A DNA stretch of 64,000 nt from Balanoglossus misakiensis (GCA_040954595.2 CM082578.2:3702831-3766830), one strand, 5' to 3'; positions 1 through 64,000 are shown, counted from the stretch's first letter. Numbers and translations: made by a program. The notes: generated by a model from the letters alone, not told the origin.

Positions 1-639
1 TTTTATTCTGAAATAAGTTTCTTGATGTTTAGTATACCATGCAAATAACCAATTTTGAGTCGAGGTAGCCATTTTATAACATGATTTGATATTTTTTAAA
101 TTGTCATTTGTGTTATCAAGCATGTTTTTTATCAAATAATTACGTATTTTCATTTTGTGTCAATTTAGTATTCAAAACTGGACCTGTTGTTTGACTTCTT
201 GAAACATGGTGAACTGTATGGGGTCATAATTACACACCATTAAGACGGCTCTGAAGCGTCTCAGATCAGATACCATCTTAAAAAATCATGAGTGTATAGT
301 GGTTCTGAAACAGCTTAGATTTGAGACGGCTTTGCCGGTCAGACCTGAGCCGGTGTAAAGAATTACTGTAACACCTCTTCGTAACCCATTGTCTATGGGA
401 CTAAGCCTCAGCGCCCTTAAGTGGGTTCACATCTTGGCCCATGGCCAGGCACAACTAATCCATATGATTGTGACAAGATAAGCTAATCTTTAGTCCCTGT
501 TCATATTGAGTTTGGCACAGTCCTGCCCAGCGGTGTCTTGCCAACCTTTGACCTTATAAAGCACAACCATGTTGGTCCTCTTATGGATGTTTATACGATT
601 TTCACCATTGTCAAACGATAGACTACACTGATTTGTCAA

Positions 640-863
640 TTGTAAAAGGTGTCAACTTGGACCAGAGTCGGACAAAACGTGTCCACACACATCTTGCTGC
701 GACCAGAGTAGGACCAGAGTAGGATACAAACCACCCCATTCAACTGGTACAAAAATTGTCCGGACAAAAATCGGCCAGACCCGTTCACACCTGTTTTTGT
801 GCTCGTCCACGGACCTTACTAGGAAAAGGTCCTAGCCTTTTTTTAGTATTGTGAACGGCCTAA
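640..863. mobile_element. Possible MITE remnant (PIF/Harbinger-like end)
   Basis: Ends tgtgaacggcc-taa, with an internal inverted ccgttcacac and repeated gaccagagt motifs. The other end was not found. Confidence 0.3.
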
Positions 864-1795
864 TAAACTGTGTGCGTGTGCAGCGACTCAAAGGATTAAT
901 GCTCTGTGTTTACCAGTACAGTACTGTACTGGTGAACTATGCTTGTATATCAAAATACAAGATTGAACATTCAGATAAATAATTTATGATGTCCACCCAG
1001 TTTTTCACTGTTAGCTAAACTTTTATCCATGTATTTGAATATATAGCCAGTGTTGCAAACTATTTAGACCACATGGATCTTGGCATGAGATCTCAGAGTG
1101 TAGTAATTTCTTTTATGTATAGCTGCCATGTACACTGCTATGGCAATGTTATTTGTCAAAAGGAAACACACTTTGGTACAGGTAGTTCATTTCATGTCAC
1201 ACACAAAATCACAACTTTGCATACAGCAAAGGGGTATTTACTGACCCCTTTTTAGGTTATGCACTGACAGCATATTGCACAGTGAGTGACTTTATGCAGG
1301 TATTCTATGTATTCTTGAATGATATCAAAAAGGGCAAACAAAAGCTACTGTGTCCCTTTAACAAATGATCTGCAATTAAGGCTTGTAGACAATCAAGTTG
1401 TCAGATTATGTTTAATGACTATTTCTGTCAATGCAGTATGTCCCGATTTTCTAAAATTGTGCGCAACAAGAAATGTCTTAAAGGATATGCTGAACTGTAT
1501 TTTAAAATTCAAGTAGACTTTTGTCAAGGTCAGATTTGTTGTGTTTTATGTTAGATATGTCCTCATAATAAATATATGTTCTTAAGTATTTGTCGTGTTA
1601 AATATGCACTGTATCGAATGGATGTTCAAACAATTTAGAAAGATGCTAACTTAATTTCAGTAATCCTCTTTTTCAGAAATTAAATGGTGTCTGAACTTAT
1701 TTAGTGATTATTATACTTGGCCATTGTCAGCTGGATATAATTGCTTAAAACTGTGAACAATTCTAATCTGTGTTTTTAGTTTCTTGCATAACAAA

Positions 1796-1801
1796 AATAA
1801 A
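1796..1801 (+). promoter_or_regulatory. Possible polyadenylation signal of an upstream gene
   Basis: AATAAA followed about 20 bp later by a GT-rich tract, at the end of a 3'-UTR-like AT-rich region. No transcript evidence. Confidence 0.25.
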
Positions 1802-2429
1802 CCTCAACTGATGTCAACCGTTTGTTTTACGTGCTTCAGATAAACCTGTAAGTTGAATCATTGCTTTTTAACAGAAGCATTTTACTGTAGTCATATCTTT
1901 ATTTTAGTCTACATTATAGGTCGCTGACCAGTTAAAACAAAATGTCCACGTCTCACTTTCGTGTCTCTCTGTACTCTGTACAATATATCTGGTTTGGTAG
2001 ATTTTCCGGATACCGAGATAAAGAAAACTGGAAGGTCACACAAACATTTCACAAATTGTCACATACTAGTAAAGATCCAAAACACAAAACACGTAAGCCC
2101 TCTTATTTTTAAGGATACTATTTGTTATAGGCAAAAGAAGGAGATGAAGTATAAGAACGCATTAAGTGTTTCAACATATCAAGATAATGAAAAGTAAAAG
2201 GTCATCCCAAAGTTAACCAAAAAATTGTCACAAATTGGGTCCCATACTGGTCCCAGCTTTCCTTCTGCCACTATTGGTCAGCGTAAAATTTAATGTGGTA
2301 AGGTGTCCGACAACATGAGTTGTTTCATCCCTCCAAATGCTAAGACCGAATCTGCCCTGGATGCTTCGATTTGTAAAAGTAGGTCAAAGTTCACCCAAAA
2401 TTTGCTGCACAATTTTTTGATGCCATACT

Positions 2430-3470
2430 GGTCCATGTCCAACTGAAACGAAACTGCTAGCTGTGTTGGTTAGTCTGGAATTAGGTATGTGCATAATTAA
2501 TGAGGTTAAGAAGGTGACACAGATTACCCCAAAATTTGGCTTTTCATTTTTGTCCCATGCCTTAAAAAGCCAAGGACGTATCTCCTGCCGATGCCAAGAT
2601 ATGGGAAAGCAGGTTAAAGGTCAGCTCAGGTCACCCTAAATTTGGGCAAAAGCTTGTGACTCCATATTGGTCCATGTTCAACTGAAACGAAACTGCTAGC
2701 TGTGTTGGTTAGCCTGGAATTAGGTATGTACATAATTAATGAGGTTAAGAAGGTGACACAGATTACCCCAAAATTAGGCTTTTCATTTTTGTCCCACCCC
2801 TTAAAAAGCCAAGGACGTATCTCCTGTGGATGCCAAGATATGGGAAAGCAGGTTAAAGGTCAGCTCAGGTCACCCTAAATTTGGGCAAAAGCTTGTGACT
2901 CCATATTGGTCCATGTTCAACTGAAACGAAACTGCTAGCTATGTTGGTTAGCCTGGAATTAGGTATGTGCATAATTAATGAGGTTAAGAAGGTGACACAG
3001 ATTACCCCAAAATTAGGCTTTTCATTTTTGTCCCACCCCTTAAAAAGCCAAGGACGTATCTCCTGTGAATGCCAAGATATGGGAAAGCAGGTTAAAGGTC
3101 AGCTCAGGTCACCCTAAATTTGGGCAAAAGCTTGTGACCCCATATTGGTCCATGTTCAACAAAAACCAGACCTCTAGTCCGTTTGGTTGGCCTGGAATCA
3201 GGTATGTGCAAAATTAATGAGGTTAAGAAGGTGTCACAGATGACCCAAAAATTTGGCTTTTCATTTTGATCCCATCCCTCCAAAGGACAAGGCTGTAGCT
3301 GCTGTTGGTACCGAGATATGGTAAAGAAGATTAAAGGTCACCTGATGTCATCCAAAATTTGGGCAAAAACTGTTGACCACATATTGGTCCATGTTCAACA
3401 AAAAAAACCCCCACCTCTAGCCCTATTGGTTCGCTTGGAATTATAATGGGCATAATTAATGGGGTAATGT
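2430..3470. repeat. 239-bp tandem repeat (about 4 copies), an older variant of the HINE internal repeat
   Basis: ggtccatgtYcaactgaaacgaaactgctagc recurs at about 2430, 2669 and 2909, with diverged copies at about 3147 and 3386. It is similar to the ~240-bp repeat inside the array units. Confidence 0.85.
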
Positions 3471-4584
3471 GTGAGACTCGGTCAGGTGTTCCATCCCTCC
3501 AAATGCTAAGTCTGTACCTGCAGTGGATGCCAAGATATAAGAAAGTAGGTCAAAGGTCACCTAAGGTCACCCAACATTTGGGCAAAGATTTTTGACCCCA
3601 TATTGGTCCATGTCCAACAAAATCCAAACCTCTAGCTCTAATGGTTCGCCTGTAATTAGGTATCTGCATATTTAATGAGGTCAGCAGGGGACAATGGGGT
3701 CATGAAAAGTAGCAAAATATTTTGATCACACACTAATCTTCATGCATCAAAAACGAAACTTATAGCCCTATTGGTTAGCCTGGAATTAGATATGCAGAAA
3801 AATGGTGCGTCAAATGTAGGTCAAAGGTCATTGCCAAAATTACCAAAATATTCATAGCTTATTCTTGGCATATGATGATTCATATCCATAAAAAGAATTT
3901 CTGTGCTATCAATTTTTAGGCTAGAAAGGGAATTTTTACTTTTTTATCGTTTTTCACAAAATCCAATATGGCCGCCATAATCTTCGACCAATCACATTCA
4001 CCTTCGCAAACTTGATAGACATCTGTTTAATGACCACACACACCAAATCTTGTGACTCAGTTATCTCCGGTTCTTGAGAAGAAGATTTTTGAAATTTTAC
4101 TAGGGTTTTTCGAAAATCCAATATGGCCGCCATAATCTTCGACCAATCACATTCACCTTCGCAAACTTGATAGACCTCAGTTTGGTGACCACATACCCCA
4201 AAGGGCGTGACTCGGTTATCGCCGGTTCTGGAGAAGAAGATTTTTGAAATTTTGACCAGATTTCAGAAAAACAACTGTAGCAAAAAAACTGCAACATTGA
4301 CAGCAAAATATCCAATTACAAAAATGATGGGCAGAAGGTACACTACCAGCACACCAAATCTGAAATAAATCTGACTTGTAGTTTCTGAGATCTGAGATTT
4401 GCATTTTTTCAGAAAATCCAATATGGCCGCCATGTCACGTGACTAATTAAAAATTCAAGAGTTCAATGCACAACTACCCATTGACCTTGACCACTGTAGC
4501 AAGTTTGAGAAGTGTACCTGCAGCGGTGTCTGAGATCTAGAGCGACAAAGAAATGACAGAAGAATAAAGAAAGAAGAAAGACAG

Positions 4585-4722
4585 AAAAACCCCAACGAAA
4601 CCAATAGGGCCCAAGCGCTGGTATGCGCTTGGGCCCTAAAGAAGAAAGAAGAAAGAAGGAAAGACAGAAAAACCCCAACGAAACCAATAGGGCCCAAGCG
4701 CTGGCTTGCGCTTGGGCCCTAA
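4585..4722 (-). repeat. Stack of 2 HINE 5'-terminal hairpin cassettes
   Basis: aaaaccccaacgaaaccaatagggcccaagc-loop-gcttgggccctaa x2, separated and followed by GAAA microsatellite remnants. Confidence 0.9.
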
Positions 4723-7700
4723 AGAAGGAAAGACAGATTAAAGCTGCAAGCAGCATTGTCCGGGCCCAAGCTCTATTATCTGATCAGATTATTAGATATG
4801 CACATAATTAATGAGTAGAAACATAATGCTGTGTTTTATCCCATGAACTATCAAGGTTATATATATGTTTGGTGTTGATATAGTGTTAAGTAGGTCAAAG
4901 GTCACCCAGAGGTCACCCACAATTTGGGCAGACAATTTTGACCAGTAGTGGTCCATGTCCAACAAAAACCAGACCTCTAGCCCTTTTGGTTAGCCCAGAA
5001 TTAGGTATGCACATAAATAATGAGTTAAGCAGGTGTCACTGGTGACCCAAAACTTTGACTTTTCATTATGGCCCCATACCTCCAAACGCCAAGGCTGTAT
5101 CTGCTGTGGATGTCGAGATATGCAAAAGTAGGTCAAAGGTCACCCGAGGTCACCCAACATTTGGGCAAAATATTTTGACCCCATACTGGTCCATGTATAA
5201 CAAAAACAAAACCTCTAGGTCTATTGGTTCATCATTAATTAGGAATGTGCATATTTAATGAGGTCAGCAGAGGTCAAAGGGGTCATGAAAAGTAGCAAAA
5301 TTTTTTGATCACATACAAATCCACATACATCAAAAACCAAACTTATAGCCCTATTGGTTAGCCTGGAATTAGATATGCAGAAAAATGATGCGTCAAAAGT
5401 AGGTCAAAGGTCATTGCCAAAATTACCAAAATATTTATAGCTTATTCTTGTCATATGATGATTCATATCCATAAAAAGAATTTCTGTGCTATCAATTTTT
5501 AGGCTAGAAACAGAATTTTTACTTTTTAATCGTTGTTCACAAAATCCAATATGGCCGCCAAAATCTTCGACCAATCACAATGATCTTCGCAAACTTGATA
5601 GACATCTGTTTAATGACCACACACACCAAATCTTGTGACTCGGTTATCGCCAGTTCTTGAGAAGAAGATTTTTGAAATTTTACTAGGGTTTTTCGAAAAT
5701 CCAATATGGCCGCCATAATCTTCCACCAATCACAATGATCTTCGCAAACTTGATAGACCTCAGTTTGGTGACCACATACCCCAAACCGCGTGACTCGGTT
5801 ATCGCCGGTTCTGGAGAAGAAGATTTTTGAAATTTTGACCAGATTTCAGAAAAACAACTGTAGCAAAAAAACTGCAACATTGACAGCAAAATATCCAATT
5901 ACAAAAATGATGGGTAGAAGGTAGACTACCTGCACACCAAGTTTGAAGTCGATCTGACTTGTAGTTTCTGAGATCTGAGATTTGCATTTTTTCAGAAAAT
6001 CTAATATGGCCGCCAGGTCACGTGACTAATTAAAAATTCAAGGGTTCAATGCACATCTACTCATTGACCTTGACCACTGTAGCAAGTTTGAGAAGTGTAC
6101 CTGCAGTGGTGTCTGAGATCTAGAGCGACAAAGAATTGACACAAGAATAAAGAAAGAAGAAAGAAGAAAGAAGGAAAGACAGATTAAAGCTGCGAGCAGC
6201 ATTGTCGGGCCCAAGCGCTGATCTTGAATTATATATGCACAGTATGAATGAGAAGAAACAGAATTTTCTATCGGATGTATTATCTCATGACATAACAAGG
6301 ATGTGTGTATTTTTGCTGCTGAAATAGGGTGAAGTAAGTCAAAGGTCACCTGAGGTCACCCAACATTTGGGCAATTTTTTTTACCCATACTGGTCCATGT
6401 CCAACAAAAACCAAAACTCTAGCTCTATTGGTTCGCCTGTAATTAGGTATGTGCATATTTAATGAGGTCAGCAGGTGTTACAGGTGACCCAAAAATGTGG
6501 CTTTACATTTTGGTCCCATCCTACCAAATGCCATGGCTGTATCTGCTCTGGATGCTGAGATATGCGAAAGTAGGTCAAAGGTCACCAGAGGTCACCCAAC
6601 ATTTGGGCAAAAAATGGTGATCCCATACTGGTCCATGTCCAACAAAAACCAAACCTCTAGCTCTATCGGTGCGCCTGTAATTAGCTATGCACATAATTAA
6701 TGAGGTCAGCAGAGGTCAAAAGGGTCATGAAAAGTAGCAAAATATTTTGATCACACACTAATCCACATTCATCAAAAACCAAACGTCTAGCCCTATAGGT
6801 TAGCCTGGAATTAGATATGCAGAAATAATAACGCGTGATAGGTAGGTCAAAGGTCATGTGAAAAATCGCCAAAAAATAGTAACATATTTTAGTCACATGA
6901 CGATTGATATCCATAAAAAGAATTTGTATGCTATCAATTTTTAGACTAGATAAAGGATTTTCAATTTTTCGCTGCTTTTTACAAAATCCAATATGGCCGC
7001 CATAATCTTTGACCAATCACAATGCTCTTTGCAAACATGATAGACATCAGTGTAGTGACCATACTCCCCGAATCTTGCGACTCAGTCATCGCCCGTTCTG
7101 GAGAAGAAGATTTTTGGAGTTTAACTATGGTTTTTCGAAAATCCAATATGGCCGCCATAATCTTCGACCAATCACAATGATCTTCGCAAACTTGATAGAC
7201 ATCAGTTAGGTGACCACATACCCTAAACCGCGTGTCTCGGTTATCATCGGTTCTGGAGAAGAAGATTTTTGAAATTTAAGCCAGATTTCAGAAAAAAAAT
7301 TGTAGCAAAAAAACTGCAACATTGACAGCAAAATTTCCAATTACAAAAATGATGAGTAGAAGGTAGTCTACCTGCATGCCAAATTTGAAGTCGATCTGAC
7401 TTGTAGTTTCTGAGATCTGAGATTTGCATTTTTTCAGAAAATCCAATATGGCCGCCAAGTCACGTGACTAATTAAGTATTCACAAATCACTGCACATCTA
7501 CTCATTGACCTTGACCACTGTAGCAAGTTTGAGCAGTGTACCTGCAGTAGTTTCTGAGATTTAGTTGGCCGAAGAATTGACAGGAGAATAAAGAAAGAAA
7601 GAAAGATTAAAGCTGCAAGCAGCATTGTCCTGGCCCAAGCTGTATTATCTGATCAGATTATTAGATATGCACATAATTAATGAGTAGAAACATAATGCTG

Positions 7701-9031
7701 TGTTTTATCCCATGAAATATCAAGGTTATATCTATGTTTGGTGTTGATATAGTGTTAAGTAGGTCAAAGGTCACCCAGAGGTCACCCACAATTTGGGCAG
7801 AAAATTTTGACCCATAGTGGTCCATGTCCAACAAAAACCAGACCTCTATCCCTTTTGGTTAGCCCGGAATTAGGTATGCACATAAATAATGAGTTAAGCA
7901 GGTGTCACAGGTGACCCAAAACTTTGGCTTTTCATTATGGCCCCATACCTCCAAACGCCAAGGCTGTATCTGCTGTGGATGTCGAGATATGCAAAAGTAG
8001 GTCAAAGGTCATCCGAGGTCACCCAACATTTGGGCAAAAAATTTGACCCAATACTGGTTCATGTCCAACAAAAACCAAACCTCTAGGTCTATTGGTTCAT
8101 CTGTAATTAGGTATGCACATATTTAATGAGGTCAGCAGAGGTCAAAGGGGTCATGAAAAGTAGCGAAATTTTTTGATCGCATACAAATCCACATACATCA
8201 AAAACCAAACTTATAGCCCTATTGGTTAGCCTGGAATTAGATATGCAGAAAAATGATGCGTCAAAAGTAGGTCAAAGGTCATTGTCAAAATTACCAAAAT
8301 ATTTACAGCTTATTCTTGGCATATGATGATTCATATCCACAAAAAGAATTTCTGTGCTATCAATTTTTAGGCTAGAAAGGGAATTTTTACTTTTTAATCG
8401 TTTTTCACAAAATCCAATATGGCCGCCATAATCTTCGACCAATCACATTCATCTTCGCAAACTTGATATAAATCTGTTTAATGACCACACACACCAAATC
8501 TTGTGACTCAGTTATCGCCGGTTCTTGAGAAGAAGATTTTTGAAATTTTACTAGGGTTTTTCGAAAATCCAATATGGCCGCCAAAATCTTCGACCAATCA
8601 CAATGATCTTCGCAAACTTGATAGACCTCAGTTTGGTGACCACATACCCCAAACCGCGTGACTCGGTTATCGCCGGTTCTGGAGAAGAAGATTTTTGAAA
8701 TTTTGACCAGATTTCAGAAAAACAACTGTAGCAAAAAAACTGCAACATTGACAGCATAATTTCCAATTACAAAAATGTTTGCCAGAAGGTAGTCTACCTG
8801 CACGCCAAATTTGAAGTCGATCTGACTTGTAGTTTCTGAGATCTGAGATTTGCATTTTTTCAGAAAATCCAAGATGGCCGCCAGGTCATGTGACTAATTA
8901 AAAATTCATGGGTTCAATGCACGACTACTCATTGACCTTGACCACTGTAGCAAGTTTGAGAACTGTACCTGCAGTGGTGTCTGAGATCTAGAGCGACAAA
9001 GAATTGACACAAGAATAAAGAAAGAAGAAAG

Positions 9032-9194
9032 AAAAACCCCAACGAAACCAATAGGGCCCAAGCGCTGGCTTGCGCTTGGGCCCTAAAAAACCCCAACGAA
9101 ACCAATAGGGCCCAAGCGCTGGTATGCGCTTGGGCCCTAAAAAACCCCAACGAAACCAATAGGGCCCAAGCGCTGGTATGCGCTTGGGCCCTAA
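9032..9194 (-). repeat. Stack of 3 HINE 5'-terminal hairpin cassettes
   Basis: Three abutting ~54-bp cassettes with loops ggctt, ggtat, ggtat. Confidence 0.9.
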
Positions 9195-12054
9195 TTAAAG
9201 CTGCAAGCAGCATTGTCGGGCCCAAGCGCTGATCTTGAATTATATATGCACAGTATGAATGAGAAGAAACATAATTTTCTATCGGGTGTATTATCTCATG
9301 ACATAACAAGGGCGTATGTATTTTTGCTGCTGAAATAGGGTAAAGTAGGTCAAAGGTCACCTGAGGTCATCCAACATTTGGGCAAAAATGTTTGACCCAT
9401 GCTGGGCCATGTCCAACAAAAACCAAAACTCTAGCTCTATTGGTTCGCGTGTAATTAGGTATGTGCATATTTAATGAGGTCAGCAGGTGTCACAGGTGAG
9501 CCAAAAATTTGGCTTTACATTTAGGTCCCATCCTGCCAAATGCCAAGGCTGTATCTGCTCTGGATGTTGAGATATGCGAAAGTAGGTCAAAGGTCACCAG
9601 AGGTCACCCAACATTTGGGCAAAAAATTTTGATCCCATACAGGTCCATGTCCATCAAAAACCAAACCTCTAGCTCTATTGGTTCGCCTGTAATTAGCTAT
9701 GCACATAATTAATGAGGTAAGCAGAGGTCAAAGGGGTCATGGAAAGTAGCAAAATATTTTGATCACACACTTATCCACATGCATCAAAAACCAAACATCT
9801 AGCCCTATAGGTTAGCCTGGAATTAGATATGCAGAAATAATAACATGTGAAAAGTAGGTCAAAGGTCATGTGAAAACTCGCCAAAAATTTGTAACATATT
9901 TTAGTCACATGACGATTGATATCCATACAAAGAATTTCTATGCTATCAATGTTTAGAGTAGAAAAAGGAATTTCAATTTTTCAATGCTTTTTACAAAATC
10001 CAATATGGCCGCCATAATCTTCGACCAATCACAATGTTCTTTGCAAACTTGATAGACATCAGTGTAGTGACCATACTCCCCGAATCTTGTGACTCAGTTA
10101 TCGCCCGTTCTGGAGAAGAAGATTTGGGGAGTTTTACTATGGTTTTTCGAAAATCCAATATGGCCGCCATAATCTTCGACCAATCACAATGATCTTCGCA
10201 AACTTGATAGACCTCAGTTAGGTGACCCCATACCCCAAACCGCGTGACTCTGTTATCGCCGGTTCTGGAGAAGAAGATTTTTGAAATTTTGACCAGATTT
10301 CAGAAAAACAACTGTAGCAAAAAAACTGCAACATTGACAGCAAAATATCCAATTACAAAAATGATGGGCAGAAGGTACACTACCAGCACGCCAAATCTGA
10401 AGTAAATCTGACTTGTAGTTTCTGAGATCTGAGATTTGCATTTTTTCAGAAAATCCAATATGGCCGCCATGTCACGTGACTAATTAAAAATTCATGGGTT
10501 CAATGCACGACTACTCATTGACCTTGACCACTGTAGCAAGTTTGAGAACTGTACCTGCAGCGGTGTCTGAGATCTAGAGCGATAAAAAATGGACAGGAGA
10601 ATAAAGAAAGAAAGAAAGAATTAAAGCTGCAAGCAGCATTGTCGGGCCCAAGCGCTGATCTTGAATTATATATGCACAGTATGAATGAGAAGAAACAGAA
10701 TTTTCTATCGGATGTATTATCTCATGACATAACAAGGATGTGTGTATTTTTGCTGCTGAAATAGGGTGAAGTAGGTCAAAGGTCACCTGAGGACACCCAA
10801 CATTTGGGCAATTTTTTTTTACCCATACTGGTCCATGTCCAACAAAAACCAAAACTCTAGCTCTATTGGTTCGCCTGTAATTAGGTATATGCATATTTAA
10901 TGAGGTCAGCAGGTGTCACAGGTGACCTTAAAATGTGGCTTTACATTTTGGTCCCATCCTACCAAATGCCATGGCTGTATCTGCTCTGGATGCTGAGATA
11001 TGCGAAAGTAGGTCAAAGGTCACCAGAGGTCACCCAACATTTGGGCAAAATTTTTTGACCCATACTGGTCCATGTCCAACAAAAACCAAACCTCTAGCTC
11101 TATTGGTTCGCCTGTAATTAGCTATGCACATAATTAATGAGGTCAGCAGAGGTCAAAGGGGTCATGAAAAGTAGCAAAATAGTTTGATCACACACTAATC
11201 CACATTCATCAAAAACCAAACGTCTAGCCCTATAGGTTAGCATGGAATTAGATATGCAGAAATAATAACGCGTGATAAGTAGGTCAAAGGTCATGTGAAA
11301 AATCGCCAAAAAATTGTAACATATTTTAGTCTCATGACGATTGATATCCATAAAAAGAATTTGTATGCTATCAATTTTTAGACTAGAAAAAGGAATTTCA
11401 ATTTTTCACTGCTTTTTACAAAATCCAATATGGCCGCCATAATCTTCGACCAATCACAATGCTCTTTGCAAACTTGATAGACATCAGTGTAGTGACCATA
11501 CTCCCCGAATCTTGCGACTCAGTCATCGCCCGTTCTGGAGAAGAAGATTTTTGGAGTTTAACTATGGTTTTTCGAAAATCCAATATGGCCGCCATAATCT
11601 TCGACCAATCACAATGATCTTCACAAACTTGATAGACATCAGTTAGGTGACCACATATCCTAAACCGCGTGTCTCGGTTATGACCGGTTCTGGAGAAGAA
11701 GATTTTTGAAATTTAAGCCAGATTTCAGAAAAAAAATTGTAGCAAAAAAACTGCAACATTGACAGCAAAATTTCCAATTACAAAAATGATGGGTAGAAGG
11801 TAGTCTACCTGCATGCCAAATTTGAAGTCGATCTGACTTGTAGTTTCTGAGATCTGAGATTTGCATTTTTTCAGAAAATCCAATATGGCCGCCAGGTCAC
11901 GTGACTAATTAAGTATTCACAAATCACTGCACATCTACTCATTGACCTTGACCACTGTAGCAAGTTTGAGCAGTGTACCTGCAGTAGTTTCTGAGATTTA
12001 GTTGGCCGAAGAATTGACACAAGAATAAAGAAAGAAAGAAAGAAAGAAAGAAAG

Positions 12055-12215
12055 AAAAATTCCAACGAAACCAATAGGGCCCAAGCGCTTGCGCGCGCTT
12101 GGGCCCTAAAAACCCCAACGAAACCAATAGGGCCCAAGCGCTTGCTTGCGCTTGGGCCCTAAAAACCCCAACGAAACCAATAGGGCCCAAGCGCTGGTAT
12201 GCGCTTGGGCCCTAA
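12055..12215 (-). repeat. Stack of 3 HINE 5'-terminal hairpin cassettes
   Basis: Three abutting cassettes with three different loop variants. Confidence 0.9.
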
Positions 12216-13289
12216 TTAAAGCTGCAAGCAGCGTTGGCGGGCACAAGCGGTTCCCATGGTAAACAGCAAATGCCAAGGCTGTATCTGCTGTGGATACCAA
12301 GATATGGGAAAGTAGGTCAAAGGTCACCTGAGGTCACCCCAAATTTGGGCAAAAAAATCGGAACCCATACTAGTCTAGGTCCAACAAAAACCAGACCCCT
12401 AGCTTTATTGGTTCGCCTAGAATTAGGTATGCGCATAATTAATGAGGTCTAGTGTAAGGCATAAAATTTTGACCCCAGAGTGGGCCATGTCCAACTAAAA
12501 CCAGACCTCTAGCCCTATTGGTTAGCCTGGAATTATATATGCAGAAAAATGATGTTTCAGAAATAGGTCAAGGGTCATTGCCAAAATTACCAAAATATTT
12601 GTGTTGGTACCCATGTCCACAAAATTCATGACTGTGGTGCTTTGACAAGAGGAGGTATGGGGAATATGCATATATAATTAGTTGTTTTAAAACCGGGTCA
12701 AAGGTCATGTGAAAATTGCCCCGAAAAATTGTGACAACTTCCGGTCATATGATGACTCATATCCGAAAAAAGAATTTTTATGCTGTCAACATTTTGGCTA
12801 CAAAACGGAATTTTCATTTTTCAATGGTTTTCCGAAAATCCAACATGGCCGCCATAATGATCGACCAATCACAGTGCGCTTCGCAAACTTGATAGACATA
12901 GGTTAGGTGACCACATACCCTGAATCCCGTGACTCGGCAATCGCTGGTTCTGGAGAAGAAGATTTTTAAAGTTTTAAGTAGTGATTCAGAAAAACAATTG
13001 TAGCAAAAAAACTTTGTGTGACGTCATGATTTCAATGGGCTAAAATGATGGACAGAAGGTAGGCTACCTGCACACCAAATTTGAACTCGATCAGCCCAGT
13101 GGTTTTTGAGAAGGACTCGTTTAACGATTTTCAGGAAATCCAATATGGCCGCCAGGTCACGTGACTAATTAAATATTCACGAGCCACTGCACGTCTACCC
13201 ATTGGCCCCTACCACCCTACCAAGTTTCAGCCCCCTAGGTGCTGCGGTTTTCCAGATGTACAATGACATATTTCTCGGAAGAAGAATAA
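12216..13289 (-). mobile_element. Body of a divergent HINE subfamily (GGGCACAAGC subTIR)
   Basis: Starts ttaaagctgcaagcagcgttggcgggcacaagc and is clearly diverged from its neighbours. Its matching 5' cassette (gggggcacaagc...gcttgtgccccc) is at 31143-31200. Confidence 0.75.
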
Positions 13290-16200
13290 TTAAAGCTGCA
13301 AGCAGCATTGTCCGGGCCCAAGCTCTATTATCTGATCTGATGCTGATATAGTGTTAAGTAGGTCAAAGGTCAGCCGAGGTCACCCAACATTTGGGCAAAA
13401 TATTTTGACCCCATACTGGTCCATGTATAAAAAAACAAAACCTCTAGGTCTATTGGTTCATCTGTAATTAGGTATGTGCATATTTAATGAGGTCAGCAGA
13501 GGTCAAGGGGGTCATGAAAAGTAGCAACATTTTTTGATCACATACAAATCCACATACATCAAAAACCACAATGATAGCCTTAAAGGTTAGCCTGGAATTA
13601 GATACGCAGAAAAATGATGCGTCAAAAGTAGGTCAAAGGTCATTGCCAAAATTACCAAAATATTTATAGCTTATTCTTGGCATATGATGATTCATATCCA
13701 TAAAAAGAATTTCTGTGCTATCAATTTTTAGGCTAGAAAGGGAATTTTTACTTTTTAATCGTTTTTCACAAAATCCAATATGGCCGCCATAATCTTCGAC
13801 CAATCACATTCCTCTTCGCAAATTTGATAGACATCTGTTTAATGACCACACACACCAAATCTTGTGACTCGGTTATCGCCCGTTCTTGAGAAGAAGATTT
13901 TTGAAGTTTTACTATGGTTTTTCGAAAATCCAATATGGCCGCCATAATCTTCGACCAATCACAATGATCTTCGCAAACTTGATAGACATCAGTTAGGTGA
14001 CCACATACCCCAAACCGCGTGACTCAGTTATCACCGGTTCTGGAGAAGAAGATTTTTGAAATTTAAGCCAGATTTCAGAAAAAAAATTGTAGCAAAAAAA
14101 CTGCAACATTTACAGCAAAATATCCAATTACAAAAATGATGGGTAGAAGGTAGACTACCTGCACACCAAATTTGAAGTCGATCTGACTTGTAGTTTCTGA
14201 GATCTGAGATTTGCATTTTTTCAGAAAATCCAATATGGCCGCCAGGTCACGTGACTAATTAAAAATTCAAGGGTTCAATGCACGACTACTCATTGACCTT
14301 GACCACTGTAGCAAGTTTCAGAAGTGTACCTGCAGTGGTGTCTGAGATCTAGAGCGACAAAGAATTGACACAAGAATAAAGAAAGAATTAAAGCTGCAAG
14401 CAGCATTGTCCGGGCCCAAGCTCTATTATCTGATCTGATGCTGATATAGTGTTAAGTAGGTCAAAGGTCACCCGAGGTCACCCAACATTTGGGCAAAATA
14501 TTTTGACCCGATACTGGTCCATGTATAACAAAAACAGAACCTCTAGGTCTATTGGTTCATCTGTAATTAGGTATGTGCATATTTAATGAGGTCAGCAGAG
14601 GTCAAAGGGGTCATGAAAAGTAGCAAAAATTTTTGATCACATACAAATCCACATACATCAAAAACCAAAATGATAGCCTTAAAGGTTAGCCTGAAATTAG
14701 ATATGCAGAAAAATGATGCGTCAAAAGTAGGTCAAAGGTCATTGCCAAAATTACCAAAATATTTATAGCTTATTCTTGGCATATGATGATTCATATCCAT
14801 AAAAAGAATTTCTGTGCTATCAATTTTTAGGCTAGAAAGGGAATTTTTACTTTTTAATTGTTTTTCACAAAATCCAATATGGCCGCCATATTCTTCGACC
14901 AATCACATTCCTCTTCGCAAACTTGATAGACATCTGTTTAATGACCACACACACCAAATCTTGTGACTCAGTTATCGCCGGTTCTTGAGAAGAAGATTTT
15001 TGAAATTTTACTAGGTTTTTCGAAAATCCAATATGGCCGCCATAATCTTCGACCAATCACAATGATCTTCGCAAACTTGATAGACCTCAGTTTGGTGACC
15101 ACATACCCCAAACCGCGTGACTCGGTTATCGCCGGTTCTGGAGAAGAAGATTTTTGAAATTTTGACCAGATTTCAGAAAAACAACTGTAGCAAAAAAACT
15201 GCAACATTGACAGCATAATTTCCAATTACAAAAATGATGGGCAGAAGATAGTCTACCTGCACGCCAAATTTGAAGTCGATCTGACTTGTAGTTTCTGAGA
15301 TCTGAGATTTGCATTTTTTCAGAAAATCAAAGATGGCCGCCAGGTCACGTGACTAATTAAAAATTCAAGGGTTCAATGCACGACTACTCATTGACCTTGA
15401 CCACTGTAGCAAGTTTGAGAAGTGTACCTGCAGCAGTGTCTGAGATCTAGAGCGACAAAGAATTGACATAAGAATAAAGAAAGAAAGACTGAATTAAAGC
15501 TGCAAGCAGCATTGTCCGGGCCCAAGCTCTATTATCTCTAGCCCTTTTGGTTAGCCCGAAATTAGGTATGCACATAAATAATGAGTTAAGCAGGTGTCAC
15601 AGGTGACCCAAAACTTTGGCTTTTCATTATGGCCCCATACCTCCAAACGCCAATGCTGTATCTGCTATGGATGTCAAGATATGCAAAATTAGGTCAAAGG
15701 TCACCCGAGGTCACCCAACATTGGGGCAAAATATTTTGACCCCATACTGGTCCATGTATAACAAAAACAAAACCTCTAGGTCTATTGGTTCATCTGTAAT
15801 TAGGTATGTGCATATTTAATGAGGTCAGCAGAGGTCAAAGGGGTCATGAAAAGTAGCAAAATTTTTTGATCACATACAAATCCACATACATCAAAAACCA
15901 AACTTATAGCCCTATTGGTTAGCCTGGAATTAGATATGCAGAAAAATGATGCGTCAAAAGTAGGTCAAAGGTCATTGCCAAAATTACCAAAATATTTATA
16001 GCTTATTCTTGTCATATGATGATTCATATCCATAAAAAGAATTTCTGTGCTATCAATTTTTAGGCTAGAAAGGGAATTTTTACTTTTTAATCGTTTTTCA
16101 CGAAATCCAATATGGCCGCCATAATCTTCGACCAATCACAATGCTCTTTGCAAACTTGATAGACATCTGTTTAATGACCACACACACCAAATCTTGTGAC

Positions 16201-19200
16201 TCAGTTATCGCCGGTTCTTGAGAAGAAGATTTTTGAAATTTTACTAGGTTTTTTTTAAAATCCAATATGGCTGCCATAATCTTCGACCAATCACAATGAT
16301 CTTCGCAAACTTGATAGACATCAGTTAGGTGACCACATACCCCAAACCGCGTGACTCGGTTATCGCTGGTTCTGGAGAAGAAGATTTTTGAAATTTTGAC
16401 CAGATTTCAGAAAAACAACTGTAGCAAAAAAACTGCAACATTGACAGCAAAATATCCAATTACAAAAATGATGGGCAGAAGGTACACTACCAGCACACCA
16501 AATCTGAAGTAAATCTGACTTGTAGTTTCTGAGATCTGAGATCTGCATTTTTTCAGAAAATCCAATATGGCCGCCATGTCACCTGACTAATTAAAAATTC
16601 AAGAGTTCAATGCACGACTACCCATTGACCTTGACCACTGTAGCAAGTTTGAGAAGTGTACCTGCAGCTGTGTCTGAGATCTAGAGCGACAAAGAAATGA
16701 CACAAGAATAAAGAAAGAAAGAAAGATTAAAGCTGCAAGCAGCATTGTCCGGGCCCAAGCTCTATTATCTGATCTGATGCTGATATAGTGTTAAGTAGAT
16801 CAAAGGTCACCCGAGGTCACCCAACATTTAGGCAAAATATTTTGACCCCATACTGGTCCATGTATAACAAAAACAAAACCTCTAGGTCTACTGGTTCATC
16901 ATTAATTAGGTATGTGCATATTTAATGAGGTCAGCAGGGGTCAAAGGGGTCACAAAAAGTAGCAAAATATTTTGATCACACACTAATCCACATACATCAA
17001 AAACCAAACTTATAGCCCTATTGGTTAGCCTGGAATTAGATATGCAGAAAAATGATGTGTCAAAAGTAGGTCAAAGGTCATTGCCAAAATTACCAAAATA
17101 TTTATAGCATATTCTTGTCATATGATGATTCATATCCATAAAAAGAATTTCTGTGCTATCAATTTTTAGGCTAGAAAGGGAATTTTTACTTTTTAATCGT
17201 TTTTCACAAAATCCAATATGGCCGCCATAATCTTCGACCAATCACATTCCTCTTCGCAAACTTGATAGACATCTGTTTAATGACCACACACACCAAATCT
17301 TGTGACTCGGTTATCGCCGGTTCTTGAGAAGAAGATTTTTGAAATTTTACTAAGGTTTTACGAAAATCCAATATGGCCGCCAAAATCTTCGACCAATCAC
17401 AAAGATCTTCGCAAACTTGATAGACATCAGATAGGTGACTACATACCCCAAACCCCGTGTCTCGGTTATCACCAGTTCTAGAGAAGAAGATTTTTGAAAT
17501 TTAAGCTGGATTTCAGAAAAAAAATTGTAGCAAAAAAACTGCAACATTGACAGCAAAATATCCAATTACAAAAATGATGGGTAGAAGGTAGACTACCTGC
17601 ACACCAAATTTGAAGTCGATCTGACTTGTAGTTTCTGAGATCTAAGATTTGCATTTTTTCAGAAAATCCAATATGGCCGCCAGGTCACGTGACCAATTAA
17701 AAATTCAAGGGTTCAATGCACATCTACTCATTGACCTTGACCACTGTAGCAAGTTTCAGAAGTGTACCTGCAGCGGTGTCTGAGATCTAGAGCGACAAAG
17801 AATTGACACAAGAAAAAAGAAAGAAAGAAAGAAAGAAAGACAGAATTAAAGCTGCAAGCAGCATTGTCCGGGCCCAAGCTCTATTATCTGATCTGATATT
17901 AGATATGCACATAATTAATGAGTAGAAACATAATGCTGTTTTATCCCATGAAATATCAAGGTTATATGTATGTTTGGTGCTGTTAAAGTGTTAAGTAGGT
18001 CAAAGGTCACCCAGAGGTCACCCAACATTTGGGCAGAAAATTTTGACCCATAGTGGTCCATGTCCAACAAAAACCAGACCTCTAGCCCTTTTGGTTAGCC
18101 TGGAATTAGGTATGCACATACATAATGCGTAAAGCAGGTGTCACAGGTGACCCAAAACTTTGGCTTTTCATTATGGCCCCATACCTCCAAATGACAAGGC
18201 TGTACCTGCTTTGGATGCCGAGATATGCAAAAGTACGTCAAAGGTCATCTGAGGTCATCCAAAATTTGGGCAGAAAATTTTGACCCATAGTTGTCCATGT
18301 CCATCAAAAAACAGACCTCTAGCCCTTTTGGTTAGCCTAGAATTAGGTATGCACATAATTAATGAGTTAAGCAGGTGTCACAGGTGACCCAAAACTTTGG
18401 CTTTACATTATGGCCCCATACCTCCAAACGCCAAGGCTGTATCTGCTGTGGATGTCAAGATATGCAAAAGTAGGTCAAAGGTCACCCGAGGTCATCCAAA
18501 ATTTGGGCAGAAAATTTTGACCCATAGTGGTCCATATCCAACAAAAAACAGACCTCTAGCCCTTTTGGTTAGCCTAGAATTAGGTATGCACATAAATAAT
18601 GAGTAAAGCAGGTGTCACAGGTGACCCAAAACTTTGGCTTTTCATTATGGCCCCATACCTCCAAATGCCAAGGCTGTACCTGCTTTGGATGCCGAGATAT
18701 GCAAAAGTACGTCAAAGGTCATCTGAGGTCATCCAAAATTTGGGCAGAAAATTTTGACCCATAGTGGTCCATGTCCATCAAAAAACAGACCTCTAGCCCT
18801 TTTGGTTAGCCTAGAATTAGGTATGCACATAATTAATGAGTTAAGCAGGTATCACAGGTGACCCAAAACTTTGGCTTTTCATTATTGCCCCATACCTCCA
18901 AACGCCAAGGCTGTATCTGCTGTGGATGTCAAGATATGCAAAAGTAGGTCAAAGGTCACCCGAGGTCACCCAAAATTTGGGCAAAATATTTTGACCCCAT
19001 ACTGGTCCATGTATAACAAAAACAAAACTTCTAGGTCTATTGGTTCATCTGTAATTAGGTATGTGCATATTTAATGAGGTCACCAGAGGTCAAAGGGGTC
19101 ATGAAAAGTAGCAACATTTTTTGATCACATACAAATCCACATACATCAAAAACCAAACTTATAGCCCTATTGGTTAGCCTGGAATTAGATATGCAGAAAA

Positions 19201-21402
19201 ATCATGCGTCAAAAGTAGGTCAAAGGTCATTGCCAAAATTACCAAAATATTTATAGCTTATTCTTGGCATATGATGATTCATATCCGTAAAAAGAATTTC
19301 TGTGCTATCAATTTTAAGGCTAGAAAGGGAATTTTTACTTTTTAATCGTTTTTCACAAAATCCAATATGGCCGCCATAATCTTCGACCAATCACATTCCT
19401 CTTCGCAAACTTGATAGACATCTGTTTAATGACCACACACACCAAATCTTGTGACTCAGTTATCGCCGGTTCTTGAGAAGAAGATTTTTGAAATTTTACT
19501 ATGGTTTTTCGAAAATCCAATATGGCTGCCATAATCTTCAACCAATCACAATGATCTTCGCAAACTTGATAGACATCAGTTAGGTGACCACATACCCCAA
19601 ACCGCGTGACTCGGTTATCACTGGTTCTGGAGAAGAAGATTTTTGAAATTTAAGCCAGATTTCAGAAAAAAAATTGTAGCAAAAAATTGCAACTTTGTCA
19701 GTATAATTTCCAATTACAAAAATGATTGCAAGAAGGTAGTCTACCAGCATGCCAAATTTGAAGTCGATCTGACTTGTAGTTTCTGAGATCTGAGATTTGC
19801 ATTTTTTCAGAAAATCCAAGATGGCCGCCAGGTCATGTGACTAATTAAAAATTCAAGGGTTCAATGCACGACTACTCATTGACCTTGACCACTGTAGCAA
19901 GTTTCAGAAGTGTACCTGCAGCGGTGTCTGAGATCTCGTGGGTCAAAGAATTGACACAAGAATAAAGAAAGAATTAAAGCTGCAAGCAGCATTGTCCGGG
20001 CCCAAGCTCTATTATCTGATCTGATTATTAGATATGCACATAATTAATGAGTAGAAACATAATGCTGTGTTTTATCCCATGAAATATCAAGGTTATATCT
20101 ATATTTGGTGTTGATATAGTTTTAAGTAGGTCAAGGTCACCCAGAGGTCACCCACAATTTGGGCAGAAAATTTTGACCCATAGTGGTCCATGTCCAACAA
20201 AAACCAGACCTCTAGCCCTTTTGGTTAGCCCGGAATTAGGTATGCACATAAATAATGAGTTAAGCAGGTGTCACAGGTGACCCAAAACTTTGGCTTTTCA
20301 TTATGGCCCCATACCTCCAAACGCCAAGGCTGTATCTGCTATGGATGTCGAGATATGCAAAAGTAGGTCAAAGGTCACCCGAGGTCACCCAACATTTGGG
20401 CAAAATATTTTGACCCCATACTGGTCCATGTATAACAAAAACAAAACCTCTAGGTCTATTGGTTCATCGTTAATTAGGTATGTGCATATTTAATGAGGTC
20501 AGCAGAGGTCAAAGGGGTCATGAAAAGTAGCAACATTTTTTGATCACATACAAATCCACATACATCAAAAACCAAACTTATAGCCCCATTGGTTAGCCTG
20601 GAACTAGATATGCAGAAAAATGATGCGTCAAAAGTAGGTCAAAGGTCATTGCCAAAATTACCAAAATATTTATAGCTTATTCTTGGCATATGATGATTCA
20701 TATCCATAAAAAGAATTTCTGTGCTATTAATTTTTAGGCAAGAAAGGGAATTTTTACTTTTTAATCGTTTTTCACAAAATCCAATATGGCCGCCATAATC
20801 TTCGACCAATCACATTCCTCTTCGCAAACTTGATAGACATCTGTTTACTGACCACACACACCAAATCTTGTGACTCAGTTATCGCCGGTTCTTGAGAAGA
20901 AGATTTTTGAAATTTTACTAGGGTTTTTCGAAGATCCAATATGGCCGCCATAATCTTCGACCAATCACAATGATCTTCGCAAACTTGATAGACCTCAGTT
21001 TGGTGACCACATATCCCAAACCGCGTGACTCGGTTATCGTCGGTTCTGGAGAAGAAGATTTTTGAAATTTTGACCAGATTTCAGAAAAACAACTGTAGCA
21101 AAAAAACTGCAACATTGACAGCAAAATATCCAATTACAAAAATGATGGGCAGAAGGTACACTACCCGCACACCAAATCTGAAGTAAATCTGACATGTAGT
21201 TTCTGAGATCTGAGATTTGCATTTTTTCAGAAAATCCAATATGGCCGCCATGTCACGTGACTAATTTAAAATTCAAGAGTTCAATGCACGACTACCCATT
21301 GCCCTTGACCACTGTAGCAAGTTTGAGAAGTGTACCTGCAGCGGTGTCTGAGATCTAGAGCGACAAAGAAATGACAGAAGAATAAAGAAAGAAGAAAGAC
21401 AG

Positions 21403-21561
21403 AAAAACCCCAACGAAACCAATAGGGCCCAAGCGCTGGTATGCGCTTGGGCCCTAAAAACCCCAACGAAACCAATAGGGCCCAAGCGCTGGCTTGCGCT
21501 TGGGCCCTAAAAATTCCAACGAAACCAATAGGGCCCAAGCCTGGCTTGGCTTGGGCCCTAA
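21403..21561 (-). repeat. Stack of 3 HINE 5'-terminal hairpin cassettes
   Basis: Three abutting cassettes; the last has stem-loop agggcccaagc-ctggcttg-gcttgggccct. Confidence 0.9.
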
Positions 21562-24500
21562 GAAAGAAGAAAGAAGGAAAGACAGATTAAAGCTGCGAGC
21601 AGCATTGTCGGGCCCAAGCGCTGATCTTGAATTATATATGCACAGTGTGAATGAGAAGAAACAGAATTTTCTATCAGATGTATTATCTCATGACATAACA
21701 AGGATATGTGTATTTTTGCTGCTGAAATAGGGTGAAGTAGGTCAAAGGTCACCTAAGGTCACCCAACATTTGGGCAATTTTTTTTTACCCATACTGGTCC
21801 ATGTCCAACAAAACCAAAACTCTAGCTCTTTTGGTTCGGATGTAATTAGGTATATGCATATTTAATGAGGTCAGCAGGTGTCACAGGTGACCCAAAAATG
21901 TGGCTTTACATTCTGGTCCCATCCTACAAAATGCCATGGCTGTATCTGCTCTGGATGCTGAGATATGCGAAAGTAGGTCAAAGATCACCAGAGGTCACCC
22001 AACATTTGGGCAAAAAATTTTGATCCCATACTGGTCCATGTCCAACAAAAACAATACCTCTGGCTCTATTGGTTGGCCTGTAATTAGCTATGAACATAAT
22101 TAATGAGGTCAGCAGAGGTCAAAGGGGTCATGAAAAATAGCAAAATATTTTGATCACACACTAATCCACATGCATCAAAAACCAAAAGTCTAGCCCTATA
22201 GGTTAGCCTGGAATTAGATATGCAGAAATAATAACGCGTGATAAGTAGGTCAAAGGTCATGTGAAAAATCGCCAAAAATTTGTATCATATTTTAGTCATA
22301 TGACGAGTGATATCCACGAAAAGAATTTGTATGCTATCAATTTTTAGACTAGGAAGGGGAATTTCAATTTTTCACTGCTTTTTACAAAATCTAATATGGC
22401 CGCCATAATCTTCGACCAATCACAATGCTCTTTGCAAACTTGATAGACATCAGTGTAGTGACCATACTCCCCGAATCTTGCGACTCAGATATCGCCCGTT
22501 CTGGAGAGGAAGATTTTTGGAGTTTTACTATGGTTTTTAGAAAATCCAATATGGCCGCCATAATCTCCGACCAATCACAATGCTTCTTATCAAACTTGAT
22601 AGACATCTGTTAGGTGACCACATACCCCAAACCCCGTGACTCGGTTATCACCGGTTCTGGAGAAGAAGATTTTTGAAATTTAAGCCAGATTTCAGAAAAA
22701 AAATTGTAGCAAAAAAACTGCAACATTTACAGCAAAATATCCAATTACAAAAATGATGGGCAGAAGGTAGTCTACCTGCATGCCAAATTTGAAGTAGATC
22801 TGACTTGTAGTTTCTGAGATCTGAGATTTGCTTTTTTTCAGAAAATCCAATATGGCCGCCAGGTCACGTGACTAATTAAAAATTCAAGAGTTCAATGCAC
22901 GACTACCCATTGACCTTGACCACTGTAGCAAGTTTGAGAAGTGTACCTGCAGCGGTGTCTGTGATCTAGAGCGACAAAGAAGTGAACCAAGAATAAAGAA
23001 AGAATTAAAGCTGCGAGCAGCATTGTTGGGCCCAAGCGCTGATCTTGAATTATATATGCACAGTATGAATGAGAAGAAACAGAATTTTCTATCTGATGTA
23101 TTATCTCATGACATAACGAGGATGTGTGTATTTTTGCTGCTGAAATAGGGTGAAGTAGGTCAAAGGTCACCTGAGGTCACCCAACATTTGGGCAATTTTT
23201 TTTACCCATACTGGTCCATGTCCAGCAAAAACCAAAACTCTAGCTCTATTGGTTCGCCTGTGATTAGGTATGTGCATATTTAATGAGGTCAGCAGGTGTC
23301 ACAGGTGACCCAAAAATGTGGCTTTACATTTTGGTCCCATCCTACCAAATGCCATGGCTGTATCTGCTCTGGATGCTGAGATATGCGAAAGTAGGTCAAA
23401 GGTCACCAGAGGTCACCCAACATTTGGGCAAAAAATTTTGATCCCATACTGGTCCATGTCCAACAAAAACCAAACCGCTAGCTCTATTGGTTCGCCTGTA
23501 ATTAGCTATGCACATAATTAATGAGGTCAGCAGAGGTCAAAGGGGTCATGAAAAGTAGCAAAATATTTTGATCACACACTAATCCACATTAATCAAAAAC
23601 CAAACGTCTAGCCCTATAGGTTAGCCTGGAATTAGATATGCAGAAATAATAACGCGTGATAAGTAGGTCAAAGGTCATGTGAAAAATCGCCAAAAAATTG
23701 TAACATATTTTAGTCACATGACGATTGATATCCATAAAAAGAATTTGTATGCTGTCAATTTTTAGACTAGAAAAAGGAATTTCAAATTTTCACTGCTTTT
23801 TACAAAATCCAATATGGCCGCCATAATCTTCGACCAATCACAATGTTCTTTGCAAACTTAATAGACATCAGTGTAGTGACCATACTCCCCGAATCTTGCG
23901 ACTCAGTCATCGCCCGTTCTTGAGAAGAAGAATTTTGAAGTTTTACTATGGTTTTTCGAAAATCCAATATGGCCGCCATAATCTTCGACCAATCACAATG
24001 ATCTTCGCAAACTTGATAGACATCAGTTAGGTGACCACATAACCGAAACCCCGTGTCTTGGTTATCACCGGTTCTGGAGAAGAAGATTTTTGAAATTTAA
24101 GCCAGATTTCAGAAAAAAAATTGTAGCAAAAAAACTGCAACATTTACAGCAAAATATCCAATTACAAAAATGATGGGTAGAAGGTAGACTACCTGCACAC
24201 CAAATTTGAAGTCGATCTGACTTGTAGTTTCTGAGATCTGAGATTTGCATTTTTTCAGAAAATCCAATATGGCCGCCAAGTCACGTGACTAATTAAAAAT
24301 TCATGGGCTCAATGCACGACTACTCATTGACCTTGACCACTGTAGCAAGTTTGAGAACTGTACCTGCAGTGGTGTCTGAGATCTAGAGCGACAAAGAATT
24401 GACAGAAGAATAAAGAAAGAAGAAAGAAAGAAGGAAAGACAGATTAAAGCTGCAAGCAGCATTGTCCGGGCCCAAGCTCTATTATCTGATCTAATTATTA

Positions 24501-27500
24501 GATATGCACATAATTAATGAGTAGAGACATAATGCTGTGTCTTATGCCATGAAATATCAAGGTTATATCTATGTTTTGTGGTGATATAGTGTTAAGTAGG
24601 TCAAAGGTCACCCAGAGGTCAACCACAATTTGGGCAGAAAATTTTGACCCATAGTGGTCCATGTCCAACAAAAACCAGACCTCTAGCCCTTTTGGTTATC
24701 CCGGAATTAGGTATGCACATAAATAATGAGTTAAGCACGTGTCACAGGTGACCCAAAACTTTGGCTTTTCATTATGGCCCCATACCTCCAAACGCCAAGA
24801 CTGTATCTGCCGTAGATGTCGAGATATGCAAAAGTAGGTCAAAGGTCACCCGAGGTCACCCAACATTTGGGCAAAATATTTTGACCCCATACTGGTCCAT
24901 TTATAACAAAAACAAAACCTCTAGGTCTATTGGTTCATCATTAATTAGGTATGCGCATATTTAATGAGGTCACCAGAGGTCAAAGGGGTCATGAAAAGTA
25001 GCAAAATTTTTTGATCACATACAAATCCACATACATCAAAAACCAAACTTATAGCCCTATTGGTTAGCCTGGAATTAGATATGCAGAAAAATGATGCGTC
25101 AAAAGTAGGTCAAAGGTCATTGCCAAAATTACCAAAATATTTATAGCTTATTCTTGTCATATGATGTTTCATATCCGTAAAAAGAATTTCTGTGCTATCA
25201 ATTTTTAGGCTAGAAAGGGAATTTTTACTTTTTAATTGTTTTTCACAAAATCCAATATGGCCGCCATAATCTTTGACCAATCACATTCCTCTTCGCAAAC
25301 TTGATAGACATCTGTTTAATGACCACACACATCAAATCTTGTGACTCAGTTATTGCCGGTTCTTGAGAAGAAGATTTTTGAAATTTTACTAGGTTTTTTT
25401 TAAAATCCAATATGGCCGCCATAATCTTTGACCAATCACAATGATCTTCGCAAACTTGATAGACCTCAGCTTGGTGACCACATACCCCAAACCGCGTGAC
25501 TCGGTTATCGCCGGTTCTGGAGAAGAAGATTTTTGAAATTTTGACCAGATTTCAGAAAAACAACTGTAGCAAAAAAACTGCAACATTGACAGCAAAATAT
25601 CCAATTACAAAAATGATGGGCAGAAGGTAGACTACCTGCACACCAAATTTGAAGTCTATCTGACTTGTAGTTTCTGAGATCTGAGATTTGCATTTTTTCA
25701 GAAAATCCAATATGGCCGCCATGTCACGTGACTAATTAAAAATTCAAGAGTTCAATGCACGACTACCCATTGACCTTGACCATTGTAGCAAGTTTGAGAA
25801 GTGTACCTGCAGCGGTGTCTGAGATCTAGAGCGACAAAGAAATGACAGAAGAATAAAGAAAGAAAGACAGATTAAAGCTGCAAGCAGCATTGTCCGGGCC
25901 CAAGCTCTATTATCTGATCTGATTATTAGATATGCACATAATTAATGAGTACAAACATAATGCTGTGTTTTATCCCATGAAATATCAAGGTTATATCTAG
26001 GTTTGGTGTTGACATAGTATTAAGTAGGTCAAAGGTCACCCAGAGGTCACCAATTATTTGGGCAGAATATTTTGACCCATAGTGGTCTATGTCCAACAAA
26101 AACCAGATCTCTAGCCCTTTTGGTTAGCCCGGAATTAGTTATGCACATAAATAATGCGTAAAGCAGGTGTCACAGGTGACCCAAAACTTTGGCTTTTCAT
26201 TATGGCCCCATACCTCCAAATGCCAAGGCTGTACCTGCTTTGGATGCCGATATATGCAAAAGTAGGTCAAAGGTCATCTGAGGTCATCCAAAGTTTGGGC
26301 AGAAAATTTTGACCCATAGTGGTCCATGTCCAACAAAAACCAGACATCTAGCCCTTTTGGTTAGCCCGGAATTTGGTATGCACATAAATAATGAGTAAAG
26401 CAGGTGTCACAGGTGACCCAAAACTTTGGCTTTTCATTATGGCCCCATACCTCCAAACGCCAAGGCTGTATCTGGTGTGGATGTCGAGATATGCAAAAGT
26501 AGGTCAAAGGTCACCCAACATTTGGGCAGAAAATTTTGACCCATAGTGGTCCATGTCCAACAAAAACCAGACCTCTAGCCATTTTGGTTAGCCCGGAATT
26601 AGGTATGCACATAAATAATGAGTAAAGCAGGTGTCACAGGTGACCCAAAACTTTGGCTTTTCATTATGGCCCCATACCTCCAAACGCCAAGGCTGTATCT
26701 GGTGTGGATGTCGAGATATGCAAAAGTAGGTCAAAGGTCACCCGAGGTCACCCAACATTTGGGCAAAATATTTTGACCCCATACTGGTCCATGTATAACA
26801 AAAACAAAACCTCTAGGTCTATTGGTTCATCTGTAATTAGGTATATGCATATTTAATGAGGTCAGCAGAGGTCAAAGGGGTCGTGAAAAGTAGCAAAATT
26901 TTTTGATCACATACAAATCCACATACATCAAAAACCAAACTAATAGCCCTATTGGTTAGCCTGGAATTAGATATGCAGAAAAATGATGCGTCAAAAGTAG
27001 GTCAAAGGTCATTGCCAAAATTACCAAAATATTTATAGGTTATTCTTGTCATATGATGATTCATATCCATAAAAAGAATTTCTGTGCTATCAATTTTTAG
27101 GCTAGAAAAGGAATTTTTACTTTTTAATCGTTTTTCACAAAATCCAATATGGCCGCCATAATCTTCGACCAATCACATTCCTCTTCGCAAACTTGATAGA
27201 CATCTGTTTATTGACCACACACACCGAATCTTGTGACTCAGTTATCGCCGGTTCTTGAGTAGAAGATTTTTGAAATTTTACTAGGGTTTTTCGAAAATCC
27301 AATATGGCCGCCATAATCTTCGACCAATCACAATGATCTTCGCAAACTTGATAGACCTCAGTTTGGTGACCACATATCCCAAACCGCGTGACTCGGTTAT
27401 CGTCGGTTCTGGAGAAGAAGATTTTTGAAATTTTGACCAGATTTCAGAAAAACAACTGTAGCAAAAAAACTGCAACATTGACAGCAAAATATCCAATTAC

Positions 27501-30500
27501 AAAAATGATGGGCAGAAGGTACACTACCCGCACACCAAATCTGAAGTAAATCTGACTTGTAGTTTCTGAGATCTGAGATTTGCATTTTTTCAGAAAATCC
27601 AATATGGCCGCCATGTCACGTGACTAATTAAAAATTCAAGAGTTCAATGCACGACTACCCATTGACCTTGACCACTGTAGCAAGTTTTAGAAGTGTACCT
27701 GCAGCGGTGTCTGAGATCTAGAGCGACAAAGAAATGACACAAGAAAAAAGAAAGAAAGACAGAATTAAAGCTGCAAGCAGCATTGTCCGGGCCCAAGCTC
27801 TATTATCTGATCTGATTATTAGATATGCACATAATTAATGAGTAGAAACATAATGCTGTGTTTTATCCCATGAAATATCAAGATTATATCTATGTTTAGT
27901 GCTGATATAGTGTTAAGTAGGTCAGAGGTCACCCACAGTTTGGGCAGAAAATTTTGACCCATAGTGGTCCATGTCCAACAAAAACCAGACCTCTAGCCCT
28001 TTTGGTTAGCTCGGAATCAGGTATGCACATAAATAATGAGTTATGCAGGCGTCACAGGTGACCCAAAACTTTGGCTTTTCATTATGGCCCCATACCTCCA
28101 AACGTCAAGGCTGTATCTGTTGTGGATGTCGAGATATGCAAAAGTAGGTCAAAGGTCACCCGAGGTCACCCAACATTTGGGCAAAATATTTTGACCCCAT
28201 ACTGATCCATGTCCAGAAAAAAACAAACCTCTAGGTCATTTGGTTCATCTGTAATTAGGTATGCGCATATTTAATGAGGTCAGCAGAGGTCAAAGGGGTC
28301 ATGAAAAGTAGCAAAAATTTTTGATCACATACAAAACCACATACATCAAAAACCAAACTTATAGCCCTATTGGTTAGCCTGGAATTAGATATGCAGAAAA
28401 ATGATGCGTCAAAAGTAGGTCAAAGGTCATTGCCAAAATTACCAAAATATTTATAGCTTATTCTTGTCATATGATGATTCATATCCATAAAAAGAATTTC
28501 TGTGCTATCAATTTTTAGGCTAGAAACAGAATTTTTACTTTTTAATCGTTTTTCACAAAATCCAATATGGCCGCCATAATCTTCGACCAATCACATTCCT
28601 CTTTGCAAACTTGATAGACATCTGTTGAATGACCACACACACAAAATCTTGTGACTCGGTTATCGCCGGTTCTCGAGAAGAAGATTTTTGAAATTTTACT
28701 AGGGTTTTTCGAAAATCCAATATGGCCGCCATAATCTTCGACCAATCACAATGATCTTCGCAAACTTGATAGACATCCGTTAGGTGACCACATACCCCAA
28801 ACCCCGTGTCTCGGTTATCACCGGTTCTGGAGAAGAAGATTTTTGAAATTTAAGCCAGATTTCAGAAAAAAAATTGTAGCAAAAAAACTGCAACATTGAC
28901 AGCATAATTTCCAATTACAAAAATGTTTGACAGAAGGTAGTCTACCTGCACGCCAAATTTGAAGTCGATCTGACTTGTAGTTTCTGAGATCTGAGATTTG
29001 CATTTTTTCAGAAAATCCAAGATGGCCGCCAGGTCATGTGACTAATTAAAAATTCATGGGTTCAATGCACGACTACTCATTGACCTTGACCACTGTAGCA
29101 AGTTTGAGAACTGTACCTGCAGTGGTGTCTGAGATCTAGAGCGACAAAGAATTGACAGAAGAATAAAGAAAGAAGAAAGAAAGAAGGAAAGACAGAATTA
29201 AAGCTGCAAGCAGCATTGTCCGGGCCCAAGCTTTATTATCTGATCTGATTATTAGATATGCACATAATTAATGAGTAGAAACATAATGCTGTGTTTTAGC
29301 AAATGAAATATCAAGGTTATATCTATGTTTGGTGCTGATATAGTGTTAAGTAGGTCAAAGGTCATCCAGAGGTCAGCCACAATTTGGGCAGAAAATTTTG
29401 ACCCATAGTGGTCCATGTCCATCAAAAACCAGACCTCTAGCCCTTTTGGTTAGCCCGGAATTAGGTATGCACATAAATAATGCGTAAAGCAGGTGTCACA
29501 GGTGAGCCAAAACTTTGGCTTTTCATTATGGCCCCATACCTCCAAATGCCCAGACTGTACCTGCTTTGGATGTCGAGATATGCAAAAATAGGTCAAAGGT
29601 CATCTGAGGTCACCCAAAATTTGGGCAGAAAATTTTGACCCAAAGTAGTCCATGTCCAACAAAAACCAGACCTCTAGCCCTTTTGGTTAGCCCGGAATTA
29701 GGTATGCACATAAATAATGAGTTAAGCAGGTGTCACAGGTGACCCAAAACTTTGGCTTTTCATTATGGCCCCATACCTCCAAACGCCAAGGCTGTATCTG
29801 CTGTGGATGTCGAGATATGCAAAAGTAGGTCAAAGGTCACCCGAGGTCATCCAACATTTGGGCAAAATATTTTGACCCCATACTGATCCATGTCCAGAAA
29901 AAAACAAACCTCTAGGTCATTTGGTTCATCTGTAATTAGGTATGCGCATATTTAATGAGGTCAGCAGAGGTCAAAGGGGTCATGAAAAGTAGCAAAAATT
30001 TTTGATCACATACAAAACCACATACATCAAAAACCAAACTTATAGCCCTATTGGTTAGCCTGGAATTAGATATGCAGAAAAATGATGCGTCAAAAGTAGG
30101 TCAAAGGTCATTGCCAAAATTACCAAAATATTTATAGCTTATTCTTGTCATATGATGATTCATATCCATAAAAAGAATTTCTGTGCTATCAATTTTTAGG
30201 CTAGAAACAGAATTTTTACTTTTTAATCGTTGTTCACAAAATCCAATATGGCCGCCAAAATCTTCGACCAATCACAATGATCTTCGCAAACTTGATAGAC
30301 ATCTGTTTAATGACCACACACACCAAATCTTGTGACTCGGTTATCGCCGGTTCTTGAGAAGAAGATTTTTGAAATTTTACTAGGTTTTTTCGAAAATCCA
30401 ATATGGCCGCCATAATCTTCGACCAATCACAATGATCTTCGCAAACTTGATAGACCTCAGTTTGGTGACCACATACCCCAAACCGCGTGACTCGGTTATC

Positions 30501-30868
30501 GCCGGTTCTGGAGAAGAAGATTTTTGAAATTTTGACCAGATTTCAGAAAAACAACTGTAGCAAAAAAACTGCAACATTGACAGCAAAATATCCAATTACA
30601 AAAATGATGGGTAGAAGGTAGACTACCTGCACACCAAGTTTGAAGTCGATCTGACTTGTAGTTTCTGAGATCTGAGATTTGCATTTTTTCAGAAAATCTA
30701 ATATGGCCGCCAGGTCACGTGACTAATTAAAAATTCAAGGGTTCAATGCACATCTACTCATTGACCTTGACCACTGTAGCAAGTTTCAGAAGTGTACCTG
30801 CAGTGGTGTCTGAGATCTAGAGCGACAAAGAATTGACACAAGAATAAAGAAAGAAGAAAGAAAGAAAG

Positions 30869-31271
30869 AAAAACCCCAACGAAACCAATAGGGCCCAAGC
30901 GCTGGCTTGCGCTTGGGCCCTAAAAACCCCAACGAAACCAATAGGGCCCAAGCGCTGGTATGCGCTTGGGCCCTAAAAACCCCAACGAAACCAATAGGGC
31001 CCAAGCGCTGGTATGCGCTTGGGCCCTAAAAAACCCCAACGAAACCAATAGGGCCCAAGCGCTGGTATGCGCTTGGGCCCTAAAAAACCCCAACGAAACC
31101 AATAGGGCCCAAGCGCTGGCTTGCGCTTGGGCCCTAATAAAGAAAAATTCCAACAATACCAATGGGGGCACAAGCCGCCTGAGGGCGCTTGTGCCCCCAA
31201 AAATTCCAACAATAACAATGGGGGCAAAAGCCGCCTGAGGGCGCTTGTGCCCCCAAAAATTCCAACAATAA
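30869..31271 (-). repeat. Stack of 5 GGGCCC-type, 2 GGGCAC-type and 1 split HINE 5' cassettes
   Basis: Five ~53-bp cassettes, then two aaattccaacaataMcaatgggggcaMaagccgcctgagggcgcttgtgccccc cassettes, then the half cassette aaaaattccaacaata. Confidence 0.9.
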
Positions 31272-34200
31272 TTAAAGCTGCAAGCAGCATTGTCCGGGCC
31301 CAAGCTCTATTATCTGATCTGATTATTAGATATGCACATAATTAATGAGTAGAAACATAATGCTGTGTTTTATCCCATGAAATATCAAGGTTATATCTAT
31401 GTTTGGTGTTGATATAGTGTTAAGCAGGTCAAACGTCACCCAGAGGTCACCCACAATTTGGGCAGAAAATTTTGACCCATAGTGGTCCATGTCCAACAAA
31501 AACCAAAACTCTAGCTCTATTGGTTTGCCTGTAATTAGGTATGTGCATATTTAATGAGGTCAGCAGGTGTCACTGGTGACCCAAAAATTTGGCTTTTCAT
31601 TATGGCCCCATACCTCAAAACGCCAAGGCTGTATCTGCTTTGGATACCGAGAAATGCGAAAGTAGGTCAAAGGTCACCTGAGGTCACCCAAAATTTGGGC
31701 AAATTATTTTGACCCCATACTGATCAATGTCCAAAAAAGACCAAACCTCTAGGTCTATTGGTTCATCTGTAATTAGGTATGCGCATATTTAATGAGGTCA
31801 GCAGAGGTCAAAGGGGTCATGAAAAGTAGCAAAATTTTTTGATCACATACAAATCCACATACATCAAAAACCAAACTTATAGCCCTATTGGTTAGCCTGG
31901 AATTAAATATGCAGAAAATTGATGCGTCAAAAGTAGGTCAAAGGTCATTGCCAAAATTACCAAAATATTTATAGCTTATTCTTGTTATATGATGATTCAT
32001 ATCCATTAAAAGAATTTCTGTGCTATAAATTTTTAGGCTAGAAAGGGAATTTTTACTTTTTAATCGTTTTTCACAAAATCCAATATGGCCGCCATAATCT
32101 TCGACCAATCACATTCCTCTTTGTAAACTTGATAGACATCTGTTGAATGACCACACACACAAAATCTTGTGATTCAGTTATCGACGGTTCTCGAGAAGAA
32201 GATTTTTGAAATTTTACTAAGGTTTTTCGAAAATCCAATATGGCCGCCATAATCTTCGACCAATCACAATGATCTTCGCAAACTTGATAGACATCAGTTA
32301 GGTGACCACATACCCCAAACCCCGTGTCTCGGTTATCACCGGTTCTGGAGAAGAAGATTTTTGAAATTTAAGCCAGATTTCAGAAAAAAAATTGTAGCAA
32401 AAAAACTGCAACATTGACAGCATAATTTCCAATTACAAAAATGTTTGACAGAAGGTGGTCTACCTGCACGCCAAATTTGAAGTCAATCTGACTTGTAGTT
32501 TCTGAGATCTGAGATTTGCATTTTTTCAGAAAATCCAAGATGGCCGCCAGGTCATGTGACTAATTAAAAATTCATGGGGTCAATGCACGACTACTCATTG
32601 ACCTTGACCACTGTAGCAAGTTTGAGAACTGTACCTGCAGTGGTGTCTGAGATCTAGAGCGACAAAGAAATGACACAAGAATAAAGAAAGAAAGAAAGAA
32701 AGAATTAAAGCTGCAAGCAGCATTGTCGGGCCCAAGCGCTGATCTCGAATTATATATGCACAGTATGAATGAGAAGAAACAGAATTTTCTATCTGGTGTA
32801 TTATCTCATGACATAACAAGGACGTGTGTATTTTTGCTGCTGAAATAGGGTGAAGTAGGTCAAAGGTCACCTGAGGTCACCCAACATTTGGGCAAAATTT
32901 CTTGACCCATACTGGTCCATGTCCAACAAAAACCAAAACTCTAGCTCTATTTGTTCGCCTGTAATTAGGTATGTGCATGTTTAATGAGGTCAGCAGGTGT
33001 CACAGGTGACCCAAAAATGTGGCTTTACATTTTGGTCCCATCCTGCAAAATGCCATGGCTGTATCTGCTCTGGATGCTGAGATATGCGAAAGTAGGTCAA
33101 AGGTCACCCAAAATTTGGGCAACAAATTTTGACCCCATATTGGTCCATGTCCAACAAAAACCAAACCTCTAGCTCTATTGGTTCGCCTGTAATTAGCTAT
33201 GCACATAAATAATGAGGTCAGCAGAGGTCAGAGGGGTCATGAAAAGTAGCAAAATATTTTGATCACACACAAATCCACATGCATCAAAAACCAAATGTCT
33301 AGCCCTATAGGTTAGCCTGGAAATAGATATGCAGAAATAATAATGTGTGAAAAGTAGGTCAAAGGTCATGTGAAAAATCGACAAAAATTTGTAACATATT
33401 TTAGTCACATGACGATTGATATCCATAAAAAGAATTTCTATGCTATCAATTTTTAGACTAGAAAAAGAAATTTCAATTTTTCACTGCTTTTTACAAAATC
33501 CAATATGGCCGCCATATTTTTCGACCAATCACAATGCTCTTTGCAAACTTGATAGACATCAGTGTAGTGACCATACTCCCCGAATCTTGCGACTCAGTTA
33601 TTGCCCGTTCTGGAGAAAAAGATTTTTGCAGTTTTACTATGGTTTTTCGAAAATCCAATATGGCCGCCATAATCTTCGACCAATCACAATGCTTCTTATC
33701 AAACTTGATAAACATCAGTTAGGTGACCACATACCCCAAATCCCGTGACTCGGTTATCGCCGGTTCTTGAGAAGAAGATTTTTGAAGTTTTAGTTAGATT
33801 TTTTGGAAATCCAATATGGCGGCCAAAGTCACGTGACCGCTCGAGATTTTATTATCAAACTTTGTAGGGCAGAGGCCATGTGTACTATGTACCAAATTTG
33901 AACTTGATTTGCCTTGTAGTTTTTGAGAAGAAGCCATTTACATTTTTTCAGAAAATCCAATATGGCCGCCAGGTCACGTGACTAATTAAGTATTCACAAG
34001 TCACTGCACATCTACTCATTGACCTTGACCACTGTAGCAAGTTTGAGCAGTGTACCTGCAGTAGTTTCAGAGATTTAGTTGGCCGAAGAAATGACACAAG
34101 AATAAAGAAAGAATTAAAGCTGCAAGCAGCATTGTCCGGGCCCAAGCTCTATTATCTGATCTGATTATTAAATATGCACATAATTAATGAGTAGAAACAT

Positions 34201-37200
34201 AATGCTGTGTTTTATCCCATGAAATATCATGGTTATATCTATGTTTAGTGCTGATAAAGTGTTAAGTAGGTCAAAGGTCACCCAGAGGTCACCCATAATT
34301 TGGGCAGAAAATTTTGACCCATAGTGGTCCATGTCCAACAAAAACCAGACCTATAGCACTTTTGGTTAGCCCGGAATTAAGTATGCACATAAATAATGAG
34401 TTAAGCAGGTGTCACAGGTGACCCACAACTTTGGCTTTTCATTATGGCCCCATACCTCCAAACGCCAAGGCTGTATCTGCTGTGGATGCTGATATTTGCA
34501 AAAGTAGGTCAAAGGTCACCAGAGGTCACCCAACATTTGGGTAAAAATTTTTGACCCCATACTAGTCCTGTCCAACAAAAACAAAACCTCTAGGTCTATT
34601 GGTTCGCCTGTAATTAGCTATGCACATAATTAATGAGGTCAGCAGGGGTCAAAGGGGTCGTGAAAAGTAGCAAAAAATTTTGATCACACACTTATCCACA
34701 TACATCAAAAACCAAACTTATAGCCCTATTGGTTAGCCTGGAATTAGATATGCAGAAAAATGATGCGTCAAAAGTAGGTCAAAGGTCATTGCCAAAATTA
34801 CCAAAATATTTATAGCATATTGTAGTCATATGATGATCCATATCCATAAAAAGAATTTCTGTGCTATCAATTTTTAGGCTAGAAAGGGAATTTTTACTTT
34901 TTAATCGTTTTTCACAAAATCCAATATGGCCGCCATAATCTTCGACCAATCACATTCACCTTCGCAAACTTGATAGACATCTGGTGAATGACCACACACA
35001 CAAAATCTTGTGACTCGGTTATCACCGGTTCTCGAGAAGAAGATTTTTGAAATTTTACTAGGGTTTTTCGAAAATCCAATATGGCCGCCATAATCTTCGA
35101 CCAATCACAATGATCTTCGCAAACTTGATAGACATTAGTTAGGTGACCACATACCCCAAACCTCGTGTCTCGGTTATCACCGGTTCTAGAGAAGAAGATT
35201 TTTGAAATTTAAGCCAGATTTCAGAAAAAAAATTGTAGCAAAAAAACTGCAACATTGACAGCATAATTTCCAATTACAAAAATGTTTGACAGAAGGTAGT
35301 CTACCTGCACGCCAAATTTGAAGTCGATCTGACTTGTAGATTCTGAGATCTGAGATTTGCATTTTTTCAGAAAATCCAAGATGGCCGCCAGGTCATGTGA
35401 CTAATTAAAAATTCATGGGTTCAATGCACGACTACTCATTGACCTTGACCACTGTAGCAAGTTTGAGAACTGTACCTGCAGTGGTGTCTGAGATCTAGAG
35501 CGACAAAGAAATGACAGAAGAATAAAGAAAGATTAAAGCTGCAAGCAGCATTGTCCGGGCCCAAGCTCTATTATCTGATCTGATTATTAGATATGGACAT
35601 AAGTAATGAGTAGAAACATAATGCTGTGTTTTATCCCATGAAATATCAAGGTTATATCTATGTTTGGTGCTGATATAGTGTTAAGTAGGTCAGAGGTCAC
35701 CCAGAGGTCACCCACAGTTTGGGCAGAAAATTTTGACCCATAGTGGTCCATGTCCGACAAAAACCAGACCTCTAGCCCTTTTGGTTAGCCCGGAATTAGG
35801 TATGCACATAAATAATGAGTTAAGCAGGTGTCACAGGTGACCCAAAACTTTGGCTTTTCATTATGGCCCCATACCTCCAAACACCAAGGCTGTATCTGCT
35901 GTGGATGTCGAGATATGCAAAAGTAGGTCAAAGGTCACCCGAGGTCACCCAACATTTGGGAAAATTTTTTGACCCAATACTGGTCCATGTCCAACAGAAA
36001 CCAAGCCTCTAGGTCTATTGGTTCATCTGTAATTAGGTATGCACATATTTAATGAGGTCAGCAGAGGTCAAAGGGGTCATGAAAAGTACCAAAATTTTTT
36101 GATCACATACAAATCCACATACATCAAAAACCAAACTTATAGCCCTATTGGTTAGCCTGGAATTAGATATGCAGAAAATTGATGCGTCAAAAGTAGGTCA
36201 AAGGTCATTGCCAAAATTACCAAAATATTTATAGCTTATTCTTGTTATATGATGATTCATATCCATAAAAAAAATTTCTGTGCTATTGATTTTTAGGCTA
36301 GAAAGGGAATTTTTACTTTTTAATCGTTTTTCACAAAATCCAATATGGCCGCCATAATCTTCGACCAATCACATTCCTCTTCGCAAACTTGATAGACATC
36401 TGTTGAATGACCACACACACAAAATCTTGTGACTCGGTTATCGCCGGTTCTCGAGAAGAAGATTTTTGAAATTTTACTAGGGTTTTTCGAAAATCCAATA
36501 TGGCCGCCATAATCTTCGACCAATCACAATGATCTTCGCAAACTTGATAGACATCAGTTAGGTGACCACATACCCCAAACCCCATGTCTCGGTTATCACC
36601 GGTTCTGGAGAAGAAGATTTTTGAAATTTAAGCCAGATTTCAGAAAAAAAATTGTAGCAAAAAAACTGCAACATTGACAGCATAATTTCCATTACAAAAA
36701 TATTTGACAGAAGGTAGTCTACCTGCACGCCAAATTTGAAGTCGATCTGACTTGTAGTTTCTGAGATCTGAGATTTGCATTTTTTCAGAAAATCCAAGAT
36801 GGCCGCCAGGTCATGTGACTAATTAAAAATTCATGGGTTCAATGCACGACTACTCATTGACCTTGACCACTGTAGCAAGTTTGAGAACTGTACCTGCAGT
36901 GGTGTCTGAGATCTAGAGCGACAAAGAAATGACAGAAGAATAAAGAAAGAAAGAAAGAATTAAAGCTGCAAGCAGCATTGTCCGGGCCCAAGCTCTATTA
37001 TCTGATCTGATTATTAGATATGCACATAATTAATGAGTAGAAACAAAATGCTGTGTTTTATCCCATGAAATATCAAGGTTATATCTATGTTTAGTGCTGA
37101 TATAGTGTTAAGTAGGTCAAAGGTCACCCAGAGGTCACCCACAATTTGGGCAGAAAATTTTGACCCATAGTGGTCCATGTCCAACAAAAACCAGACCTCT

Positions 37201-38391
37201 AGCCCTTTTGGTTAGCCCGGAATTAGGTATGCACATAAATAATGAGTTAAGCAGGTGTCACAGGTGACCCAAAACTTTGGCTTTTCATTATGGCCCCATA
37301 CCTCCAAACGCCAAGGCTGTATCTGGTGTGGATGTCGAGATATGCAAAAGTAGGTCAAAGGTCACCCGAGGTCACCCAACATTTGGGCAAAATATTTTGA
37401 CCCCATACTGGTCCATGTATAACAAAAACAAAACCTCTAGGTCTATTGGTTCATCATTAATTAGGTATGCGCATATTTAATGAGGTCAGCAGAGGTCAAA
37501 GGGGTCATGAAAAGTAGCAAAATTTTTTGATCACATACAAATCCACATACATCAAAAACCAAACTTATAGCCCTATTGGTTAGCCTGGAATTAGATATGC
37601 AGAAAAATGATTTGTCAAAAGTAGGTCAAAGGTCATTGCCAAAATTTCCAAAATATTTATAGCTTATTCTTGTCAAATGATGATTCATATCCATAAAAAG
37701 AATTTCTGTGCTATCAATTTTTAGGCTAGAAAAGGAATTTTTACTTTTTAATCGTTTTTCACAAAATCCAATATGGCCGCCATAATCTTTGACCAATCAC
37801 ATTCCCCTTCGCAAACTTGATAGACATCTGTTTAATGACCACACACACCAAATCATGTGACTCGGTTATCGCCGGTTCTTGAGAAGAAGATTTTTGAAAT
37901 TTTACTAGGGTTTTTCGAAAAATCCAATATGGCCGCCAATATGTTCGACCAATCACAATGATCTTCGCAAACTTGATAGACATCAGTTAGGTGACCACAT
38001 ACACCAAACCCTGTGTCTCGGTTATCACTGGTTCTGGAGAAGAAGATTTTTGAAATTTAAGCCAGATTTCAGAAAAAAAATTGTAGCAAAAAACTGCAAC
38101 TTTGTCAGCATAATTTCCAATTACAAAAATAATGGACAGAGGGTAGTCTACCAGCATGCCAAATTTGAAGTCAATCTGACTTGTAGTTTCTGAGATCTGA
38201 GATTTGCATTTTTTCAGAAAATCCAAGATGGCCGCCAGGTCACGTGACTAATTTAAAATTCAAGGGTTCAATGCACGACTACTCATTGACCTTGACCACT
38301 GTAGCAAGTTTCAGAAGTGTACCTGCAGCGGTGTCTGAGATCTCGTGGGTCAAAGAATTGACACAAGAATAAAGAAAGAAAGAAAGAAAGT

Positions 38392-38714
38392 AAAATTCCA
38401 ACGAAACCAATACGGGCCCAAGCCTGGCTTGGCTTGGGCCCGTAAAAACCCCAACGAAACCAATAGGGCCCAAGCGCTGGTATGCGCTTGGGCCCTAAAG
38501 AAAGAAAGACAGAAAAACCCCAACGAAACCAATAGGGCCCAAGCGCTGGTATGCGCTTGGGCCCTAAAAATTCCAACGAAACCAATAGGGCCCAAGCGCT
38601 TGTGCGCGCTTGGGCCCTAAAAACCCCAACGAAACCAATAGGGCCCAAGCGCTGGTATGCGCTTGGGCCCTAACAATGGGGGCACAAGCCGCCTGAGGGC
38701 GCTTGTGCCCCCAA
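38392..38714 (-). repeat. Stack of 5 HINE 5' cassettes plus the other half of the split cassette
   Basis: Five cassettes followed by acaatgggggcacaagccgcctgagggcgcttgtgccccc. Confidence 0.9.
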
Positions 38715-38719
38715 AAATG

Positions 38720-39194
38720 TTCACCAGTGCTTTTGTGAAATATTTAATTTTGATTCTGGCGTCTACGCTATTTTGAGGATTTCGCCTGAAAGATGGCGAC
38801 CTAGATAGAGCATGTAGATCGAAGGTGTTCATCGAGAGCCAAGGTTTCTCAGTAACGGTGATCACCTGACTTGTCTAGATCACAGCGACACGCACCCCCA
38901 AAAGACATACATGTACATGTACTAGTATACTGTTAGACAGTTACAAGTAAACAACGCCGTTGAAATATGATGCGGACGCCCGGGAGGTATACAGGCACTT
39001 GAAATGGATGCCGCCCGCCCATGTCCTCGCCCCTCGCTGCTCCTAGCAGACCCCCCCCCCCATTCGCTCTCCCCTGTGACAGCACAAGTCCACGAGCACG
39101 TGTGCCCTCGCTATGCTATCCTAGCAGGCGAAATCCTCAAAAATAGCGTAGACGCCAGAATCAAAATTAAATATTTCACAAAAGCACTGGTGAA
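38720..39194. mobile_element. MITE-like element with ~70-bp inverted repeats
   Basis: 38720-38789 (ttcaccagtgcttttgtgaaatattt...ttcgcctg) is a near-perfect reverse complement of 39125-39194. No TSD resolved. Confidence 0.6.
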
Positions 39195-39449
39195 AAAAAT
39201 TTTCTTGTTGACCTGGTAGCAAGTTTGACTCGTGCTTTCTTGTTTTGAATTGACGGGATATCCCCAAACAGCGTATTTGACCCCAAAATTTACATTTGAA
39301 AAGAAAAGGTCGTGATTTTCTTAACAAAAGGCGGGGAAATGGGTGAGTGGCGCGGCTTTCCGGGCGCGTCATTGGTCAGATCGCGTTCTACATATTAATG
39401 ATATGTTAATTTTTATGCTAATAAGCAACTCCTAATGTAGGTCACGACT

Positions 39450-39710
39450 GAATAATTTAGCACCTAATCATTCAGAACCAAATTTTTCACCTACTAATAA
39501 TGCGGCACCTAATAATAACGCTGCTAAAATAATTCAGCACCAAATTTTTCACCTACTAATAATGCGGCACCTAATAATAACGCTGCTAAAATAATTCAGC
39601 ATCAAATATTTTACCTACTAAAAATTCGGCACCTAATTATAAAGCTTTGAAAAATTCAGCGCAAAATCGTTTACCTGCTTATAATTGAGCACATAATTGC
39701 TAATAATCAG
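39450..39710. repeat. ~62-bp AT-rich minisatellite, about 4 copies
   Basis: aatttttcacctactaataatgcggcacctaataataacgctgctaaaataattcagcacca at 39481 and 39543, with diverged copies at about 39605 and 39665. Confidence 0.75.
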
Positions 39711-39870
39711 CACATATCTATGCAAATATAAAATGTTTAGCAAATAATGATAAAAATAGTCAATAATACTAAATAGCAAAAAGCTTTAATCGAATTATTT
39801 AATTTTGGCGGGGATCTCACCCCATATATTTCATGTATGATTGTAATAAGAATAACGCTTTGATCTCCAG

Positions 39871-40134
39871 ATTGCAAGAGCGCTTACGGGGGGGAGTGAA
39901 TCACGCTACAGCTTACACATTTTGTGAGCGATTAGGTCTTCGCCTTGTTAAAGATGACAGCGAAAGAAAACACACAGCTATAACAAAGATTTTAAGAGAA
40001 CGAGGATTAGGCTTGTGGTTCTGGATAGATGGAAGGGTAACTGACAAAGGAACCGTAGTCACGACAAGAGACGGGGAAATTTTAACATACAAGCCAAGTA
40101 TTGACCGTAGAATTGGAGAGTGCGTCGCACTAAA
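39871..40134 (+). CDS. Exon: C-type lectin-like domain 1, N-terminal part
   Basis: Acceptor ctccag, donor aa|gtgagt. Peptide NHATAYTFCERLGLRLV...WFWIDG...GECVAL. Phase 2-2. Confidence 0.8.
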
Positions 40135-40658
40135 GTGAGTTGAGCCTTTTGACAATATAATTAAGTATGAAAAATAATGTTTTTTTGTGGTCATTTTAAT
40201 ATAGCTTAACATAAATCAATCACAGGGAATCGTGTGCAGAGGCAAAAGATCTTTGTGAAATTTATCAGAATCGATTGACATTTGAATGATTTCCAGATGT
40301 TACAATTGGCAATGTCTACAGTATACAGAAGAACATTATTGGCAATTGCACAGCCATATACCTCGATTTTATGAGAAATTTCAAATTGCAACTTTGAGAT
40401 AGGTCCAGTTTCATCTCATCGTTACCTTTGAACACCAAACTTTCTCTGCAAAACGTGGTACAACATTTTACCTCATTTGTCTATTTTTTCAAAATTTTTG
40501 ATCAGGTTCACCTAATTCTCAAAATTATCCGTGGGTCTTAATCAAATTATTGGGAAAATGTAGAAAACGTTTCTATATATATAGTTTGAGAAATGTACGG
40601 GTTGACTGGCGTTAAGGGGTGAAACTTATGTATACTTTCATAACTTTTCAATTCACAG

Positions 40659-40720
40659 AAAACGTGGTTGGCAATATCTTAAATGTTGGTACGAAATGTT
40701 ATTTTTATGTGAAAATGAAA
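40659..40720 (+). CDS. Exon: C-type lectin-like domain 1, C-terminal part
   Basis: Acceptor ttcacag, donor a|gtaagt. KRGWQYLKCWYEMLFLCENE completes the CTLD cysteine pattern. Phase 2-1. Confidence 0.8.
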
Positions 40721-41290
40721 GTAAGTTATACTTGAATGAAGTTGGTTTCATGTTTTTATTCAATCTGATTAAAATCAGATGTAGGGAACGGCGACGTGGT
40801 TTTTTTATGCTGTCGCCTCACACTACATCTGACCAACTCTCAATGGAGATCCCGCTGAACTCTCGCGTTCCGACCCGGCCAATCAGATTGCGTGTTATGC
40901 CGACTAAAGAATTGCACTGGGAGATGGGAGAAATGTTGTTGTTGACTTCGAGTATCGCACAGAATACGAAAGATTGGCTTTCTCTTGTGAACAATTACAT
41001 GTAATCCCATGGTATCTTTCTTTGTTTGGCGTCATCGAATGAGAGTGGTTTTCGCAGAGCGGTGAAACGTCGAGCTGTAGCCATATACAAATGATGAACT
41101 GTCGTTGATCATTTATAAACTCTCCTAACAAGTCATGTTCGCCCTCGTAGTCATGCTGCCAGTCGGGAAAATGACGTACTTCATGTAAAAGTTTATAAAA
41201 ATTAAACCAAATTTCACTGCCATGTATCCCAAAACAATTTATGTGACAGATTTTTAAAAAGAACGCTAACGGCTAAAGAATGTCAAGTCA

Positions 41291-41533
41291 TAGCTCCGCG
41301 TTCAGGTCTGTGTGTTCCCGACGCACCACAGCCCTGCATAAGGCCCCATAGACAAAACTGGTGCGTCTGCAGTCCGGACCCGGACGCCCGACCGCAGCTT
41401 TTTCTGTCGAAATTCGATTTTATCGAAGCAAAATCCTTTCCCTGTCTACTTCAACCGACCCCAAATATGATGCGATTAACTTCTTCTAACGTCCGTGTAA
41501 CGCCGGGAACACACAGACCTGCACGCAGAGCTA
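41291..41533. mobile_element. 243-bp MITE with 9-bp TSD (Mutator-type)
   Basis: TIRs tagctccgcgttcaggtctgtgtgttccc and gggaacacacagacctgcacgcagagcta. TSD gtcaagtca at 41282-41290 and 41534-41542. Confidence 0.85.
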
Positions 41534-42158
41534 GTCAAGTCAGTGCACTCTCGTGTACATGTATACAATAACAAACGATCGTGGCGACAGAATCTCTCCC
41601 TGGGACGGCCTTACACAAATGTAATCGATTCTCTAACAATTTTACTGCGACTTGTTGCCACGTCTTATACATTTCGTTGACCAGTGGAATATAGAGGTTC
41701 AGTCGTCACGCTGAACTGGCTCGAAACCATTCCCCACGCTGATTCGACTCTCGCGCCCGGGATATATGTCTGTGGTAGCTCCATGGTAATGTTGTGATCG
41801 CCGATGTCTCACCTGAGTGCGTCTAATCTACGGTTTTCTAAAGGTCTTTTGGGAGGTCAGTCAAAGGCATGCTGCTCGATCTGAAGCATAGCAGAAAGAG
41901 AACGAACTATTTCCGCCCAGGGGTGGGTAGGGTCAGTGACGTCATGGGCAGATTCACAACACTCTTCCCCACCACATTTTGAAGGGCTTCGTCTTCTTCC
42001 CCCAAAACACCGGGGGATAACACAACATCGAACACAACAATAACAAAAATAGAATGTCCAGCTGGGCTTTACTGGGTATGCCCCACTGGTCGGCCTGTTT
42101 GTTTCTTTTCTGGTGCCTCTTCCAACAGCTGTTGGAGGGCTTCCTCCTGTTGGTTTCT

Positions 42159-42962
42159 TTATCTTTTTGGGGTGAAGCCCGACCGCCACGTTCCACCCCG
42201 GCTCCCTAAGCAGGAAGTGGTGACATCTTCGCTTCGGTGAGCCTGGGCTCTCATGCGGTCCGAGTGGAAGTGGGTATCTATAGCCTGGGATAGTCCCCTG
42301 GCTGGTGACGCCGCACTGGGTCGTCTCATTTCTGGGCTTCCGGCGCTTGCTTGGGACTGTGGTCGTGGTGCCGCTGGGGCTTCCACTGCTGATTTCTTTC
42401 CAGATGGGGGCCCTTCCACTGTCCCCGAGAGGTCAGGTGGCCTCTCTGGGCTTGCTTTCTCGGGTGGCCTCCCCTGCTCATCCTGTGGCGGCCTTTTCTC
42501 TACCCTCTCCACCGATGCCGACTCCACTCGAGGGCGGGATCCCGCAGATTTCCAGCGCCTGCTCGAACGGCTTCTCTCCCTCCTGCTGCGCCTGATGGTG
42601 GCTGTCGAGGACGCAGTGCGAGTCGGGTTTGGTAGATGTCTCGCTGGCCTTAGGATCAGTCGTCTGGGCAATGTAACTTTTGCCACTTTCCCTTTCGTCC
42701 CTTGACGACCATATGTCATGTGTACACTTTCACCGTCAAACCGCAACTGATTTCTTCGCATATCTAGAATCACTCTCCTTGTCCGCATAAAGTCTGCCCC
42801 TAGCAACATGTCATCACCTATCGGCGCTACATACACGTCCTCTGTGAATTTGGTCTTTCCCAACTTCAGGCGCAAAGGACCTACTTTATGGGCTTTCATT
42901 TCCATTTCACGCCCTGCAGTTTGCATCATGGTGGTTTTGAGTACTGGGGGGGCGGTTCCCAA
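42159..42962 (-). pseudogene. Protease C-terminal half fused to a deletion-derived low-complexity tail
   Basis: VYVAPIGDDMLLGADFM matches the retropepsin C-terminal motif; no RT follows. Confidence 0.65.
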
Positions 42963-44022
42963 GACGGCTATAGAGACGGTCTGAAATGATGGTGACTTCT
43001 GCTGCCGTGTCTACAACTGCCTGTACTTTAATCCCTTCAACTGCAATGGGCACACTGTACATAGACCCTGACACTAATTGACATAAAGTTATGGGCTGGG
43101 TGTCATCACCGCTGGGGAATTCCTTCGCTGTGGATTCATCATTGTCCGAATTCGGGGAATCATACTCCTGTTCGTCCAAAGACTCCCCTGACGAGTTGTA
43201 CTGTTCGTCGGTTCGTGCATCCCTAGGGTGTAGATAGAACCCGTGCCCTTGCAATGTATTGTCAGTGTGGGTATCTAAAGTGGCCTGACACCCTGACCCC
43301 TCTTCTCGGATTTTGGCACAACCCTTGGTGTCAGTGCGTGTTGTCACCCTGTCAAATCCATTTCCTACCTCCTTCACTTTGGGATCATCTCTTCTGAGTA
43401 TTGGGCCCTTTGGTGGCCCCTGGGTCAAACTTAGGCCCTCTGGTCTGACCCTTTCCCGCTGCTCAGCGAATGTTACCCGTTTCTCCCCGGAATCTGAGGT
43501 TACTCTTTCCCTTCCCTTGGGGCATTCCCTACGGAAGTGTCCAGATTCCCCACAGTTAAAGCATTCCCGTCCCCTAGGGGAGGGTGACCGAGACCGGCCT
43601 GCCTCGCGTGGGGATAGGGCAACCACTGTCTTTCTCAAACCCTCTAAACTTTTGGCCATTTCAGTCATTCGTTCGTTAAGGGTATTTATCCCGGGACTGG
43701 GACTCGGGTTACGTAGGGTTCGAAACCTCTCCCGCGAGCCCGTTCCGCTGTCCGTGGGTGATAAATCCCGATCTCTGGGGGGTCGCTCCCGAGTGGCTGA
43801 TCGCACGCGTATGAACTCGCCGTCGCTATCTGTCTCAGATGTTACTCGTTCTACTTCCCGACGCGAGATTCGGCGGCCGAAGATTTCGCGATTGTTATAT
43901 TGGAACCAACGTATTTGGTCTATGGCCTCTTCCATGGAGGATGCGCGCTGGTTAGCAACGTAAAGCCCTGCCTCGCGATCGGAGCATCCCTGACAAAACC
44001 TCATTATTGCCTGACGGTCCAT
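42907..44022 (-). CDS. Gag C-terminal part with CCHC zinc knuckle, plus start of the aspartic protease
   Basis: CFNCGESGHFRREC zinc knuckle; AVVDTAAEVTII protease active-site motif. Confidence 0.8.
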   Translation of the reverse strand: MDRQAIMRFCQGCSDREAGLYVANQRASSMEEAIDQIRWFQYNNREIFGRRISRREVERVTSETDSDGEFIRVRSATRERPPRDRDLSPTDSGTGSRERFRTLRNPSPSPGINTLNERMTEMAKSLEGLRKTVVALSPREAGRSRSPSPRGRECFNCGESGHFRRECPKGRERVTSDSGEKRVTFAEQRERVRPEGLSLTQGPPKGPILRRDDPKVKEVGNGFDRVTTRTDTKGCAKIREEGSGCQATLDTHTDNTLQGHGFYLHPRDARTDEQYNSSGESLDEQEYDSPNSDNDESTAKEFPSGDDTQPITLCQLVSGSMYSVPIAVEGIKVQAVVDTAAEVTIISDRLYSRLGNRPPSTQNHHDANCRA

Positions 44023-44033
44023 AGCGCGTTCCG

Positions 44034-45281
44034 TCAGATCGGGGAAAGCGTTTGTCGCGAGGGACAGGATTCGATCGGCCCATTTTCGAGTGACTCCCCC
44101 TCTTTCTGATGGGACTGCTGAAATCTAATCTGCGCGGTCTCTGGCAGTTCTCGGCGCCCAAAACGCTTTTCAAGCTTACTAATCAGCCGCTGGTAGCTGA
44201 TATTTCGCTCGCGCCTGAGCAGTGTCGAGTGAAATTCGCTGGCGTCGCCGTCTAAGCAAAAGCACAAGCAACATTTGCGTTCGCTTTCCGTCCAACCCTG
44301 GGCATCCGCGTAACAGGTGAATTTATCAAAAAACACGCTCCATTTCCTCTCCCCAGTGTAAACTAAAGTTTTGGGCGTATTAAATATCCTCGAGCCGAAG
44401 GCAGGCCCTTCCCTGCCCCCACCGTGCCTCATGAACGAAGATTCACCATAAGGGTGGTTTTGCGGCACATTCCCATACATGTACGTTGGAGTCCAGGTGG
44501 CATTGGCTGGGGCGTATGGGCTAGGGCTGCTTCCCGTTTGAGATGGTGGGCCATAGTACGTGGGATAGGGGATCCCCGGTACTGGAGTGGCGCCACCATG
44601 GTTTTCAGTGGGAAATCGCCAATCAGCGCGTTCGTAAGGGCTGGCTGGGAGCGGTGTGTACCCCATCGGATATGGTGGCGGTGGGGTAAAATACCTTGGG
44701 AAGTTCTCTGGTGGATATTGCGGAGACATTCCAACCGGATTCCATGGGTAACCGCTTTGCTCTGTCGTGTGGAAATTATCTCTGTCTCGGGGTCCCCTGC
44801 AGTACTCACTTGCTGTGGGAGGGTAACCCCAACTATCCAATTCTCGATGTTGGCCAATTTTCTCCCCTCCCCTGGGATATGGGGTTGTCTTGGGCCCTGT
44901 ACTATTTTCCCTCCCATACTCCAGTGATGACTGATCACTTTTGCTAGCCCGCTCTGAAACTGGGATTTCGGGTGGCCCCTGGAATTTCCCCGTTTTGCGT
45001 GTATTTCTGCAGGCCGGTGTTTGCCGGTCCTCATCACTACTACTACTGCACCTTATTTCATAGGACACCATTTCGTGAAATTCAGGTGTGGGCCTGAGAT
45101 GAGGGATTTCCCCTAATATTTCTTTTGAGACCCTCCCGTATCTATTTCTGGCTCTCAAGATTGCCTTTGCCACTTTTTTACCTACCCCTGGCAAGGTCTT
45201 AAGGGTCATGAGGTCACATGTGTTGATATAAACTGGACCCCTGGAGACCATCATGATGTGATCTATTGGCCCTTTAAACAA
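44034..45281 (-). CDS. gag: Gag N-terminal part: HhH motif, Pro-rich linker, capsid-like region (frameshift near 44085)
   Basis: INTCDLMTLKTLPGVGKKVAKAI is a helix-hairpin-helix motif. YTGERKWSVFFDKF...LDGDA...LEKRFG...HQKEGESLE is typical of Gypsy capsid. Confidence 0.75.
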   Translation of the reverse strand: MFKGPIDHIMMVSRGPVYINTCDLMTLKTLPGVGKKVAKAILRARNRYGRVSKEILGEIPHLRPTPEFHEMVSYEIRCSSSSDEDRQTPACRNTRKTGKFQGPPEIPVSERASKSDQSSLEYGRENSTGPKTTPYPRGGEKIGQHRELDSWGYPPTASEYCRGPRDRDNFHTTEQSGYPWNPVGMSPQYPPENFPRYFTPPPPYPMGYTPLPASPYERADWRFPTENHGGATPVPGIPYPTYYGPPSQTGSSPSPYAPANATWTPTYMYGNVPQNHPYGESSFMRHGGGREGPAFGSRIFNTPKTLVYTGERKWSVFFDKFTCYADAQGWTESERKCCLCFCLDGDASEFHSTLLRRERNISYQRLISKLEKRFGRRELPETAQIRFQQSHQKEGESLENGPIESCPSRQTLSPI

Positions 45282-46806
45282 ACTAATAACTAACTACACA
45301 CTCCCTCACACAACACGTGGGATTTACACGAGTGAACTGTTTTATTAACAAGAATAATCCCAACACACAAAAGCTCACTCCCACACAAAAAGAAACTCAA
45401 ATGCTTGCTAAAGAAAATCTCTGCGCATGCGCCGAACCCCAAACACGTTTTTCGTAATGAGGACCCCTCTAACAATAGAAATGGGCCCTATGTGCCAAGA
45501 TGGCGGCCGAATTTCCGCCCACGCTGCTTTGGGAAAAAACGCAGAAAATTTGACTCAAACTACCTCCAAAACCCCGGTACCTACCCAGTACCGTCCCTAA
45601 ACCTCGCTAAAAATCCCCGCGGTCCCCGAGAGTTTGCCCAGTGTCTTCTGGCCCCGGCAATCCCCGATATCCCGTTTTTCCTATGCCCAGAAAAACCCCA
45701 CGTCGCACCCGGACGCAATCGCTGGATTCCGACTACACAGAAACACCACTCTCCCTCCCCCGCGTATCAAAAAAAGCGTTTCCCCACACTAGGCTCGAAC
45801 ACAGGCTCGCAGCGCCAATGTTGTGATCGCCGATGTCTCACCTGAGTGCGTCTAATCTACGGTTTTCTAAAGGTCTTTTGGGAGGTCAGTCAAAGGCATG
45901 CTGCTCGATCTGAAGCATAGCAGAAAGAGAACGAACTATTTCCGCCCAGGGGTGGGTAGGGTCAGTGACGTCATGGGCAGATTCACAACACTAACAACCG
46001 CAAGGGGCCAGGTCATGTGATTGTGGGTTGCCTATCATTTGCTATAAGGCGCCTTCTGATTGGATTAGAATCCCAGTAATTCTCGTAGAGTTCAGCGAGA
46101 TCTCCATTGAGAGTTGGTCAGATGTAGTGTGAGGCGACAGCATAAACAAACCATGTCGCCGTTCCCTACATCTGATTTTAATCAGATTGGTTTTTATTTT
46201 GCATTCTATAATTTTTTTTCTGTTTACTCACGTGATTCAGTATCACGGGAGTGATACCGTCGCCTTTAGCTCGCGTGTGACAGGTGAGCTAATGTCGCCA
46301 CCTTTTCTGTCTGTCTGTTTGTGTGAGAGTATGTCTGTGTCTGTCTGTCTGTCTGTGTGCATGATTTTGTGTAGGTAAATACCATGTAAGGTGTACAATA
46401 TTACTATACTTGCTTACGTCCGCTGGGACTGCAAGCAGATGGTGCCTTCCAAGTTTGAACTCGGCGCGTGACACATGTGATTGTCCAACGAGTTAGGTCA
46501 CGTCCCTGACCCTGACGTTTGTCAAAGTCGTTGACGGTTGTGCTGTGAAAAGGACACCGATTTCAAATTTCATGCCGCGATATAACGCAGCAGACGTTCG
46601 CTCAAAACAACTGGATAGTTACAGCGCACTGCTCTGTGAAAATATACTGTCGCTTCATAGTACGGATTCACGGTTTATGTCCACAACATAGGATCGGGCG
46701 ATCGGAAGAAACCCCGGACCAACGGTGCACCAAACAACACCGTTCCCACGCTGAAGTGGATCCCACGATGCAATGTCTGTCTATGGGGGCCCGATCTGGT
46801 GAAAAG

Positions 46807-47096
46807 TGTAGTTTATTATTAAAACGTATTAGATTTAATTTCATAGAGCCTGGAATTAATTTTACCAGAATATAGAATTAATTTTATGTGCTTTAATTAA
46901 TATTGTGTAGTCATGTAAAATTAATTTGTAATGTTGGCAAAATTATTTCTAACAAAGATAAGCTAAAATAATTATTTAGAACACATAACATTAATTCTGC
47001 ATGACCACACAAAATTAATTAAAGCACATAAAAATTAATTCTATATACTTGTAAAATTAATTCCAGGCTCTATGAAATTAATTCTAATACGTTTTA
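46807..47096. mobile_element. AT-rich foldback/MITE whose right arm is interrupted by a HINE
   Basis: 46807-46935 is an imperfect reverse complement of 46980-47096. The last ~13 bp of the right arm (taataaactaca) resume at about 48552-48563. Confidence 0.7.
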
Positions 47097-48552
47097 TTAG
47101 GTCCCATTGGTATGTACCATGGGACCTTATGGGATCGGTTGCGTCTGTATGTATGGATGGATGGATGGATGTATGGATGGATGTATGGATGTATGGATGT
47201 ATGTCTGTATGTCCGTCCACATCAAAAACTTGAAAGCCGCTGCGCGTATGACCTTGATATTTGGTGTGAAGGCAGGGCTGTAGATGGGAGTTTGTTCAAA
47301 TGAAGTTGTCATTGCCAAAAATATGCAAATTAGCTAGGAAAATGTGAAATTGGTCAAAACTCAAAAACTGAACAACCACTGGTCATATTGATTTGAAAAT
47401 TGGTATGCGTGTACCTTATCTCAACCTCATACAGTCCTGTATGTTTTGAGCTAATATTATTGTTTTCCTATTTTTCATGCATTTTTTGTATTTTTCCGTG
47501 TTATTGGTAAAAAGTCTTCATTTCTGAAAGTGATGGGCTTCCTTTTTTGAAATTTAGTATGAAGCTTCCTAATGGTTGTCTGAGTAACCATAGTTTTGCT
47601 CAAATTGTTAGAAAATGTGCACATTTATAATTTTGGGCAATATTTGACATTTTTGGTCAACATTTTTTAAAACCGCATGCCAGATTGCTTTGCAATTTAG
47701 TATGCATGTTCGTAGGGGTAACCTAAATAATATGTTGTAAAAAATGTGATATTTTCATAAATGTGTTATTGGGAAACTTTTTTTGTCAAAAATTGTTTTC
47801 TCTGAAACCGCTTGTCATATTGCATTGAACTTTGGAAGCATATTCCTTGTAGTGATTGAAGTAAGATATTGTACAATTTTGGTGATATTTGCATATTTGT
47901 GTTTTTGCCACTTTTGAACAAATATTTTCTGTGAAACTGCTTGTTGGATTGCTTTGAATTTGTTTTCTCTGATTGCTTTGAAATTTAGGATATAATTTCA
48001 TAACACATACATATATATATATGCAACTTTTATTCAATTCTGATATCAGAAATATTCAATATTTAGCGAGTTTTTTCATAAGTTTCTTTGTTTTTGGTTA
48101 GCAAATCTTCTCCTAAACCAATTGTCCAGTTTTTTTGAAAGTTACTGTTTATCAGGAGTTGTTACCCTCAACTTAGACATGTTTACATAACTTTAATCGG
48201 CCAGCTGTTACAGAGACCACCGGCTATTAAATTTTTAATTACCAGTGGCAGGTCAGTGTGTGTGTGTCTGTCTCTCTGTCTGTCTGTCTGTTCCAGGGCT
48301 GACTGAAAGAAGTTGCTTCTGATGTGTGTTTGTACACACAATTTTTGGTCAATTTTTTTTCTAGCACCACGTGTAAGACTGTCATGACACATGACAGTTT
48401 ATTGGGCATGTTCCTTGCTAATTTTTTCCTATTCCATATTTCTATATCGTAAGGTCATATCTGCTTGCAATGTCACCTGTAATGTTTATTCTGGTGTGTC
48501 ACAGTTTCTGCATAATCCTCAAATGGGACCACAGTGTCCTTGACGCTATTTT
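47097..48552 (+). mobile_element. HINE/Helentron non-autonomous element, GGTCCCATT family, copy 1
   Basis: 5' hairpin ttaggtcccattggta..taccatgggacct, (GGAT/GTAT)n microsatellite, 3' subTIR aatgggacc, then hairpin agtgtc-ctt-gacgct and a T-run. Confidence 0.7.
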
Positions 48553-48881
48553 AATAAACTACAAGTTTGACCAGAACGGGCCCCCATATCTGTCCACACC
48601 ACAAAGGCCACGCAGACTACCTTGTGACATTTTAAAATGCGTCTTATTGAAAACAGGGTTTACTGTCTTACCTGACCAGCAATCAACAAGTTTATGATAG
48701 AAACAGTGTTGCAAGGAATTTTTCGGAGCTACTATTCACAGTGGTTTTTGTTCTGTGAGTGGAAACGCTGTATTGGTTTATTTTCTTAACAGGTAGATAA
48801 TTATCGGTGTGGGGTTTTTGTCGTCATTTTCCTGGAATACTTACTAACGGTGTATTGCATGTGCTGAATCAAAATAGATTT

Positions 48882-49398
48882 TTAGGTCCCATTGGTATAG
48901 GCCTATATACCATGGGACCTTATGGGATCGGTTGCGTCTGTATGTATGGATGGATGTATGTGTGGATGTATGGATGTATGTCTGTATGTCCGTCCACATC
49001 AAAAACTTGAAAACCGCTGCGTGTATCACATTGATATTTGGTGTGCAGATGCAGGCTGGGCTGTAGATGGGAGTTTATTCAAATGAAGTTGTCATTGCCA
49101 AAAATATGCAAATTAGCTGGAAAAATGTGAATTTACTTTATTGAGTTGTTTATATACACAGCAAATTCCTGAATGATTACATAACTGGCTAAGTTTTAAA
49201 GAGGCCAGCTGTTCCATTTAGTGTATGTACAGTACATATGCCATTGGCAGCTTATGGGTCAGTCAGTGATTGCCCATTGATCTCTTCTTGCTATGTGTGT
49301 GTGTGTGTCTGTCTGTCTGTATATGGCCATGTACTCCGGTGAAGACTTTTTCTTGTTTAATCCCTCAATGGGACCACTGTGTCCTTGACGCGATTTTT
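48882..49398 (+). mobile_element. HINE element, GGTCCCATT family, copy 2 (internally deleted)
   Basis: The first ~250 bp are near-identical to 47097-47350; same 3' end aatgggaccactgtgtccttgacgcgatttttt. Confidence 0.7.
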
Positions 49399-49447
49399 TA
49401 TTCTTTTTGGGGGAAAGAAATGGCGTCCGTCGTTTTCTATTCTGCAG

Positions 49448-49718
49448 CATCGTTCGACTTAACCACCACACTGAATGGTATGGTGGCTACATACCAGCTA
49501 TGTGAGAAGCTTGGGTTGCGTCTTCTAACTGACACCACTAAATGGAAAACTGACCAGTACTGTGTGCCCTTTAGAGCATATCCATGGGAGCTAGCAATAT
49601 GGATTGATGCCACCATCACGGCAGATGGCACTGTGAAGACAAGCAGCGGTTTGATATTGGAACACACACGTTTTGCTCCCAACCAAACTCTTGACGTCGG
49701 ATCGTGTATTTACGTAAT
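49448..49718 (+). CDS. Exon: C-type lectin-like domain 2, N-terminal part
   Basis: Acceptor ttctgcag, donor at|gtgagt. ATYQLCEKLGLRLL...AIWIDA...GSCIYV is paralogous to the 39871 exon. Phase 1-2. Confidence 0.8.
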
Positions 49719-50265
49719 GTGAGTTGCTGTCTCTTCAAGCTATTTTCCACAGAGCCAAACAGTAGATACTAGTATAGTTTGTCATTGTTTTCATGATGTT
49801 AACTGTTATAGAGTTTGAACTTTCGAGATTACATAGGAGAAATGATGGCAATTGAATAATTTGAATATGTGTGTGATTAGAATATGTGTGGGGGGAGTTA
49901 TTAGGTAGGCCGAGGACTCCCTCGCGTATGGTTCTTTGAAACCCCATTGGAACAGGCGAATAAACTGGTGTCGTATTTAAAACCAAAAGATAGGTTTATT
50001 ACGCCTAAACGTTTAACAGAGAAGAGAACGACACGTGCAAGGACGCTTAAAAATCTCGTCAACTACCAGCCTGTTCGAAAAACTAATCTGGCTCCTTCTA
50101 CCCCCAAAAAGTAGCAATTTGTGTATGCAAATACAGTATGAGCGGGAAAAAAACACTCAGCAGTGATTGGGCCCTACTGCAGCATCTCTGGCCGGGCGTC
50201 TACGGGTAGAATCTTCTGCCTTTCGGTTTGTGAAGTGCGGCGTTGGTGTTGTGTCCACAGGTACT

Positions 50266-51175
50266 TCAACGTCGGTACTCCAATCCGTCATCCATCGGAT
50301 TATGATTCGCGATAGAGAGTTCCTTAGAGACGACTTGCAATGGATACAGCTTGTGTATTAGTCTGTTTGTTGGACCATTACCAGTGTCTAGTTTGGCGGA
50401 ACGTGCAAGTTTATCGTTCCCGTAAATAAGCTTGCGTACCGTTCCCAAATGCCATTTCAAGCGTTTGTCGGTATAACTATGGATAATTACAACGTCCCCG
50501 ACTTTGACAACATTGACCCCCCCCCCCCATTGTCTATATTTCCGGTTGCTCCGTGTCTCTCACGGACCGCAGTCAAATACTCAGGCGACCATCTTCGCCA
50601 AAACTGTTCGTGCAGTCTGGACAAGTGTTCATATCTCTTGTTGATTTGGGTGATGTACGTCGGATCAACTGTCTCTTCTTCAGTGACCACTACATGTATA
50701 CGTAGGGTAGCAAGGTCAACATTCTGCCGTGAAGCAGGTGATTTGGGGTCAGCGATGTATTTTCGTTCACACTAGACGAAACATACATTTGTAAGTTAGC
50801 GGTCGGTCATTCATTCAAGACCTTTTCAATTTCAGTCACGACAGTTGCGAGTTCATCGAATGATATCAGCGCACGACCAAGCGTTTTCTTCATAGCTTTT
50901 TTTGTCAGACCAATTAGCCTCTCCCAAGGAGCCGCCGAACAACGGAGCTCGCTTTGGTATATAAACATCCACTATACTCGATGTGCGGCGAGAAAGTCAT
51001 TGACTTCGGGAGGTCGAGCAATTCTTTGATTTCCTCGGCTGTAGACAAATAGGTTGAGGCGTTATCAGATAACATGCGACTAGGCAAAGAGAGCGTCTCG
51101 TGACAAATCTTCTGAACGCGTGCATAAAAAGTCTTTGTTGACATGACTGGCACCAGCTCAAGGTGAACGGCACGC
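50266..51175 (-). pseudogene. BEL/Pao integrase core and C-terminal remnant
   Basis: RAVHLELV, SDNASTY, FWRRWSPEYL and W.LG.V..L..GND...RSA motifs spread over several frames. Confidence 0.8.
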
Positions 51176-53438
51176 GATCTACACTGCCTGGGAATACCTT
51201 TTCTCGTACGCAAAGCGAAAGAACCATCTTCAGTTTTCCTTTTAGTCGATTATAATTTCTTTCCGATCGAACACAGAATATACTGACATTTTGTAAAGCT
51301 TCATAAAATGTACGACGTCAATCGCAGTCTGCCTCCACGAGAGCGAGGATGATTACTGTACACGGCAGTGGTACTTCTATCTTCCGGGCCCAGCTTACGA
51401 GCTGCCCGGTGTTCTGCGCGCGAACTACACTACCTGGGAATACCTTTTCTCGTACGCAAAGCGAAAGAACCATCTTCAGTTTTCCTTTTAGTCGATTATA
51501 ATTTCTTTCCGATCGAACACAGAATATGCCCTGACAATTTGTAAAGCTTCATAAAATGTACGTCAATCGAGGTCTGCCTCCACGAGAGCGAGGATGATTA
51601 CTGTACACGGCAGTGGTACTTCTATCTTCCGGGCCCAGCTTACAAGCTGCCCGGTGTTCTGCGCGCGAACTACACTACCTGGGAATACCTTTTCTCGTAC
51701 GCAAAGCGAAAGAACCATCTTCAGTTTTCCTTTTAGTCGATTATAATTTCTTTCCGATCGAACACAGAATATGCCCTGACAATTTGTAAAGCTTCATAAA
51801 ATGTACGTCAATCGAGGTCTGCCTCCACGAGAGCGAGGATGATTACTGTACACGGCAGTGGTACTTCTATCTTCCGGGCCCAGCTTACAAGCTGCCCGGT
51901 GTTCTGCGCGCGATCTACACTACCTGGGAATACCTTTTCTCGTACGCAAAGCGAAAGAACCATCTTCAGTTTTCCTTTTAGTCGATTATAATTTCTTTCC
52001 GATCGAACACAGAATATACTGACATTTTGTAAAGCTTCATAAAATGAACGACGTCAATCGCAGTCTGCCTCCACGAGAGCGAGGATGATTACTGTACACG
52101 GCAGTGGTACTTCTATCTTCTGGGCCCAGCTTACAAGCTGCCCGGTGTTCTGCGTGCGAACTACACTACCTGGGAATACTTTTTCTCGTACGCAAAGCGA
52201 AAGAACCATCTTCAGTTTTCCTCTCAGTCGATTATAATTTCTTTCCGATCGAACACAGAATATACTGACATTTTGTAAAGCTTCATAAAATGAACGACGT
52301 CAATCGCAGTCTGCCTCCACGAGAGCGAGGATGATTACTGTACACGGCAGTGGTACTTCTATCTTCCGGGCCCAGCTTACAAGGTGCCCGGTGTTCTGTG
52401 CGCGATCTACACTGCCTGGGAATACCTTTTCTCGTACGCAAAGCTGGTCCGTTGAGAAATAGTTTATAGTTATTGGAAGCCCGCCCTCACATACCGGAAA
52501 TGAGCACTTATATGTGACCTCTTATGAACCCTGTTTTTACCGCCATTTCTGTTTACACGTCGTGAACACTGTACGGACACTGTTCCTGTGAAACCTGTTG
52601 GTTTACTGTTTTGTTCGCCGATTTACTGTTCTGGAGTTACAGTGGAGTCTTGCCAAAGAAGTAAGAACTCTTTGCTATTGTTTTTAGATGTTTCAGATGT
52701 TAGATCGTGTTGTTTAGACTGTTCGAGAAATGCTATCAAATATATCAGACTGTCAGTTCAGTTGATTATGGCCGTTTGCACGCCTGTTATCCGTTTTTCA
52801 GTATCGAAAATATGGTCGGTTTTCGTGAATTACTGATAGAGACTGTTGAATCAGTGAATATAGACTGCCTGTTTTCAGATGTTATTCAGAGCGATGGACA
52901 TGAACCGGGCTGTCCGTTTCAGAGGACAATTTCAGTGTTGAATGCAAACAGCTATCTGGCCGTGTCGATTTTGTGTTTAGTTACACGAACGAGGATTGAT
53001 GGTCACGCTTGTGTAGAGGCGTGTTTTGGATTCACTTGTACTTATTGTGAATTGTTGTGATTGTTACGTTTTCAGATCGAATAAAGTAAAGTATCTCAGA
53101 GCGAGTTTATTTTAACTTATACGGTTACCAAGACTCTGCTGCCTGTTGTTTGGTCCACATTCCCTGAGGGTCGCAAAAGCGAAAGAACCATCTTCAGTTT
53201 TCCTCTCAGTCGATTATAATTTCTTTCCGTCCGAACACAGAATATACTGACATTTTGTAAAGCTTCATAAAATGTACGTCAATCGCAGTCTGCCTCCACG
53301 AGAGCGAGGATGATTACTGTACACGGCAGTGGTACTTCTATCTTCCGGGCCCAGCTTACAAGCTGCCTGGTGTTCTGCGCGCGATCTACACTGCCTGGGA
53401 ATACCTTTTCTCGTACGCTAAGCGAAAGAACTATCTTC
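51172..53438. repeat. 245-246-bp tandem satellite, about 6 full copies plus a partial copy, interrupted by a solo LTR
   Basis: tacactRcctgggaataccttttctcgtacgc recurs at 51180, 51426, 51671, 51916, 52162, 52408 and 53387. Confidence 0.9.
52445..53175 (+). mobile_element. Solo LTR, 731 bp
   Basis: TG...CA termini; 5-bp TSD aaagc at 52440-52444 and 53176-53180; AATAAA near 53080. The neighbouring satellite units show the empty site. Confidence 0.8.
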
Positions 53439-53844
53439 GTTGTAGGGAGTTATTTTTCATACCAAACAGTGTAAGAATCCCTAAGTAAGGTTCTAACCAG
53501 GACCGTTCAGTTTTTACGGCTGGGGGCGGCAAAATCCAGGGGAGGTCACTTAAAGTTTGAAGTCCAAAAGGGGGTCATCTTTTTTAAAATCGTTTAGGGG
53601 GAGTCCTCAAAATTGCAGTTTCGCGCCCTTTATTTTACAAACACATTAGAAGATTCTAGGTTTATCACTTCTTTACACCCCATTTGCTGACGTTTTCCGA
53701 TCTCGAACTTGTGACACAGACTTTGGTCGCCGCCATCTTCTCTGTTGTTAGGACAGAGCAATGCCTTATCGAATTGACTGTTCACTAAACGTCTGTGACC
53801 GAGGCTACGGCTGGAACATGGCATTCGTGTGAGACGAGCTACGC

Positions 53845-54058
53845 GCTTTAACGCGGGGAACTTCGTGACGAAGTCAAGCGCTGCATTATGAATTCTACTG
53901 CCACAACGAAGTACTTCATCTTCGTCTACGAACAAGTTCAGTTGTCGGACGATAGGGGCACGTTTACTCAAGTTCAACTTAACAGATTGGACAGTGTCCC
54001 CATAATACTGGTATTGTACAGCTTTAACTTGCTCCACTATCAAATTTGACACAAGCAC
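53845..54058 (-). pseudogene. BEL/Pao pol fragment upstream of the integrase zinc finger
   Basis: PIVRQLNLFVDEDEVLRCGSRIHNA..KFP matches the BEL-type L..L.PF.D..G.LR.GGRL motif. Confidence 0.7.
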
Positions 54059-54059
54059 A

Positions 54060-54678
54060 ATCTACATTTCCACCAGATGACAACCAGCTGTATCTTTCAT
54101 TTTCTCATCGTGACTCTCCCTCAGCCCTGTCTTCGATTGAAACCTGCATTCTCGATATCATGGAATGGATGACCCATAATAAACTCCAGCTCAATGACAG
54201 TAAAACCTGCTTCTGATTCACTCCAAGTTTAACAGCTCACCAGATCCTGTTAACAGTGTCAACATTGGTTCCACTTCTGTCATACCAGTTTAATCTGCTC
54301 GCAATATTGGCATGATCTTCGTACACCTGCAAATCGATCTACAGTCACCTTCGCCGAATTGGATCTATACGACGTTACATCACCAACGAGACTTGCCAAA
54401 TTTTAGTCTAACTTGACTACTGTAACTCACTCCTGCATGGTCTCCCGGAAAACACAATCGCCTTATTACACAAATAGCTCAGAACACTACAGCCAGAATA
54501 GTCATACAAACCTGGAGACTTTCAAAAGAAAACTGAAAACTCATATGTTCAAAAAAGCATACAGTGTGGTTTAACCATGAGCGTCATTGGCACAATTTCT
54601 TGTTTTGGATTTTGGCGCTATATAAACCTTTGTTTGTTTGTTTGTTTGTTTGTTTGTTTGTTTGTTTGTTTGTTTGTT
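54060..54678 (+). mobile_element. 5'-truncated, decayed L2/CR1-clade LINE 3' end with (TTTG)n tail
   Basis: Fragments CILDIMEWMTHNKLQLNDSKT, ARNIG, LDYCNSLLHGLP and FKRKLKTHMF. 3' UTR ...gcgctatataa followed by (tttg)n at 54629-54678. Confidence 0.75.
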
Positions 54679-54679
54679 G

Positions 54680-55900
54680 GTTGTGATTCTGTTCATTCTT
54701 CCGTGCCTTATATAGGTAGGTTTCCGCAACCGCGCGATGAATCGGAGAACGTAAGTTGTCACTCGCAACAACTTATCCAAAGCGTTGAATCGGGAAATAT
54801 CGACCACAGTAAAATTTCCGAAATCATTTCAATCAATTAGTGGCAGTAATTTCCGCTTCAAGAAGTAGTGGTGTCCCTGAGTGGACGCGGAATCTCGGAG
54901 TTTGCGCCGGGTACATGTCAAGTCCGCTTTGTTCAAGAGAGTGTACCGTGTCGGTTTCGTTTGGTACGGTGCCGGAATGTAGTGCGCGTGTATCGACCAC
55001 AGAACTGGGCCATTCATTTGTCGATTTCAATCTGGTAGAAATCACGTGCAGTATGCGCGCGTTCGGATCAGCTGACTTACAGGGAATACGTGCGGGCCCA
55101 GAAAGCAAATAACCAAACTTAGACGATACCGTGGTTGGGCTGTTCGCGCCCGAAATAACATGTGAGCCAACAAAATTCCAATACTGGTCGGCACCATTAG
55201 TACACAGGCCACGATTCATCACTGAAGACTGGATGAGCGAACGGCAAACCCTTCAAGTGACTAAAATTGTGAATTTCGTGGGTGATGATGTTGGTCAAGT
55301 CCGATGATATTTCAGGGGTGATCATTATGTCAATTGTTGGAGTATTCCCGTTTAATTCAAGCTCCGTTAATTCGGTAAACGGCACGGTGCGAACATTTAA
55401 GGATTTGTCACCGAAAGTAGACAGCTTGATGTGTTCATAATGCGTAATTTTTGCAGACATCATGGGAGCAAATTTCTCAGTCACGAATGTTTTGTTTGCT
55501 CCCACATCAAACAATATGACAGCACGAACGGGGGAATTCTTTCCCGCGGACAACGGAACGAACGCGGTCTTGAGTAACACCGGTCCTGGGTTTCGCGGCT
55601 TATCGTCCGGAGATGTAGAGATTTTGGTAAAAGCTACGGTGCGTTTGTTGTGTCTGGGCAGATGACGCGGTCGGTTGACCCCTTGGTCGGAGTCGTTGCG
55701 GTGGCAGCTGTATTATGTTGTAGCGTGGAGTGGTGGCGTTTCTTACAGATTCTGCGGGAGTATTTGGATTTACATTCTTCAACTCTGTGTTTACCCAAGC
55801 AATTAAAGCAAGGTCCGCCTTTCTTGACAATATCTAGTCTCTGATGTGTATTTGTAATCACGGTGCAGTTCGATGCGAAATGTGACCCCTGGCAAAATGG
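54680..55900 (-). pseudogene. BEL/Pao Cys/His cluster, aspartic protease and post-RNase H fragments
   Basis: CFNCLGKHRVEECKSK...CKKRHHSTL; VILFDVGANKTFV; SKFGYLLSGP; ISRFNALDKLLRVTTYVLRF. Confidence 0.8.
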
Positions 55901-55938
55901 AGAGGTCTTAGGCGTGGATCTCGGTTTTTGTTTAGTCC

Positions 55939-56730
55939 TACGGTGGACGATACCGACACTCCTCTGCTAACTTAATCTGCTCTGCTAACTATACCTGCTT
56001 TGCTGTCGACCTGCTCTGCTATGCTAAGTCTGCTCTGCTGAGTTAATCTGCTCTGCTAACATAATCTGCTCAGCTGACTGCTCTACTGTCGACCTGCTCT
56101 GCTATGCTAAGTCTGCTCTACCATGGAGGTACTAGTACCCCCATGGCTCTACTGAGTTAACCGGAAGTACTGGAGTACATTTTATGGATAAGATATTCAC
56201 ATGTGTTTTCTATTATCACTTACCGCTTTCTCCGTTCTCCGGCCGTCCAAATCAGTGTCCGAGTATATAACAACTTCAGCAAGTCCGTGAGACGAGCGTA
56301 TGTTTGTTCGTAAAAATGTACTCCAGTACTTCCGGTTAACTCAGTAGAGCAGACTTAGCATAGCAGAGCAGGTCGACAGTAGAGCAGATAGTTAGCAGAG
56401 CAGATTATGTTAGCAGAGCAGTTTAACTCAGTAGAGCAGACTTAGCATAGCAGAGCAGGTCGACAGTAGAGCAGATAGTTAGCAGAGCAGATTATGTTAG
56501 CAGAGCAGATTAACTCAGCAGAGCAGACTTAGCATAGCAGAGCAGGTCGACAGTAGAGCATAATGACTTAGATATAGTTAGCAGAGCAGATATAGTTAGC
56601 AGAGCAGGTTATGTTAGCAGAGCAGATTAACTCAGCAGAGAGCAGGTCGACAGCAAAGCAGGTAGTTAGCAGAGCAGATTAAGTTAGCAGAGGAGTGTCG
56701 GTATCGTCCACCGTAGTATCGTCCACCGTA
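55939..56730. mobile_element. Foldback-type element with TA termini and internally repetitive arms
   Basis: tacggtggacgataccgacactcctctgctaac at the left, inverted at 56684-56715. Arms are built of short agcagagcaga subrepeats. Inner IR at 56147-56183 and 56313-56349. Confidence 0.8.
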
Positions 56731-56797
56731 TGATTTTGGGTGAAACGCTGCTGTGAATTCAGCGGCCGGGTGTACTGAAGTGTCAGCTATTGACATC

Positions 56798-57735
56798 TCA
56801 CCTGAATGTTTTCCGGTTTGAAGGACGTGTATCTCGTGAAGAATGGCTTTCCTCAGAGCCGCGCGCTAGTGTCCATGGAGAATTGCCGTGGTCTCTCGCG
56901 ATATGTTCTCGTATGTTGGGCGGCAATTTCTCTCGTATCATAGGCACTAAAAGTTCGCCATAAGTGTTTCCTCCTTGCCCAGCGACTGGAGGCCCCGTAC
57001 GTGATTTTAGATACAGTCGTAAAAGTCGTTCAAACTTTGTGCATCTCCGTTTGGTTTCTGTAGATTCCATAACGCGGTCATGTGAGCGTCAACTATGGTA
57101 TGGTTTTGTCCGTACCTTTCTTTGAGCATTTCAGTCGCGTGTGAGTAGTTAGCCTCGGTGAGCGACAGTCCGCCAACGGCTCTCGCTGCTTCGTCTTTCA
57201 GCACACTTCTCAGATAGGTAAACTTCTGAATGTTATCTAAATGGATGTCCGAATCGATCGAGGACTTGAAAACTTCGAAGAAAGATGGCCACTCTATCAC
57301 ATTTCCAGAGACAGTTTGTAGCTGGAGTTTCGGCAATGTTACAGTCTTTTGCTGGGCGGGAGCGTTTGGGTTGACGACGACTGGATTGGCTGTGTTTTGC
57401 ATAGGAGCGGATGTTTCTAGTTTCATTCGATTTCTCCTCATAAATGTTGTGATGCGATGGATTCGATCAAAAATTGATGCTTGGTAATCACCAGAATTTC
57501 GTTTTCTTCATCAAATTGAGCATCGTCTGTCAACTCTAGTATTTTGATTTCAAGATCGGAGAGAAGTCGATACTTGCTTGAAAGTTGATTGCCAGTCCCC
57601 TCTAGTGTGTCGAGTGTATCTGCTTTTTCGATACTTTCGTCTTCAAAATTGTTCAGGAAAGTTTCAGCTCGGTTGAGTAGTCGAGTCAATTGTCCACGTT
57701 GACCACGATGTGATCTCCTGAGCTTCAACAATGGT
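56798..57735 (-). pseudogene. gag: BEL/Pao gag remnant (DUF1759-like), frameshifted
   Basis: LPKLQLQTVSGNVIEWPSFFEVFKSSI...QKFTYLRSVL..EA...LTEANYSHATEMLKERYG; IREKLP. Confidence 0.85.
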
Positions 57736-58667
57736 GCGGCTGCATGATTGATCCTCAGTATGTCCCTCTGCCTTGGCGTTTGATTCCTCTTCCGTTGTGT
57801 TGGCTTCGAGTGTATCCTGGTCTCGGCGCCAAAAAATGTGGGGGATTTATTAGGTAGGCCGTGGACTCCCTCGCGTATGGTTCTTTTAAAATCCACTGGA
57901 ACAGACAACAAATTGGTGTCGTATAAACCAAAAGATTCGGTTTATTGTGTCGACACGTTCAACAGAGAACAGAACGACACGTGCAAGGACGCTTACAAGT
58001 CTTGTCAGCTACAAGCCTATTCGAAAAACTAACGGCTCCTTCTACCCCCACCCCCAAAAGTTGCAATTTGTGTATGCAAATATAGTTTGAGCGGGAAAAA
58101 CACTCAGCAGTGATTGGGTGAAAGTGATAACGGCCAGAACAACATACCTCCTCAGAATCAAAACAAGAACATGAAACTCATTTCTCTAAAATGTGTGTAT
58201 TTTTGCGTTTTCTTATCCCAAAGGTTACACTATGCTGCTAAAAATCACTACCTTTGCACTTCTGGTATTTTGTCAAGTTTGAGTTTTATGTTTTGGTAAC
58301 TAACTTTACCTGCTATATCGTCTGAATTACGAAGCGCAATTTGAGCATGATACTTTACAGCTAACGCTCATTGCAATATCATTCCAACATGTGCCTTACA
58401 GCATAATACACATAGGATGTAGGACATTTATCGGACCCATGCCCATACAAAATTCGACTTTTAATATTCAACGATTTTTAGAAAATAAAGGCAGGGTATG
58501 GCTGCACGGTTAACGATTTTTTCGATAATGCAAACTTTGCAGGTTGGTCATGAGGCCATTCTGTAGCGATCATTATACACCGTATGATGATCACTAAAGA
58601 CACTGTACAGTAATCATTGTAGACATCGTAAACTTCAATAAGCATTGATCAGCGAATCTTTATACAG

Positions 58668-58741
58668 GTATCGCTCAGGTAAATGTGAATGGTTCACTGA
58701 AGACTGTAGTAAACCACTGGGTTTAATGTGCGAGGATAACG
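58668..58741 (+). CDS. Exon: C-type lectin-like domain 2, C-terminal part
   Basis: Acceptor tatacag, donor g|gtaagt. YRSGKCEWFTEDCSKPLGLMCEDN. Phase 2-1. Confidence 0.8.
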
Positions 58742-59182
58742 GTAAGTATATTCAGACAGTCCTTTCCAACACAATTGACCACCTGTGTAATTATGTGGTG
58801 TGTATACATTCAACATATTCCATTATACATGGAACGTAAATAAAATGCATACGCATGGTAAATACATTTATCCGCGTGGAAGGGAGTCACATTGGAAATA
58901 TCAAAATGAATCACGGACCATTATTTGTTGCTTTTGGTAAATGGATAATTCAAACATCTTTGACCCAATTTATGGAAATTCGGTATATTGTCATGCAAAC
59001 ATACATTTCCCTGGGGAGATTATGTTTCAATACATTTGTTGTATTTCATAGAAATTTGGCATTGAATGACAAACATGTCTCTTGAGAGAACGTGTAATAT
59101 ATTCCTGTGCTACTTTAAGTCATGAGTGCATTCGCACTTTTAGAAATTCAATTTATATGCATTTTACATTTGCAACATTCAG

Positions 59183-59253
59183 ATGATGACTTACTTCTGC
59201 TGCGGGAGAGATTGGTCAAGATAAGTGCCGATGAATTCAGAACAGCAGATGGG
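59183..59253 (+). CDS. Exon: linker or GAIN helical region
   Basis: Acceptor attcag, donor ggg|gtaaga. DDLLLLRERLVKISADEFRTADG. Phase 1-0. Confidence 0.65.
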
Positions 59254-59419
59254 GTAAGAAAGGTGTCAAACATTTGAGACTGATGTAGTTCACTGTATTG
59301 TATAAAGCCACGGGTTAGTGAAATGCACTTAAACGTACTATTTTGTTGACATCTAAAGCTACATACTAAATGATTCCATATAAAGCCACGTACTAAATTA
59401 TTGTCTTCTCTTTTTCCAG

Positions 59420-59510
59420 GGTATTAGTGTAATTGACAAGTTGGACACGTTAACCTCTGACCTTTCGAAGGAAAGTGTTATATTTGAAGGAACAATTCTG
59501 TTTGCAAAAG
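59420..59510 (+). CDS. Exon: GAIN helical region
   Basis: Strong pyrimidine tract plus ccag, donor g|gtattg. GISVIDKLDTLTSDLSKESVIFEGTILFAK. Phase 0-1. Confidence 0.7.
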
Positions 59511-59957
59511 GTATTGTTATATGTTGTTGTTTTAACCAAGATGATTATGTGACATCGGTTTCCATCACAACACCGTCCGCATTCAATATCATCCAATGAT
59601 GTAAATAGGATACTCGTATCAGACGCAGAAAAAATAGCACCTTGCAATTATTGAGCGCATCGAAAATGCGTTCATTGGTTTCCACAAATCATGCAAATTA
59701 TCGGTGACCGTCAGATACCTTACATGTAGCTAAGAGAAACTTTTAGAATTGGACGGGTCCAACTGTTGAATGATACGCTGAATTCGAAGTGGGAAGATAG
59801 GTCTCCATTATCTCTTCAAAATTTTCCCCTCATCATTTTCCCCCAATGGTTACAAGAAATGAAACTCACTTCAGATTTTTCGGGCATTGGTGTAAAGCCG
59901 AGACTGACAGTCAGACAGAGTAAAAAACCTTTTAATGCCAATGATTACACATTTCAG

Positions 59958-60292
59958 AAACACTGAATGTCATGCAAAAAGTGATTGACAGAATGCAGAA
60001 CCTAATTGACACCAATCCGAGCGAGAAGCTGAATCCTGGGCAGGCAAACCACATGACAAAGATAACAACGAAAGTATTCGACCAGTTATCAATGTTAATA
60101 CTGAACGAGTCTAATTATGGACACGGACCAATCATCGTGAACACTTCTTCTCTTGTGCTGCATCTGGAAAAGAACTTTGTGCAGGACTTGTGCGACACCA
60201 ATGTAATGATTGGAGATGGAAGTGGATTCAATATTCCACCAGTAGACAGTATGTTTCCACAATTGCCGCGGGACTCAGTCTTGAACAGGATG
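59958..60292 (+). CDS. Exon: GAIN domain region
   Basis: Acceptor tttcag, donor atg|gtttgt. Overlaps ORF 59972 (PIIVNTSSLVLHLEK...FNIPP). Phase 1-0. Confidence 0.8.
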
Positions 60293-60572
60293 GTTTGTAT
60301 ACAAGTCGATAATCAGAAGACAATCTCACTTTCGTTTTCTATCGTACATTGCTCTATTCTGTTATATTGATATTTGTCTAACTGTTGATCTTTAGGCCAG
60401 TCAAGTCATTATGGGAATGAATTATACGCTGATATTTGCATCGAGTTAGTGCATCTGTTGTCATATTTTACAAAATAAGTCCATAAACATTTTTAATTAT
60501 GATCTTTGGTTTAATGTACGATTGCGTTGTTGTCACAATGCATTCAGATGCTCGAGGAATATTTTTTTGTAG

Positions 60573-60681
60573 ATTTTCCGTTTTGGTGGGAACCCCCACG
60601 GATTGGCAAATAAGACACATGGCTTCACTACCGATATACTGTCCCTGGAATTCAGAGATGAAGATGGTAATGAGATAAAAG
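60573..60681 (+). CDS. Exon: GAIN domain region
   Basis: Acceptor tttgtag, donor g|gttggt. IFRFGGNPHG...ILSLEFRDEDGNEIK resembles the polycystin NP..SL.F.D..G..I.V motif. Phase 0-1. Confidence 0.8.
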
Positions 60682-61061
60682 GTTGGTTTTCATTAACGCC
60701 ATCAGTGGCGTCCTAACATTCGCATGGAACTCTCAAAAATACTTAGAAATCTTTGGAAATGACGTGCATTTCGGTTATAGATTGGGCTTGGGCATCAGCA
60801 GTGTCATAATGAAATACTTAATATTGTGGATATAATCAGTTACGGAGAAATACATCATTTTACTAGTTAATGTGGCACCATTAAAACTAGATTGAAATGG
60901 CTCATATCTTTTTTAACAACTGTACACAGAAAGCCAGCGATGTATTAGTATAACAATGCTCGCTCATATTTTCATCGTGCGGGCGGAACTCGAGTAATGG
61001 CCCAATTGTGAGTTTAGTGTTGACATCAGTTTGAATTATCACAGAATATTTTCATTTTCAG

Positions 61062-61186
61062 TGAAAAATGCATCAGAGGATCTCGGCGTATGGCTTGGTA
61101 ATGTTCAGACACCTATAAATGAAAGCACCGTCTCCGGATTGTACGTGGACAGTGAATCAGTCACCCACTATGCATTGGCAGTAACG
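61062..61186 (+). CDS. Exon: GAIN domain region
   Basis: Acceptor ttttcag, donor acg|gtaaac. VKNASEDLGVWL...HYALAVT. Phase 1-0. Confidence 0.75.
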
Positions 61187-61534
61187 GTAAACCTCAAACA
61201 CTATATACAACTAAGCGACTTTTGCATGTTAGCAACTCTACTCTTTGAAAGTACCATCAAACAACCCATCTTGGAGTGATGCTCAGCCCCCCGGGGGGGG
61301 GGGGTAAAGCCCTATGTAAAAGCGCACAAATCATAACCATGGGGATTTATTTCTTAGCATGCAGCATGAACCATGCAATCACCATCCTCTCTGTCATCAT
61401 GATCCCAGATGTGATGCCCAATGACACAACACGTGAATGTAACTCGCAAAACCAAACACAGCCAAGGTTTACCTCAAAAAGTTCATTTGTGCCAATTGTT
61501 GAGTTCATTTTGTATTGATCTCTTATCGTTGTAG

Positions 61535-61763
61535 GCACTATCAAGGTTCTTTGCAATGCAAATCACCATGGAAACATCAGCGCCTGTCTTCGAGACAACT
61601 ACAGCATACGTGTCACTGGAAAGACCTGACGCTGTCGGTGGCAACGTTGGTTTCCATTATGTAACTGACTTGGTATTTGCAGGGTGTACATCATCCATAT
61701 TTCTACCTGAAGCAAATATCACCAGGACGGGCTTGTATTACATAGTCTTTGACCTTACCAGTG
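61535..61763 (+). CDS. Exon: GAIN domain region
   Basis: Acceptor ttgtag, donor g|gtaaga. ...SIFLPEANITRTGLYYIVF resembles the polycystin G.YY motif. Phase 0-1. Confidence 0.8.
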
Positions 61764-62255
61764 GTAAGATTGTGGAATATTTTCATGATTAATGCAACTA
61801 TTGTACAATGATCCTTGATTAAAATATATATAGTTTTTCTTACCTTTTTGGCTGTTCATGTTACTGTTAATTTCAAAAATCAACATGCATATGTAGAAAG
61901 TTATGCTACAATCTTGCGGTTGTAATATAGAGCTGCCATTTGTTTTTTAATTTTACTATTCAACTTAGACCGGTCCATCTAAATATGCTTACCAATTTAT
62001 ACATTTACATCTTGTTGATGCCAGATTATGACTGTATGTTGCAATTTGAACAAGCGATAACGGCCGCTGAACCCGTTCAATCGTCCTGCATACACAAGTG
62101 TACACAAAACACATGGTATGCGTCCTGTATTTCTTTTGCCATTAGCAATATCAGTAAAAAAATGTTAATGAATGTCATTGTCTGGGTGCACACTACCAGT
62201 TGATTTTATATGGAATCGGTTAATGTAACTGTTCTGTATTTCTTTTTCTCTGCAG

Positions 62256-62341
62256 CCCATGGGATTGACATCAAGGTTCTCACTACTCAACACAGATGTA
62301 GCTACTTTGATGAGAATAATTGGCAGAATGATGGTTGTAAG
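62256..62341 (+). CDS. Exon: GPS motif, first half
   Basis: Acceptor ctctgcag, donor aag|gtatgc. HRCSYFDENNWQNDGCK. Phase 1-0. Confidence 0.9.
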
Positions 62342-62632
62342 GTATGCAACTTGATTAATATCTTCTAAATGTTGCAAACAAATTGAAATGCTCCATGTAC
62401 TTCCAAGTGATGAAACTAAAGACAAGTGGCAATCAGTGTGATTTTAGGGGATACTAATCATAAATATGCAGCAGAACTAAAACTGCAGAAGGTGATGCAC
62501 CTTCCGATTAATGTCTACAAGTTCTATTTAAAGTAACGCTGGGACGTGAACCAGGTGTTTGATCTTGTTTTAATTGCAAAGAAACACCCACTGATGTGTC
62601 AATACGTATTTTCTCTGCTTGATATCGTGCAG

Positions 62633-62716
62633 GTGTCACCAAGATCCAACTTCAATTCTACCCTGTGTCTGTGTAATCACTTGACTGTTTTCAGTGCAAT
62701 GGTCGGAGTTGTTTAA
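62633..62716 (+). CDS. Terminal exon: GPS motif second half and stop codon
   Basis: Acceptor gtgcag. VSPRSNFNSTLCLCNHL|TVFSAMVGVV then TAA at 62714-62716. Confidence 0.85.
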   Translation: MSPRSNFNSTLCLCNHLTVFSAMVGVV

Positions 62717-64000
62717 TCTGATGGACGATTCCACGTTTAGCACAGGGGCGTCCGTTTGGTCTACAGAAGTGACTAATCAGCTGATGCGACGAGTTCCAAA
62801 CAAATGATGTACCATTCAACATGATTTCGTTTTTTCTTCTCAGATTTATTTTAGACTTTATGAAGCAAAAGATGTTCATATAAGCGTTTTGGAAATCGAT
62901 TTTTCTTGATAATGCATTAAATGTAAAAATCATAGATTAGTTAGAGGTGCCCATAACTTTTCCGAAAGACAAGCATTCCGTTGAGAATTTGATATGTCTT
63001 TAATAAGAATGCATTTTGTAAATTGGTTGCATGCGTCTATGATTGAGTTTGTTCATAAAAGACATGTACGATGTAATTTATTAATTTCTTTGTAATCTGT
63101 CGGGATATGATATCTATCCATGTATACATGTATACATTGATCAATATTTCTGTTTTGTAAAAAACAGTACTGTCACTTGCCATTTTAATAATCCGTAATT
63201 GTACTAGTCATTAATTGGTGGACTTATAGTATTCTGAAACTTTAAAACAAATTGTGTGTGTTTGTCTTGGATTGCTCTGGATTATTCTGGTTGACATTAA
63301 AGCGTACGCTTACTGTTCACTATGTTTGTGTTGCGCTTTATTTTCCACGAATCAAATTATATTTAATTGATGAAGCCCTCTTCCGCCATTTCCATCCCTT
63401 TTGGGGGCACAAAACAACCGTGCAAGTTGTGCATAGTTTTTTTCCTGAATAACTGAAATCAAACGTAAGAAATATGCAAAATCAACTGAACTGAACTTTT
63501 CCTTTGAGAAGAAATAAACCACAGAAATCACAGTAATCATGACCATCACTAAAAACTACTTATACCATTGTTTGTAAATGTATCCCAATATTGACCACGA
63601 AAAGTGTTAACGAACAATAACAGGTAAAGAAAACGATTCATGTTCCCTCTGTATCTTGGTTAGAATTCTGAACCAAATCATCTCTTCAGTATGTGATGAG
63701 AAATTCCTGATGTGTGTAAGCTTTGATATAAAGTCTACTGAATCACGTGTTTCATTTACAAATACCATTCAGAACAGTGTACCTTATTCATTGGTGCATA
63801 AGGCCAAGGAATTACACTATCCAAGTGTTCTAGTGGATGAGGTCAAGGTGGGCAATGGAACCTTTTTCATACAATTTAGCATTTTCCAAAAGTGGCGGCC
63901 ATATTCCTTAGCGGCAAAGCTTCGTTATTTATCTGGTTAAAACGTTTCTGGGTAGATTTTGCAGATACTTTCTGACCATATGTGCTGTGTTGAATTCATA

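Follow-up and report, generated by a model that had tools for sequence, protein, structure and literature searches.

Organization of the repeat block

The window, i.e., the whole stretch of 64,000 nucleotides of Balanoglossus misakiensis DNA that was analysed (GCA_040954595.2 CM082578.2:3702831-3766830), contains a 36-kb repeat block made of 24 copies of a small non-coding element, all in the same orientation (minus strand). A motif scan located 23 element 3' ends, here termed heads (4737, 6183, 7606, 9194, 10620, 12215, 13289, 14387, 15493, 16726, 17845, 19973, 21586, 23004, 24443, 25871, 27764, 29197, 31271, 32704, 34113, 35532 and 36959), and no head on the opposite strand. It also located 24 ends of 5'-hairpin cassettes, 21 of type 1 and three of type 2, which are stacked at 4585-4721 (2 cassettes), 9032-9193 (3), 12055-12214 (3), 21403-21560 (3), 30869-31270 (7.5) and 38392-38713 (5.5). 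Directly behind the microsatellite of a body, with no cassette intervening, sit 18 of the 23 heads; the others follow cassettes plus leftover microsatellite (two), abut a cassette (two) or lie within one (one). Up to eight bodies are chained via their microsatellites, and there is a five-deep side nest. The inventory of the first-pass annotation (23 heads, a headless leftmost body and 24 cassettes in stacks of 2, 3, 3, 3, 7.5 and 5.5) proved exact in its counts, and its statement that most bodies run from their microsatellite into the next body without a hairpin applies to the 18 heads just mentioned. The parts of the block are:

2326..4584, minus strand: leftmost, headless body, likely chimeric, with a diverged left part and a type-1 right part carrying a microsatellite
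4585..4721, minus strand: stack of two type-1 cassettes with microsatellite between them, the first belonging to the leftmost body, the second without a body
4737..9193, minus strand: three nested elements (heads 4737, 6183 and 7606), closed by the three-cassette stack at 9032-9193
7606-9085, minus strand: innermost, intact element of this nest
9194..12161, minus strand: two nested elements (heads 9194 and 10620) abutting the preceding 5' end
10620-12108, minus strand: innermost, intact element of this nest
12161..12214, minus strand: orphan type-1 cassette, its own body absent on the left
12215..13288, minus strand: the sole type-2 body, with a subterminal repeat that matches the type-2 cassettes
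13289..31136, minus strand: insert within the type-2 microsatellite, with 12 type-1 bodies (13289 to 29197) and only 8 cassettes
21403-21560 and 30869-31136, minus strand: cassettes of this insert
19973-21456 and 29197-30922, minus strand: intact innermost elements of this insert
31143..31270, minus strand: type-2 cassettes, two of them complete and one represented by its inner half; a body is missing for two of these three
31271..38672, minus strand: balanced five-deep nest (heads 31271, 32704, 34113, 35532 and 36959) inside the third type-2 cassette
38392-38672, minus strand: cassettes of the five-deep nest
36959-38444, minus strand: innermost, intact element of the five-deep nest
38673..38713, minus strand: outer half of the split type-2 cassette and outermost 5' end of the block

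The cassette that closes the type-2 body is most likely the one at 31143-31199. For the leftmost body the family alignment begins at about 2326, and fainter decay may reach about 2180; its diverged left part holds an internal 239-bp tandem array.

Other repeats lie to the right of the block. A MITE-like element with perfect 55-nt inverted ends (38720-39194) begins 6 nt from the outermost 5' end of the block. It is followed by an LTR retroelement (41788-45992), which lies within an element with 103-nt inverted ends (40761-46189); the terminal repeats of the retroelement are identical over a stretch of 176 nt, and its ORFs are gag-like (zinc knuckle, aspartyl protease, PNMA, HhH). Two un-nested plus-strand copies of a second DINE-1-like family, read by eye at about 47097-48550 and about 48884-49395, have a 5' hairpin, a GTAT microsatellite and a common 3' motif. 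Further to the right lie a 246-bp tandem array (51173-52444; 5.2 copies, 96% matches) and a foldback element with long inverted arms of 18-bp units (55938-56716).

Anatomy and classification of the element

Intact elements are 1480-1726 bp long. Their bodies are non-coding (the block contains no ORF of 150 or more amino acids), with internal repeats of 155 bp and of 237-239 bp and a microsatellite beside the 5' end. Over the 5'-proximal 950 bp the type-1 bodies are 81-98% identical, the type-2 body shares about 66-71% identity with the others, and most bodies have a mosaic composition, with subfamilies changing from one part to the next. Two pairs of non-adjacent bodies (4737/29197 and 6183/10620) are 97-98% identical overall.

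The 5' end begins with T. An asymmetric inverted repeat of 10-13 bp starts 1-2 nt from the 5' end and ends 23-24 nt from the 3' end, and one variant of it is shared by the type-2 head and the three type-2 cassettes. In all three cassettes folded, the 5' hairpin, which involves the 5' repeat, is far more stable than shuffled sequences (z -5.8 to -6.6). A 12-nt palindrome-like 3' motif was found in 23 of 23 heads (motif scan, at most two mismatches); the 3' hairpin folds in two of three tested and is weak compared with shuffles (z +0.7 to +1.5 in all three). Insertions lack a target-site duplication, and a split cassette is restored exactly when its insert is removed; it is on this split cassette that the assignment of element boundaries rests.

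Judged by sequence features, these ends fit Helitron2/HLE2 elements of the HINE type. Helitron2 (Bao and Jurka 2013, PMC3627910), which equals HLE2 (Li et al. 2024, PMC11417382), is characterized in the accessible text by a 5' T, an asymmetric inverted repeat of 10-13 bp, a 5' hairpin, a 3' palindrome, the absence of target duplication and insertion at TTTT^T/C or T^T (PMC3627910), and HINE/DINE-1 elements are non-autonomous Helentrons according to the accessible part of Thomas et al. (2014, PMC4067079). Like HINE/DINE-1 (PMC4067079), Cg_HINE of oyster (PMC7492417) and DTC84 of clam (PMC3879986), as far as the accessible passages describe them, the element combines subterminal repeats and a 5' inverted repeat with a microsatellite near one end, internal tandem repeats, a 3' palindrome-like motif and a T-rich target. 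The HINE/DINE-1-type layout without target duplication proposed in the first-pass annotation therefore agrees in its termini, microsatellite and central repeats, with a 3' hairpin that is only weakly stable. The family may belong either with Helentrons, whose autonomous partner encodes a Rep-helicase fused to an AP endonuclease, or with Helitron2 elements that lack the endonuclease. Positions 1-42000 of the window gave no Rfam match. A search for an autonomous partner found no Helitron domain in the 61 of 73 ORFs scanned from related metagenome loci (the 12 left out came from one bacterial-like chance hit). The terminal motifs of the family did not occur in the supplement text of PMC4067079 and PMC11417382, a search that may miss PDF or figure content.

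Relatives at other loci

The head pattern was found at 59 metagenome loci, apparently host DNA, which are not independent because most come from three similarly named contig series; their elements share only the last 31-39 nt with those of the window. Among the 59 related heads (one bacterial-like chance match dropped), seven abut a 5' end and six follow a microsatellite, three of the latter (L031, L056 and L059) lying behind a body of the same family; the other 46 have other, A-rich flanks. One locus (L003) carries two stacked cassettes, and the three complete solitary copies (L005, L023 and L043) have one cassette each. As the same junction types recur in these relatives, the self-insertion behaviour is not peculiar to the locus studied here. 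Short-read contigs of one sample indicated a very high copy number and contained one head with a non-self flank as well as further variants of the cassette-to-head (end-to-end) junction. There was no exact match to the cassette motif in metagenome contigs and none to the head motif in viral contigs.

Evidence for nesting

Nesting of copies inside one another is well supported. The clearest case is the insert 31271-38672: its excision (five bodies and five cassettes) restores the interrupted type-2 cassette exactly, removal of its elements from the innermost outwards restores five of five empty sites, including a cut in the middle of a microsatellite and the split cassette, and its pairing is identical in all 36 best parses. 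For the block as a whole, strict last-in-first-out excision restored 14 of 20 empty sites, compared with a mean of 8.1 after shuffling (p=0.001). Such p-values are optimistic, because the rule for a valid junction was written after the junctions had been viewed and permutation within single stacks gave weak results (p=0.086 and 0.067; three stacks uninformative). The best non-crossing parse that allows unpaired units contains 19 pairs (null mean 15.5; 1 of 2000 shuffles reaches 19), three of which lacked testable flanks and were accepted in data and null alike. In addition, a rare cassette subtype pairs with the subtype of body to which it is attached in the intact copy 10620-12108. Private differences are fewer in innermost bodies than in the others (median 0.64 versus 0.93%, p=0.017; 5 versus 17 bodies), and the host was older than its guest in 11 of 16 untied pairs, an age gradient that is not significant (p=0.21).

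The claim that copies inserted in the same orientation just inside the 5' hairpin of a resident copy is supported by the restored split cassette and by complementary flanks at distant points. The check that accompanied it, iterative excision, succeeded in part: 14 of 20 sites closed correctly under strict pairing, and an intact element was not regenerated at every step.

Target site and probable self-targeting

We put the probability at about 85% that the block was built by repeated insertion into the T-run and microsatellite of a resident copy, 53-90 nt inside its 5' hairpin, and was later remodelled. This reading draws on the terminal anatomy, the lack of target duplication, the cut positions and the complementary flanks at distant opening and closing points. 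At 19 opening points, some of which lie mid-microsatellite, the cut five-base A-run between cassette and microsatellite retains just 0 or 1 base on the body side; at 13 closing points it retains just 4 or 5 on the cassette side. In the stack 30869-31082 the opening order 1, 1, 0, 0 meets the closing order 4, 4, 5, 5. Of the 16 empty sites chosen, 12 are TTTT^T/C on the element strand, three T^T and one T^C; the TTTT^Y count is in part a product of the junction rule. TTTT^T/C is also the target reported for Helitron-1N1_CRe, a Helitron2, in the accessible text of PMC3627910.

Each body holds about 20 TTTT^Y sites on the same strand and 15 on the opposite strand, none of which has been used. A profile built from the 20-nt flanks of 48 solitary relatives at other metagenome loci (11 of 59 loci were left out: one chance hit, nine self-associated, one duplicate) gave top rank among the 32-44 TTTT^Y sites to the one located 53 nt inward from the 5' end in three of four intact copies, so a landing pad of its own is likely part of each copy. 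In the fourth intact copy (36959) the T-run at that site is mutated, and this copy is un-invaded. The mutation is a base change within 38388-38396, which breaks the preferred T-run of the innermost element of the right nest; no guest is present there, and the broken T-run may be the reason why this nest stopped growing.

The 5'-proximal sites take only 55-82% of the profile weight in three copies, yet the bodies are uninterrupted elsewhere, so sequence preference alone may not suffice and may be reinforced through tethering by the hairpin. A stronger version of this idea keeps the same nesting and lets an enzyme tethered at the resident 5' hairpin or subterminal repeat do most of the targeting, the nearest T-run on either side being joined. 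It would account for the finding that all 23 heads sit in a microsatellite, in a cassette or against a cassette and none lies inside a body despite the many TTTT^Y sites there, for the one insertion inside a cassette and the two that abut a hairpin, and for the seven of 59 heads at related loci that abut a 5' end. However, the profile, which uses sequence only, already puts the used site first in three of four copies, and, read as nested insertions, the abutting sites in the window are likewise flanked by a T-run on the 5' side; we regard tethering as the main cause of targeting as possible but doubtful.

Departures from a clean bracket order

The notion that bodies act as opening and cassettes as closing brackets holds for the inner levels and fails for the block as one clean string of 24 and 24. 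The running depth drops to -2 at 12214, and strict pairing leaves two bodies unclosed, fails at 6 of 20 sites, assigns type-2 cassettes to type-1 bodies and produces two body-cassette subtype mismatches (bodies 6183 and 17845). Strict last-in-first-out order was accordingly rejected as a full description of the block on the basis of these six failures and the negative depth. The type-2 microsatellite, split between 13288 and 31137, encloses 12 bodies and only 8 cassettes. Four bodies and five cassettes are left without a partner in each of the 36 best parses, one of the cassettes being that of the headless leftmost body, and the apparent balance of 24 with 24 consists of four surplus interior bodies plus four orphan outer cassettes. 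Serial insertion alone is therefore insufficient, and deletion or composite transposition probably acted as well; of the proposed growth by serial self-targeted transposition, the self-insertion stands and its role as sole process does not.

The leftmost body is 77-79% identical to type-1 bodies in its left part and 92-95% in its right 950 bp, as expected if recombination had fused an old outer to a young inner body and removed the bodies between them. The surplus bodies could stem from loss of cassettes from a 53-bp tandem stack or from composite copying, two processes that a single locus cannot separate. A candidate composite unit is 14387-21560, with five bodies and three cassettes: when its outer flanks are joined, the resulting microsatellite matches that of body 4737 without a difference over 44 nt, and the subtype of its outer cassette is the one that goes with body 17845, as in copy 36959.

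It is conceivable that a few large steps account for most of the block, composite units of several bodies or cassettes being copied in from nests elsewhere, instead of about 23 single insertions at this site. The flanks to the left of 14387 and to the right of 21560, which join into a microsatellite and imply a unit of five bodies and three cassettes, would fit such growth, and composite copying has been proposed for the Helitrons of Fusarium (PMC5148889) and maize (PMC3288121) in the accessible text of those papers. Yet no multi-body block is repeated within the window, and loss of cassettes from a 53-bp tandem stack would give an identical sequence; we consider growth mainly by large steps unlikely.

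That slippage and unequal crossover duplicated or deleted bodies and cassettes independently, in a macrosatellite or rolling-circle concatemer, is very improbable. The bodies are indeed mosaics of subfamilies, surplus bodies and cassettes exist, and the adjacent bodies 13289 and 14387 are mutual best matches with a common deletion. Such a process would nevertheless leave unexplained the split cassette with its balanced insert and the flanks that complement each other across 7-18 kb. Identity between adjacent bodies does not exceed that after shuffling (91.4 versus 91.1%, p=0.27), there was no signal of duplicated multi-body blocks within the window (p=0.53; both tests with 23 bodies, the type-2 body left out), and subfamilies are mixed at the two end-to-end junctions. 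These are only 2 of 23 junctions, unlike the complete head-to-tail units of a macrosatellite. Local tandem or block duplication was rejected as the main process on the two p-values, and the earlier exclusion of a rolling-circle concatemer or unequal-crossover satellite agrees with the absence of extra similarity between neighbours and with the flanks that are complementary at a distance. As the main process slippage and unequal crossover are largely refuted, but they may be the source of the unpaired units.

An assembly artefact, i.e., high-copy repeats collapsed or mis-joined, is extremely improbable: the family has a very high copy number (summed contig depth 20,000-213,000 in run X1), no short-read contig of one sample spans the block and the runs contain at most 55% of the sampled words, but the closest bodies differ by at least 2%, mis-joins are not expected to yield base-exact complementary flanks at distant sites, and identical junction types occur in unrelated contigs.

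Discussion

Under growth by repeated self-insertion followed by remodelling, a postulated RepHel enzyme would act in trans and join the copy after TTTT where a T-rich stretch follows. The best such site of an element would be the T5 run between cassette and microsatellite, the strand asymmetry of which would set the orientation of the guest. Every insertion would split the site of the host and supply a fresh one, with the result that a chain of bodies grows on one side and a pile of cassettes on the other. T-run left over between stacked cassettes would explain the two copies joined directly to a 5' end. The four cassette-less bodies and four body-less cassettes would have arisen by recombination between direct repeats, proposed because the leftmost body looks chimeric, and/or by composite copying from other nests.

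The principle of self-insertion is already in print. In FoHeli of Fusarium oxysporum (Chellapan et al. 2016, PMC5148889), a Helitron2-type element whose first 31-85 nt are repeated, the multiple 5' termini were explained by self-insertion near the 5' end and subsequent composite copying; according to the accessible text, several short 5' ends there belong to one body and the nested intermediate is hypothetical. Unlike FoHeli as described there, the block retains both bodies and ends, with up to eight bodies chained and flanks that can be tested. In maize (Dong et al. 2011, PMC3288121), surplus termini arise when nested insertion is succeeded by composite transposition, but the accessible text concerns canonical Helitron1 ends, mostly surplus 3' termini and shallow nesting, unlike the block. 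The autonomous Xenopus HLE2 HelenXT233 has two left termini in direct repeat (PMC11417382), and for Helitron2/HLE2 the accessible text describes at most two left termini and no deep nests that keep bodies and ends; no coding partner was seen here. Clustering of copies has been noted for HINE-type elements and ascribed to terminator bypass or neighbouring insertion (PMC4067079, PMC7492417, PMC3879986); nesting in the element's own microsatellite, as seen here, is not described in those passages. Two further papers were set aside as precedents, since their accessible text concerns telomere-capping Helitrons (PMC13085455) and composite capture (PMC4224331). No report of a deep bracket-structured HINE nest was found in the open-access literature, a scope that leaves out most subscription journals and Repbase. 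The novelty suggested by the first-pass annotation accordingly shrinks with respect to the principle and persists with respect to depth: what is new here is the depth of the nest, the retention of bodies together with ends, and an explanation of the targeting at the level of sequence.

The block displays the nested intermediate that earlier papers assumed for multi-ended Helitrons, and it suggests a role, open to testing, for the microsatellite that these elements carry. The bracket order provides a base-exact relative chronology of subfamilies and reads out both the choice of target and which end stops replication. Repeat pipelines will mis-annotate such blocks as satellites or fragments. We tentatively suggest, as a generalization that may well fail, that the microsatellite and T-run of HINE/DINE-1-type elements are a self-carried landing pad by which they home into their own kind across animals, forming bracket blocks of 30-50 kb that pass for macrosatellites, and that multi-body units with only the innermost cassette record copying from the 3' end to the first 5' hairpin. 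If true, this record of where copying starts and stops would settle the disputed direction of Helitron2 replication.
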